Assembly (NCBI RefSeq): GCF_963921235.1
Contig: NC_086101.1
Coordinates: 12,648,001-12,712,000, forward strand
Length of the DNA: 64,000 bases
Source: Mobula hypostoma
Taxonomy: Eukaryota
Reading direction: 5' to 3'
Part shown: positions 1 through 64,000 of the stretch, in pieces
Layout of the letters: every line of letters begins with the position of its first letter
Position numbering within the stretch: position 1 is the first letter of the stretch
The notes under the pieces: generated by a model
Database searches by the model: none
Told to the model about the DNA's origin: nothing
Seen by the model: the letters and a program-made list of their open reading frames with translations, nothing else
Position numbers and translations under genes: made by a program

Positions 1-806
1 TCTGAACTGAGCTCTTTTTTTGGGGGGATGGACCTCAGTGAAAAGCAAATGGATTCTAGCTGAGGTTATTTTTGTATTGGAATTATCACATGAAATAGTC
101 GAAGGCTTGTCTTGTGTACTGTTCATACAGATCAAATCTTTGAGGTAGGATAAGTATTCAATAACATTGCACTTTTTCAGTAATGTTTTATTCTGCAATG
201 CAAGTTGGTGATAAAGTGCAAGATCATACCAAGGTGGATTGTGAGGCCAAGAGTTCATCTTATTGTGCCTAATAACAGGGGAACAGAAGCTGTCTCTGAG
301 CTTGGCGGTACATGCTTCCAGGCTTCTGTATCTTCCGCCCAATGGGAGAGGGGAGAAGAGGTGGGTGGGTGGAGATTACGCTGGCTGCTTTACTGAGGCA
401 GCGAGAAGTGTAGACAGTCCATATGGGGGTGGGGGTTGTGGAATAGCCGGTTTCCGTGATGTGCTGAGCTGTATTCAGTACTCTGTGTGGTTTCTTGTGA
501 TCACACACAGATCAGTTGCCATACTAAGCTGGTACATCAATGAAAATGGGTGAGAGTCAATTGTGGCATGTTGAATTTCTTTAGCGGCCTGAGGAGCTGA
601 TAAGTTTTCTTGGCTGTGACATCAGCGCAGTTGGACCACGATACCTAGCAACGTGAAACTCTGTCAATGGTTGAAGTTTAATCAAATCAGGTCTTTTAAG
701 ATGGTTAAGAGTTCTGATTGGGTAGGTTGCAAGGCAACCTGCTGTGTGTGGATCTGGCGAGGGATTGTCTGGAAAGTGAGCCTAAACCAAATTGTTCAGG
801 ATTGTG

Positions 807-1847
807 TCATCCCACTCAGAACTCTGCACCAGCCTTCCCTCCATACCCCCTGATCCCCGTAGCCACAAGGGCCATATCTAACTCCCTCTTAAATATAGCC
901 AATGAACTGGCCTCAACTGTTACCTGTGGCAAAGAATTCCACAGATTCACCACTCTCTGTGTGAAGAAGTTTTTCCTAATCTTGGTCCTAAAAGGCTTCC
1001 CCTTTATCCTCAAACTGTGACCCCTCGTTCTGGACTTCCCCAACATCGGGAACAATCTTCCTGCATCTAGCCTGTCCAATCCCTTTAGGATTATATACGT
1101 TTCAATCAGGTACCCCCTCAATCTTCTAAATTCCAATGAGTACAAGCCCAGTTCATCCAGTCTTTCTTCATATGAAAGTCCTGCCATCCCAGGAATCAAT
1201 CTGGTGAACCTTCTTTGTACTCCCTCTATGGCAAGGATGTCTTTCCTCAGATTAGGGGACCAAAACTGCACACAATACTCCAGGTGTGGTCTCACCAAGG
1301 CCTTGTACAACTGCAGTAGTACCTCCCTGCTCCTGTACTCGAATCCTCTTGCTATAAATGCCAGCATACCGTTCGCCTTTTTCACCGCCTGCTGTACCTG
1401 CATGCCCACTTTCAATGACTGGTGTATAATGACACCCAGGTCTCGTTGCACCTCCCCTTTTCCTAATCGGCCACCATTCAGATGATAATCTGTTTTCCTA
1501 TTTTTGCCACCAAAGTGGATAACTTCACATTTATCCACATTAAATTGCATCTGCCATGAATTTGCCCACTCACCCAACCTATCCAAGTCACCCTGCATCC
1601 TCTTAGCATCCTCCTCACAGCTAACACTGCCGCCCAGCTTCGTGTCATCCGCAAACTTGGAGATGCTGCACTTAATTCCCTCATCCAAGTCATTAGTATA
1701 TATTGTAAACAACTGGGGTCCCAGCACTGAGCCTTGCGGTACCCCACTAGTCACCGCCTGCCATTCTGAAAAGGTCCCGTTTATTCCCACTCTTTGCTTC
1801 CTGTCTGCCAACCAATTCTCTATCCACATCAATACCTTACCCCCAGT
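807..1847 (-). mobile_element. CR1 LINE 3' fragment (RT C-terminal half), in LSM2 intron
   Basis: ORF 816..1832 has GVPQGSVLGP, KFADDTKL and RPHLEYCVQFW motifs typical of CR1 ORF2; near-identical to 10360-11370 in the opposite orientation. Confidence 0.95.
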
Positions 1848-2120
1848 ACCTTATGATCTTCTTGCCCATATTCTAACAAAAGAACCTTGCTCAGGTGTGT
1901 CGTGTGTCAGATGGCAGTATTTTCCAGACTGGAGTGTGAGGCATGGAACTACTGGGCCTATTATTTTAGTTCAATGCATTCGGCAGTTTGTGAAGCTTCA
2001 TAATGCACCTTAAACTAGGGGTATGAGATAAGTGTGTATTACGTGCAAATATATAAAAAGGTAATGTGCCTTTTCCTGAAAAGAAAACAGGTTCTAATGC
2101 AACTCTCTCCTTATTTTCAG

Positions 2121-2151
2121 CATTTGCGGAACTCTACACTCCGTTGACCAG
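2121..2151 (+). CDS. LSM2: LSM2 internal coding exon (31 nt; (S)ICGTLHSVDQ)
   Basis: ttttcag|CATTTGCGGAACTCTACACTCCGTTGACCAG|gtgcgt; the peptide matches Lsm2 and joins in frame to the exon at 13664. Earlier exons are not recognised in the window and presumably lie upstream. Confidence 0.92.
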
Positions 2152-2780
2152 GTGCGTTTTGCTGAATTTCACTTCACTGAATATTAAAATTCATCTGTTA
2201 AGAATGACTCGCGGTATAAAGCAAAGTGAGAAATAATCTTGCAAGCTGTTTACTTCTCTTGAGCTGCCTTCATTCAAAGTTCAAAGTAGATTGATTATTG
2301 AAGTAGGTATGTGTCACCATGTATTCCCCTGAAATTCATTTTCAGCAGGCGTTCACAGTAGAACAAAGACTGGCAAAGCCAATGTACAAAAGACCAACTG
2401 TGAAAATACAAAAAAAAACCTAATAATAGTAAATAAATAACACTGACAACATAAGAGTCCTTGAAAGAGTCAGGGAGTAAGTTCTGTGTTGAGATGAGTG
2501 ACGTTATCCATGCTGGTTCAGGAGCGTGATGGTTGAAGGGTAATAATTGTTCCTGAACCTTGTATGGGACCCAAGACTCCTGTCCCGCCCGCCTTCCCAG
2601 TGACATCATTAGGAAGGGAGTATGGCCTAGATGGTGGGGGTTCTTGATGGATGCTGCTTTCTTGCTACAGCAGTCGTTGTAGATGTGCTCAGTGGTGGGG
2701 AAGGGCTACTCCTGTGATGGACTGGACTTTATACACTTTTTTTTGGGAGGCTTTTTCAATCTTGGACGTTGGTTTTTCCT

Positions 2781-3330
2781 TAAACACAAGATTCTGCAGA
2801 TGCTGCAAATCCAGAGCAACACCCACAATGTGCTGGGGAAACGCAGCAGGTCAGGCAGCGTCTATGAAAATGAATGAGTAGTCGATGTTTCAAGCTGAGA
2901 CCCTTAATCAGGATTGGAAAGCAAGGGGAAAGGTGCCAGGAAGAAACGGTGGGAGGGGAGGGAGGGGAAGCTAGAAGATGATGGGTGAATCCAGGCAGGT
3001 GGGAAGGGCAAAGGGCTGGAGAAGAAGGAATCTGAGAGTGGAGAGTTGATCTTGGGAGAAAAGGAAGGAGGAGGGGCACCAAAGGGAGGTGATAGGAGGG
3101 TCAGGAGAAGAGGTAAGAGACCAGAGTGGGGAATGTGGAGAAACCCAAATTACTGCAGTTAGAAATCGATAGTCATGCCATCAGGTTGGAGGTTACTTGG
3201 ACGGAATGTGAGGTGTTTCTCCTCCGGCCTGAGTGTGGCCTCATCGTGGTAGAAGACGAGGCCGTGGGCTGACACGTTGGAACTGGAATGGGGATGAGAA
3301 TGAAAATGGTTGACCACTGGGAAATTCCAC
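2781..3330 (-). mobile_element. Penelope-like element 3' fragment (GIY-YIG C-terminus + 3' end with degenerate hammerhead)
   Basis: Minus strand carries the degenerate GIY-YIG tail (DEATLR.EE.HL.FR) followed by a pyrimidine-rich tract and CTGATTA..GAAACATCGAC. Confidence 0.7.
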
Positions 3331-3574
3331 TCTTAATTTTAATTTCATTTTAACTCCTATCCCCATCCCCATTCCTATTCTGACATGTGGGTTTCCTCTG
3401 GGTGCTCAGGTTTCCTCCCACATTCCAAAGGTCTATGGGTTAGAAGGTAAATTAGTTATGTGGGTGTAATTGGACAGTGTGCACTCGTTCCATGATGGCC
3501 TGTTACTGTGCTGTAACTTAAAAGCAAAGAAGTCGGGGAGGGGGGAGGAGGAGGAGGGAGGCAGAGGCATACAT

Positions 3575-4421
3575 AGGTAGGAAAAGGGTGATCCTTAAGA
3601 GAGGATATGGGGAGTTCAGCAGAAAGCTGAAAAGCAGGACATTCAGGATAGTAACCTCTGAATTGCTGTCTGTGTCCCATGTGCCAGTGAGGGTAAGAAT
3701 AGGATGATTTGGCAGATGAATGCACGGCTGAAGAACTGGTGCAGGAGGGGCAGGGTTTCTGATTTCTAGATCACTAGGATCTCTTCTGGGGAAGTTATGA
3801 AGTGTTCAAAAGGGGTGGGTTACACCTGAATGTGAGGGGGACCAATATCCTTGCAAGTAGGTTTGCTGGAGCTGTTGGAGAGGGTTTAAATTAATTTGGC
3901 AGGTGGGTGGGAACTAGAGTGATGGGGCTGAGGATTGGGCAGTTGGGACACAACCAGATGCAGTCTGTCGTGAGCCTGAGGAAGGACAGCAAATGATGGG
4001 GCAAAATTGCAGTTAGGATGAGGCAATTGTGGCTGATGGGGGGTGTGGGGGGAGTCAAAGACAGTATTAAAAAGCAAAAGACAGGACATAAAATATTGCA
4101 AACAATCGTGGGAAGGTAGAGGAGTGGGAAACTTAAAAACCAACAGAGGGCAACTGCAAAAGCCACAAGGAGAGAGAAGATGAGATATGATGGTAAGCTA
4201 GCCAATAATAGGAAAGAGGTTGCCAATGGTTACTTTAGATGTATAAAGAGTGAAAAAGAGATGAGTGGATATCGGACCACTTGAAAATGATGCTGGAGAG
4301 GTAGTAATAGGGGACAAAGAAATGATGCATGAACTTGAGTCTTGATGGTAGAAGACACTAGCATACAAAATTGTTGAGGGTAGAAGTGAGTGAGAAGGTG
4401 CTTGGGGAGCTGAAAAGTCTA
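3575..4421 (+). mobile_element. Old CR1 LINE fragment (ORF1 esterase and ORF2 remnants); continues at 7076-7145 and 11453-12590
   Basis: Degenerate CR1 peptides (DIGPLENDAGEVVIG, EKVLGELK); the sequence resumes after the Tc1 and again after the young CR1. Confidence 0.75.
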
Positions 4422-5802
4422 CAGTGGTGCTAGCAAGTTTGTGAACGCTATAGAGTTTTCTGTTTCTGCATAAATGACAGAATGTGATCAGACCTTCACG
4501 CAAGCACTAAAACTAGATAAAGAGAACCTAATAGAATAAATAATGCAAGCATTATACTTCGTTTATTTATTGAGGGGAAAAAAAATCCAATATTACATGT
4601 ATTTGTTGGAGAAAGTATGTGAACCTCTGGAGTATAATGCCTTCTACAAAAGCTAGCAACACACATCAAAGTTGCTGGTGAACTCAGCAGGCCAGGCAGC
4701 ATCTGTAGGAAGAGGTACAGTTGACGTTTCAGGCCGAGACCCTTCGTCAGGACTTTAGAGTCGAGTGTTCCAATTATGGAAATGAGATTGGAGGTGTGGG
4801 ATGTAGAGGTGCCCTGCCCTATATAAGTTGCTGACAGAGCTGGCTCTTCTCATGAGAGATCTGTTCATCTGCACCATGCCTCCATCAAAATGACTTTCAG
4901 AGGGCCTTGGAAGAACTGTAGAGGTGCACGAAGCTGGAAAAGGCTACAAAATCATTTCTAAAGACCTGAGTGTTCATTAGTCCACAGTAAGAGAAATTGT
5001 CTACAAATGCAGGAAACTCAGTACTGTCACTACTCTCCCTAGGAGTGGGTGTCTTGCAAATATCACACCAACAGCACAATGTGCAATGCTGGAGGAGATG
5101 AAAAAGAACCCAAGGGTAACAGCAAAAGACCTGCAGAAATGTCTTGAGCTTGCTAAAGTCTCTCTTCATGTATCCACTATAAGAAAAACACTGAACAAGA
5201 ATGGTGTCCATGGACAGACACCGTAGAGGAAACCAGTTGCCTCCTTTAAACAAAAACATTACTGTACGTCTCAAGTTTGCAGAAGACGACCTGGATGTTC
5301 TATAATGCTCCTGGGACAATGTTCTGTGGACAGATGAGACAAGAGTTGAAATATTTGGCAGAAATGTACATTACTATGTCTGGTGGAAAAAGGGCACTGC
5401 ACACTAACACCAAAACCTCAAACCAACTGTGAAGCCTGGTGGAAGGAGCATCATGGTTTGGGGCTGGCTTGCTGCCTCAGCTCCTGGACTGCTTGCAATT
5501 GCTGAGGGATCAATGAATTCATAATTGTATCAAGACATTTTACAGGGGGATGTCAGGCTAGCAGTCCATCACTTGAAGCTTGATAGAAGTTGGATAATGC
5601 AACAAGACAATGATCTGAAAGACGAGAGTAAATCATCAACAATGGTTTAAAAAGGACATTCTAAAACATGAATTTTCAAGTCAGATTCCTGACCATAATC
5701 CTATAGAAATGTTGTGGAAGGACCTGAAGGAAGAAGTTCATGCAAGGAAGTCCACCAACATCCCAGAGTTGAAGCAATTTTGTAAGGAGGAATAGCCTAA
5801 AA

Positions 5803-6544
5803 CAGGGGTCCCCAACCTTTTTTGTACCGTGGACCAGTTTAATATTGACAATATTCTTGCGGACTTTGGGGGGGCGGGGGTGGTGTTCAAGTAGGGTTAA
5901 ACTCACCTCAACATGTCTTTTACAGTTAGGGTTGCCAACTTTCTCACTCCCAAATAAGGGACAAAAGTAGCAGTCAAAGCCTGGGACACTTTACCCCAGG
6001 AAAGACTACCATGACCATGAAGCCTTGCGCGGGCACCTGTGTGCGTACGTGCCGATTTTTTTTTTTTTTCCCCCCCCCCACAAATCGATTTTGTTTTCAT
6101 CTTCCCAACTATACTGTACATTATTTCTACTTTATATAGGCTGTGTAGTTATCATATTCCTGCTTTTACTATATGTTAGTGCTATTTATTTTTGGTTTTG
6201 TGTGTTATTTGGTATGATTTGTTAGGTTATATTTTGGGACTGGGAACGCTCAAAAAAATTTTCCCATATAAATTAATGGTAATGGCGCTTCACGCCATTT
6301 TGACACAGAAGGTTTTATAGGAACGCTGTACCTTAGCGGGGGAAATATGGGACAAACCAATTTAGCCCAATATACAGGATGTCTGGGCAAATACGGGACA
6401 GTTGGCAACCCTATGTTCAAGTTCAACAATGCGTGACCAGGGAATGAGGAAAAGTGCAGCTGGCTCATATTGTTTCCTCACGGCCCGGTAGCACATACTT
6501 GGTGGCCCAGTACCGGTCCGCGGCCCGGTGGTTGGGGACTGCTG
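5803..6544. mobile_element. Non-autonomous hAT element inside the Tc1
   Basis: TIRs CAGGGGTCCCCAACC / GGTTGGGGACTGCTG and a perfect 8-bp TSD GCCTAAAA (5795-5802, 6545-6552). Confidence 0.9.
5892..6413. mobile_element. Second hAT (Blackjack-like) element nested in the first
   Basis: TIR TAGGGTTGCCAACT (5927-5940) / AGTTGGCAACCCTA (ends 6413); 8-bp TSD TGTTCAAG at 5884-5891 and 6414-6421. Confidence 0.8.
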
Positions 6545-6687
6545 GCCTAAAATCCCTGCAAGCCGATGTGCTGGACTGATCAACAGTTACCAGAGATATT
6601 TGGTTGAAATTATTGTTATGTAACTGTCACACCAGTTACTGAAAGCAAAGGTTCACATACTACTTCCAAAAAATAGGTGTAATATTG

Positions 6688-6907
6688 AATCAAAGTTGCT
6701 GGTGAATGCAGCAGGCCAGGCAGCATCTCTAGGAAGAGGTACAGTCGACGTTTCAGGCCGAGACCCTTCGTCAGGACTAACGAAGGGTCTCGGCCTGAAA
6801 CGTCAACTGTACCTCTTCCTAGAGATGCGGCTTGGCCTGCTGCGTTCACCAGGAACTTTGATGTATGTTGCCTGAATTTCCAGCATCTGCAGAATTCCTC
6901 GTGTTTG
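6688..6907. mobile_element. Penelope-derived fold-back mini-element
   Basis: Long near-perfect inverted repeat centred near 6775; flanked by AGGTGTAATATTG / AGGTGTGATATTG (6675-6687, 6908-6920). Confidence 0.8.
6742..6779 (-). ncRNA. Minimal type-I hammerhead ribozyme motif (intact core)
   Basis: Minus strand: UAGUC-CUGACGA-AGGGUCUCGGCCU-GAAA-CGUC^GACUG; stem I UAGUC/GACUG, stem II AGG/CCU, palindromic ACGU in place of stem III. Confidence 0.75.
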
Positions 6908-7145
6908 AGGTGTGATATTGGATCAGTTTTCACTATAAGCAAATGAACACATTTCATGTTTTTGTATTTATTTGGTTGAGTTCTCTTTATCTAGTTTTAG
7001 GGTTTGTGAAGATCTGATGATTTTTATTCAGAAACAGAAAATTCTACATGGTTCACTAACTTTCTAGCACCACTGTTTAAGCCACCCGGACCACACCTCA
7101 GGGTTCTGAAGGAGGTGACTGAAGAGATTGTGGAGGCATTGGTAA

Positions 7146-10100
7146 GAAGAAGGGAGTCTGAGAATCGGAGCGGGAGTGCGGAGGAAGACATTTTTGAATC
7201 TTTCAGTTTTTTTTTCCATCGGCGTTCAGAGAGGCGGGACTGTGCAGGCGTGTGACGTCGGGCAGTGAAGCACGGAAGATTTAAAAGGAACAGAGCCTCA
7301 TACAGCGGGCTGCATAGTTTGCGGGCAGCAGAGTGAGCCGGGAGCAGAGTGAAGGCTTAAGGGCTTCGGCTCAACGGGCTTAGGCGGAAACGGGCGAGGC
7401 GAGGAAGGTTTGGTATTCATTTTTTGTTATTTGAGGAGAGGGGCAGTATGAGTGTGAGGGCAGTTTGTTGTTCTTGGTGCCGGATATGGGAGGCCCTGGA
7501 GTCTCCCAAGCCTCCCAGACTTCCACATCTGCACCAGGTGTGCCGAGATGCAGCTCCTAAGGGACCGCGTTAGGGAACTGGAGCTGCAGCTCGATGACCT
7601 TTGTCTGGTCAGGGAGAATGAGGAGGTGATAGAGAGGAGTTACAGGCAGCTGGTCACACCGGGACCATGGGAGGCAGACCAGTGGGTCACGGTTAGGAGG
7701 GGGAAGAGGAAGAGTCGGGTAATAGAGAGTACCCCAGTTGCTGTGCCCCTTGACAATAAGTACTCCTGTTTGAGTACTGTTGGGGGGGACAGCTTACCTG
7801 GGGGAAGCGACAGTGACCGTGCCTCCGGCACAGAGTCCGGCCCTGTAACTCAGAAGGGTAGGGAAAGGAAGAGGAGGGCAGTTGTAGTAGGGGACTCGAT
7901 AGTAAGGGGGTCAGATAGGCGATGCTGTGGACGCAGTCCAGAGATCCGGGTGGTACTTTGCCTCCCTGGTGCCAGGGTCCGGGATATTTCTGATCGTGTC
8001 CAAGATATCCTGAAGTGGGAGGGTGAGGAGCTGGTGGTACATATAGGTACCAATGACATAGGTAGGAAAAGGGAAGAGGTCCTGAAAGGAGAATATAGGG
8101 AGCTAGGAAGGGAGTTGAGAAAAAGGACCGCAAAGGTAGTAATCTCGGGATTACTGCCTGTGCCACGCGACAGTGAGAGTAGGAATGCAATGAGGTGGAG
8201 GATAAATGCGTGGCTGAGGGATTGGAGCAGGGGGCAGGGATTCAAGTTTTTGGATCATTGGGACCTCTTTTGGCGCAGGCGTGACCTGTACAAAAAGGAT
8301 GGATTACACTTGAAACCTTGGGGGACCAATATCCTGGCAGGGAGATTAGCGAGGGCTACTGAGGTGACTTTAAACTAGAATGGTTGGGGGGTGGGAATCA
8401 AATTAAAGAAGCTAGGTGAGAGGAGGTTAGTTCACAACGGGGATGGGAACCAGTGCAGAGAGACAGAGAGGTGTAAAATGAGGGTAGAAGCAAAAAGTAA
8501 AAGTGGCAGGCTGACAAATCCAGGGCAAGCATCAAACAGGGCCACTTTTCAACATAAGGGCTAAGAGAGTTGTAAAAGTGCGCCTGAAGGCTTTGTGTGT
8601 CAATGCAAGGAGCATTTGTAACAAGGTGGATGAATTAAAAGTGCAGATTGTTATTAATGAATATCATATAGTTGGGATCACAGACACATGGCTTCAGGGT
8701 GACCAAGGATAGGAGCTCAACATTCAGGGATATTCAATATTCAGGAGGGATAGACATGAAAGAAAAGGAGGTGGGGTAACATTGCTGGTTAGAGAGGAGA
8801 TTAACGCAATAGAAAGGAAGGACATAAGCCGGGAGGATGTGGAATGGATATGGGTAGAGCTGCATAACACTAAGGGGCAGAAAACGCTGGTGGGGGTTGT
8901 GTACAGGCCACCTAACAGTAGTAGTGAGGTTGGGGATGGTATTAAACAGGAAATTAGAAATGTGTGCAATAAAGGAACAGCAGTTATAATGGGTGACTTC
9001 AATCTACATGTAGACTGGGTGAACCAAATTGGTAAGGGTGCTGAGGAAGAGGATTTCTTGGAATGTATGTGGGATGGTTTTTTGAACCAACATGTTGAGG
9101 AACCAACTAGAGAGCAGGCTATTCTAGACTGGGTATTGAGCAATGAGGAAGGGTTAATTAGCAATCTTGTCGTGAGAGGCCCCTTGGGTAAGAGTGACCA
9201 TAATATGGTGGAATTCTTCATTAAGATGGAGAGTGACATAGTTAATTCAGAAACAAAGGTTCTGAACTTAAAGAAGGGTAACTTTGAAGGTATGAGACGT
9301 GAATTAGCTAAGATAGACTGGCAAATGATACTTAAAGGATTGACGGTGGATATGCAATGGCAAGCATTTAAAGATCGCATGGATGAACTACAACAATTGT
9401 TCATCCCAGTTTGACAAAAGAATAAACCAGGGAAGGTAGTGCACCCGTGGCTGACAAGGGAAATTAAGGATAGTATCAATTCCAAAGAAGAAGCATACAA
9501 ATTAGCCAGAAAAATTGACTCACCTGAGGACTGGGAGAAATTCAGAGTCCAGTAGAGGAGGACAAAGGGCTTAATTAGGAAGGGGAAAAAAGATTGAGAG
9601 AAAACTGGTAGGGAACATAAAAACTGACTGTAAAAGCTTTTATAGATATGTGAAAAGAAAAAGATTGGTTAAGACAAATGTAGGTCCCCTACAGACAGAA
9701 ACAGGTGAATTGATCATGGGGAGCAAGGACATGGCAGACCAATTGAATAATTACTTTGGTTCTGTCTTCACTAAGGAGGACATAAATAATCTTCCGGAAA
9801 TAGTAGGGGACAGAGGGTCCAGTGAGATGGAGGAACTGAGGGAAATACATGTTAGTAGGGAAGTGGTGTTAGGTAAATTGAAGGGATTAAAGGCAGATAA
9901 ATCCCCAGGGCCAGATGGTCTGCATTCCAGAGTGCTTAAGGAAGTAGCCCAAGAAATAGTGAATGCATTAGTGATAATTTTTCAAAACTTTAGATTCTGG
10001 ATTAGTTCCTGAGGATTGGAGGGTGGCTAATGTAACCCCACTTTTTAAAAAAGGAGGGAGAGAGAAACCAGGGAATTATAGACAGGTTAGCCTAACATCG

Positions 10101-11452
10101 GTGGTGGGGAAACTGCTAGAGTCAGTTATCAAGGATGTGATAACAGCACATTTGGAAAGTGGTGAAATCATCGGACAAAGCATGGATTTGTGAAAGGAAA
10201 ATCATGTCTGACGAATCTCATAGAATTTTTTGAGGATGTAACTAGTAGAGTGGATAGGGGAGAACCAGTGGATGTGGTATATTTGGATTTTCAGAAGGCT
10301 TTTGACAAGGTCCCACACAGGAGATTAGTGTGCAAACTTAAAGCACACGGTATTGGGGGTAAGGTATTGATGTGGATAGAGAATTGCTTGGCAGACAGAA
10401 AGCAAAAAGTGGGAATAAACGGGACCTTTTCAGAATGGTAGGCAGTGACTAGTGGGGTACCGCAAGGCTCAGTGCTGGGACCCCAGTTGTTTACAGTATA
10501 TATTAATGACTTGGATGAGGGAATTAAATGCAGCATCTCCAAGTTTGCGGATGACACGAAGCTGGGTGGCAGTGTTAGCTGTGAGGAGGATGCTAAGAGG
10601 TTGCAGGGTGACTTGGATAGGTTAGGTGAGTGGGCAAATTCATGGCAGATGCAATTTAATGTGGATAAATGTGAAGTTATCCGCTTTGGTGGCAAAAACA
10701 GGAAAATATTATTATCTGAATGGTGGCCGATAAGGGGAAGTGCAATGAGACCTGGGTGTCATTATACACCAGTGGGCATGCAGGTACAGCAGGTGGTGAA
10801 AAAGGCGAATGGTATGCTGGCATTTATAGCAAGAGGATTTGAGTACAGGAGCAGGGAGGTACTACTGCAGTTGTACAAGGCCTTGGTGAGACCACACCTG
10901 GAGTATTGTGTGCAGTTTTGGTCCCCTAATCTGAGGAAAGACATCTTTGCCATAGAGGGAGTACAAAGAAGGTTCACCGGATTGATTCCTGGGATGGCAG
11001 GACTTTCATATGATGAAAGACTGGATGAACTAGGTTTATATTCATTGGGATTTAGAAGATTGAGGGGGTATCTGATTGAAACGTATAAAATCCTAAAGGG
11101 ATTGGACAGGCTAGATGCAGGAAGATTGTTCCCGATGTTGGGGAAGTCCAGAACGAGAGGTCACAGTTTGAGGATAAAGGGGAAGCCTTTTAGGACCGAG
11201 ATTAGGAAAAACTTCTTCACACAGAGAGTGGTGAATCTGTGGAATTCTCTGCCACAGGAAACAGTTGAGGCCAGTTCATTGGCTATATTTAAGAGGGAGT
11301 TAGATATGGCCCTTGTGGCTAAAGGGATCAGGGGGGTATGGAGGGAAGGCTGGTACAGGATTCTGAGTTGGATGATCAGCCATGATCATACTGAATGGTG
11401 GTGCAGGCTCGAAGGGCCGAATGGCCTACTCCTGCACCTATTTTCTATGTAA
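7146..11452 (+). mobile_element. Near full-length young CR1 LINE (5'UTR, ORF1 esterase, ORF2 APE+RT), with stops and frameshifts
   Basis: ORF1 from ATG 7448 with Cys pairs, then SGNH motifs GDSIVR, HIGTND, DGLH; ORF2 APE (VYRPP, MGDFN, SDHN) and RT (YLDFQKAFD, PQGS, FADD); TTTTCTATG tail; GTAA at both junctions. Confidence 0.95.
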
Positions 11453-12590
11453 TGATCTTTCAAGAATCACTAGATTCTGCAATGGTTCTGGTGACTGGAA
11501 AATTGTAAATGTCACTTCACTCTTTAAAATAGGAAGGATAAGAGCCCATGGTATTACAGGAAAGGTACTGGACAGGAAATTGGCTTTCTGGCAGAAGGCA
11601 AAAAGTGGGAGTAACGGGAGCCTTTTCTGGTTGGGTGCCAGTGATTAGTGGTCTGCTGCAGGGGATGGTGTTGGGACTGCTTTTCACATTATATGTCAGT
11701 GATGTTGATGACTTTGGGGCAAAGTTTAGAAATGATGCGAAGATGGTATAGGGGCAAGTTGTGTTGAAGAAGTGGGGTGCCTGCAGAAGGACTTTGTCAG
11801 ATTGGGGGAATGGGCAAAGAAGTGGCAGATGGAATATAGTGTAAGGAAGTCCATGGACATGTACTTTGCTGGAAGGAATAACGGCTGTTTTCTATTTGAG
11901 GAGAAAATTCAAAAATCAGAGGTACCAAGAGCCTTGGGTGTTCTTGCACAGAATTTCCTAAAGGTTAACTTGCAGGTGGAGTCAATGGTAAGAAAGGCAA
12001 ATACAATGTCAGCGTTTTATTTTGAGAGGACTAGAAGATAAAAGGAAGGATGTAATGCTGAGGCTTTATAAGCATTGGTTAGACTGCCCTGGAGTATTGT
12101 GAGCAGTACTGGGCCCCTTTTAAGGAAAGATTTGCTTGCATTGGAGAGGGTCCAGAGTAGGTGCACAAGTTATCCCAAGAATGAAAGAGTTAACATATGA
12201 GATGTTTGATAGCTCTGGGCCTGTACTCACTGAAGTTTAGAAGAATGGAGGGGGGAATCTGGTGGGAACCTATTAAATATTGGAAGGCCTACATAGAATG
12301 GATGTGGAGAGGATGTTTCCTATCGTGTGTTTAGGCCCAAAGGGCACAAGCTCAGAAATGAGGGATGTCCACTTAAGCTGGAGGGTGGTGAATCTGTGGA
12401 ATTCATTGTCACACAGTTGTGCTGGCCAGTTCGAGTATATTTAAGGTGGCGGTTGAGGAGTTCTTGATTAATTAGGGCGTCCAAGGTTGTGGGGAAATGG
12501 CTGGAGAATGGGTTGAGGGATATAATAAATCAGCCATGATGGAATGATTATCATGATGGTCTAATTCTGCTCATGGCTTATGGACTTGTG
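11453..12590 (+). mobile_element. Remainder of the older CR1 interrupted by the young CR1
   Basis: Resumes 'atgatctttcaagaatcacta' exactly where 7141-7145 stops; degenerate RT and 3' end. Confidence 0.75.
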
Positions 12591-26510: not shown

Positions 26511-27544
26511 GGGACAGGCCTCCAGGGGACTCGCAACAGCTTCTGATCCTATTACCGATGTAAACCGGTCTTTGCAGGAACTGCTCAATTAATGTTTTTT
26601 TTCTACTCCCACCGGCCGTACAACGTCCCCACACATCAGAATTTAGCCAGTCGTAAGGACAAAAGATTCTGCAGATACTGGAACAACACACACAAAATAC
26701 AGGTGGAACTCAGCAGGTCAGACAGCATCGATGGAAATGAACAAACAGTCGACGGTTCGGGCCGACAACCTTCTTCAGACTAGAAAGCGAGGGGAAGGAG
26801 GTGGGGGAGGGGAAGGAGCACAGTCTAAAAGGTGACAGGTAAAGGCGTGGTGGTGGTGTGGTGGGGGGGGGGTGGGGAGCTGGGGAGGTGGATGGTGAGA
26901 ATCTGGGAGCTGAAGGGCCGGAGACGAAGTAATTTCGATGGAAGAATGTTGGAGTTGAATCTCCTCATGTCGAGGTTTTGATCAGATTACAAAAGCTCGC
27001 AGTTTTTCCCCTCTCCCACACATTCACTGACCCTCACACATTCATAATATACACAAGGACTTGATTGGCTCCCATTCACTAGGCTCAACATCCATTAAGC
27101 GGCCGCAGTATGTGCCCACGAGAAAATGTTACTAACTTAACTACCCCAATAGCGTCTGCCAATTTTCTATATGTCGCTAAACGAGTCCGTTTCGGCACAT
27201 CGTGTTTCACCGAATGACTTAATCGCCCCTCTCCGCCAAAGGCACACATTCCCATCAACTTACAACGGCAAATAAGCCTACCGATTTCCCTCTCTTTTTT
27301 GGGGGGGGATGTGGGGTATTGACTCTGCCTGGTGCACCTATGTGTCTCCCAACCTCTCCCTCCAAGATGTGCAAGAGCGGGGGGCGCACGGGAAAACGGC
27401 CGATCGCAAATTCCGCTTAAAGTCCAATACCAAACTGAGCTGGAAATATATCTTTGGACCTTCGTCGGTGCAGAGTTTAAACCCTTTGGCCTCAAACCCG
27501 ACAGCTGGAGTACTTTCAAGAGCGATTTTCGAAAGTGAATTATA

Positions 27545-28100
27545 GACAATAGACAATAGGTGCAGGAATAGGCCATTCGGCCCTTCCAGCCAGCTCCGCC
27601 ATTCACTGTGATCATGGCTGATCATCCACAATCAGTACCCTTTTCCTGTCTTCTCCTCATATCCCTTCACTTCGCTATCTTTAAGAGCTCTATCCATCTC
27701 TTTCTTGAAAACATCCAGAGACTTGGCCTCCACAGCCTTCTGGGGCAGAGCATTCCATATATCCACCACTCTCTGGGTGAAAAAGATTTTCCTCAACTCC
27801 GTTCTAAATGGCTTACCCCTTATTCTTAAACTGTGGCCTCACCCATCAGCGGGAACATGCTTCCTGCCTGCAGCGTGTCCAATCCCTTAATAATCTTATA
27901 TGTTTCAATAAGATCCCCTTTCAGCCTTCTAAATTCCAGAGTATACAGGCCCAGTCGCTCCGATCTTTCGACATATGACAGTCCCGCCATCCCGGGAATT
28001 AACCTTGTGAACCTACGCTGCACTCCCTCAATAGCTAGAATGTCCTTCCTCAACTTTGGAGACCAAAACTGCACACAGTACTCCAGGTGTGGTCTCACCA
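27545..28100 (-). mobile_element. CR1 3' end with (CTATTGT)n tail
   Basis: RPHLEYCVQFW...GDLIETYKI on the minus strand; ATAGACAATAGACAATAG terminus. Confidence 0.85.
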
Positions 28101-29096
28101 GAATTAGTTTAATTTCCATTTCCATTTGTAAATAGGCACTGTCAGCGATGTCAGAGCCCCATAAAATTAAGGCACAATGCCTTTTCCACGCTAACACGTT
28201 CTGGATATCAATGTTTCTCATACGTTCTGCAGCCTTACATAATGGCATGAAGTTTGGCAGCTGACAAACAGACACTAACTTTAACCTCTCACACAACCAG
28301 AGCCAGTGTTCCATTAGAAAAGATGGGTTGGGTTGGCGGGATCTTGGTGTGTCCATGCATAATTGGTTTAAAGACTTGTAGGGAGGGGGCAGTTTCCGTG
28401 CAGAATAATACAAAATATTTTTTTTTGCCTCATGAAAGTTAAAGGAGAATGCTGCATGCCGTTTGTGAACTTTAGCGATCTCTCCATTACTTTAGGATTT
28501 AAAATATCTGGTGCATCAATCACGATCATTTAATTGGCAGGTTAGTCAGGGCGTAAAAGGCTACGGGGAGAAGGCAGAAGAATATGAAGAAATGGATCAG
28601 CCTTGACAAAATGGCGGACCAGAGTCGATGGGCCGAACGGTCTATTTCTGCTCCTATGTTTTATGGTCTGAGATAAAAAAAAGAAAATTAGCTTTACTTG
28701 TATTTTAAAACATCGAAGCATACAGTGAAATGCATTGTCTGCATCGCAACCAGTCCAAGGACCAAGCAAGTTTCGCCATACTTCCGGCGCCAAGAAAGCA
28801 TGCCGAAAACTTACTAAGCCTAACCTTAACATCTTTGGAATGTGTGAGGAAACAGAGCCCAAAATGTCGACATTTTATTCCTATCTATAGATGCTGCCTG
28901 ATTTGCTGAGTTCCTCCAGCACTTTATGTGTATTATTCTAGGATTTTCTGTGTTTTAAAAAAAATTTCAGATTTCTAGCGCCTGCATGTTTTCGCTATTT
29001 CCATTCAGTTGAAAGTCACTGACTTCCTCCGTTGTTTGGCTTATCACGTTTCCTGATTAAGTTCCCCGGGTATTTCCCTTCTCCTCTGCCCTGCAG

Positions 29097-29747
29097 CTGA
29101 TCGGACTGAGCCTCCTGCTGGTACTGGTGGCCATCGCGGTTTGCATCAGCTGCTGCCACGTGTCGCGCTGTTGCGGAAAGCCTTACTACTGGTGGGAGTA
29201 TCAGCAAATGTACATTGAGGAGACGGAGAGGATCGTGCTTCACAATCTAAAAGAGAGTGCGAGCCGGAGAGCCGAGCACAACTTTAACAACGAAACCAGC
29301 GCCTTCGCCGACGGCGTGCAAGGTGCCTGGGAGCACATTTCCTCTGCCGGTTTTACAAAAATCGATTACCCGGCCGACTTCAGAGTCATTCCCAGCGAAA
29401 GTGACCCAGACTCCCGAAGTGACCGTCTGTCAGCTGGCGACGTGGTGGAAACAGCACACAAGGGCGGAAGCGAAGGCCAAATGGACCATGGTTCTGATCG
29501 TGGAGAGCCGGGTCTGAACTGCAGACTGGGGCAGGTGTTATCTTTGGAGAACGGGGGATGTGCACATTGTTTAAATGGACATACGGGAAACACTGGCGGG
29601 GAAGAAGATACGGGTAAACTGGGGTGGAAAAACAGGCTGCAAGGTCCCTTACAAAGGATAAAGAAACAACTACACAAGGCGGTGGGAAGGGCTTTAAAGA
29701 AATACCAAGGACTCAATGGCAAGGCAAAGGAACCCCGTTCTAGGTAA
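29097..29747 (+). CDS. CALHM/FAM26-family channel, coding exon 2 (216 aa + stop)
   Basis: ccctgcag|CTGATCGGA = LIGLSLLLVLVAIAVCI (TM4), then YWWEYQQMYIEETE, A..N and WEHIS motifs of the CALHM C-terminal helices; in frame with exon 1. Confidence 0.85.
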   Translation: MIGLSLLLVLVAIAVCISCCHVSRCCGKPYYWWEYQQMYIEETERIVLHNLKESASRRAEHNFNNETSAFADGVQGAWEHISSAGFTKIDYPADFRVIPSESDPDSRSDRLSAGDVVETAHKGGSEGQMDHGSDRGEPGLNCRLGQVLSLENGGCAHCLNGHTGNTGGEEDTGKLGWKNRLQGPLQRIKKQLHKAVGRALKKYQGLNGKAKEPRSR

Positions 29748-30453
29748 TTAAGACACGTTTAAACAAAATGTACACGCCTAAGGATTTTAAAGATTTATCA
29801 GTTGTGACTAAACGAAACCGCTCTATCGAAATACTGTATTGGCAATGTGGACAATCTCGCCCTCTGCAAAGATTGAGGGACGAAATTGCAGGTAATGGTC
29901 GGAAATTTTCTGTCTCTAGTTAAGTAATTGCAGCCCATTGTAAATCTGTTACGAATCAATGTAACATAATATGAAAGCGGACCTGGATGAGGACACCAAT
30001 GAATTCAGTAGCCGATTAATTTCGTGCATGCCTGTCCACTATTTATAACATAATAAATATTATAAAATAACATCAAAACCGATATTTTTCAAATTCCATA
30101 ACAAATACGTTTTAAATCATGTCAGGTAAATAAAAATTACTCGGCAAACATGAGTGAATACCTTGCCCCGCTTTTTCTTCCGGTTATCGAGGGAACGGCA
30201 TGATTTGAGGTTCAATGGACCCTAAAGAAAACATTCGCGGGAAAAGCAAATAAAATTAAAGCATTTTGAAAGCATGATTTTTTATCAATTAACTCACTGA
30301 ACTAGTTTTTTAAATAGCATTTGGCCGTCGTGAATTTTCAGAAAATTGCATTGTTTGTCTTTGATCGGGCGCTGTTATTTGACTCCAGGAGTCGATGCTC
30401 GAGTACGTTATTACTCATACTGTAGGTATAGCCGCGTTTTGAACTGGATGGGT

Positions 30454-30469
30454 GGCTCTTAAAAGAGCC
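30454..30469 (-). terminator. Histone mRNA 3' stem-loop (H2B copy 1)
   Basis: Minus strand AAAC-GGCTCTTTTAAGAGCC-ACCCA. Confidence 0.95.
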
Positions 30470-30503
30470 GTTTGGCGATTTAATCGCATCTTTCAAGGGT
30501 AAT

Positions 30504-30914
30504 CTACTTGGAGCTGGTATATTTGGTGACGGCTTTCGTGCCTTCAGAGACGGCGTGTTTAGCCAGTTCCCCAGGAAGCAGAAGACGGACGGCGCTCTGG
30601 ACCTCTCGGGAGGAGATGGTCTGGCGACGGGTGTAATGCACCAGACGGGAAGCCTCGGACGCAATACGCTCAAAGATGTCGCTGACAAATGAGTGGATGA
30701 CACTCATGGCCTTGGAAGAAATACCGGTGTCTGGGTGAACCTGCTTCAGTACTTTGTAGATATAGATGCTGTAGCTCTCCTTCCTGCTCCTCCTGTGCTT
30801 CTTATCGCCTTTCCTGCTCATTTTCATAGCAGTCTTCTTAGAGCCCTTTTTCGAAACGGCGCCTTTACCTCCGCCTGCCGTGACGCTGGTAGTACCCGAA
30901 ACAGTAGTTGGCAT
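30504..30914 (-). CDS. Divergent histone H2B, copy 1 (136 aa)
   Basis: [27 protein letters not shown]...[26 protein letters not shown]; intronless; stem-loop and H2B-type promoter present. Confidence 0.95.
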
Positions 30915-30976
30915 TGTGTAACTCTTGCTGACTTACACACCAAAAATCAAGCAATACGCAATCGCCTGCTTCTCTC

Positions 30977-31050
30977 TTATATATACAGAGCTATGCAAAT
31001 AATCAAAGCACGATGCAAATGAAGGATGGCAGATTGTCCGTTCCGATTGG
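30977..31050 (-). promoter_or_regulatory. H2B promoter: TATA, two octamers, CCAAT
   Basis: Minus strand TATATATAA (30977-30985), ATTTGCAT (30993-31000, 31013-31020), CCAAT (31046-31050). Confidence 0.85.
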
Positions 31051-31912
31051 TTACTTTGTGCAAACCTCTGAACGGACGTGCTCTGGTGTCACTACTTCAC
31101 CCGCCCGATAGCGTTTGCTTTGCAAGAAATTCGGTGTGAAAGAATCTCAGGAGAGAGAGAGAGAAAAATTAAGGTAATGTTTAGGACGAAAATACAACCC
31201 CTGACCATCTTTACAATGAGTTAACATTACAAATAACAGAAATACTAACATTGGGAGATACTAACATTTCTCATGATTGGGGGATGAAAATGTTTTGTTT
31301 AAATCGATGGCCTTTTTCATGAATTGAGAATGTTTGGAGAGAAAATTGGGATAAGATGAGGAATAGTGAGAGGGCTGTGGGTGAGGGGAAAGAAGGGAGC
31401 AAAAAAAGGAGTAGTTAAGTCAAGAGAGATCAAACCAACAAAGGAGTATTTTCAGCATTTTCTGTTTTATTTCAGAATCTAGCAACTGCAATACTTTGTT
31501 TTACGATGAATTTTAATTAAATCTGCGTAATGGAAAGATACGACAGTAATCAATTCACAGTACTTAGACAGAAAATACAACAAAGGACAATATTTAATAA
31601 ATAAAAAATGTACATTGTCTTCTCTGTCTGCTTATCGCCCCGCTGGAGTTGACTACGGATATGGAATTATAAAGCAACGGCCCTTTGGCCAAACATGCCG
31701 ATACTGGCTTGTGATGGTGTGCTGCAATTTGTCATAGATGCTACTTTCCCTGCATTTTTTCCCTCTATTCAAATCCCTTTTGGAAGTTGCAATCAAACTC
31801 AGGTCATTTATCGCCTGAAGAGCCTCAACGTGTCTTATGATTCGGCCAGGTAGCTTCTGTGCAGAGGATACTGATGATGAATTCTGAAGAAGGGACATAT
31901 TGGAAATATTTA

Positions 31913-31991
31913 AAAACGCAAACACGAGGAAATCTGCAGATGCTGGAAATTCAAGCAACACACACACACAGCAGCATTTTGTGTGTGTTGC
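31913..31991. mobile_element. 79-bp Penelope-derived insertion present only in duplication unit 1
   Basis: 13-bp direct repeat TTGGAAATATTTA (31900-31912, 31992-32004); the paralogous site in unit 2 (~34213) is empty. Confidence 0.8.
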
Positions 31992-32810
31992 TTGGAAATA
32001 TTTAGTTAGTTAATCTCCGTCTGCGTCATTAACTCTCTAATCAATACAGACTAAGTGCTCTTTTAGACGGTCCCTGCTAAATTTGTGACAGTTCGCGTCA
32101 CTGCCTCTCCAACCAATACAGTTAAAGTTCTTCAGAAACCCCCTACCAAAATTAATGCAAGCTCAAAATATTGCGAAAGCTGTACTGGCAATATGGGCAA
32201 TCTTGCCCTCTGCAAAGATTGAGAAGGTCGAAATTGCAGGTACTGGTCGGAAATTTTCTTTCTCTAGTTAAGTAATTGCAGCCCATCGTAAATCTGTTAC
32301 GAATCAATGTAACATAATACGACAGCGGACCTGGATGAGGACACCAATGAATTCAGTAGCCGATTAATTTTGTGCATGCCTGTCCACTGCTATTTATAAC
32401 ATAATAAATATTATAAAATAATAAAATCAAAACCGATATTTTTCAAATTCCATACCAACAAATCCGTTTTAAATCATACGTCAGGTAAATAAAAATCACT
32501 CGGCAAACATGAGTGAATACCTTGCCCCGCTTTTTCTTCCGGTTATCGAGGGAACGGCATGATCTAAGTTGAGGTTCAATGGACCCTAAAGAAAACATTC
32601 GCGCGAAAAGCAAGGCATTTTGAAAGCATGCTTTTTATCTATTAACTGACGGAACTACATAGTTTTTAAAATAGCATTTGGCCGTCGTGAATTTTCAGAA
32701 AATTGCATTGTTTGTCTTTGATCGGGCGCTGTTATTTGACTCCAGGAGTCGATGCTCGAGTACGTTATTACTCATACTGTAGGTATAGCCGCTGTTTGGA
32801 CTGAATGAGT

Positions 32811-32826
32811 GGCTCTTAAAAGAGCC
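32811..32826 (-). terminator. Histone mRNA 3' stem-loop (H2B copy 2)
   Basis: GGCTCTTTTAAGAGCC on the minus strand. Confidence 0.95.
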
Positions 32827-32860
32827 GTTTGGCGATCTAATCGCATCTTTCAAGGGTAAG

Positions 32861-33271
32861 CTACTTGGAGCTGGTATATTTGGTGACGGCTTTCGTGCCT
32901 TCAGAGACGGCGTGTTTGGCCAGTTCCCCAGGAAGCAGAAGACGGACGGCGCTCTGGACCTCTCGGGAGGAGATGGTCTGGCGACGGGTGTAATGCGCCA
33001 GACGGGAAGCCTCGGACGCAATACGCTCGAAGATGTCGCTGACAAATGAGTGGATGACACTCATGGCCTTGGAAGAGATACCGGTGTCTGGGTGAACCTG
33101 CTTCAGTACTTTGTAGATATAGATGCTGTAGCTCTCCTTCCTGCTCCTCCTGCGTTTCCTACCGCCTTTCTTGCTCATTTTCATAGCAGTTTTCTTAGAG
33201 CCCTTTTTCAAAACGGCACCTTTACCTCCGACTGCCGTGACGCTGGTAGAACCCGAAACAGCAGTTGGCAT
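32861..33271 (-). CDS. Divergent histone H2B, copy 2 (136 aa)
   Basis: Intact ORF with stem-loop, TATA (33334-33342), distal octamer (33370-33377) and CCAAT (33403-33407); proximal octamer mutated. Confidence 0.95.
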
Positions 33272-34529
33272 TGTGTAACTCTTGCTGACTTACACACCAA
33301 AAATCAAGTAACACGCAATCGGCTGCTTCTCTCTTATATATACAGAGCTATGCAACTAATCAAAGCACGATGCAAATGAAGGATGGCAGATTGTCCGTTC
33401 CGATTGGTTACTTTGTGCAAACCTCTGAATGGACGTGCTCTGGTGTCACTACTTCACCCGCCCGATAGCGTTTGGGAATGCGAGAGCAAGAGAGAGAGGA
33501 AAAAACATTTTAAAATAATGTTTAGGACGAAAATACACCCCCTGACCGTCTTTACAGTAAGCTAACATTACAACTAAAAGAAATACTGACATTGGGAGAT
33601 GAAAACGCTTTGTTTAAATCGATGGCCTTTTACATGAATTGAGAATGTTTGGAGAGAAAACTGGGTTAAGATGAGGAATGGTGAGGGGGCTGTGGGTGAG
33701 GGGAAAGAAGGGAGCAAAAAAGGAGTAGTTAAGTCAGGAGAAATCAAACCAGCAAAAGAATATTTTCAGCATTTTCTGTTTTATTTCAGAATCTAGCAAC
33801 TGTAATACTTTGTTGTACGATGAATTTTAATTAAATCTGCGTAATGGAAAGATACGACAGTAACCAATTCACAGTGCTTAGACAGAAAATACAACAAAGG
33901 ACAATATTTAATAAATAAAAAATGTACATTGTCTTCTCTGTCTGCTTATCGCCCCGCTGGAGTTGACTACGGATATGGAATCATAAAGCAACGGCCCTTT
34001 GGCCAAACATGCCGATACTGGCTTGTGATGGTGTGCTGCAATTTGTCATAGATGCTAGTTTCCCTGCATTTTTTCCCTCTATTCAAATCCCTTTTGGAAG
34101 TTGCAATCAAACTCAGGTCATTTATCGCCTGAAGGGTATCAACGTGTCTTATGATTCGGCCAGGTAGCTTCTGTGCAGAGGACACTGATGATGAATTCTG
34201 AAGAAGGAACATATTGGAAATACTTAGTTAGTTAATCTCCTCCATCTGCGTCATTAACTCTCTAATCAATAGACTAACTGCTGCTTTAGACGATCCCAAC
34301 TAAATTTGTGACAGTTCGCGTCACTGCCTCTCCAACCAATACATTTTTATCAATTAACTCACTGAACTACAAACATCCAGTTTTTAAAATAAAGCATTTG
34401 GCCGTCGTGAATTTTCAGAAAATTGCATTGTTTGTCCTTGATCGGGCGCTGTCGTTTGACTCCAGGAGTCGATGCTTAAATATGTATTACTCATACTGTA
34501 GGTATAGCCGCGTTTTGGACTGGGTGAGT

Positions 34530-34545
34530 GGCTCTTAAAAGAGCC
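34530..34545 (-). terminator. Histone mRNA 3' stem-loop (H2B copy 3)
   Basis: GGCTCTTTTAAGAGCC on the minus strand. Confidence 0.9.
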
Positions 34546-34579
34546 GTTTGGCGATTTAATCGCATCTTTCAAGGGTAAT

Positions 34580-34962
34580 CTACTTGGAGCCTGTATATTT
34601 GGTGATGGTTTTCGTGCCTTCAGAGACGGCGTGTTTAGCCAGTTCCCCAGGAAGCAGAGGGCGGACGGCGCTCTGGACCTCTCGGGAGGAGATGGTCTGG
34701 CGACGGGTGTAATGCACCAGACGGGAAGCCTCGGACGCAATACGCTCGAAGATGTCGCTGACGAATGAAATACCAGTGTCTGGGTGAACCTGCTTCAGCA
34801 CTTTGTAGATATAGATGCTGTAGCTCTCCTTCCTGCTCCTCCTGTGCTTCTTATCGCCTTTCCTGCTCATTTCATAGCAGTTTTCTTAGAGCCCTTTTTC
34901 GAAACGGCGCCTTTACCTCCGCCTGCCGTAACACTGGTAGAACCCGAAACAGCAGTTGGCAT
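34580..34962 (-). pseudogene. Histone H2B pseudogene, copy 3
   Basis: 1-nt deletion near 34870 (frameshift), 9-codon deletion in the histone fold (GIS-FVSD), L>P in VRPLLPG, TATA box deleted. Confidence 0.9.
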
Positions 34963-36333
34963 TGCGTATATCTTGCTGACTTACACACCAAAAATCAAGC
35001 AATACTCAGTCCGCTGCTTCTCTCTACAGAGCTGTGCAAAAATCAAAGCACGATGCAAATGAAGGATGGCAGATTGTCCGTTCCGATTGGTTACTTTGTG
35101 CAAACCTCTGAACGGACGTGCTCTGGTGTCACTACTTCACCCGTCCGGTAGCGTTTGCTTTGCAAGAAATTCGGTGTGAAAGAATCTCAGGAGAGAGGGA
35201 GGGAGAGAAAGAGGGAGAGAGAGAGAGAGAGAGAGGGAGGGAGGGGGAGGGGGAGAGGGAGAGATCACTGCCTCTCTAACCGATACAGTTTAAATCCTTC
35301 AGAAACCCCCTACTAAAATTACTCCAAGCTCAAAATATTGCGAAAGCTGTGACTGGAAACATATCCGAGAATACTGTAAATATTAAAGTTGTTTAGGAAT
35401 ATTCAGGCTTTTCGGTAATCGATCTTAGGGTAATAAAAGTGATGTTGTTAGTAGATCTGCTGCCTCGTAGTTCTAGAGACCCAGGTTCAATCCTGGCCTT
35501 TGGAAATCGATGAGGATTTTATATATTCTTCGCTTCACTGCACGAGATCTCCCCCTCCCCCTCCCCCGGTGATCCTGTTTCCTCCAATGTGCCAAAGACA
35601 TTAGTACATTAATTGGTCACTGGAAATTGCCCTCGTCATAAGTAGTCGAAAGAATTGAAGGGAATTTAGAGCAAAGAGTGGAGAAAATCGTGAGATTGGT
35701 TTAGGATTAGTGTAAATTTGTGCTTGGTGGTTTGCATGAAAATGATGGATTCAAGAATCATCTCAATTTGTGCGACTCCTTAAACTGAACCATTAACGTC
35801 ACCAATTTATTAGGAACACGCACAAAATGCTGGAGGCGGCATCTATGGAAAAGAAGGTACAATACAACGTTTGGACCGAGACCCTTAGCTTCATTTTTAG
35901 AGCCATTTGATTGCCATTTTCATCGTATGAGGTTTGTCCCGTGAAATCTAGGCAGTTTGGGGTTGTACTTCTTAACGCTCAGATGAATGGGAAATAACCA
36001 TATCGAAATATACAATATCTTTCACAGGGTAGATGCTGAGTTATTACTTGTGGGAATCACGAAGTTTTCTGTGGCTGGGCATTTAATAGAGCTACGCACA
36101 ATCTTCAGCACAACGCTTCTCTGAAATCCTGAGGGTGGAGGCCAAATATTTAACTACATAAAGATCAGAATTAATTATAGTGAGCTTGCACAGAATATAG
36201 TGAATGGTGACGTAAGTTTGAGTAAACTGGGCATATTTATTTTGGTTTCGTATATTTTATTGCTTTAAATGTGCTTCTTCCTATAGAAATGTATCTGTAA
36301 CCCACAGGGCAATTTCTGTATGAAAGAGACAGT

Positions 36334-36349
36334 GGCTCTTAAAAGAGCC
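36334..36349 (-). terminator. Histone mRNA 3' stem-loop downstream of the H1 pseudogene
   Basis: AAAAC-GGCTCTTTTAAGAGCC-AC on the minus strand. Confidence 0.95.
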
Positions 36350-36359
36350 GTTTTGGCGT

Positions 36360-37057
36360 TCATTCTTGGATATGTTTCCACTTCGGAGCTTTGCTCTTCT
36401 CGGCCGTGTTGCCGACCATCAGAAGACGGGGCATTTTTAGACACCTCTCTGGCTGTTTACCCTTGGGAACTGTCACCTTGCCGGTTCGTCTTTTATGAGC
36501 GCCGGCCTTGGTTCATAAGCTTTACTCTGCGAAGCGCGTTCTTCCTCCAGGGCTTGCGCACCGCACCCTTAACTTTCGAGGTGGGCGCACCACGTTTTCG
36601 GGTCTGGAAGAACTTACCCGCCGCCCCTTTAACTACCTGGAGCTGCCGGTTGATCTTGAAAGAACCCGAGGCCCCCGTGCCAGCCGTTTGCACCAACATG
36701 CCATCAGCCACCAGGTTCCGAACCGTTTGATTCACCCGTGAATTGATGCGGGGCACATCGTAACCAGTGGCCGACAGCGCCTTCTTGACGGCGAGCAGGG
36801 AGACATCGTGGCGCTGTTTGGACAGCGTCCATGATGTGCCCGGCCACGGTCGACGGACTCCCTTGCCGGGACGTGGGCGAGTTCTTCTTTCGCTTTGCCT
36901 TGCTGCCTCGGGGCTGCTGACCCGCAGCCATTAGCAAAGGTGCGGGTGGCGCATCCGCAGAGCTCACAGACGCCACACCGACGCCCACTGGCTCCGGGCC
37001 GCCACTGAACCCGTCCGGCTGCGGCGGCCTCTTATCAGCCCTCAAAGCGGACGCCAT
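36360..37057 (-). pseudogene. Histone H1 (divergent), frameshifted
   Basis: Winged-helix split across frames: TVAGHIMDAV / KQRHDVSLLAVKKALSATGYDVPRINSRVNQTVRNLVADGMLVQTAGTGASGSFKIN; frameshift near 36820 and a probable second one near 36510. Confidence 0.85.
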
Positions 37058-37239
37058 GTAAACAACTCCACGGTGCCACGTGGCCGAATGTCACGTGCTT
37101 CCGGGAGGTGGGAAGGCCTCACACCCACTGGCACTCCCGGCTGTCTGTGTGTGGCTGCCGTTCATCGCTCAATGAGCAACACCTCATCTTCAGTTTGGAC
37201 ACAGACGAGAAAATCTGCAGATGCTGGAATTCTAAGCAG

Positions 37240-37985
37240 CAGACAGGCCACCAACATCAATGCTACTTCCCATTCCTATTCCGACATGTCAGTCCATGAT
37301 CACCTCCATACTGCCGCTATGAGGCCACGCTCAGGCTGGAGGAGCAACACCTTATATTCCGTCTAGATACCCTTCGACCTGAACATCGATTTCTCGAGCT
37401 TCCGGAAATTGCCCCCCGCCTCACCTTTCCCACAAACAACAGGAATTCTGCAGATGCTGGAAATTCAAGAAACATACATCAAAGTTGCTGGTGAACGCAG
37501 CAGGCTAAGCAGCATCTATAGGAAGAGGCGCAGTCGACGTGACGAAGGGTCTCGGCCTGAAACGTCGACTGCGCCTCTTCCTATAGATGCTGCTTAGCCT
37601 GCTGCGTTCACCAGCAACTTTGATGTATGTCACCTTTCCCACTCCTGTTTCAGTCGCTCATCCTATCTCCTTACCTGCCCACCACCTCCTCTTCGCTTTC
37701 TTCCATGGTCTTTTTACCCTGTCCTATCAGATCCTTCTCCAGCCTTTTATCTCTTTCAGCTGTGAGCTTCCCAGCTCTTTACTTCACCATTCCCCCCTCA
37801 CCTTTCACCTACCATCTTGTACTTCTCCCCTCCCCCGCCCGCCCCAACCTTCTTGTTCAAACTTCTCATCTTTTTTTCCCAGTCCTGATGAGGGGTCTCA
37901 GCCTGGAGCTGTTTACTCTTTTCCACAGATGCTGCCTGGCCCTTTGAGTTTCCCCGGCATTTTGTGTTTGTTGCTTCAGTTTGGA
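37240..37985 (+). mobile_element. Penelope-like 3' fragment containing a nested fold-back mini-element (37434-37629)
   Basis: EATLRLEEQHLIFRL GIY-YIG tail; inner palindrome flanked by the 13-bp TSD TCACCTTTCCCAC (37421-37433, 37630-37642). Confidence 0.8.
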
Positions 37986-38064
37986 CATGCTGCGGGCTCA
38001 GGTTACACTTTCTCTGTAATTTCATAGCTTGCTAATCGTGCTGTAAGATTATCAAAGTATTAAA

Positions 38065-38500
38065 GCAGCACGAGGGATTCTGCAGATGCTGAAAATCCAG
38101 ACCAACACACACACAACGCTGGAGGAACTCAGCAGATGGGGCAGCATCTATGGAGAAGAATAAACAGTCGACATTTAGGGCCAAGACCCTTCTTCAGGGC
38201 TGGAAAGGAACAGGGGAGAGGCCGGAATAAGAAGATGGGTGGAGGGGAAGGAGTACAAGCTAGAAAGCGATAGGTGAAGCAAGGTGGGGGCGGGGTGTGA
38301 AGTAAGAATCTGGGGAGGTAGTAGGTGGAAAAGGTAAAGGGCTGGAGTGGAGAATGGCCCATGGCGAAAGGGAAGGAGGAAGACCACCAAGGGGATGTGA
38401 CAGGTAGACGAGGAGAAGAGGAGAGGTAAGAGGTGTCCAGAGAAAAAGGAAAGGGGAGCGGGAAAATTACCAGAATTTGGAGAAATCGATGTTCGCGTGA
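38065..38500 (-). mobile_element. Penelope-like 3' fragment with degenerate hammerhead
   Basis: Same terminal sequence family; CTGAAGA-AGGGTCTTGGCCC-TAAA-TGTCGACTG on the minus strand. Confidence 0.7.
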
Positions 38501-39164
38501 TGCCTAATGTCTGCAAGTCCAAGTCCACTGGAGGCTATAGGCTGAAGATAGCCTGTGTTGGGTTTGGACAACTGTCCTTCTGTATACATTAGCATATAGG
38601 AGGGAGAGGCAGGGTTTGCTTTGCTGTTGCTGCTTGTGCTTGATAGATTTTGGTGTTTAAATCCAATGTTATTTAAGAAGTCATGAATGAGGTATAAAAC
38701 TTGTTATTTCATGATTGTTTATTAAGAGTTGATAGAACAGGAACAGAACAGTGACGGGGTCTACTACCTGAAGGAAAGAGAAACGAAAGATGCCATCTAG
38801 CATAAACCAGCTACTTTTCTGCCTTGTTCTCATTACTCAGCAGGAAGGAGGTTCAGAAACCTGAAGTCACACACTCAACGATTCAGGATGGCCTTTCCCC
38901 CTCTACCTCACTACTTCCTTACTTCTATTTTTACAAACTTATTTAATTTCACTATTTACTGTAATTGACAGTTTCTTTCTATTATTATGTATTGCTGCTG
39001 CAAAGAAAACCTATTTCACGACATGTGCTGGTGGTAATAAGCCCTGTTTCTGATTTATACCCCAAAATTAGAAAAACTCCATTCCTACTTATAGAGGGGA
39101 AGGAGTACAAGCTCCTTCCAATTAAACCAATGAGAAAATACTTACATGTAATGGTCTCAATATC

Positions 39165-39600
39165 GTAGTTCGTCGTCGTCGTCGTCGTGGCTGTCCCTCG
39201 TGGTCGAGGATGATGGTCTTTGTTCTGAAGAAGTGGCCCACAGAGTGAAGACGCCTGTGCGTGTATTTGTTTAACGTGTTCTTGATCTTGCACTCCAAGA
39301 AGCACACGATACTTCACAAATCAATCAACTGATTCCAATGGCATGGAAACCACGACAATTGGAGCTGATGGATTTGTTGTAGTCTTCATCCGCCTTCACA
39401 GCTGTTGAGTTCGAAGTAACTTCATCCGCCTGTTCCACCATTGAGGTCTTGGTTGGATTGTTCTTTGTCAGGGACCTCACCCTCGACTTTACTGCCATGG
39501 GTGACCCTACCAGGAGCATAGCTCCAGATGGCATCGCTCTCGGGATCTCAGGACCACGCAAGCTTCTCCACCACGACAAGGCGACAATCCACGGAGAAGA
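39165..39600 (-). mobile_element. RTE-derived SINE-like element with (ACG)n tail
   Basis: Minus strand begins GCCTTGTCGTGGTGGAG...GCTATGCTCCTGGTAGGGTCACCCATGG (resembles an RTE 5' UTR) and ends in ACG repeats. Confidence 0.6.
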
Positions 39601-39759
39601 TCATAGTTCATCACCTTTACCTATAATACTCCTGGCATTAAAATAAACAAAGTTCAAACTATCTGCCCCATCGTATCTATCTTTGTTCCTGACTGTTATT
39701 TCCTCCTGGCATTGACATCTACCTTCATCTCCATCGCGCCCCCACTGCCTTTCTCGTCT

Positions 39760-41180
39760 GGTATAACGAGAGGTTGGGCAAATTGGGTTGTTTTCTCTGG
39801 AGTGGCGGAGGCTGAGGGGAGATCTGATCGAGGTTTATAAGATTATGAGAGACACAGATAGACAGAAAATATCCCCCTCCGGGGTTGAAATACCAGAGGG
39901 CATTGCAGTTAAGGTGAGAGGGGATAATTTCAAAGAAGTTCACTGGAATTCAGATGGATGAGCAGTGACCTAATTGAAACCTATCGAATGATGAAAGGCC
40001 TTGATAGAGTGGATGTGGAGAGGATGTTTTCTATAGTGGGAGAATCTAATACCAGAGGACTCTGCCTCAGATCAGAGGTGTGTCCTTTTTTGAACAGAGA
40101 TGAGGAGGAATACCTTTAGCCAGAGAGCAGTGAATCTGAGGAACTTATTGCCACAGGAAGCTGTGGATGCCAAGTCTTTATGTATATTTAAGGCAGAGAT
40201 CGATAGATTGTTGATTGGTCAGGTAATGAAAGGATACGGGGGGCGAGAAGGCAAGATATTGGGGCTGAGAGGAAAATTGGATCAGCCATGATGAAATGGC
40301 ACAGCAGACTCGATGGGCCAAATAGCCTAATTACAGACCAAATTCTCCTGTTCCTTATGGTCTTAAGATGCGAGGGGCACTTTTTTTTCTATAGTGGGCG
40401 AGCGGTGGGTGCCTGGAAAACGCTGCCTGGGGTGGTGGTGAAGGCAGGTACGGTACATTAGGGAATTTTGAAGAGACATTTAGATAGGCAGATGAACGTG
40501 AGGAAAATGGAAGAAAAGATTAGTTTAGTTGGCCATTTGATTACTAACTGAAGGGCCTGTTCCTCTGCTGTACCATTCTACGATCGAAGGGCCCCCCACC
40601 ACCCTCTTCACATTATTACCATCAGGAGGAGACTGAAGACACACACTCAACATCTTAGGAACAGCTTCTTCCCGCCTGCCATCAGATTCCTGAACAGGCG
40701 ATGAACCCATGAAAATAATGCTCAACTTATTTACGTTTTGAATATATACTGTATTTCCTATTATATTTTATAGTATATTTTAAGTATTGCACTGTACTGC
40801 TGCTGCAAAACAACAAATATCCTGATGTACAGTATCTGAGTGATAGTAAACCTGATTCTGATTAGCATCGCAGTTACGATTGTTAAAAAGGTGTTGCGAT
40901 TCTCACTAATTATGTTCGGAACCAGCGGGCAGAGCCTCAGGATGGAAATACATACCTTTAGAACAGAGACGAGGAGGAATTTCTTTCGTTAGTGGGTGGT
41001 GGTTAATTTCCACAGGTGGCTCTGTAGGCCAAGTCACTGGTCATATTTGAAGCAGAGATTGATAGATTCTTGATCAGTGAGGGTGTCAGGCATCACAGAG
41101 AGAAGGAGGAGAATGGGGAATAAAAAATTCTGCCATGATCGAATGGCATAATTCTGCCGTTTTGTCTTATGGTCTTAGTG
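39760..41180 (+). mobile_element. Cluster of nested CR1/L2 3' fragments
   Basis: RRLRGDLIEV-type and 'FSQRAVNLRNLLP' remnants with CR1 3' ends. Confidence 0.7.
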
Positions 41181-44100
41181 AATAGGAATTGGACAGGACA
41201 ATACCTTATAGACAAATTCTGTACATCTGTTTTAAAGAAGAAGCAACTAGATGGCAAATGACCAAAGGTTAAAAAAAACGCTTGATGTTAAGCTTTATTT
41301 ATAGATTTATTTGTGATATTTACATCGAAACATGTGCAGCTGCGGGTAAAAAGGGTCCAGAGGATCATGAGAGACTCCAGCCACCTCAACCACAAACTGT
41401 TGCATCTGGCAAACGGTACCGCAGCATGAAGGCCAGGACACCTTCTATCACCAAGCCATCAGAATTATCAAAGCACAGTGAACTGATTGCGTATCCATCT
41501 GTACATTGTGTCTGACTGTACATACATGAATACGAAACAATCCTAGTGTTGGGCAATACCCTCCCACATTTCTCTTCCCTATTGCTTGTACGTTGTGACA
41601 GAGACACAACATGAAGATTTTTACTCCCTCGTCTTGTGAGACGGATGTAAGAAATAAAATGCTACCGCGTCGCCCTTGGGCCGGGACATCTGAACCCAAA
41701 GCAGACAGATCTTTAGCTGTCACTATAAGTGGAATGAATGCAAGCCTGATGTCCCCCAACAGATTATAAAGCGGTGAGATATCAGAGCATCATCAAGCCA
41801 CTCAACCCATTGAATCTGCTCTAACACTGAATCAACCCATTCTCCTCTCTATCCATGTAACCCTTAACCTCCTTACCAATGAAGGACCCATCAACCTCAG
41901 ACTTTAATAAACCCAACGTCTTCGCCTCTGGAGCCATCAATTCTATGATTCACCACGCTCTGTCTGAAGAAATCCCTGCTAGTTGCAATTCCAAAGGAAA
42001 CTTTTTGATTTTGGGGCTATGCCTTCTGATCCTAGACTTCTAGTAATGGAAACATTCTCTCCTCGTCCAGTCTATCCAGGCCTTTCAGTAATCGATAGAT
42101 TTCAAGGAGACTCCACTCTTCTTCTGAACACCATCCAATACAGGCCCAGGGTCATTAAACACTCCACATAGAACATGTTAAGCTTTTCATTTCCGTTTAC
42201 CTCCTTTGGACCCTCTTCAGGGACAATTCATCCTTCCTTAGAAAAGGGCCCAATTTCTAAAAATCTTATTTAAATGTGCTAACATATGTCATATGTTCAA
42301 AATTTAAAAAAAAACTTTTAAAAGAGACAAGGCACTTTGTCCACATTAAACTTCTAAATACATTTAAAGCAGCGCCAGGTTAGTTTTATTTGATTGAAAC
42401 AGACAACAACTAATTTAAATTAATAAAGCCCCTCATTCTTATATTGGAGAAAATGAAGTATCTGGGGGCGAGATTCGAGCACGGCCAGGCAGCACTTGGA
42501 GAAGGAGCATGCAGTCTCTATGGGCACGGGGTTAGGGGGAAGTTCCGTCAGCAATGGGCCCCCGCAAGCGCTTGAATGTCCTGAAATAGTATTTTTATTT
42601 TAACTAACAGATCTAACTAAGTGTGCGAGATATCACCGACGCTGCGAGGGATCGTTCGATGCGGAGAGCCATGATCACCCAAGCGTGTAACGCGCAGGGC
42701 ACATGAAGAAGAAGATCTTTATTTTAATTTGAAATCGTTGCTAGTTTTGTGACCCCCTATTACTGTATGTATTTTTATAAGTGAATTATCTTTTGTATGT
42801 TTGTAGAAAATACTCGTCTTTGGACCGCTCCGGATGCTCCCACATTCCAAAGACTTACTGCTAGGATTCGTGAGTTGTGGCGCTGGCAGCCTGGCGACAC
42901 TTGCGAGCTGCCCCAGCACAATCCTCGCTGTTATGATTTGACGGAAACGATTGCATTTCACTTTAAGTTTCGACCTACATTTGACAAATCAAGCTTTTTT
43001 TTAAGCTCCGTTCCCGTCTGCCTTTAATGGAGCCGCGATGAACCAACTCGAGCCGCCCGCAAGTTCAATCACGTCAGCGCTGGGGAGACCGATGCTTAAG
43101 TTGTTTATGGTTTTACGGTCGAAAGGCGAAAGCAGTTATGCATCAATGAATGGCTACAGCAAGACGTCACAAAACATCTTCCGTGACAATACACGCCTGA
43201 CGGCTCTGCAATGTGCCGCAGGTATCCAACAACTAAAGCGAATGTGTCAACATAAAGGAGCCTTCCCTGGACTCTGATTTGGACCGTGTCTGTATCGGAT
43301 CTCATCACTAACAAAATTTGACTGCATTCATGATATCCAAGACCAAATCCCGCCATTTTCCAACTCAGGTGGCCTGTTCATAAAAACTGCATCTAATTTC
43401 TCACTAAACGTTGATTATCTATTTCCTTCCGCAGATGCTGCTCAATCGGCGCGGCACTAAAGCAGTTTGTTTTTATTAACCGCCCCCAAGACTCTAGCAT
43501 CCACATCTCTTGTATATCCAGCTCATTTCTTCGTACGAGATACAAAATATTCGGGGACAAAACGCTTTGTTCTAACTTACTCGGTCATAGTGCAGATCAA
43601 ACGAAAGTCTAATGGAAGCAACTTTAATGTATGAATGTGGGTGTCTTCTGGATTTGATGAAACTTATTAACTGTTCGTCTTTCGTTACTGTATCTGCTGT
43701 CTCGTATGTCTCATGGTCTTTCCACGACTACGATTGTTCTTGGCAAATTTTTCTATGGGGGGGGGGAGGAACAGTACGACCACAATTCAGAATCTGCCCA
43801 TCTTATTTTAAATCAGCGACTCTTTCTTACTGGAAGAGTGTAGATGCAGCTGGGCACACACGGGTTAAAAAAAATCAATTTGAGAACAACGCGTCGTGTA
43901 TAATTAAACATGTCTAGAAAATTGTTAAATTCAACATAAACGAATCAGATTAGATTGAAATGCAGTGAAAACTTATGAAATTGTACATTTAATGTTTCAA
44001 CCTGAATCATATGAAGGCAGCAACACGCAAAAAACTGTTGGAGGAACAGGTCCGGCAGCAGCTGTGGAGGAAAATGGACAATGGACGTTTTGGGCCGAGA

Positions 44101-44609
44101 TCCTGATCGGCACGGTCTTGGCGTGAAACGTCGACTCCCCATTTCCCTCTACAGATGAGGCCTATATTGCTGAGTTACTCTAGCGTTTTGTGTGTTGCTC
44201 GAGTTTTCCAGCTTCTGCAGTCTCAAATCTTCATTACAAAGGTTGGTTCCAATTTCGGAAAGGAAAATTTCAGAGTTATTGTGAAGAGCTTTCATGGATT
44301 GAGTTTAAAACCTCTATTGGTTTATTCTTTATTCAATAAAAAATTAAAATCCCTTCAGTTGAAGCATTTCATAATAGTTCTGAATTTTCCTTTCCTTAAT
44401 TTGAACCTACTTTCGTAATGAAGACCCAAGCAGTAAAAGGGAAATTATAGTCACAGGAAACGTGCAGTAGAGATATAATTGGTAAGGTTACTGAGAAGCG
44501 ATAATTAGAAAGTTTGATAATTTATGTCTGCAAAGAGAAGGGAGAGGTGGAGTGAACCTTAATCATTTTTGTTAGGTGTTTCTAAACACAAGTAAACAAC
44601 TATACACGA

Positions 44610-44626
44610 TTTATTTTCTTTTTATT
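44610..44626 (-). terminator. Two AATAAA poly(A) signals downstream of the H1-like ORF
   Basis: TTTATT at 44610-44615 and 44621-44626 on the plus strand, ~80 nt past the stop; no canonical stem-loop nearby. Confidence 0.55.
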
Positions 44627-44703
44627 TGATCAAAAAAATCATTAGCACATATGTCTGTTACGTCAGGTTAACATAATATAAACTGTTTCAGCTCTTGTCT
44701 GAG

Positions 44704-45357
44704 TCATTGTGTTTGGATGGAGTCGGTTTCAGATCCAAATCTGTTGGGTTCGCGCTCTAATGGGCTCTTCGCAGACTTCCTGGGCTTTCTCGAGCCCCGG
44801 CGGCTCGCCAACACTTTCTTCACCCGGATGCCTTTCCAGCGGGTCGACTTTTTCACGGCGCCGTACTTTCTACGGTGCCTGCCCAGTCTCTTCACCCGCT
44901 GGCACCTCTTCCTGCCTGTTGTCCTCAGCCTTCGGGACTTCCTGGCCACCTTGGGGGTGGCTGCCGTCGTTTCCTCCGGACTGTTGCCGAGGCTGGCCGA
45001 GCCCGAGGCGTCACAGCCCACCGTTTGCTCCAGCGGTCCTTTGCTAGGCGGGCTGCGCACAGTTCGACTAACCCGCGAGTTACTGCGGGCCAAGTTATAG
45101 TCGCTGGGCGACAGCGCTTTCTTCATAGCGGCCACCGAGACCCGGCGGCGCTCCCTGGTGGATGCCACCGCCTTCATGATATGCTCGGCCACCGTACAGC
45201 CAAACTTCCTGTGCCGGTACTGCCTCCGCTTCTTTTTCACGGCCGCCGCAATGTCCAGCACCGCTGCCTCGTCGGAAGGAGACGGGACTGCAGGTGGTGG
45301 CGGGGCCGGGGCCGTCGCAGCAGAGACGTCGGTGCCCACCACTTCCGAATCTGCCAT
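44704..45357 (-). CDS. Arginine-rich histone H1-like protein (217 aa)
   Basis: Intact ORF; TVAEHIMKAVASTRERRRVSVAAMKKAL...NSRV...SKGPLEQTVGCDASGS aligns to the H1 globular domain; R/K-rich tail; CpG-rich upstream region. Confidence 0.85.
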   Translation of the reverse strand: MADSEVVGTDVSAATAPAPPPPAVPSPSDEAAVLDIAAAVKKKRRQYRHRKFGCTVAEHIMKAVASTRERRRVSVAAMKKALSPSDYNLARSNSRVSRTVRSPPSKGPLEQTVGCDASGSASLGNSPEETTAATPKVARKSRRLRTTGRKRCQRVKRLGRHRRKYGAVKKSTRWKGIRVKKVLASRRGSRKPRKSAKSPLEREPNRFGSETDSIQTQ

Positions 45358-45434
45358 TCAGTAGCCGCCCACTCGCGTTGCTTCCGCCCCGCAGCTGCGG
45401 CTCCAATGACGGCACCGCCCCGGCGGGGCGGCGG

Positions 45435-45510
45435 TTAAAGCGGCGGCGCGGACGCGGTAGACACAACTGGCCTCCCGGTACCGCCCGAAGCGGCGCGGTT
45501 GTGCTTTTTC
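45435..45510 (-). promoter_or_regulatory. H1-type promoter with variant boxes
   Basis: Order on the minus strand: AAAGCACA (AC/H1-box variant), GGGCGG, CCAGT (CCAAT variant), TTTAA (TATA variant); TGTGTTA further upstream at 45844-45850. Confidence 0.55.
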
Positions 45511-46529
45511 CTCTCCGAAAGTGGCTCGCGTTCAGCTCAAAATCGAGCACTCGGAAAGCCGGGCCTGTAGTATACTTCCCACCCTGCACAATTAGTCGCC
45601 TAAGCCATGATTTGGAGTTTAGAAACGCTCTGGTGTCTTTCCTAACACTCCATCATTGCGCCGTGACACCTCAAAGCAATAGGCTCCTCCCATTTTCCCG
45701 GTTAGAATGTCGCACCTGTTCGATACTTCGTCTCCTGTTAATCCTCAGACTTGCAGAGGAAGAGTTGAGACTCATATTCCACAGGGACCTATTGTTTTAA
45801 CATCGTATGCAACCGGGAAATCTCCTGCTAAGCATAGCCTCAGTAACACACCAACTTTGCGACATGAAAGCTGAGTAAATCGGAGGATCCTGCCGCAACC
45901 AAAGATATTTTGCTGTTTTCATGATAAGACCACCACCCCCAATCAATATTTTACTAATGGACGCCATAAGAGGTCACAACGGCCTGAACTAGGGCGAATC
46001 TCTCAACTCTTGTGATTCCCTCGCGATTGGAGAGTTCCACAACTTAGCTCGGGCATGGCAACTACCCTTTTAACCGAAAAGTCCTAAATTAACCTGATGA
46101 GTTGAAGATTCATTTAAGTCCAATAGCAACTGTGGTGTGGACATTATACGCACAAATCACAGCCTTTCATTCCAATGTTTCTCAAGTTTTCGACAAAGTA
46201 TCCACCTTCATCCCCAGATGGACATGTTGAAAATACCTGTTGCTGTCAGTAAGAACTTCTGAAGCACGTCATCAATACAGCCTTTTCGACGACAGTAGGG
46301 ACACTAGAAACAAAGATGGATCACGCACTTCCGATGAAGGTGGCAACTACTCGGATGGAAAGCAGGCAAGGAGCGGCCGGATTCCAAGTCCATACGCCGA
46401 AAAGTCCAGTGATGATGCCACTATACCACCGGGCGGCATAATTTACAAGGTACGCATGTTAACTCGAACTCAGCTCTTGAAAAAAAAAGACCCTTTCTAC
46501 GAATGGCATTTTTGCCTTATTTGTTATTT

Positions 46530-46775
46530 TAACTACCAAACGCCTTTGCCTAAACTTTAAAGCAGACACAAGCATTGCAATGACTGTTCTGCCTTTGGCA
46601 TGTTCGGTGGAGGTAACTGAACCCCAAAAACATTTTCGAAAAATAAAACTTTCAAGAAACCACGTTTCCTCATATATAAGGTCAGAACTATATCTAATTC
46701 CCTCGCGGCAAGCCAGACGCAGATGAGTAGGTAATTCAACAACTTTACGGTAGCATCTTTGCCTCTTACAGTCAT
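46530..46775 (-). pseudogene. Highly decayed histone H4 pseudogene
   Basis: [48 protein letters not shown] vs H4 [49 protein letters not shown]. Confidence 0.8.
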
Positions 46776-49700
46776 ACAAATAAAGTAACTGAATTCTGCA
46801 AAAAAAAAACACATCACACCGTCTCGATTTGATATCAATCTTCCGGACCTGGTTGAAGAACGTGAACGGCGGGGTGGGGAGGGGGTGTCAAAGGACTCGG
46901 CAACGCTATAGTTCGGAAACATTTGTGGTAAACAAACGACATGCACCTTCAAACAAGAGAAAATCCGCAGATGCCGGTCGACTGTACTTTTTTCCATAGA
47001 TGCTGCCTTGCCTGCTGAGTTCCTCCAGCATTTTGTGTGTGCTGAGTTGCTTTCCAGCTATGATTTGTTTAAGCTCAAAATAATGTTCAAGTAAAACGCG
47101 TAACTTCGTTATTTTTTCCGACTCACTTTGAACGACATCCACTTAACGTTTTTAAATGACTCTCAATAGGAAAATAACGAACCTTAGGGTTTTAGGGATG
47201 AAATTTAACACATCGTGGTTCTGATTTTTATTTATCCCCGTCTATTTTCTGTCCAACAACGCATTCTTCCTCGCTTAAAAATTACATCACGCTAGTTTTT
47301 ACATCTACGATAGCTTTTAAATTCGTTTAACGGGCTGAGAGGATCGTTTGAAATGAAAACAACTGGGCAAATCAATTATTGCTAATGTGGGTTTTGCCTT
47401 GGCAGATTTCTGGCCTTAAAACACGATCTATAACTTTATTTTTCACAGTTCGCTGCACTGTTTAATGCGCAAACCCACCCTTAAATTTAGGAAGATCGAT
47501 ATGACAAATACATTTGTGAAATAAATCACCAGTGAAACACAGAACTGAAATGTAACCACCATTGCTCCTGCACTGCGCTTTTGACATCATGCGATTAGGA
47601 GCTGAGTTAAGGTCAAAGATTAGAATGCAAGGTTAATGTATGAGGCCGGGCTATGAAGGTTAGAAGATGGGGAAATATAATAGCTGGATTTGGAATTAAA
47701 GTTAAGTTAGGCATTGGTTAAAGTTAGTGTTAAGAAGTTATAAAGTTGCAAGCTCCGAAGTCATTAGAATCCTTCAATAAATTAATTAATTAAATGAAAA
47801 TACACTCAAATTAACGGTTTTGTGACCAGATTCCTCAGATTGGAAATAAGATCAAACCTGAATGCACGTACTCTTTATTTTGTGGCGTATGGGTTGTCCA
47901 TCGAAAGGTAACGCCTCTGGTCCAGGGGCCTGCTGTGTCCATTCCGGGGCAGCTCACTCATTTTTGGTCCCCACCGGTCACTCAGCTCTCACCTGAAGCG
48001 TCAAGCACCTGTTTACACCCCGGTATACCGCTTCGACAGGCGAGCTAAACCAGGAGGATATCCGGTGGTCTCGTACCCGGTGAAAAAGTGGCAGACCTCT
48101 CCCAGCTCCGGCGAACTGGGTGGGTAAGATCTACAGTGCGATCCGACGGCCAGGAAAGCGGCACTGCATCGTTTCGTGGAGAACGAAGAGCATGACTAGG
48201 CACAGAAGACGTCATTGTCTTCGACTGCACCCAAGTTTGTGACGCTTCTCGGTACCACAGGACCCAAACTTCAAAGGTCTCAGAAAGGCAGCGTTCATTA
48301 TTAAGGACCTCCAGCACCCAGGGCAGCCCTTTTCTCACTGTTACCATCAGGTAGCAGGTACAGAAGCCTGAAGGCACACACTCAGCGATTCAGGAACAGC
48401 TTCTTCCCCTCTGCGATCCGATTCCTAAATGGACATTGAAGCTTTGGACACTACCTCACTTTTTAAAATATACAGTATTTCTGGTTTTGTACGTTTTAAA
48501 AAATTTATTCAATATACGTAATTGATTTACTTGTTTATTATTTTTTCTCTCTCTGCTAGATTATGTATAGCATTGAACTGCTGCTGCTAAGTTAACAAGT
48601 TTCACGTCGCATGCCGGTGATAACAAACTGATTAAAAACTCTCCCGCACTGGTTTCCTGTCATTGTCGGATATGATGGACTCTTAATTCAACTTCATGCA
48701 TCTGAAGTATTTTATTAATGCGTTGATTAGACAAAACAGTGAAAGGCCATGATTCTCAGAATGGCTACACATATCGTCTCGTAATTTTACAGCTTGTACT
48801 GCAAAAACCACTATAATTCTAAAGTGGTTCACGGTGAAGGGTCTTCACTGTTTATTTATTTCCATAGTTGCTGCCTTACCTGCTGAGTTCCGCCAGCACT
48901 TTGTGCACGTTGCCCACAGTTAAAAGATCGTTTGGCTAGTTTCTGAAGAATATTTCCTGAGCCAAGAATGGAATAAAAGTTGTTTAAAACCTATAGGTTT
49001 AGACAGATTTATTTTATGTGTTTGTTGTTACGATCAAATCTAAACTTCCGGTTGATAGGCATTCCCAGGCTAAACTATGGTGTTTCAACATTGCAGAGAT
49101 AAATTTGAGATTTCAAATAAAAAGCCAATTGTGCCCAAGCAACATTCTAAATTCAGTCGGACTAAAGGTACTGGAATTGGGTTACCGGTTTTCCGTCTAT
49201 TTAAATAAAAATTCTGGAAAGAAGACTTGTTACAGAATTAGATGCACCGTAGCTTCAACAAAATAAAAAGACAAGGCGCGGAAGGACGCCAAATAATAAA
49301 CTAACACGTGCCAATGAATTATTGATTATTTTTGCTGTTTCTGTATTGTGTTAAACCTAGACCATTTTCCAATGAGGTCTTAATGCAAACCACCTTTTGT
49401 TTTCTCCGATTAGTCCGGTGTGTCGCTGTGAGTATTGCAGAGGATCGTCATCGGTGTGCTTTAAGCCCATTGGTTAAAATGCTGTCTTGTGATTGGCTGT
49501 AACCCGAGGGTATATTTTCAATCCCTCTATGCAAATGAGGGTTGCGGTTTTATTACAAACGGTTTTTGTCGGTCGTTGGCCAGTATGAATTCACAAACCT
49601 GGCCATGAGATCAAATGAAATCGTCAAAGCGCTCAGCCATTTGAATGACCTTAAATGACATTACTATATCCTAAATACTGGTTACTAGGACAATTTCAAA

Positions 49701-50469
49701 CTGCACATTTGTTTGATATTAGAGGAAAATTCCTGATATATTGTCAGCTATATTTAAAATTCAGGAACAGCTTCTTCCCCTCTAACACACACGCTTACTG
49801 TGATTACTTTTTTCTCATGTATTGCAAAGTTGCTGCCGCAAAATTAACAAATTTCACGACATATGCCGGTGATGGTAAACCCGATTCTGATTCTGAGTTC
49901 AGAACTGTGATCAAAGTGCAGCAAAACACTCCTGATACATTTCTACAAGATTTTCTGAAATAAGTGTTTTTTTTCTTATTTAAATAATTCCATCCACTCC
50001 AAAACACTGAGGTAACCCTGGTCAAGGGTACTGACATAACCCTAAGTAACTAGTTACAGGACAGCCTGAGTTCCCCTCCATAGATGCTGCGTGACTTGCT
50101 GGGTTACTCCAGTGCTCTGTGTTAACCCAACACATAGGTGTCTTGTTGGGCTTGACAGGTCCAGTGTTCACGAGCACGATGCTGTACAGCTAGGAACCAT
50201 TAATTTGCACTCAGGAACTTGGTCCAAGAATTTGTTTTCTTACTTGACTATGTTCTTTTTTCCTCCTTTCTCGTTGTTTTGAATGCATGTGTATGTTTTT
50301 GCATCTTGGTCCCAGGGGAATGCTGTCTCGTTGGGCTATATCCATGACAATCCAATGACAATTACACTTGATTTGATTTGATATAGCTTGGCTGCCAAGA
50401 ATATATTGGCTATACAAAAATTTATATTTCCAGTCACCTTAAGTTCTTCAGCTTTAGTTGTGTTGCCTG

Positions 50470-51640
50470 GATACTGCAATTTGAGAGGGAGAAGCATAAC
50501 TCACATGTATCAGGATCAGGATCACAATGGAATAAAGGGAATTGCAGAGGCATGGGAGTGCCCAGGTGGATTGGAGGAGGATACTGGGGAGCATAATGGC
50601 AGAGCAGAGATGGCTGAAGTTTCTGGGAATTGTTCACAAGGCACAGGATAGACATGTCCCCCAGAAGAAGTTTTGAAATGGCATAGCTAGACAACCATGG
50701 CTGACAAGGGAAGTTAAGGACGGTATAAAAGCCAAGGAAAGGGCATATAAGGTAGCAAAAGTGAGTGCGAAGTTGGATGATTGGGAAGCTTTTAAAATCC
50801 AACACCAGGTAACTAAAAAAAGCTATTAGAAGGGAAAAGATTAAATATGAGAGCAAACAAGCCAATAATGTAAAGCAGGATACTAAATGATTTTTCAGTA
50901 TTATCAAGAGTAAAAGGGAGGTGAGAGTCGATACTGGACCACTGGAAAATGATACTGGTGAGGTAGTATTGGGGGACAAAGAAATGGCAGATGAACTTAA
51001 TGGGTACTTTGCACCAATCTTCACTGTGGAAGACACTAGCAGCGTGCCAGAGGTCCATGAGTGTCAGGGAGCAGGAGTGAGTGCCATTGTTATTATAAAG
51101 GTAAAAGTGCCACGTAAACTCAAAGGTCTTTGAGGCATTGATCGTGTGGATAGTCTGAGGCTTTTTCCCAGGGCTGAAATGGCTAGCACGAGAAGGCACA
51201 GTTTTTAAGGTGCTTGGAAGTAGGTACAGAGGAGATGTCAGGTGTAACTTTTTTAGGAAGAGGGTGGTGAGTGTATGGAATGGCGACGGTGGTGGAGGCG
51301 GATATGATAGGGTCTTTTAAGAGGTATACGGAGCTCAGAAAAATAGAGGGCTATGGGTAATCCTAGGTAATTTCTCAGGTTAGGACATGTACAGCACAGC
51401 TTTGTGGGCTGAAGGGCCTGTATTGTGCTGTAGGTTTTCTATGTTTCTATGATAAGTCACCTGGATGAGATGGACTACACCCCAGAGTCCTGAGAGAGGT
51501 TGCTGAAGAGATAACGGATGCATCAGTCGTGATCTTTCAAGAATCACTTGATTCTGGCATGGTCCTGGAGGACTGGAAGATTGCAAATGTCACTCCACTC
51601 TTTAAGAAGGAAGGAAGGCAAAAGAAAGGAAATTATAGGC
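50470..51640 (+). mobile_element. CR1 ORF2 fragment with a nested CR1 3' end (~51130-51450)
   Basis: DTGPLENDTGEVVLGDKEMADELN...EDWKIANVTPLFKK; inner piece ends in TTTCTATG repeats. Confidence 0.8.
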
Positions 51641-51803
51641 CAGATTGTGAGGTTAAGAGTTCATTGGGGATGTTCAATTGTCTTAAATAGTGTGATATAA
51701 TCTGTCCTTGACTGGTACATGCTTTCAGGCTTTTGTGTCTTCTTCCTGATGGGAGGGAGGAAAATTGGGAATGTCCAGGGTGAGAAAGATCTTTGTCATG
51801 CAA

Positions 51804-52524
51804 TGTCACAAACACAGTTATCGATCTGACTGGTTATCAATTGAGTTTGGGTCCAATTATCTGTGGTAATAGAATGTGTTTCAAAAGGCGGTGAAGCAGA
51901 TTTCAGCTGCAGTAGTCCCAAATGGGAATACTTGCTGCTTTCCATTGGAGCTGCACACAGTCGCCCCCTTAATGGCGACACCTTAACCGGGGGTGAACCA
52001 GGAGATTTGTCATCTGCTGAGGGCTAGATCTGTGGTATTCAAGACCAGCGACCCAGAACTGTGCAAGATGTCCAGGTATGACCTACCTTAAAAGTGAAAA
52101 AACACTGCCGATTGAGAGTCGTCAGAGGAAACCGCAGCCGCCAGTCAGACTTTAACAAAGACTCAGACCCCGGTATTCGGTTTAATTACTTTATTACGTG
52201 ATCACGGAGAGCTGTCCCTTACAAGGTTTACGGCTCTGCTGAAGCAAGTATAAGCATGGTCTTCTATACATTAGGGTACGTGCAGTTCAGCAGTTTGCAG
52301 AGGTCTCAGCTCTCATTCAGACCTTTTAGGTATCAGCAGATTTCCCGTACCTTACACAAAATTAGACCTGGGATTCCCACGTACACAGCCAGTTCCCCAT
52401 TAACCACGGAAACAAACCGGTAGTCCTGAGGCCTTCCAGGCAGAAGGTCAGCGGCTGCCCACTAATCACAAGATCTGTTTTTAGTTAGTGCAGGTAAGAC
52501 AGACCCATTCTACTTTGTATCACA
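51804..52524 (-). mobile_element. Probable 3' LTR of the endogenous retrovirus
   Basis: Minus strand: purine-rich GGGGATAG then TGTGA..., TATA-like TGTATAGAA, AATAAA (52190-52195), ending ...TGTGACA; the distal boundary is uncertain. Confidence 0.55.
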
Positions 52525-55500
52525 CTATCCCCATGATTCGGTCGACCCTTCGCCCTCAGGTTTCACTGTCTGCCACAGTTCCCTCCTGTCTGATCGCCCG
52601 ATCAGCTTCACTTCTTCCGGATAAAGGGCTTCATAATCCGGGGGCAGAGGCAGTATGTTTAAACAAGCATCCTCATCATACTCAGGATCAAAGGATTCCA
52701 ACTTCACCTTTGGAAACGTCCCTGTGGGTCCAGGCTCGGACACACGTTCAATACCAGTATCAGTCTGTATTGCACCACTGTTGCTACCATTCTTCAGGAG
52801 GATTATAGTCATGGAATTCCTCTCCTAACTTGCGTATTTGTTTCACACTCTCCTTCTAGGAGGATGCTCTTCTAGCTGAGTTATCAATCGCATAATTGGT
52901 ACTACGTACCCTGGATACGGCACCCACACCAGTCAACGGGCAACCAGGGATATGCATCTCTTCGGCATATCCGCTAGGTGTTGTTTGGCGAGGGAGGAGT
53001 GGTCGTTGTAGTGGGAGCAGAGCAGGTCCAATCAGTTTTGTTGGTGTCACACTCACTTCTCCCTGCCACCCGCGTTCCCTTCTCCTTGCACCAACAGGCG
53101 CTACCCTGTGTTTTGTACATCGTAAGTCTAGGGGGATGGGTTGTGTTCGGTTAACAGGAGAAATAAGAATTCCATGTGTATCCTTGTTAGCCCAATTCCA
53201 GCCAGTATTAAAAAACTTTCCACCCATATCAGTAGTATTCCTTGTGCCTTTCTTCCCCAGATCACAAACAATCCATCCCCCTGACTGTGCCTATCTGGGG
53301 CCATGTATAGAGTAGTTATATCCCCACATTGTGGTTTCCAAAACTTGCAGCACCTTCTTATATCCCTTATCTCCTAACCCAGCATGGGCGTGTATGGCCA
53401 TCCACACCCAACTAGGCACATTACTCCAACTAGGATATTCATAATCTAAGTTTAGGTAAGTACTATAAGCTGTTCCCAATTTAATACACTCAACAGTCTG
53501 AATGTCAACAACGAAGCTTTCTTGAGTCAGACTTCCATCTTCTTTTCCTCAGGAGAAGAAAACCTGCACTTGGTTCCGTCTATCCAGTCGGGCTTCCCTT
53601 CCACCTTCACTGCAGTTCTTGTTACCAGGATCACCTGATAGGGCTCCTTCCACCTAGAAGAAAGAGCCTTTCTTAAGTGTTTTCACATACACATAGTCTC
53701 CCGGCTTAGAGGGACGAGTATTTTCTTCTCCCGGCTGAGGTAGTTCAGCAGCCACTTGCCCCTGATTCAATCTTGTGGCTTTGCCCAAGAATTAACAATT
53801 TCAACACTTTTCTCGTCGGTGTAGACAAGGGAGGTTTGGGCACTTGTTAAAGATAGTCAGGATCCGGCTGGCTTTCATCATCCCATTAGCACTTAGAATG
53901 GCATAATTTAACCACAATTTAGTTGTGGCTCCTTATGGTTGTTATAGCCAGGGGTGGTAATGGGAACAACTCCCACTGCCTATAAAATGCTTCCAATGGC
54001 GCGTGCCTCCAATAGCCTCTGATAACCAAGTCCAACTCCTGACCTTCACGTGTGACTTAGCTACTAAGCCTGGCAGAACTGTTTCTACTGATAGAAGAAG
54101 GGTAAAGGTGGGTTACTGGCGCCTTAAAACCAGTCGCTTTGGGCAGATGGTGCTCGTCGGTCGTGGTTGGCAGCTCATCTAGAAGAAAAGCTCAGATCTC
54201 AAACCTCTGCTGCCTTGTGGCTGTACCCGCTCATGGGGAAGGCTTTGGGCGTAAACCCCGAGGGAAAAATCCAGAGCTGGAGTCCCTGAGGTAGTCCTGC
54301 ATTGAGTTCAATGTTGACTGGCAACTCCTGTGACACTGCTAGCACCAAACTGTATTGGTCTCTGCTGTACCTTTGGGTTGATCTGATACATGGAGAGGGA
54401 GAGCTTGCTACATGGGCAACAGGTTGCCCTCCATATTGTATAACCCAGGCTTGTGTATCTAGACTGCTAAGACGCAATACCCATGGTCAACTCTGACTGA
54501 CGGAGGCCCCAAATTTAGATTTCCGATTCACTTGATTCCTCAGAGTATGTAAAATCATAGTACTTTAGCCCAGTTTCCTGGCATACTTTAGTTAATGTAC
54601 CTTTTAATACTCCATTCATTTTTTCTACTCATACTGAGGACTGGGCCTGATATGGGAGATGATACTCCCAAGTAAAGCCTTACGCTTGGCCCGATCCCTT
54701 GGTTAGTTTAATTGTAAAGTGAGTCCCCCAGTCACTATCAAATGTCTATGGCACCCCAAACCTGGGAGTGATCTCTTTCATCAAGGTCTTTACCACAGTT
54801 CCCGTATCATCCTTCCTAGATGGACAGGCTTCTACCCATTTGGAAAACATACCCACGATTACTAGTAGGTACTGGTAACCCCCAGCAGCAGGCATGTGTA
54901 CAAAATCTATCTGTAAATTAGCAAACGGCGCCTCAGCTAGTGGCAAGTGATCAAATTTAGCAGGTGATTTTCCTCTGTTATTTCACAGCTTCTCTCCACT
55001 TGCCTGGCCTACATTGTCAATCCACTGGTGCGAGCCACAGCTGTACTTGATATATAATTCTCCATTTCCCTACATGACCTTTCCCGTGGCTTACTCGTAC
55101 AAGGGCATGTAGGAAATTTCTCAGACATACAGGGTGCCTCTCAGAATGACTCCATACCCCTTCAGGATCCCTACGATCCAGATTTCTCCTGCGTTTTCTG
55201 GAGCCCCTTCCCGAGCCACAACCAGATTGGAAAAGCGGAAGTAGGAGCTGTTGGAGTGCATCGCACTTGCATTGCTCTCTCATCCATGGCGGCCCTGTTA
55301 GCAGCTGTATCAGCGGCTGCATTACCCGGGGCATTGGGGACTGAAGCATTAGTGTGAGCTTCGTACTGAATGGCAGCAATTAGCTTGGGCAACTGCACTG
55401 CTTGCAACAAATTCTTAAGCATGTTGTATAGGCTTCCCCCGAAGATGTAATAAATCCTTTATGCTGCCATTCTAAATTGGTCAATTTAAAGGAGTGTGTT

Positions 55501-56760
55501 ACCTCTGGCTGGAGACAGTTCAGGAGGGTCAGTACAGCCAGCGGGTCATTCCCAGCCAGGGGTATTCCCGCACTGGACACCCAGGTGTCTTTAAATCTCG
55601 CATTAAAGTTGGTAATAACCTCTTCTTTTTTCTGTTGCTAGTGACTTCTCCAATTTCATTGTGCAGTCTAGCTCCTGCAAGAATAGCATCCTTTGCCTTT
55701 TCTAGCCACTGGTCTCTTTCCACAGTGGGATTCCCATCATCCTCATCCCATTTTCGCCCTGCCGGAGGGCCCAGACCCCTCGTGGTCCTTTGCAAATCTC
55801 CGGAAATCTACTACTTACCCCCTGCCGCGAGGTCCCATACATTACGTTTAAAAGTGCCTGAATCTCTCCTGGCAAGCAGTTAAAAATTTGACAGGTCTGG
55901 ACCAACCAGTTGTGGAGAGCCATTGGTTTTCGTAGCACTCTGCGGGCTTCAGTTATGTTTCTTACCTCAGCTGGGGTCCAGGGTTTTTAATATGGGCACA
56001 TTTCCCACCATAACCTGGGATACCGACCCAACCCCCGATTTGTGGAGTAGGCAGGTCCTTCGTCTTCCTCCTTTGATCGAGTTCTGCTAGCAGAGCCATC
56101 TTCTGTCCAAGCTGAAGCATCTGTTCTGGAGTCACGTGGCTTTGACCGTTGCTCCTGTTCTGATTCCGGCCCCCGTTGCAGTAGCTGTTGCTGCTCTGCC
56201 GCTGGCAGTCACGACACAGGTAGGCCCACACCGTCTCTATTATTTCCACGTCATCGGGAGTTCCGGATAAGGAGGATATAGAGCCTTCTGAGGGGGTCAG
56301 GTTTTCTGCTTTCTCAGCTTTAACCTTTAAGTGGCTGATGCCTCTTCCCATCTACGTTTACACCACACCATATATTCTAAGTCCCAGTTTCGATCTCCTT
56401 TCCCAACTTCTGTTTTGTGTTTCCAGTACTGAATTTTCCTTAGACTGAAAGACCCACCGTATGGCCAGTCACCACAAATCACTCGAGAGCGTTCCAGAGT
56501 ACCTGCTGTCCCTGTTTCCAACCAAAACTTGTTGGCAGGTGAACCTGGGGGAACCAATGGGTCACCTAGGAGTTGTTGACTCTTCTTATAATTTTCAGCC
56601 TTTCTTTGCATATTCTTGTCCATTGGCCTTGGTTAGCTGGAGGTCCCGAGTGGACTACCCACCTCTGGGAGTCCCTCTTCAGTCCCTGGGCTGACACTTA
56701 CCGTTTCTATTTCTTATTCTATTACTTCAGGCCTTAACTGTTAAAGTAAATTCTTACCAC
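52525..56760 (-). mobile_element. Internally deleted endogenous retrovirus (gamma/epsilon-like): gag, RNase H, integrase and env remnants
   Basis: Gag WPYGGSF; RNase H W..KGFITSSG..LLQAVQLP...AHT...GNAAADTAA; integrase LQIDFVHMP...WVEA...PRFGVP..SD.GTHFT and RWKEPYQV...TAVKVEG..WI; no protease or RT seen. Confidence 0.88.
53950..54510 (+). mobile_element. RTE-related SINE-like insertion inside the ERV integrase
   Basis: Interrupts the integrase-coding sequence; a second copy lies at 13150-13500. Confidence 0.6.
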
Positions 56761-56789
56761 TCTATATATACCTTATCAATTAGGAGAAG

Positions 56790-57458
56790 ATGGTGACACG
56801 ACGCAGTGCGTGCAGCCTCTCCGGTGAAATGGTATCGTATTTGTTAAATAGGGGGCCGTGCACAATCCTGATTTGATGGAGACAGCCGTGAGAAGCACGG
56901 AGGAACACCTGGTGAAACTTCTGAAATGTCCGGTTCACTGCCGCTGCTACTGTGCGATCGAGAATCTCCGGAGGGGAAGGCCACAAATCCTCGGCTTTGC
57001 TTGTTGCTGGCGGCCAGGGCTGGGGTCAAAGCGCTCGGCAGAGATAGTCCTCGGTGCTCGGTGTCGCAGGGCTGGTCGCAGGCTCGAAGTTTTCGGACGG
57101 ACTGAGAGTCGGCTGTGGTCGGGTGCTTCCAGGGTGCTGCATCGTCAAGTTTGCGGCGCTGGAAGCTCATGGCAGGGAGAGTTTCTCCCTTCAACCGTCT
57201 GCATGAGAGATTGGGACTTTTGAGAGACTTTGAGACTTTTTTTTACCATGCCCATGGTCTGCTTTTTATCAAATTACGGTATTGCTTGCACTGTTGTAAC
57301 TATATGTTATAATTATGTGGTTTTGTCAGTTTTTCAGTCTTGGTCTGTCTTGTGTTTCTGTGATATCACACCGGAGGAACATTGTATCTTTTCTTAATGC
57401 ATGCGTTACTAAATTACAATAAAAGAGGACTGTGTGTCTTCATAATCTAATCTAATCA
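56790..57458 (+). mobile_element. Unclassified non-autonomous retroelement with (TAATC)n tail
   Basis: GC-rich head, AATAAA near 57418 and short tandem-repeat tail; abuts the truncated 5' end of the ERV. Confidence 0.45.
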
Positions 57459-58131
57459 ATTACTTATACTCTGTATTCATATAGATTAGATTAATTTGTA
57501 TATTAGAATTTTATTAAAAAAAAGAACTACACCCGCTACCAAAATCGAAGCTGTTTGGGTAAAAAAAAGAAAAAAAACCTTATCAGATAATAAAATATGC
57601 TATTAACCAACTTCTGTACTTTAATGAGAAGTCAAAGATTATGAAAATAATTTAAAAATGGCCCCCACAAATTTTGAAAATCTTGGTTAGATTCAGAAAT
57701 TGAACAACGAATCTTTTCTAAACTTAGGCATGCCGTGACATCCCGTAACCGCTGAGCATGATGAGACAGAACATTATCCTTCATTTGAACAAAAGCTCCC
57801 TCCTAGTCCTGAGAGAGATAAAAGCCAGAATCGGCAGATCAGATGTCTTCAAAATGATATTTTTCCTTCCAACATTACCAAACAGGGCAGTCAAAGGATT
57901 AGGCTTGAAATTTACTTTAAAGAGAACAGAAAGAGTTTGGAATACTTCCTTCCAATATTTTCCAAGACTTGGACACGTCCAAAACATATGAATAAGTGAA
58001 GCTTCTCCATTGTTACACCTATCACAGTAGGGGGATATATCCCTATAAAAATGAAATCCTTGGTCATATAAGCCCTATAAACTACTTTAAATTGTAGGAG
58101 GGAATGACGAGCACATAACGATGAAATATTA

Positions 58132-58403
58132 GGTAGCAGGCCAGGCAGCATCTCTAGGAAGAGGTACAGTCGAAGTTTCAGGCCGAGACCCTTCGTCAGG
58201 ACTAACTGAAGGAAGAGTTAGTAAGAGATTTGAAAGTGTAAATCTCTTACTAACTCTTCCTTCAGTTAGTCCTGACGAAGGGTCTCGGCCCGAAACGTCG
58301 ACTGTACCTCTTCCTAGAGATGCTGCCTGGCCTGCTGTGTTCACCAGCAACTTTGATGTGTGTTGCTTGAAATTCCAGGATCTGCAGAATTCCTGTTGTT
58401 TAT
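58132..58403. mobile_element. Penelope-derived fold-back mini-element inserted in L1
   Basis: ~95-bp near-perfect inverted arms around the GAAAGTGT loop; TSD GATGAAATATTA (58120-58131, 58404-58415). Confidence 0.85.
58267..58304 (+). ncRNA. Minimal type-I hammerhead ribozyme motif (intact core)
   Basis: UAGUC-CUGACGA-A-GGGUCUCGGCCC-GAAA-CGUC^GACUG; predicted cleavage after 58299. Confidence 0.75.
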
Positions 58404-59669
58404 GATGAAATATTAACCAATTTAAAAATCTCATTCCAAGTTTCTTCAGAAATTGAAGTCTATAAATCTTGTTCCCAAAGATTTTTGATTTTGTCTAAAG
58501 AATCATTTCTCATTTACAACAACATATCATTATAAAATGATTTCATATTAAGAATTTCACCTAATGTGTTCTTATCAGGACTATTAGGAAATGTATATAA
58601 TTGAGATCGCAGAAAATCTCTAATTTGTAAGTACCAAAAAAATGGGTTTTTGGTAAACTATATTTAGTTGACAATTGTTCGAACGAAGAAAGGCTTCCTC
58701 CACATACAGATCCTGGAAACATGTAATGCCCAATCCATCCCATTGTTTAAAAACTACATCAGTCATAGAAGGCTTAAAAAGATTATTTTAAAAAATAGGA
58801 CTAGTAAGGGAGAATCTCAATAAACCAAAGTGTTTTCTAAATTGTATCCAAATCCTCAAAGTATGTTTGACTACCACATTTTCAGTTATCTTGCTTAAGG
58901 AAAAAGGAAGTGACGATCCCAAAAGAGAAATAATAGAAAATTTATTAACTGAGTTAGCTTCTAAAGAAACCCACCCGGGACAGTCCTCATGATTAATATA
59001 GTATAACTAAAATGTGAGATTCCGTATATTAGCTGCCCAGTAATAAAACTTAAAATTTGGTAAAACTAAACCTCTATTCTTTTTAACTTTCTGGAGATGG
59101 ACTTTATTCAATCGAGGATGTTTATTTTTCCATACGTAGGAGGATAAAATAGAGTCCAGAGAGTCAAAAAAGGATTTAGGAATAAAAACTGGAAAAGCCT
59201 GAAAGAGGTATGTAAATTTAGGTAAAACATTCATTTTAATAGAATTAATTCGACCAATCAATGATAACGAAAGAGGTGGCCAATTTGATAATGTTCTTTC
59301 TATATAATTTAATAATTTAATAGCAAATTTCTACAGCTGTAACCATGGAGAGCAGTCTTACTGGTTGCATCACTGTTGGGTGTGGAGGGGCCACTGCACA
59401 GGACCGGAAAAAGCTGCAGAGAGTTGTAAACTGTACCAGCTCCATTGTGGGCACTCGCCTCCCCACCTTCAAAATGTGATGCCTCTAAAAGGCGGCATCC
59501 ATTAAGGACCCCCGTCACCCAGGACGTGCCTTGTTCTCATTGCTACAGTCAAGGAGGAGACTTCGGAGGCTGAAGATACACTAGATGTTTCAACATCAGC
59601 TTCTTCCCCTCTGCCATCAGATCTCTGAATGGACAATAAATACACCATTGAACATTACCTCAATATTTT

Positions 59670-60270
59670 CTCCTCGAAGTGTTTGGCGGGAGCAGGAGCA
59701 GCACAACGCGCAGAAATCCAACCTGGTGAGCCAAAGGAGGGGCTAGGCCCGGAGTCACCCCATAGCGTCCGGAACCTCCAAGTGTTGCAAACTAATCCCT
59801 CTAACATGAAGTCTAACAGGAGGCGGATCAAATGGCCTGCAGCTAACATGACTTCACAGTGGAAGCAGTTTGATGAAGATGTTAACCAAATTCTGGAGGC
59901 AGCAGCGAAGGGAGGGGTTGATAGGAAGCTGCAAGCCATGACAACAATTATTGTCCCAGTGGAGGTTGATTCTAGGGGATTTGTAGCCCATTCTTTAGTT
60001 AGAGCTTTCAGCATTTTGGGTATCGAGGGAGAGAGGAAGAAGAGAGCCATCCGCAGAACCACCAATGTGGCAGAGAGGGCCTCAAGATGGCTGTGGCTCA
60101 AAAGAGGGGAGCCATGGAGTCATAAGTAGCCATCTGAACACAAGCTGGGGTCTGATCAGCCCCGGCTGGGTCACCTGGAGGAGGTTGTATGATGTTGAAA
60201 GACCCGAAACACCCGATGATTCCAGGAACATCACTGAAGATGTGTCCAGAAGCATCAATAGATGTATGTA
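59670..60270 (+). mobile_element. Internally deleted HERO-like (restriction-like endonuclease) non-LTR element
   Basis: IKWPAAN...WKQFDEDV N-terminal part joined to the C-terminal PVEV..RGF...AERASRWLWLKR, followed by a 3' UTR. Confidence 0.7.
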
Positions 60271-61919
60271 CACACCCCTCTCTTTTTGCACTACTTAACT
60301 AATTAATTAATTATATATATAAAATAACTGTAATTTATAGTTTTTATGTATTGCAATGTACTGCTGAGAAACAAAAAAAAACACAACACATGCCCGTGAT
60401 ATTAAACCTGATTCTGATTCTGAGATGGAATACTAATGTCCACAGGAAATTGAAAAATTTTTAGTACTTGGCTTTGTGATAGTGAAGCAAACCAATACAA
60501 CTAATGAACAAAAATAAAATCTGCAGAAGCTGGAAGATCCAAAAATGCTGAGAATATGGAGCAGGTCAGACCATATTTGTGGAGACATAAAAATTAGGTT
60601 GATTTCTTTCATCGGAAGGAGGAAGGGTTTGAAATCAAAGCTGTTTTAAATTGAAGAGAAGTGGTGGAGGTGGAGCGAACAAGGGGGCTGTCTACAACAA
60701 TGTTCCAGTGATTTTATTTTTTACACAGCTGCATGGACCAACCATTGTCTGAGCAGGAATTTTGTACACAGCCTGAAAATGGCATGGACAGACTTGCTGC
60801 CCCTTGGAGCAGCTGCTGGTTCGAGTCGCTGCCCTCGCTGGGGCTGCTATTCAAGTCAATGCCCTCGCTTGGCAGGCTGGGGGTTTGGGGTTTTTTGTTG
60901 TTGTTGTTTCTCCATGTGGGTGATCTGTTAGTCTTTGTGCGAGGGAGGGGTTGGGGTGGTTTGGTGTTTGCGAGTTTGTGTTTCTTTTTCTTTCGTGTGG
61001 AGGAGAATTAATGTCTTTCTTTCAACTGCTTCTATGGTTTTCTGTATTTTATGGCTATTTGGAGAAGATGAATCACAGAGTTTATATTCTACATACATAC
61101 TTTGGTTCAGCCTTTGTATTTTTTTATAATATGCATACTCTGAATATTTAGAATGAAGACTGAAAGATCGCATATTTTAGTTTTATTTATTTAATATGTA
61201 GGGCATAATGAAATTAAGTACAATAAAGAAAATCTTTCATGTTTCTTAAAATTGTTCTAGCAGCGTCCAATTCCAGCTGTGCAGCAACAAAGTCTATGTA
61301 TGCGGGAGAATTTCAGTTACTATGCGGCCCAGCATCTGCGCAGCTTAGAGGGAAAAGTGATTAAAAAGAAAGACTGTCTTTTAAACTTCTGCCAGATAGA
61401 AGGAGCTAGAGGTTTGTATGTTGCAGCTCATCTGTGTGGAGATGTATATTGAACCAGGTGAATGGAAATAGATGAGAAAAAAAATGCTATAACTGTTAGA
61501 TCAAAGCAAAACACAGTTAAGAAAGGCCAGCTGTTAGAGATTGATGCTTGAATTACTAAATTAACTATATAGTCTTTAAAAAACTACGATTCATAGGAAG
61601 ACGTGTAAGCACCTGTTAGTTCTGGATAATAGTGCAAGATAAACTGCACCTTGTGCTAGAAAATTCCACTGAATAATTAAATTTTTTTTCCCCAAAAATA
61701 TACTTTATTCAAAAATATTACAAAATAAAGTTATTTAAATAGAAAAAAAAAATTCATTGACCCTGAGTCCTTGTTGACCCTGATTGGCCAACTGGCACCA
61801 ATTGTTTCCCAACTGACAAAACAGGAGCCAGGAACCAATAGAAATCCTTCACTTTCCTATTCCTAATTTGCTTATGGTGAACTAATAAAAGGAGCTCCCG
61901 TGAGAGGTCGAGACCAACC

Positions 61920-64000: not shown

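What the first reader, a model, noticed from the sequence alone, without database searches (positions are those of the whole stretch)
30450..46800. A histone cluster made only of divergent variants: candidate germ-line/sperm chromatin module
Seen: all six recognisable histone loci lie on the minus strand and none is canonical (2 intact divergent H2B, H2B pseudogene, frameshifted divergent H1, intact Arg-rich H1-like gene, H4 relic). No intact H2A, H3 or H4 is present. Known: replication-dependent clusters are normally homogenised and carry all core histones, while fast-evolving H2B and H1 variants are typically testis- or oocyte-specific. Inference: this is a specialised variant satellite cluster undergoing birth-and-death evolution, possibly an undescribed elasmobranch spermatogenic histone set.
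Basis: partly seen in the sequence, partly recalled or inferred. Interest (0 to 1): 0.8.

Follow-up and report, generated by a model that had tools for sequence, protein, structure and literature searches.

The report
Ancient shark-and-ray variant histone cluster
This stretch of a ray genome is one arm of a second histone gene cluster, shared by sharks, rays and chimaeras, that encodes its own versions of the chromatin proteins. One is an arginine-rich linker histone made from a polyadenylated mRNA. Some copies are decaying here, and the tissue that uses the set is still unknown.

Summary
All six histone loci lie on the minus strand and none is canonical:
- two intact H2B variants
- one dead H2B copy
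- a frameshifted H1
- an intact Arg-rich H1-like gene
- an H4 relic

"No intact H2A, H3 or H4" is true only inside the window. An intact H2A and an intact H3, both mildly divergent, lie 6.6 and 8.6 kb past its end on the opposite strand.

This is not a decaying cluster edge. The gene order H4, H1-like, H1, H2B-variant recurs intact in two sharks. A chimaera scaffold carries H3, H2A, H1-like, H1, H4 and H2B together. The cluster copies share diagnostic changes: H4 A69S, H3 Q125H and an H2A tail ending PSKVYA.

The H2B variant is under strong purifying selection (omega 0.05-0.13). It keeps the H2B octamer/TATA promoter and the 3' stem-loop, and it is not orthologous to mammalian TH2B.

The H1-like gene has no stem-loop in any lineage examined. 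It evolves fast (omega 0.35-0.6). Transcriptome-like public runs hold exact contigs confined to the gene, ending 17-22 nt after AATAAA. Its winged helix is eroding in stingrays.

Birth-and-death evolution is shown. A germ-line or sperm role remains plausible (about 50%) but untested, because tissue labels were unavailable.

The parts
30504..30914 (-). H2Bv1: intact H2B variant CDS (136 aa) with a Ser/Thr-rich N-terminal extension of about 12 residues
   Evidence: ORF. Pfam Histone 76.6 bits. Full-length orthologues in 8 elasmobranchs. omega 0.045-0.07 against Pristis and Heptranchias.
30430..30474 (-). Histone 3' stem-loop of H2Bv1, 35 nt after the stop codon
   Evidence: Rfam RF00032, 34.1 bits, at the gathering score. 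Core stem-loop sequence located.
30915..31055 (-). H2Bv1 promoter: CCAAT at -136, H2B octamer ATTTGCAT at -106 and -86, TATA at -71
   Evidence: Motif scan and three-copy alignment.
32861..33271 (-). H2Bv2: intact H2B variant CDS (136 aa), 93% identical to v1. It is the closest copy to the Mobula birostris protein.
   Evidence: Tree: v2 groups with Mobula, support 99/94.
32787..32831 (-). Histone 3' stem-loop of H2Bv2
   Evidence: Rfam RF00032, 34.8 bits.
34580..34962 (-). psi-H2Bv: dead third copy of the tandem repeat
   Evidence: 7-bp TATA deletion, 1-bp frameshift deletion and 27-bp histone-fold deletion. tblastn 82% identity to residues 22-136.
34506..34550 (-). Stem-loop retained behind psi-H2Bv
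   Evidence: Rfam RF00032, 34.1 bits.
30278..35204 (-). Tandem array of three H2Bv repeat units, about 2.36 kb each (the third is shortened)
   Evidence: the repeat finder families D1-D8, spacings 2357 and about 1690-1719 bp, 88-98% identity.
36493..37057 (-). psi-H1: frameshifted linker histone. It is the syntenic counterpart of the intact Arg-rich 231-aa H1 of Heptranchias.
   Evidence: Pfam Linker_histone 38.3 bits on the 3' piece. Three-frame read and tblastn show a frame change inside globular-domain helix 1 and stops in the tail. Synteny.
36310..36354 (-). Stem-loop behind psi-H1
   Evidence: Rfam RF00032, 36 bits.
44704..45357 (-). H1-like variant CDS (217 aa): Pro-rich N-terminus, conserved basic motif plus globular-domain helices 1-2, eroded helix 3 and wing, Arg-rich tail with a conserved Trp motif. 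Single copy in the genome.
44605..44703 (-). 3' UTR of the H1-like gene with two AATAAA signals (44627-44622 and 44614-44609) and no stem-loop. Contigs end at 44605.
   Evidence: No RF00032 match even at E<=10. Sequence read. Exact contigs ending at 44605 in two runs. 3' UTR conserved in skate and sawfish.
46537..46731 (-). H4 relic. It is the syntenic counterpart of the intact cluster H4 of sharks and the chimaera.
   Evidence: tblastn 47% identity to H4 residues 33-98 with one gap; no N-terminal part. Synteny.

Best explanation
The window holds the minus-strand arm of an old second histone gene cluster found throughout cartilaginous fishes. The cluster carries its own version of every histone class:
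- an H2B with a Ser/Thr-rich N-terminal extension
- several Arg-rich H1s
- an H4 with A69S
- H3s with Q125H
- an H2A ending in PSKVYA

Shown: the set is conserved in gene order from chimaera to sharks to rays. The H2B variant is under strong purifying selection. It retains normal replication-type control (CCAAT, octamer and TATA promoter, plus the 3' stem-loop), so it is presumably made in S phase and processed through the stem-loop-binding-protein pathway.

Shown: one linker-histone member, the H1-like gene, has no stem-loop in any lineage examined. A degenerate stem-loop survives in its 3' UTR in a sevengill shark. It carries conserved AATAAA signals and appears as gene-confined, exact contigs in transcriptome-like runs. 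It is therefore a replication-independent, polyadenylated H1 variant.

Shown: in this ray lineage the cluster is turning over. H2Bv was triplicated and one copy died. One H1 and the H4 died. The winged helix of the H1-like protein is eroding while its Arg-rich tail persists.

Inferred: the set packages chromatin in a specialised cell population, most probably the germ line. There the variant nucleosomes and Arg-rich linkers would replace bulk histones, by analogy with mammalian TH2B/TH2A/H1t and with spermatid H1s.
For: Synteny:
- Heptranchias has H4, H1-like, H1 and H2Bv in that order on one strand, all intact.
- Heterodontus has H4, H1-like and H1.
- Pristis has H1-like then H2Bv.
- Hypanus has H2A on the opposite strand, then H1-like and two H2B.
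- Callorhinchus has H3, H3 and H2A on one strand, and H1-like, H1, H4, H1, H2B, H2B on the other.

Shared diagnostic substitutions: H4 A69S, H3 Q125H, and the H2A PSKVYA tail found only in chondrichthyan hits.

H2Bv:
- Full-length orthologues in 8 elasmobranchs.
- A single clade in the ML tree, 84/92 support and 100% of bootstrap trees.
- omega 0.045-0.13; 0.02-0.09 in the histone fold.
- Present only at this locus in the genome.
- Promoter and stem-loop intact.

H1-like:
- 11 elasmobranch orthologues with a strictly conserved motif.
- A Callorhinchus counterpart that shares the globular-domain motif, the tail Trp motif, the synteny and the lack of a stem-loop.
- omega 0.35-0.6.
- R/(K+R) 0.45-0.64 against 0.11 in canonical H1.
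- No stem-loop in four lineages, while neighbouring genes have one.
- A relic stem-loop in the Heptranchias 3' UTR and a conserved double AATAAA.
- Exact contigs at 44605-45336, 44624-45338 and 44605-45089, with empty unique flanks, in four runs of two species.

Language-model search: the nearest cluster is 'spermatid-specific linker histone H1 family', score 0.94 with 205/256 shared features. This is a lead only.
Against: - No tissue information. Run identities were coded and their RNA status is only a guess by the tool.
- The H1-like gene was held by at least four samples of one species and several of another. If those are different tissues, that argues for broad rather than germ-line-restricted expression.
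- No listed run was shown to hold H2Bv1; the three runs listed hold next to none of its words (0.00). This could mean silence in those samples or loss of non-polyadenylated mRNA.
- H2Bv has an entirely ordinary S-phase-type promoter and 3' end.
- In this species the H1-like gene may be under relaxed constraint. Against a close relative there are 3 synonymous and 8 non-synonymous codon changes. The Pfam globular-domain score falls from 61-68 bits to 27. AlphaFold predicts no helix 3, although both models are of low confidence.
- From memory, not checked here: elasmobranch sperm are reported to use true protamines, so these proteins would not be the final sperm packaging.
Confidence: 0.6

Rival explanations
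1. It is a maternal or early-embryonic histone set, like the sea-urchin cleavage-stage histones or the Xenopus, zebrafish and mammalian oocyte H1. The variant genes would supply oocytes and cleavage-stage embryos. The polyadenylated H1-like mRNA would be stored maternally.
For: - There is a complete alternative set of all five histone classes in one cluster.
- The H1-like gene has poly(A) instead of a stem-loop, as expected of stored maternal histone mRNAs (general knowledge).
- Automatic names such as 'late histone H2B.L4-like' and 'H2B, gonadal-like' appear in relatives. These carry little weight.
Against: - Known oocyte H1s are not notably Arg-rich (from memory).
- The language-model neighbours are spermatid and testis H1 clusters, not oocyte H1.
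- No embryo or ovary data were available.
Confidence: 0.2
2. It is a minor somatic histone cluster with no cell-type specialisation. These would be old paralogues retained by dosage or drift, expressed wherever cells divide. The H1-like gene would be a replacement-type H1 of differentiated cells, analogous to H1.0 or H1.10.
For: - H2Bv keeps the canonical S-phase promoter and stem-loop.
- H2A and H3 in the cluster differ little from canonical.
- The H1-like gene is detected in several samples of two species.
Against: - Diagnostic substitutions in every class have been conserved since the chimaera-elasmobranch split. omega of 0.05-0.13 is hard to explain without a distinct function.
- All cluster H1s are Arg-rich.
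- Repeated loss of members in rays fits a dispensable specialised role better than a housekeeping one.
Confidence: 0.15
3. It is the decaying edge of a replication-dependent cluster. The intact ORFs would be recent survivors without function.
For: - Three of six loci in the window are dead.
- The H1-like globular domain is eroding, and its recent non-synonymous to synonymous ratio is close to neutral expectation.
Against: - Intact syntenic orthologues exist from chimaera to rays.
- omega is 0.05-0.13 for H2Bv and 0.35-0.6 for the H1-like gene.
- The 3' UTR and promoter elements are conserved.
- Gene-confined transcript-like contigs are present.
Confidence: 0.04

Closest known systems
Mammalian cluster-resident germ-line histones: H2B.1 (TH2B), H2A.1 (TH2A), H1t (H1.6)
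   Same: - Intronless genes inside a histone cluster.
- H2B.1 has a histone fold almost identical to canonical and a divergent N-tail. It keeps a 3' stem-loop, is 85% identical to canonical H2B, and duplicates and dies locally (PMC8857922).
- H2Bv is 78-80% identical to canonical, has a Ser/Thr-rich tail, a stem-loop, and local duplication with a pseudogene.
   Different: - Independent origin. The ML tree places H2Bv inside chondrichthyan H2Bs and primate TH2B elsewhere. Raman et al. date H2B.1 to mammals.
- H2Bv has an N-terminal extension of about 12 residues.
- The tissue of expression is unknown.
Polyadenylated germ-line H1 variants of mammals: HILS1 (H1.9), H1T2 (H1.7), H1oo (H1.8)
   Same: - A replication-independent H1 with poly(A) and no stem-loop.
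- Raised arginine content and fast evolution.
- The language-model nearest cluster is 'spermatid-specific linker histone H1'.
   Different: - No sequence-level orthology. The HMM search finds only generic H1s outside Chondrichthyes.
- The shark and ray gene still sits inside the histone cluster, and its globular domain is clearly of the replication-dependent H1 type.
- The mammalian genes are solitary (general knowledge).
Protamine-like (PL-I) sperm nuclear basic proteins derived from H1
   Same: An H1 winged-helix core joined to an Arg-rich tail. In this ray the globular domain is eroding while the basic tail remains.
   Different: - Only 24% basic residues, with R/(K+R) of about 0.6. This is far from protamine composition.
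- Presence in sperm is untested.
- Elasmobranch sperm are reported to use true protamines (from memory).
Sea-urchin stage-specific histone gene sets (cleavage-stage, early, late, sperm-specific H1 and H2B)
   Same: A whole alternative complement of histone classes encoded apart from the bulk genes, and an H2B with an extended N-tail.
   Different: - No SPKK-type repeats.
- Most members keep stem-loops.
- This is a vertebrate, lineage-specific set.
H2B.K and H2B.N of bony vertebrates
   Same: Old vertebrate H2B variants with a near-canonical fold.
   Different: H2B.K and H2B.N contain an intron and use poly(A) signals (PMC8857922). H2Bv is intronless and has a stem-loop.

Membership tests
Core histone H2B (replication-dependent gene type) | Histone-fold protein of H2B type | tested here: met
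   Pfam PF00125 at 76.6 and 75.9 bits. 78-80% identity to canonical H2B.
Core histone H2B (replication-dependent gene type) | Intronless gene ending in the conserved 3' stem-loop (RF00032) | tested here: met
   Rfam 34.1-34.8 bits, at or above the gathering score, 35 nt after the stop.
Core histone H2B (replication-dependent gene type) | H2B-specific octamer (ATTTGCAT) upstream of the TATA box | tested here: met
   Octamer at -106 (and -86 in v1), TATA at -71, CCAAT at -136.
Core histone H2B (replication-dependent gene type) | Member of the homogenised multi-copy bulk family | tested here: not met
   Only this locus carries it. About 60 other H2B genes are 80% identical or less and lack the first 19 or so residues. 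It forms a separate clade.
H2B.1 / TH2B | Orthology to mammalian H2B.1 by phylogeny | tested here: not met
   ML tree: TH2B (96/99) is separate from the H2Bv clade, which nests among chondrichthyan H2Bs.
H2B.1 / TH2B | Expression in testis and oocytes | not testable with these tools
   Run tissues were coded. No listed run was shown to hold H2Bv1; the three runs listed hold next to none of its words.
Linker histone H1/H5 | Winged-helix globular domain (PF00538) | tested here: met
   27.1 bits against a cut-off of 22.4 for the window protein, and 61-68 bits in Pristis, Leucoraja, Heptranchias and Callorhinchus. Helix 3 and the wing are eroded here. The AlphaFold models are of low confidence.
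Linker histone H1/H5 | Lys-rich C-terminal tail | tested here: not met
   R/(K+R) is 0.60, against 0.11 in this genome's canonical H1.
Replication-dependent H1 | 3' stem-loop | tested here: not met
   No RF00032 match at E<=10, and none in three other lineages. AATAAA signals and contig ends point to poly(A).
Protamine-like (PL-I) sperm protein | H1-type globular core plus Arg-rich basic tails | tested here: inconclusive
   Core and Arg enrichment are present, but the protein is only 24% basic.
Protamine-like (PL-I) sperm protein | Protein present in spermatid or sperm nuclei | not testable with these tools
   Needs proteomics of testis or sperm basic proteins.

The most novel reading that the evidence does not exclude
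Cartilaginous fishes have kept a complete co-located alternative chromatin kit since before the chimaera-elasmobranch split, roughly 400 My ago. Variant H2A, H2B, H3 and H4 each carry a diagnostic substitution, and they sit beside several Arg-rich H1s. The kit would be deployed in spermatogenic cells as the step between bulk histones and protamines. Its polyadenylated Arg-rich H1-like member, whose winged helix is now dissolving in stingrays, would be a living vertebrate intermediate on the H1-to-protamine-like path. A conserved H4 variant (A69S) would itself be unusual, since H4 variants are very rare.
Probability: 0.2. Interest if true: 0.7.

Novelty: new member of a known kind. Interest (0 to 1): 0.45.

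Why it matters
Lineage-specific, fast-turning-over histone variants are well documented in mammals, insects and echinoderms. For cartilaginous fishes no description was found in the searchable literature.

Here an entire second histone complement can be traced by synteny and shared substitutions from chimaera to rays. It includes a clean example of a histone gene that switched from stem-loop to poly(A) processing and left a relic stem-loop in one shark. It also shows a gradient of winged-helix erosion across ray lineages.

This gives comparative chromatin biology a deep-branching vertebrate reference point. It also offers concrete candidates for testis, ovary and embryo expression studies and for proteomics.

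The practical value is modest. The genes are already predicted in RefSeq annotations, and the functional claim is still open.

Tried and rejected
- **Orthology of H2Bv to mammalian TH2B.** Suggested by automatic names and a similar tail motif. Rejected by the ML tree and by the mammalian origin of H2B.1 (PMC8857922).
- **Identity with H2B.K or H2B.N.** Rejected: those genes have an intron and poly(A), while H2Bv is intronless with a stem-loop.
- **'Decaying cluster edge'.** Rejected by orthologue conservation and omega.
- **RNA evidence for H2Bv1.** None of the runs listed was shown to hold it. This is uninformative, because stem-loop mRNAs are lost from poly(A)+ libraries.
- **Leucoraja Logan contigs carrying the H1-like gene.** They are collinear with the genome and bounded by repeats, so they are genomic and give no expression evidence.
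- **Homologue search with the neighbouring H2A.** Low yield, because it is 90-96% identical to many canonical H2As. Only the PSKVYA tail is diagnostic.
- **AlphaFold models of the window and Pristis H1-like proteins.** Both have mean pLDDT of about 54. The loss of predicted helix 3 in the window protein is only weak support for erosion.
- **Literature searches on elasmobranch, chimaera or catshark histone variants and sperm basic proteins.** Nothing relevant was found.
- **Rfam at a permissive threshold around the H1-like gene.** Only chance hits.

Full report
**Observation**

The window is G000:C12:12648001-12712000.

- The two intact H2B ORFs (30504-30914 and 32861-33271, 136 aa each) score 76.6 and 75.9 bits against Pfam Histone.
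- Together with a third copy they lie in a tandem repeat of about 2.36 kb.
- The third copy (34580-34962) is dead. It has a 7-bp deletion that removes the TATA box, a 1-bp frameshift deletion and a 27-bp deletion in the fold.
- The H1 at 36493-37057 changes frame inside helix 1 of its globular domain. Stops truncate its tail.
- The 217-aa ORF at 44704-45357 is a weak but significant linker-histone match (27.1 bits, cut-off 22.4). Arg dominates Lys: R/(K+R) is 0.60, against 0.11 in this genome's canonical H1.
- An H4 relic lies at 46537-46731, 47% identical to H4 residues 33-98.
- A tblastn map of 154 kb found nothing else histone-like inside the window.

**What the window edge hid**

Genome-wide Pfam scans and fetched flanks show that the cluster continues on the plus strand just past the window end. 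The following positions are offsets beyond the window end:

- a dead H2B at +0.5 kb
- an intact H2A at +6.6 kb, with a 43.6-bit stem-loop
- an intact H3 at +8.6 kb, with five substitutions
- a degenerate Arg-tailed H1-like ORF at +12.3 kb
- two more divergent H1 genes at +31 and +33.5 kb

More variant H1, H2A, H3 and H2B genes lie at 13.48-13.49 Mb and 16.42 Mb of the same chromosome. The bulk canonical arrays are on other contigs: C22, C45, C80, C82 and C83. So 'no intact H2A/H3' is true of the window only. No intact H4 was found in the 154 kb.

**Regulatory anatomy**

Four genes carry the histone 3' stem-loop at or above Rfam's gathering score: H2Bv1, H2Bv2, psi-H2Bv and psi-H1. The H2Bv promoters have CCAAT at -136, the H2B octamer ATTTGCAT at -106 (plus -86 in v1) and TATA at -71. 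This is the standard replication-type H2B design.

The H1-like gene has no stem-loop even at E<=10. It has two AATAAA signals 78 and 89 nt after the stop and a GC-rich promoter without TATA.

**Relatives and synteny**

Full-length H2Bv orthologues (135-140 aa, same extended Ser/Thr-rich N-tail) exist in Mobula birostris, Pristis, Leucoraja, Narcine, Hemitrygon, Heptranchias, Pristiophorus and Rhincodon.

In an ML tree they form one clade (84/92; 100% of bootstrap trees). This clade nests among chondrichthyan H2Bs, with a Callorhinchus H2B as weakly supported sister. Primate TH2B branches elsewhere. The names 'H2B type 1-A-like' given by automatic annotation therefore do not reflect orthology. 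Raman et al. date H2B.1 to mammals and describe H2B.K and H2B.N as intron-containing (PMC8857922).

The H1-like protein has orthologues in 11 elasmobranchs only. They share a strictly conserved basic motif and helices 1-2 of the globular domain. An exhaustive profile search drops sharply after these. The next real relative is a Callorhinchus H1 that shares the globular-domain motif and a Trp-containing tail motif.

Gene order is conserved:

| Species | Arrangement |
|---|---|
| Heptranchias | H4, H1-like, H1 (231 aa, Arg-rich), H2Bv on one strand, all intact |
| Heterodontus | H4, H1-like, H1 |
| Pristis | H1-like, H2Bv |
| Hypanus | H2A on the opposite strand, then H1-like, two H2B |
| Callorhinchus | H3, H3, H2A on one strand; H1-like, H1, H4, H1, H2B, H2B on the other |

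This matches the window plus its right flank. The cluster copies share diagnostic changes across the chimaera-elasmobranch divide:

- H4 A69S, in Heptranchias and Callorhinchus
- H3 Q125H, in this genome's C12 H3s and both Callorhinchus H3s
- an H2A tail ending PSKVYA, seen among the 120 best H2A hits only in chondrichthyans

The cluster is thus an ancient paralogous histone complement. The 400-My scale is general knowledge of chondrichthyan divergence and was not computed here.

**Selection**

Nei-Gojobori estimates for H2Bv against Pristis and Heptranchias give omega 0.045-0.13. The histone fold is at 0.02-0.09 and the tail at 0.12-0.19. The two local paralogues differ by 6 synonymous and 9 non-synonymous changes, most of them in the tail.

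The H1-like gene evolves much faster: omega is 0.35-0.6 overall, 0.33-0.61 in the globular domain and 0.36-0.82 in the tail.

**Expression**

Four runs of one species hold 80-92% of the sampled words of the H1-like stretch, and runs of a second species hold 31-44%. For the H2Bv1 stretch no holder was found; the three runs of that species listed there (X1 among them) hold next to none of its words (0.00).

The tool labels these runs as RNA only by guess. Laid on 42001-48000, they give single exact contigs over the gene: 44605-45336, 44624-45338 and 44605-45089. Unique flanking stretches (43001-43400, 43801-44000, 44401-44600, 47201-47800) are empty in all four runs. Two contigs end at 44605, which is 17-22 nt after the first AATAAA.

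With only 85-170 Mb of contigs per run against a 3.5-Gb genome, this pattern fits mRNA far better than DNA. Tissue labels were not available. The lack of H2Bv1 in the listed runs is uninformative, because stem-loop mRNAs are lost from poly(A)+ libraries.

**History of the poly(A) switch**

In Heptranchias, Pristis and Callorhinchus the neighbouring cluster genes carry stem-loops but the H1-like gene does not. In Heptranchias its 3' UTR still holds a degenerate stem-loop 25 nt after the stop. The 6-bp stem is intact and the loop is altered. An AATAAA follows. The double-AATAAA 3' UTR is conserved between ray, skate and sawfish.

**Erosion in stingrays**

Pfam globular-domain scores are 67.9 (Callorhinchus), 61.8 (Pristis), 61.9 (Leucoraja), 61.3 (Heptranchias), 37.5 (Hypanus) and 27.1 (window). 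The changes, including Leu to Pro, cluster in helix 3 and the wing.

Against the contig of a closely related species there are 3 synonymous and 8 non-synonymous codon changes. All the non-synonymous ones fall in the wing and tail, and the ORF is intact in both species.

AlphaFold predicts helices 1-2 but no helix 3 for the window protein. It predicts three helices for Pristis using the same alignment. Both models are of low confidence, with mean pLDDT about 54. In this species the protein is either shifting towards a tail-driven, protamine-like mode of DNA binding or drifting under relaxed constraint. The data do not decide between these.

**Function**

- Shown: an old, conserved, partly expressed variant complement with birth-and-death turnover.
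- Inferred: use in a specialised cell type.

Points for the germ line:

- Every H1 in the cluster is Arg-rich. In animals this is characteristic of spermatid and sperm H1 derivatives.
- The language-model neighbours are 'spermatid-specific linker histone H1' and 'testis-specific H1 histone' clusters (a lead only).
- There is an analogy with the cluster-resident TH2B, TH2A and H1t.
- Evolution is fast and members are lost repeatedly.

Points against:

- There are no tissue data.
- The H1-like gene is detected in several samples.
- H2Bv has ordinary S-phase control.

My estimates: germ-line bias about 50-55% (testis more likely than oocyte or embryo), a non-specialised somatic role about 15%, and pure decay under 5%.

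**Novelty**

The genes are predicted in RefSeq for related species. No paper describing a chondrichthyan variant histone cluster was found, though the library lacks most subscription journals. I class this as new members of a known kind: lineage-specific histone variants. The comparative story is tidy but the function is unproven.

Noticed in passing
L001:6604-6993 (+) and L001:8607-9017 (+), i.e. 6.6 and 8.6 kb beyond the window end: An intact H2A variant whose tail ends PSKVYA, with a 43.6-bit stem-loop at L001:7016-7061. Also an intact H3 with S86I, M90V, A95G, I119V and Q125H (mature numbering). Q125H and the H2A tail are shared with the Callorhinchus cluster copies.
   Followed up: partly
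L009:5487-5798 (Heptranchias) and L020:14156-14467 (Callorhinchus): The H4 genes inside the variant cluster both carry A69S; Heptranchias also has V65I. A conserved H4 variant would be unusual. In the window species this H4 has decayed to a relic.
   Followed up: partly
L002:2335-2871 (-), L005:8591-9244 (+), L015:2890-3582 (+): Further H1-derived ORFs on the same chromosome have almost no detectable winged helix (Pfam 14 bits or none) and basic tails. One has ARKRAAA-type repeats. They may be a series of collapsing H1 derivatives.
   Followed up: partly
L014:3594-4703 (-), L016:9211-9588 (+), L016:3378-3788 (+), L017:5318-5728 (-): More variant histone genes lie 0.8 and 3.7 Mb further along the same chromosome. 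They are an Arg-tailed H1, a very divergent 125-aa H2B, and two H3 variants with Q125H or Q125Y.
   Followed up: no
window 45323-45712 and 45992-46686: Low-depth exact contigs lie upstream of the H1-like gene and over the H4 relic in runs X1 and X2. They could be a long 5' UTR, upstream transcription, or a trace of DNA in the libraries.
   Followed up: no
window 46977-47044, also 42600-42720 and 43600-43800: Short repeat fragments reach very high summed depth in all four runs (up to 10^5), with many loose ends. These are highly expressed or very abundant interspersed repeats.
   Followed up: no
window 24837-25625 (+): A 262-aa ORF with several hydrophobic segments lies just upstream of the histone array. 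Another first-stage note calls it a CALHM-like channel. It was not examined here.
   Followed up: no
window about 26280-26470: A run of N (assembly gap or masked stretch) sits inside a long TC/AG-type simple repeat.
   Followed up: no
L006:2466-3437 (+), about 7 kb before the window start: An intronless ORF of 323 aa looks like the middle part of an Hsp70/Hsc70 protein. It is probably a retro-copy or a fragment.
   Followed up: no
L001:2035-3955: A (TG/CA)n microsatellite of about 1.9 kb lies between the dead plus-strand H2B and the H2A variant.
   Followed up: no
L008:7411-7457 (Pristis): A weak orphan histone stem-loop (25.4 bits) lies 2.5 kb upstream of the Pristis H1-like gene, where sharks have the cluster H4. 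It may be the trace of an H4 lost in sawfish too.
   Followed up: no

What the first reader, a model, noticed from the sequence alone, without database searches (positions are those of the whole stretch)
30504..33271. H2B variant with an extended N-tail and testis-H2B-like histone-fold substitutions
Seen: both intact copies have a ~10-aa longer Thr/Ser/Gly-rich N-terminus and share fold changes against canonical H2B: [10 protein letters not shown] (vs MGIMNSFVND), IASEA (vs IAGEA), [15 protein letters not shown] (vs HYNKRSTITSREIQT). The C-terminus with the ubiquitylated Lys is intact. The copies differ mostly in the tail and at only one fold residue, suggesting constraint. From my recollection of mammalian TSH2B/H2B.1, it also replaces N67, G75 and N84 with Ser/Thr and has a KGA.ISKKG.KK tail; this needs verifying. 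Inference: a nucleosome-destabilising variant, convergent with or anciently related to H2B.1.
Basis: partly seen in the sequence, partly recalled or inferred. Interest (0 to 1): 0.7.

Follow-up and report, generated by a model that had tools for sequence, protein, structure and literature searches.

The report
Cartilaginous-fish H2B histone variant genes
Two intact tandem genes (plus a dead third copy) encode a histone H2B variant that sharks, rays and a chimaera have all kept next to unusual H1 genes; it only superficially resembles the mammalian testis histone H2B.1, and where it is expressed is still unknown.

Summary
Two intact 136-aa H2B genes lie at 30504-30914 and 32861-33271 (minus strand) in a 2357-bp tandem repeat. 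A third copy is a pseudogene. Each intact gene has a CCAAT-octamer-TATA promoter and a histone 3' stem-loop.

The protein belongs to a clade found in over 20 shark, ray and chimaera species. Its fold is under purifying selection (dN/dS 0.04-0.25). In five shark and chimaera genera it lies downstream of H1-variant genes on the same strand, as in the window.

Eight fold positions separate it from 57 canonical cartilaginous-fish H2Bs: L45, V61, I62, V81, T/S84, R85, Q/H87, S96.
- S67 and S75 vary within the clade.
- H63 and V94 are ray-lineage specific.
- G60S and T90S are already canonical in these fishes.
- Only N84 to T/S is clade-wide. In human H2B.1 the N84S change abolishes an H2B-H4 contact.

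The full-length tree nests the variant among cartilaginous-fish H2Bs and H2B.1 among tetrapod H2Bs, but a joint clade is not rejected (p-AU 0.165). Convergence is favoured, not proven.

The possible RNA runs examined showed no coverage of these genes, so a germline role and nucleosome destabilisation remain inference.

The scan had noted this cluster before, on this same window.

The parts
30504..30914 (-). H2B variant gene, copy 1, intact 136-aa coding sequence without intron
   Evidence: ORF. Pfam Histone E 2.5e-21. One residue different from Mobula birostris P0122.
30430..30474 (-). Histone 3' stem-loop of copy 1, followed by a conserved GGCTATA element (candidate downstream element)
   Evidence: Rfam RF00032, 34.1 bits against a gathering score of 34. 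Conserved in six species.
30976..31050 (-). Promoter module of copy 1: CCAAT 31046-31050, octamer ATTTGCAT 31013-31020 and 30993-31000, TATA 30976-30985
   Evidence: Read from the sequence. CCAAT, octamer and TATA are conserved in seven genes of six species.
32861..33271 (-). H2B variant gene, copy 2, intact 136-aa coding sequence
   Evidence: ORF. Pfam Histone E 4.1e-21. Its first 134 residues equal the start of NCBI model P0125 of Mobula hypostoma.
32787..32831 (-). Histone 3' stem-loop of copy 2
   Evidence: Rfam RF00032, 34.8 bits.
33333..33407 (-). Promoter module of copy 2 (CCAAT, octamer, degenerate second octamer AGTTGCAT, TATA)
   Evidence: Alignment A1, shifted by the 2357-bp repeat.
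34580..34962 (-). Copy 3, a pseudogene: TATA box deleted (7 bp), 1-bp frameshift in the tail, 27-bp in-frame deletion removing SSKAMSVIH, and several replacements
   Evidence: Alignment A1 and tblastn. The orthologous third copy is intact in Mobula birostris (P0126).
34506..34550 (-). Histone 3' stem-loop of copy 3
   Evidence: Rfam RF00032, 34.1 bits.
36310..37057 (-). Neighbouring H1-variant gene ('H1b'), with its own stem-loop at 36310-36354. Its globular domain is split over two reading frames in this assembly.
   Evidence: tblastn with the Heptranchias H1b gives 67% over 63 aa at 36822-36634. ORFs in two frames. Stem-loop.
44704..45357 (-). Neighbouring arginine-rich H1-variant gene ('H1a'), the outer member of the conserved H1a-H1b-H2B variant order
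   Evidence: Pfam Linker_histone E 4.8e-06. 48% identity over 217 aa to the Heptranchias H1a that lies at the same relative place.

Best explanation
**Shown.** These are two functional copies, plus one dead copy, of an H2B variant specific to cartilaginous fishes.
- The variant arose by duplication of an H2B gene no later than the split of chimaeras from sharks and rays.
- It has since been kept at 1-3 copies.
- In five shark and chimaera genera it lies just downstream of H1-variant genes on the same strand.
- Its fold is under purifying selection.
- It keeps the classical H2B promoter (CCAAT, Oct-1 octamer, TATA) and the stem-loop 3' end. Its mRNA should therefore be made and processed like replication-type histone mRNA.

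**Inferred.** The protein builds ordinary H2A-H2B dimers and nucleosomes. Five of the eight clade-defining changes (V81, T/S84, R85, Q/H87, S96) cluster in the end of helix alpha2, loop L2 and helix alpha3, which from general knowledge of the nucleosome contacts H4 and DNA. Loss of Asn84 should remove the water-mediated bond to H4 Arg78, as in human TSH2B. That would loosen the dimer on the H3-H4 tetramer.

Elasmobranchs also added an uncharged Ser/Thr/Ala-rich extension of 20-41 residues and a fixed TAMKM motif around the Lys that aligns with human K20. These probably change tail modification or reader binding.

**Most likely use (unproven).** Specialised germline chromatin, together with the adjacent H1 variants, for example easing histone removal before protamine deposition in spermatids.

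The likeness to mammalian H2B.1 is best read as parallel change at a few tolerant positions, not common descent.
For: **Reality and anatomy:**

**Distribution.** Orthologues occur in Mobula (2 species), Hemitrygon, Hypanus, Pristis, Leucoraja, Rhinoraja, Amblyraja, Narcine, Heptranchias, Pristiophorus, Heterodontus, Carcharodon, Cetorhinus, Scyliorhinus (2 species), Mustelus, Rhincodon, Chiloscyllium (2 species), Hemiscyllium and Callorhinchus.

**Clade.** Support is 100/96* on the full-length tree and 99/87* on the fold alone.

**Diagnostic residues.** These are fixed against 57 canonical sequences. Among the 393 proteins retrieved, the S96 and HY[TS]RR signatures occur only in proteins of this clade.

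**Selection.** Fold dN/dS is 0.04-0.25 across six aligned coding sequences.

**Synteny.** H1 variants lie upstream on the same strand in Carcharodon, Callorhinchus, Heptranchias, Scyliorhinus (2 species) and the window.

**Regulatory signals.** The promoter and the stem-loop plus downstream element are conserved.

**Copy history.** The copies predate the split of the two Mobula species, and the same spacing is seen in M. birostris.

**Structure.** N84S is the only TSH2B substitution with a local structural effect, the loss of the H4 R78 contact (PMC3976059). Helix boundaries come from the predicted secondary structure.

**Origin.** The variant nests with cartilaginous-fish canonical H2B (98/87*). 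It sits nearest the 'H2B 7' type, which shares the tail motif KKGSKKT.
Against: - No expression evidence. Contigs of four possible RNA runs from this species and a close relative do not touch any of the three copies. Tissue, stage and even transcription are therefore unshown. The stem-loop mRNA would also be lost from poly(A)-selected libraries, so the absence says little.
- No biochemical data on stability.
- TSH2B nucleosomes were reported to be about as stable as canonical ones. Only the octamer was unstable (Li et al. 2005, as cited in PMC3976059).
- A promoter and 3' end of the replication type fit an ordinary S-phase histone equally well.
- The phylogenetic signal is thin. The fold-only free search joined the variant to H2B.1 (94/93), and the AU test does not reject that union on the full-length data (p 0.165).
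- This species' own canonical H2B was not obtained.
Confidence: 0.6

Rival explanations
1. The gene is an ancient orthologue or close relative of mammalian H2B.1 (TH2B/TSH2B). On this reading a testis H2B existed in the jawed-vertebrate ancestor and survived in cartilaginous fishes and eutherians.
For: - Shared non-canonical states at positions 67, 75 and 84, and a KGA.(I)SKKG.KK-like tail motif.
- Both keep the octamer promoter and the stem-loop.
- Gorilla H2B.1 is the best hit outside cartilaginous fishes, at 198 bits against 196-197 for canonical H2B.
- The fold-only free tree joined them (94/93).
- The AU test does not reject one clade (p 0.165).
- NCBI's pipeline names many orthologues 'H2B type 1-A-like'.
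Against: - The full-length tree separates them with starred support: the variant plus cartilaginous-fish canonical H2B at 98/87*, and H2B.1 among tetrapod H2Bs at 98/95*.
- On the fold alone, constrained trees that keep H2B.1 alone, or the variant with cartilaginous-fish canonical H2B, have higher likelihood than the free tree.
- In the first fold-only tree, which still held two mis-extracted rows, the variant sat inside H2B.1 next to primates. That fits homoplasy, not orthology.
- H2B.1 is reported only from eutherians and is absent at the syntenic site in marsupials, platypus and chicken (PMC8857922).
- Asn84 is retained in 19 of 28 H2B.1 proteins, including afrotherians. Non-Asn84 therefore arose inside mammals.
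- With H2B.1 as query, no variant protein reached the top 120 hits, while sauropsid canonical H2Bs did.
- H2B.1 is paired with H2A.1. No H2A gene lies in this window.
Confidence: 0.07
2. It is an oocyte or early-embryo H2B, stored maternally in the manner of cleavage-stage histones, rather than a spermatogenic one.
For: - Stem-loop histone mRNAs are the kind stored in oocytes of other vertebrates (general knowledge).
- Two mammalian H2B variants are oocyte-enriched (PMC8857922).
- The gene sits in a cluster of divergent H1 genes, and vertebrate oocytes use special H1s.
- No tissue data argue against it.
Against: - No expression data either way.
- The one structurally understood change (N84) parallels a testis variant.
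Confidence: 0.2
3. It is an ordinary replication-dependent H2B isoform with no special function. On this reading it is a minor gene copy that escaped homogenisation with the main arrays and drifted at tolerant positions.
For: - A classical H2B promoter and stem-loop, and no intron.
- 82-86% identity to skate canonical H2B over residues 9-124.
- Several changed positions (67, 75) also vary among canonical H2Bs.
Against: - Eight positions are fixed or nearly fixed in 30 proteins of over 20 species, against 57 canonical ones.
- A long stem branch is followed by strong constraint, with dN/dS 0.04-0.25.
- The clade is retained in every cartilaginous-fish genome that appeared in the searches.
- The H1-variant neighbourhood is conserved across both subclasses of cartilaginous fishes.
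- The tail has a conserved new motif (TAMKM) and an extension that is always kept.
Confidence: 0.13

Closest known systems
Mammalian H2B.1 (TH2B / TSH2B, gene H2BC1)
   Same: - An intron-less H2B variant that stays close to canonical H2B in the fold.
- It keeps the octamer promoter and the 3' stem-loop.
- Most differences lie in the N-tail, including a Ser/Thr-rich start and a KGA..SKKG motif.
- It carries non-canonical residues at positions 67, 75 and, in some lineages, 84.
- It duplicates in tandem at its own locus and evolves faster than canonical H2B.
   Different: - H2B.1 is restricted to eutherians and is paired head to head with H2A.1 (PMC8857922). The variant here is restricted to cartilaginous fishes, sits beside H1 variants and has no H2A partner.
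- The clade-defining residues here (V61, I62, V81, R85, Q87, S96) are absent from H2B.1.
- Position 84 is fixed here but changed in only 9 of 28 H2B.1 proteins.
- The N-extension is 20-41 residues here, against about 2 extra residues in H2B.1.
- Testis expression is shown for H2B.1 and is unknown here.
Canonical replication-dependent H2B of cartilaginous fishes, especially the 'H2B 7' type (P0059, P0152)
   Same: The same gene architecture (promoter, stem-loop, no intron). They share I39, I41, S60, S90 and the tail motif KKGSKKT. These are the nearest relatives in the full-length tree.
   Different: Canonical H2B has M45, I61, M62, A81, N84, K85 and T96, and a short charged N-terminus. It lies in multi-copy arrays elsewhere in the genome.
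H2B.K and H2B.N (oocyte-enriched vertebrate H2B variants)
   Same: Germline-associated H2B variants. H2B.K is the only described H2B variant old enough to overlap in age (before bony vertebrates, PMC8857922).
   Different: H2B.K and H2B.N carry an intron and mostly a poly(A) signal. The genes here have neither an intron nor a dependence on poly(A). Raman et al. searched Callorhinchus for H2B.K yet date its origin only to bony vertebrates. No H2B.K sequence could be retrieved here for a direct comparison.
Sperm-specific H2Bs of sea urchins and hydrozoans (SPKK-repeat tails)
   Same: An H2B with a lengthened N-terminal tail in an animal lineage.
   Different: Those tails are basic SPK(K/R) repeats that bind linker DNA (PMC9903204 abstract). 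The extension here is uncharged Ser/Thr/Ala/Gly with no SPKK motif.

Membership tests
Core histone H2B | Histone fold with the H2B-type C-terminal helix and end-to-end similarity to solved H2B chains | tested here: met
   Pfam PF00125 E 2.5e-21. Residues 20-136 align to residues 9-125 of H2B chains at E about 1e-57. Predicted helices lie at 48-59, 67-95, 102-112 and 116-133.
Replication-dependent-type (stem-loop) histone gene | Conserved 3' stem-loop in place of reliance on a poly(A) signal, and no intron | tested here: met
   Rfam RF00032 at or above the gathering score behind all three copies. The same holds for the Heptranchias, Leucoraja and Pristis orthologues. The stem-loop is visible by eye in Callorhinchus and Rhincodon. 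The ORF is uninterrupted.
Replication-dependent-type (stem-loop) histone gene | S-phase-coupled expression | not testable with these tools
   No run holding a transcript was found.
H2B gene promoter type | Octamer ATTTGCAT between a CCAAT box and the TATA box | tested here: met
   The module is conserved in seven genes of six species.
H2B.1 (TH2B/TSH2B) | Membership of the H2B.1 clade in a phylogeny | tested here: inconclusive
   The full-length tree separates the two. The AU test does not reject a union (p 0.165). The fold-only data are unresolved.
H2B.1 (TH2B/TSH2B) | Head-to-head pairing with an H2A.1 gene at a shared promoter | tested here: not met
   There is no ORF of 60 aa or more on the opposite strand upstream of either copy. 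No H2A-type motif appears in any frame of the window (the motifs were recalled from memory). The neighbours are further H2B copies and H1 genes.
H2B.1 (TH2B/TSH2B) | Testis-specific expression | not testable with these tools
   No informative RNA data.
H2B.K / H2B.N | An intron at a fixed place relative to the histone fold | tested here: not met
   Continuous 136-aa ORFs. The defining feature is taken from PMC8857922.
H2B.K / H2B.N | Sequence grouping with H2B.K or H2B.N proteins | not tested
   No H2B.K, L, N or W sequence was returned by any search.
SPKK-type sperm H2B | N-terminal SPK(K/R) repeats | tested here: not met
   The tails listed hold no such repeat. The extension has one charged residue.

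The most novel reading that the evidence does not exclude
Cartilaginous fishes have kept a dedicated germline chromatin module of two H1 variants plus this H2B variant, with further variant histones nearby, since chimaeras split from sharks and rays. On this reading the module was invented independently of the mammalian testis histones. It reached the same solution at the H2B-H4 interface, replacement of Asn84, which also recurs in several mammalian H2B.1 lineages. That would make convergent weakening of the nucleosome before protamine deposition directly testable.
Probability: 0.3. Interest if true: 0.7.

Novelty: new variant of a known kind. Interest (0 to 1): 0.5.

Why it matters
H2B is the core histone with the fewest known animal variants, and the standard survey (Raman et al. 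2022) is centred on mammals. This H2B variant is shared by sharks, rays and a chimaera, so it predates their split, and it has its own fixed residues at the H4 and DNA contacts. It also has a new tail and conserved H1-variant neighbours. That extends the catalogue to the sister group of bony vertebrates.

It also offers a natural replicate for asking which H2B changes matter in specialised chromatin. Asn84 is replaced in every member here and repeatedly within mammalian H2B.1. No paper in the searched library describes the variant. Genome annotations label it only by automatic names such as 'H2B type 1-A-like'.

Tried and rejected
1. **Expression.** Two run searches found only runs guessed to be RNA, holding none of the sampled words. 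Laying four of them on 30380-36370 put contigs only on a short dispersed repeat at 31908-31966 and on none of the H2B copies. This gives no verdict on expression.
2. **Transcript contigs.** The exact-protein look-up for the catshark orthologue returned genome assemblies only, with no transcript-like contig.
3. **Search limited to the N-tail (residues 1-45).** It found only elasmobranch orthologues, so the tail has no relatives elsewhere.
4. **Search of 50%-identity representatives.** It returned only canonical-like or mis-fused H2B models and no H2B.K, L, N or W. Those classes could not be put in the tree.
5. **Fold-only trees.** These were unstable. A first run contained two mis-extracted rows. 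The cleaned run's free search was beaten by constrained trees. I do not rely on fold-only topology.
6. **AlphaFold monomer model.** Confidence was low (mean pLDDT 54.5). Only its helix boundaries were used, and no fold search was run.
7. **This species' canonical H2B.** It was not retrievable. Earlier notes say H2B arrays lie on other pieces of the genome but give no sequence.
8. **Literature.** Searches for shark, elasmobranch or catshark H2B variants found nothing relevant.
9. **Leucoraja in the dN/dS table.** These pairs were discarded because a one-residue C-terminal insertion put them out of register.
10. **Complex prediction.** None was run, because no binding claim is made.
Full report
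**What is in the window**

The stretch 30504-33271 runs from the stop codon of one minus-strand ORF to the start codon of the next. Both ORFs are 136 aa (30504-30914 and 32861-33271). Both hit Pfam Histone PF00125 (E 2.5e-21 and 4.1e-21). Residues 20-136 align with residues 9-125 of solved H2B chains at E about 1e-57.

The two genes sit in a direct repeat with a period of 2357 bp. A third unit follows 1.7 kb further on. Its gene (about 34580-34962) has lost 7 bp of the TATA box. It also carries a 1-bp frameshift in the tail and a 27-bp deletion in the fold, so it is a pseudogene.

Each unit has the same anatomy:
- a CCAAT box;
- the H2B octamer ATTTGCAT, twice in copy 1;
- a TATA box about 65 nt before the ATG;
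- no intron;
- an Rfam Histone3 stem-loop 30-75 nt after the stop codon.

The two proteins differ at nine residues. Eight are in residues 1-40 and one is in the fold. Six further nucleotide differences are synonymous.

The segment in front of the KKGSKK motif is 21 residues with 6-8 Ser/Thr and a single charge. Canonical cartilaginous-fish H2B has 9-11 residues there with 2-4 charges. The C-terminal AVTKYTSSK is intact.

Gorilla H2B.1 (P0055) does carry T67, S75, S84 and KGAIISKKGFKK, so the recollection about H2B.1 is right.

These are G60S and T90S in human numbering, where the variant's residue number is the human number plus 11. Every cartilaginous-fish canonical H2B examined already has S60 and S90.

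**Whose genome, and who else has the gene**

NCBI model P0125 of Mobula hypostoma starts with the first 134 residues of copy 2 and is then spliced on to part of copy 1. The window is therefore most probably from that ray.

Orthologues with the same tail and fold signature were found in many genera:
- rays: Mobula birostris (three intact copies at the same spacing), Hemitrygon, Hypanus, Pristis, Leucoraja, Rhinoraja, Amblyraja, Narcine;
- sharks: Heptranchias, Pristiophorus, Heterodontus, Carcharodon, Cetorhinus, Scyliorhinus (two species), Mustelus, Rhincodon, Chiloscyllium (two species), Hemiscyllium;
- a chimaera: Callorhinchus, which has a canonical-length tail.

A search with the N-tail alone found only elasmobranch proteins.

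**What defines the clade**

I compared 30 variant proteins, 57 canonical cartilaginous-fish H2Bs and 28 eutherian H2B.1 proteins position by position (human numbering).

| Position | Variant | Canonical |
|---|---|---|
| 45 | L, 30/30 | M, 57/57 |
| 61 | V, 26/30 | I, 57/57 |
| 62 | I, S or L, 28/30 | M, 57/57 |
| 81 | V or I, 28/30 | A, 57/57 |
| 84 | T or S, 30/30 | N, 56/57 |
| 85 | R, 29/30 | K, 55/57 |
| 87 | Q or H, 30/30 | S, Q, A, H or R (variable) |
| 96 | S, 30/30 | T, 57/57 |

- Position 67 is S in 14 and N in 11 variant proteins.
- Position 75 is S16/G6/C3/A3/I2.
- H63 occurs only in Myliobatiformes.
- V94 occurs only in Mobula.

Within H2B.1, positions 67 and 75 are also variable, and position 84 is still Asn in 19 of 28. 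Among all 393 proteins fetched, the S96 and HY[TS]RR signatures occur only in proteins of this clade.

**Constraint**

Over the last 96 codons, pairwise dN/dS between Mobula, Pristis, Heptranchias, Rhincodon and Callorhinchus is 0.04-0.25. dS is 0.28-1.08 (the Leucoraja pairs are out of register and were discarded).

Copy 1 differs from its M. birostris orthologue by one residue. Copy 2 differs from its orthologue by four. In the tree, copy 1 pairs with birostris b (97/76) and copy 2 with birostris a (100/96*). The duplication is therefore older than the two species, and the copies have not been homogenised since.

The tail is freer. Eight of the nine replacements between the two copies fall there. 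The extension varies from 20 to 41 residues, with poly-Ala in skates and poly-Ser/Ala in carpet sharks. It always starts with MPT, stays uncharged and is followed by the fixed motif [11 protein letters not shown].

**Regulatory signals are conserved**

Seven genes of six species share CCAAT, then about 15 nt, then ATCCTTCATTTGCAT, then about 8 nt, then TATATMAG. They also share the stem-loop GGCTCTTTTAAGAGCC, followed about 15 nt later by GGGCTATA or a close variant. From its position, this is probably the downstream element for 3' processing. That last point is an inference.

The gene is therefore built like a replication-type histone gene. This is also true of mammalian H2B.1.

**Neighbourhood**

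In Heptranchias the order is H1a, H1b, H2B variant, all on one strand. Other species give the same picture:
- Carcharodon and both Scyliorhinus species have a linker-histone gene 1.3-4 kb upstream.
- Callorhinchus has three H1 variants and an H4 upstream, and a second, more divergent H2B 1 kb downstream.
- In Rhincodon the two H1 genes lie downstream instead.
- In the window, tblastn places the H1b orthologue at 36.6-36.8 kb and the H1a orthologue at 44704-45357, upstream on the same strand.

No H2A, H3 or H4 gene lies in the window. Earlier notes of this scan report an H3 variant and another H1 derivative just beyond the window's end. I did not check these.

**Relation to H2B.1**

*Full-length tree.* The alignment had 127 kept columns.
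- The variant forms a clade (100/96*).
- It lies inside cartilaginous-fish H2B (98/87*), next to the 'H2B 7' type, which shares KKGSKKT in the tail.
- H2B.1 forms its own clade (98/95*) among tetrapod H2Bs.
- Forcing the variant and H2B.1 together costs 12.3 log-likelihood units, but p-AU is 0.165, so the union is not rejected.

*Fold alone.* On 96 columns the free search joined the two (94/93). However, constrained trees with the variant beside cartilaginous-fish canonical H2B, or with H2B.1 alone, had higher likelihood. In a first run, which still held two mis-extracted rows, the variant sat inside H2B.1 next to primates. That pattern fits homoplasy and not orthology.

*Overlap of changed positions.* Three shared positions, out of 12 and 7 changed ones, gives P = 0.045 if all 92 fold positions are equally free. 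It gives P = 0.74 if only the 26 positions that vary at all are counted.

*Evidence outside the sequences.*
- Raman et al. 2022 place the birth of H2B.1 in the eutherian ancestor and find it paired with H2A.1.
- With H2B.1 as query, sauropsid canonical H2Bs outrank every variant protein.
- Asn84 is kept by afrotherian, rodent, bat and bovid H2B.1, so its loss in primates, camels, whales and pangolins happened inside mammals.

I conclude that independent origin with parallel change is the better reading. Common descent is unlikely but not formally excluded.

**Mechanism**

The model's secondary structure places the diagnostic positions as follows: L45 in alpha1; V61 and I62 early in alpha2; V81 and T84 at the end of alpha2; R85 and Q87 in loop L2; and S96 in alpha3.

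From general knowledge of the nucleosome, the end of alpha2 and alpha3 form the four-helix bundle with H4, and L2 touches DNA. Only one of these positions has direct structural evidence. In human TSH2B, replacing Asn84 by Ser removes the water-mediated hydrogen bonds to H4 Arg78. It is the only TSH2B substitution that changes local structure (PMC3976059).

The same paper recalls that the TSH2B octamer is unstable while the nucleosome is about as stable as the canonical one. Any destabilisation here may therefore be modest.

The steps from 'T/S84 is fixed' to 'weaker dimer-tetramer contact' to 'easier histone removal' are all inference.

**Expression**

None could be shown. The only candidate RNA runs of this species and a close relative hold none of the sampled words. 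Their contigs cover none of the three copies. Their status as RNA is itself a guess, and stem-loop mRNAs are lost from poly(A)-selected libraries.

No paper in the library describes an H2B variant of cartilaginous fishes.

**Verdict**

This is a real, selectively maintained H2B variant shared by sharks, rays and a chimaera, so it is at least as old as their split. It has a conserved H1-variant neighbourhood.
- The likeness to H2B.1 is real at the level of this species, but most of it dissolves at the level of the clades.
- The functional reading (germline use, weakened H2B-H4 contact) is plausible and untested.

Noticed in passing
window 36310-37057 (-): The H1-variant gene next to the H2B array (orthologue of the Heptranchias 'H1b') has its globular domain split between two reading frames (ORFs 36704-37057 and 36493-36756). 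It ends about 140 nt before its own stem-loop at 36310-36354. It is either a pseudogene in this species or an assembly error.
   Followed up: partly
L001:11101-11610 (+) and L003:20089-20358 (-): A second, much more divergent H2B variant lies near the first in Callorhinchus (1 kb downstream) and Leucoraja (10 kb downstream). It has HPN instead of HPD, an arginine-rich tail and ends in KYTSCK. No counterpart was found in this window.
   Followed up: partly
window 31908-31966: A stretch of about 57 bp inside the spacer of the tandem repeat attracted thousands of contigs from all four runs laid, with summed depths of about 80,000-180,000. It is a very abundant dispersed repeat, probably a SINE or LINE tail.
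   Followed up: no
P0054 and P0393 (Hemitrygon akajei, Hypanus sabinus): Stingrays carry an extra, older paralogue of the variant with a different tail (MLTADAVSTNGTAESS...) and further fold changes (S53, I59, L62, F100). It is shared by both genera.
   Followed up: no
P0037, P0388 and P0386 (Rhincodon, Chiloscyllium, Hemiscyllium): In carpet sharks the uncharged N-extension has doubled to about 40 residues of Ser/Ala. The basic stretch has become arginine-rich (RRHRRNRRR). In Rhincodon an AATAAA sits directly in front of the stem-loop.
   Followed up: partly
(position 45): Canonical H2B of cartilaginous fishes and lamprey has Met at human position 45. The variant and all bony-vertebrate H2Bs examined have Leu. 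It is not known whether the variant kept an older state or reverted.
   Followed up: no
window 25715-26700: A simple-sequence tract (translated as SLSLSH...) next to a run of N lies just upstream of the histone cluster.
   Followed up: no

Follow-up and report, generated by a model that had tools for sequence, protein, structure and literature searches.

In vertebrates, the H1 variants of the germ line and those that act as replacement histones are polyadenylated. H1T2 (H1-7/H1fnt) and HILS1 (H1-9) are intron-less, replication-independent derivatives of H1 whose tails are enriched in Arg and whose globular domains have diverged; H1.0 and avian H5 are likewise intron-less and polyadenylated, and H5 is enriched in Arg. 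The protamine-like (PL-I) sperm proteins found in invertebrates and some fishes are also related to H1, and combine a winged helix with Arg-rich tails. Expression of H1T2 and HILS1 is spermatid-specific (PMC7788777, PMC6069787), and general background on the protamine-like (PL-I) sperm nuclear basic proteins is available (PMC12216123).

The window analysed here, a stretch of 64,000 nucleotides from Mobula hypostoma, contains an intron-less ORF for an Arg-rich H1-like protein (Table 1). Very probably, cartilaginous fishes share a conserved H1 variant, encoded by one intron-less gene per genome and descended from a replication-dependent H1 of the stem-loop type, and this ORF is its ray version. 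Among the orthologues of this one gene, the old stem-loop and HDE can be seen in different states of decay, accompanied by a conserved poly(A) signal. Such an origin of a polyadenylated H1 variant from a stem-loop gene is seldom visible in sequence, and is directly testable in this family. A full-text literature search found no paper describing this cartilaginous-fish H1 variant, which is otherwise encountered just as automatic "histone H1-like" annotation.

Table 1. Features of the H1 variant gene, in window coordinates
Feature	Position	Strand	Basis
Intron-less CDS of the Arg-rich H1 variant	44704..45357	-	ORF listing and composition
Most conserved block of the family, codons 41-80	45118..45237	-	Invariant columns, 11-species alignment
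Pfam Linker_histone match, residues 56-122	44992..45192	-	27.1 bits
Arg-rich C-terminal tail, residues 125-199	44761..44985	-	Composition; family-wide R/(R+K)
3'UTR, about 99 nt	44605..44703	-	3'UTR alignments; RNA-like contig ends
Decayed histone stem-loop relic, inside last codons	44709..44724	-	Alignment to Heptranchias and Chiloscyllium stem-loops
Probable HDE-like relic, AAGAGCTGA	44688..44696	-	Same 9-mer as canonical H1 HDE core; alignment
Approximate frameshift site relative to other batoids	44757..44760	-	Alternative-frame translation against Hypanus and Pristis C-termini
Conserved proximal upstream region	45434..45506	-	Five-species upstream alignment
Upstream stretch with weaker RNA-like contigs	45358..45712	-	Contigs X1 and X2, strand not given

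An Arg-rich linker histone family of cartilaginous fishes

The ORF encodes 217 amino acids and ends in a TGA stop codon at 44704-44706. The original prediction had described it as Arg-rich, and the hand count on which this was based (31 Arg, 21 Lys and 3 Cys) was reproduced exactly by computation; the tail peptide quoted at the time is likewise found in the translation. In the protein alignment, the initiating methionine lies at the same position in the orthologues, and the protein has the tripartite layout of an H1, with a Pro/Ala-rich N-terminal tail (residues 1-35), a globular domain and a basic tail. Its R/(R+K) ratio of 0.60, within a range of 0.45-0.66 across all orthologues, compares with 58 Lys and 7 Arg in a canonical H1 of the same genome, and represents the Arg enrichment that is a trait of testis- and spermatid-type linker histones. 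This richness in Arg is an old, family-wide trait that extends to stem-loop-bearing H1 variants nearby, and a recent Lys-to-Arg shift within this gene was rejected for that reason.

All 11 family members match the linker histone H1/H5 family of Pfam (PF00538), the best preserved being the orthologues from Pristis, Heptranchias, Rhinoraja and Leucoraja, with scores of 61-62 bits. Because these four orthologues score so highly, the much lower score of the window protein, which lies above a cut-off of 22.4 bits, bears out the earlier suggestion that its globular domain is eroded. The C-terminal half of the match, comprising helix 3 and the wing, carries Pro, Glu and Asp replacements in the alignment. 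The conserved block, on the other hand, covers the basic lead-in and helices 1-2 of the globular domain, and contains, in order, a KKKRR motif, FGCTVAE.IMKAVA, an ERR motif and SVAAMKK; the Cys of the FGC is nearly invariant across orthologues. The family defines a cartilaginous-fish H1 variant in which conservation centres on the N-terminal half of the globular domain and not on the DNA-binding wing. Low-confidence AF2 models, both with shallow alignments behind them, gave helices and no wing for the window protein (pLDDT 53.9), and three helices with no confident wing for the Pristis globular domain (pLDDT 64).

At least 11 orthologous proteins were found in ten other elasmobranch species, including Hypanus (78% identity), Pristis (56%) and Heptranchias (48%). 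A profile search added an orthologue from Callorhinchus, which scored 123 bits where generic single-domain H1s reached at most 92 bits, and the family consequently spans sharks, rays and one chimaera. In Pristis, Leucoraja, Rhinoraja, Heptranchias and Chiloscyllium, the gene is adjoined by a CALHM-like gene and an H2B variant; since orthologues exist at the syntenic locus, the window ORF is not an orphan. Conservation among relatives had been proposed as a check on the gene, with disruption of the ORF there as grounds for abandoning it, but the ORF is kept undisrupted. In the window, the gene sits within a histone cluster, with four good Rfam stem-loops behind neighbouring genes at 30430-36354.

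A phylogeny of the globular domain had also been called for. In a tree with the H1 genes of the window genome, the family forms a clade (support 97/90) that is separate from the H1.0, H1x-like, H1oo-like, canonical and other cluster H1s of that genome, and the tree does not indicate orthology to any of the named variants H1.0, H1x or H1oo. When compared with known chains, the family profile scored 76-80 bits on globular domains of somatic or H1t type, against 24-29 bits on H1.0/H5. Profile searches found no bony-vertebrate protein in the score range of the family, except for multi-copy gene-model fusions, and no mammalian H1 variant in that range. These searches gave no sign of orthology to H1T2 or HILS1.

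Probable switch from histone stem-loop to poly(A) signal

At the window gene, no histone stem-loop (RF00032) was found at the Rfam gathering threshold, nor was there a match at E<=10 within 44500-44900, in keeping with the absence noted in the original prediction. The 3' ends of the other batoids are similarly devoid of a stem-loop. In two shark orthologues, by contrast, a histone-type stem-loop overlaps or lies just past the last codons, with AATAAA farther downstream. The stem-loop of Heptranchias, with the loop UCCU, reaches 20.2 bits in Rfam; that of Chiloscyllium, with the loop UCUC, reaches 22.4 bits and falls within the last seven codons. To judge solely from the C-terminal peptides NGSSLSH and NGSSQSL, a stem-loop would lie inside the ORF in Heterodontus and C. 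plagiosum as well. The local alignment of the window relic to Heptranchias was equalled by 3 of 2000 shuffles. For Callorhinchus, Rfam gave no stem-loop past the stop codon. A possible decayed relic can be made out by eye in that species, for which no claim is made.

The HDE-like motif that had been predicted just after the stop codon is indeed present: AAGAGCTGA begins 8 nt past the stop (44696-44688), and matches at every letter the HDE core that follows the stem-loop in the canonical H1 genes of the window genome. The 9-mer occurs twice in the window, with about one occurrence expected, and is not rarer than chance; its meaning therefore rests on position and homology, and the motif count was rejected as evidence for an HDE. 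It has no stem-loop partner here. In other batoids the same region is coding and corresponds to the ancestral batoid stop region, with AAGAGCTGA itself supplying the stop codon of the orthologues (the last codons in Pristis are D-K-S-stop). Position and homology thus support an interpretation of AAGAGCTGA as a positional relic of the old histone processing signal.

In this species, the relic is found outside the ORF because of a lineage-specific frameshift. Past the frameshift site, the +1 frame still encodes the ancestral C-terminal peptide NPTDLDLKPTPSKHNDSDKS, followed by a stop. The frameshift, which is common to the window species and a close relative, replaced the conserved last ~17 residues of the protein. 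An assembly error was rejected as its cause, because the RNA-like contigs of this species agree with the genome throughout, and the sister species' contigs carry no indel there.

Both of the predicted AATAAA hexamers were located, at 44626-44621 and 44615-44610. The batoid 3'UTR with its two poly(A) hexamers is conserved, with AATAAA occurring twice and the second being ATTAAA in Rhinoraja. RNA-like contigs, drawn from four runs of one study whose label as RNA is a guess, and carrying no strand, align collinearly over 44605-45611. Contig X1 covers 44605-45336 without a single difference from the genome, and X2 starts at the same 44605; in two runs, therefore, the contigs stop 16 nt past the first AATAAA, within the 10-30 nt past a poly(A) signal at which a polyadenylated variant has its 3' end. 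For a poly(A) tail, such contig ends provide evidence of an indirect kind. The transcript is also present, again collinear with the gene, in the RNA-like contigs of a second species, which is ~2% divergent. A run search confined to PolyA libraries gave no entries. The proposal that the gene traded its stem-loop for poly(A) is accordingly supported: the stem-loop is lost here, shark orthologues keep one, and the RNA-like contigs end past the AATAAA pair.

On the opposite side of the gene, an H1-box-like AAGCACAA lies at 45506-45499, -149 from the ATG, and a TATA-like CTTTAA at -83. A canonical H1 of the window genome has the same spacing, with AAACACA at -149 and CTTTAA at -84. A block of ~34 nt (45467-45434), which ends in the TATA-like CTTTAAC, is conserved from shark to ray. 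Of the H1-type promoter boxes originally proposed, the H1-box-like and TATA-like motifs were thus recovered, whereas the inverted CCAAT (45407-45403) is not conserved in the upstream alignment of orthologues, and for this reason was dropped as a promoter box. From the ATG, the RNA-like coverage continues upstream for 250-355 nt (45279-45611 in X2, depth 8.3; 45323-45712 in X1, depth 4.3), and so extends past the TATA-like box, which counts against the explanation preferred here. This upstream coverage may mean that the 5'UTR is long, that transcription starts farther upstream, or that some other transcription crosses the region.

Selection and alternative explanations

Taken over the whole gene, pairwise dN/dS within the family is ~0.5. 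The N-terminal half of the globular domain has values of 0.16-0.47, and the tail mostly 0.5-0.8. These coding comparisons show the signature of purifying selection on the N-terminal half of the globular domain, and of fast evolution in the helix-3/wing half and the tail.

Two of the alternatives to a functional, transcribed gene bear on the reality of the mRNA and on the constraint acting upon it. Given the guessed label of the runs, the strandless contigs and the further weak contigs upstream at 45992-46686, the contigs might represent genomic DNA carry-over, antisense transcription or read-through, and the gene could be silent. This is very improbable, however, as each run holds 85-170 million contig letters against a genome of 3.5 Gb, depth is zero in all four runs at 44371-44531 and in the unique flanks as compared to 7-20 in the gene body, and two runs end alike past a batoid-conserved AATAAA. 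A further explanation, to which we attach a low probability, is that the stingray gene is still transcribed but is turning into a pseudogene, in which the winged helix and C-terminus decay under relaxed constraint while the family remains functional elsewhere. The replacements at core helix-3 and wing positions speak for this, as does the fact that adjacent H1-like and H2B copies in the window are already broken. The terminal branch of the window lineage is 12 times as long as that of Hypanus (0.17 versus 0.014), and this long branch, the near-cut-off Pfam score (against ~62 bits in Pristis and skates) and the frameshifted C-terminus, with its replaced last residues, would also fit relaxed constraint. 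Furthermore, pN/pS between the two close species is ~1 overall, which likewise counts against the preferred explanation. Yet all nine of the nonsynonymous changes listed between these species (alongside 3 synonymous) fall in the C-terminal half, in codons 113-202 (chance ~0.003), while none falls in codons 15-112, where the synonymous rate would predict ~4 (Poisson ~0.015). The window species, its ~2%-divergent relative and Hypanus all have an intact ORF, the remaining indels relative to orthologues are in frame, and the transcript is found in four RNA-like runs. Much of the erosion is common to Hypanus, which makes it old, with the ORF maintained afterwards, and similar erosion with an intact ORF arose independently in Chiloscyllium and Pristiophorus.

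It is also possible, albeit rather unlikely, that the gene encodes a functional replication-independent H1 variant acting outside the male germ line, either as a replacement histone of differentiated cells, in the manner of H1.0/H5, or as an oocyte or early-embryo variant. Avian H5 is, after all, similarly Arg-enriched and polyadenylated, and the presence of the transcript in at least 4 samples of one study, and in further samples of the second species, could mean broad expression; yet the run list takes in at most four runs per study and was selected for holders of the transcript, so that breadth of expression is not readable from it. The genome moreover holds separate genes for such roles (two copies of H1.0, plus H1x-like and H1oo-like genes), the family profile favours somatic- and H1t-type domains over H1.0/H5, and a fast-evolving tail is, if indirectly, more typical of reproductive proteins.

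A possible role in germ-line chromatin, and known linker histones

In rays, the stem-loop of this variant has decayed into coding sequence, with a short conserved 3'UTR and its two AATAAA behind it. The contig ends suggest that cleavage and polyadenylation form the 3' end of the mRNA, and expression would as a result be uncoupled from S phase. The main contacts of the protein with DNA or chromatin would be made by the Arg-rich tail, together with the basic N-terminal part of the globular domain that has been conserved; the winged helix is presumably weakened in stingrays. The protein may serve chromatin of a specialised kind. Male germ cells are tentatively put forward as the likeliest setting, on the analogy of H1T2 and HILS1 in mammals, and the description of the protein as an intermediate towards protamine-like proteins is itself an analogy.

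A more specific version is conceivable but doubtful: the protein would be a protamine-like linker histone of spermatids, and cartilaginous fishes would have retained it from a time before chimaeras separated from sharks and rays. If this version were true, a 3' end with a stem-loop would have come first; in sharks, the ORF would have swallowed the stem-loop and an AATAAA been added; in rays, the stem-loop would have decayed into codons, with the old HDE giving the stop; and in this species, a frameshift would have restored the old stop. Each step in the conversion of a replication-dependent histone gene into a polyadenylated germ-line gene would then be preserved among the living members. Were the gene testis-specific, it would constitute an independent case of lysine-to-arginine H1 evolution towards sperm chromatin proteins.

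Compared with the described systems, the window gene resembles H1T2 and HILS1 in being intron-less and Arg-rich, with an eroded globular domain and AATAAA downstream, but differs from them in the location of its family within a histone cluster and in the stem-loop and HDE relics that the family retains. The globular profile of the family is closest to the somatic-type H1s (H1.1-H1.5) and H1t, with 80 bits on chicken GH1 and 77 bits on H1.4. The spacing of the H1-box-like and TATA-like motifs, and the histone-type stem-loop of the shark orthologues, are likewise those of a replication-dependent H1; unlike such genes, however, the window gene and those of other batoids have no stem-loop, Arg outnumbers Lys in the window protein (31 versus 21), and its RNA-like contigs end past a poly(A) signal. 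From H1.0/H5 the family is set apart by its different clade and by the low profile scores on H1.0/H5 chains. With the PL-I proteins, finally, the window protein shares an Arg-rich tail, while its size and net charge (217 aa, +35) are still those of an H1.

Gene structure and the 3′ end

The original prediction of an arginine-rich H1 gene, which lies on the minus strand, is confirmed in its sequence observation. The approximate hand count of 31 Arg, 21 Lys and 3 Cys in a 217-aa ORF proved to be exact, and, of the H1-type promoter boxes claimed to be retained, an H1-box-like element and CTTTAA are present at −149 and −83 from the ATG, as compared with −149 (AAACACA) and −84 (CTTTAA) in one of the genome's canonical H1 genes. 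The coordinates are collected in the table below.

Features of the arginine-rich H1 variant and of neighbouring histone genes in the window
Feature	Position	Strand	Remarks
Arg-rich H1 variant ORF	44704..45357	minus	217 aa
Linker-histone domain	residues 56-122	minus-strand ORF	Pfam, 27.1 bits (cut-off 22.4)
H1-box-like AAGCACAA	-149 from ATG		upstream of the Arg-rich H1 variant
CTTTAA, TATA-like	-83 from ATG		upstream of the Arg-rich H1 variant
HDE-like AAGAGCTGA	44696-44688	minus	8 nt after stop
AATAAA, two copies	44626-44621 and 44615-44610	minus	downstream of AAGAGCTGA
Divergent H2B, two intact copies and a broken third	30430-35000	minus	canonical stem-loop after each
Second H1-like gene	36310-37057	minus	intact Rfam stem-loop, 36 bits

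As had been claimed, no canonical histone stem-loop is found near the ORF by Rfam, even at E≤10. The four good stem-loops of the window (30430-36354) each lie behind a neighbouring gene, namely two intact divergent H2B genes (136 aa, with an extended N-tail), one broken H2B and one H1-like gene in which a frameshift separating helices 1 and 2 of the globular domain breaks the reading frame. In Heptranchias, the counterpart of this last gene (L017:17589-18284) is intact, encoding 231 aa with an Arg-rich tail. The H2B variant at the syntenic position shows an identity of 93% in Pristis and of 88% in Heptranchias.

The histone downstream element (HDE)-like motif and the two AATAAA hexamers, also noted, were both present. 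By motif count alone AAGAGCTGA is not significant in the window; in canonical H1 genes of the same genome, the HDE has the core AAGAGCTG and lies 15-18 nt past the stem-loop. From its position and alignment to the 3′ ends of shark and batoid orthologues, the motif nevertheless most likely represents a genuine remnant of the former processing signal. The Heptranchias orthologue carries the stem-loop GGCTCT-TCCT-AGAGCC about 24 nt past its stop (Rfam Histone3, 20.2 bits, E 0.005), while that of Chiloscyllium punctatum (L051:1736-1780) has a perfect GGCTCT-TCTC-AGAGCC within the last seven codons (22.4 bits, E 0.0008), its stop codon beginning 3 nt past the stem. Cleavage at the customary position would make this mRNA end at or beside its own stop codon. 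The same arrangement is implied in Heterodontus (NGSSLSH) and C. plagiosum (NGSSQSL) by their C-terminal peptides alone. In Heptranchias and C. punctatum, AATAAA or ATTAAA follows 40-115 nt beyond the stem-loop, and the poly(A)-signal region of batoids aligns with this downstream region of Heptranchias.

In batoids, the homologue of the shark stem-loop now lies within a C-terminal coding extension, where stem pairing has been lost, and the stop codon comes from the HDE-like motif (the last Pristis codons are D-K-S-stop). When the last 70 nt of the window copy were aligned locally to the stem-loop region of Heptranchias, 3 of 2000 shuffles did as well; for Chiloscyllium, 54 of 2000 did. Past the HDE-derived stop, a 3′UTR of about 90 nt is conserved in the window species, Pristis, Leucoraja and Rhinoraja; it holds AATAAA twice, the second being ATTAAA in Rhinoraja. 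A frameshift near 44757-44760 ends the window-species ORF 16 nt earlier, at a TGA that corresponds in position to the shark stop, so that the HDE relic now falls just beyond the ORF. Past the frameshift, the +1 frame still encodes the ancestral peptide NPTDLDLKPTPSKHNDSDKS and then a stop, matching the Hypanus C-terminus. Organism B, a close relative, differs by about 2% without any indel; the frameshift is therefore common to both species, and an assembly error is ruled out.

The family and its globular domain

Protein searches recovered relatives in Hypanus sabinus (78% identity), Pristis pectinata (56%) and Heptranchias perlo (48%), as well as in Rhinoraja, Leucoraja, Heterodontus, two Chiloscyllium species, Pristiophorus and Narcine. 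When a profile of the globular part was run against 1.8 billion representatives, family members scored 147-177 bits and ordinary single-domain H1s at most 92; Callorhinchus milii "histone H1.3" joined at 123 bits, and, among the sequences read, matches of 102-141 bits include gene models fusing two or three H1 copies. A near-invariant block common to all members comprises, in order, a KKKRR motif, Y/F-R-H, FGCTVAE.IMKAVA, an ERR motif and SVAAMKK. The Cys of FGC is nearly invariant and the remaining cysteines are variable. In a globular-domain tree, the family including Callorhinchus forms a single clade (support 97/90), apart from the two H1.0 copies, the H1x-like and H1oo-like genes and the canonical H1 clusters of the same genome, and from further H1 variants close to it on its contig. 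When scored on solved structures, the profile lies far nearer to somatic-type H1 (chicken GH1, 80 bits; H1.4, 77 bits), with H1.0 and H5 reaching 24-29 bits.

The locus is syntenic across the cartilaginous fishes compared. A CALHM-like gene lies on the opposite strand 6-9 kb downstream in Pristis, Leucoraja and Rhinoraja, and nearby in Chiloscyllium; the H2B variant, joined in Heptranchias by the second H1 variant, keeps the relative position seen in the window. Arg-richness is a trait of the whole family, with R/(R+K) at 0.45-0.66, and Arg enrichment also marks H1 variants that bear a stem-loop elsewhere on this contig.

The claimed erosion of the globular domain is borne out by Pfam linker-histone scores: about 62 bits in Pristis, Heptranchias, Rhinoraja and Leucoraja; 54 in Narcine, 48 in Heterodontus and 37.5 in Hypanus; and 27.5 in Pristiophorus, 27.1 in the window species and 27.2 and 26.1 in the two Chiloscyllium species. 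This fall indicates that helix 3 and the wing have eroded in at least three lineages with the ORF still open, and the ORF is undisrupted in relatives. Several replacements of the window species recur in Hypanus: a Pro for Val following helix 3, a Glu for Val in wing strand 1, and Asp/Glu for Gly. Even so, the terminal branch of the window species is much the longer, at 0.17 against 0.014 for Hypanus. AF2 models are of low confidence (pLDDT 54 for the window protein, 64 for the Pristis globular domain).

In the window species' genome (G000), linker-histone domains are matched at least 40 times, for the most part within canonical clusters on C45, C80 and C82. Its H1oo-like, H1x-like and two H1.0-like genes lie at C58:12199503-12199730, C58:73223159-73223368 and C45:101272128-101367365. 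A 178-aa paralogue about 12 kb past the window end (L006, G000:C12:12724341-12724796) resembles the family in its globular N-terminal half (KKKSSYR, then SAMAEQILEAVAATKERQ), with no recognisable wing, no stem-loop, and AATAAA 150 nt after the stop.

Transcription and selective constraint

RNA-like contigs from two runs each of the window species (X1, X2) and organism B, whose run type was guessed ("RNA?"), were compared over 42600-47400. The contig totals (85-170 million letters per run, against a 3.5-Gb genome), zero depth in all four runs at the unique flanks 43083-43404, 44371-44531, 45820-45980 and 47108-47400, and a common contig end at 44605 point to RNA. Depth over the gene body is 7-20. 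A 732-nt X1 contig matches 44605-45336 without differences, and X2 contigs span 44605-45611 with a short gap at 45090-45124; the contigs are collinear with the genome, so that the covered part has no intron. The shared end lies 16 nt past the first AATAAA and 5 nt past the second, and is read as the cleavage and polyadenylation site (about 44605) of a putative mRNA; no A-tail is visible in the contigs, and a search confined to "PolyA" libraries listed no run. With stem-loops kept in shark orthologues and none in the ray, this agrees with the proposed trade of stem-loop for poly(A). That the contigs are something other than sense mRNA of this gene is highly improbable. Weaker contigs extend 250-355 nt upstream of the ATG, beyond the TATA-like box. 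Further upstream, low-depth contigs of the window species only (X1, 45992-46333 and 46375-46686; X2, 46267-46541) may reflect divergent transcription or background. The roughly 65 nt at 46977-47041 have k-mer depth of the order of 100,000 and occur in over 120 contigs of every one of the four runs; they form a dispersed repeat, very abundant among transcripts, which matches no Rfam family at the gathering threshold.

Ongoing decay in the window lineage would be compatible with the 12 listed differences between the two species, nine nonsynonymous and three synonymous (pN/pS about 1). At least nine nonsynonymous changes would arise with P = 0.0085 at ω = 0.2 and P = 0.21 at ω = 0.5; the count thus rejects strong constraint over the whole gene and is compatible with ω = 0.5. 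However, codons 113-202 carry all nine and codons 15-112 carry none, although about four would be expected in this N-terminal half at the synonymous rate; with near-equal site numbers, the chance of all nine lying in one half is about 0.003. Pairwise dN/dS in the family is about 0.5 overall, 0.16-0.47 in the N-terminal half of the globular domain and mostly 0.5-0.8 in the tail. Together, these distributions imply that the N-terminal globular half is constrained and the rest of the gene fast-evolving, which argues against a dead gene and makes decay improbable.

Functional setting and known H1 variants

It is thus quite probable that the gene is a functional, replication-independent, polyadenylated Arg-rich H1 variant of an old cartilaginous-fish family derived from a stem-loop H1 gene. 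Binding would probably involve the Arg-rich tail together with the basic, conserved N-terminal portion of the globular domain, and stingrays probably have weakened contacts of the classical wing. A full-text literature search found no paper on this family, and database labels are only automatic ("histone H1-like" or "H1.3").

The family belongs among the polyadenylated H1 variants, a known kind, although the member itself is new, and it offers an unusually legible record of histone 3′ signal replacement. Given a functional gene, a replacement or embryonic role outside the testis is rather unlikely. The male germ line may tentatively be named as the likeliest setting, by analogy with H1T2 and HILS1 (PMC7788777, PMC6069787); in its favour are the shift to Arg, the rapid evolution of the tail, polyadenylation, and the fact that this genome has separate genes of the H1.0, H1x and H1oo types.
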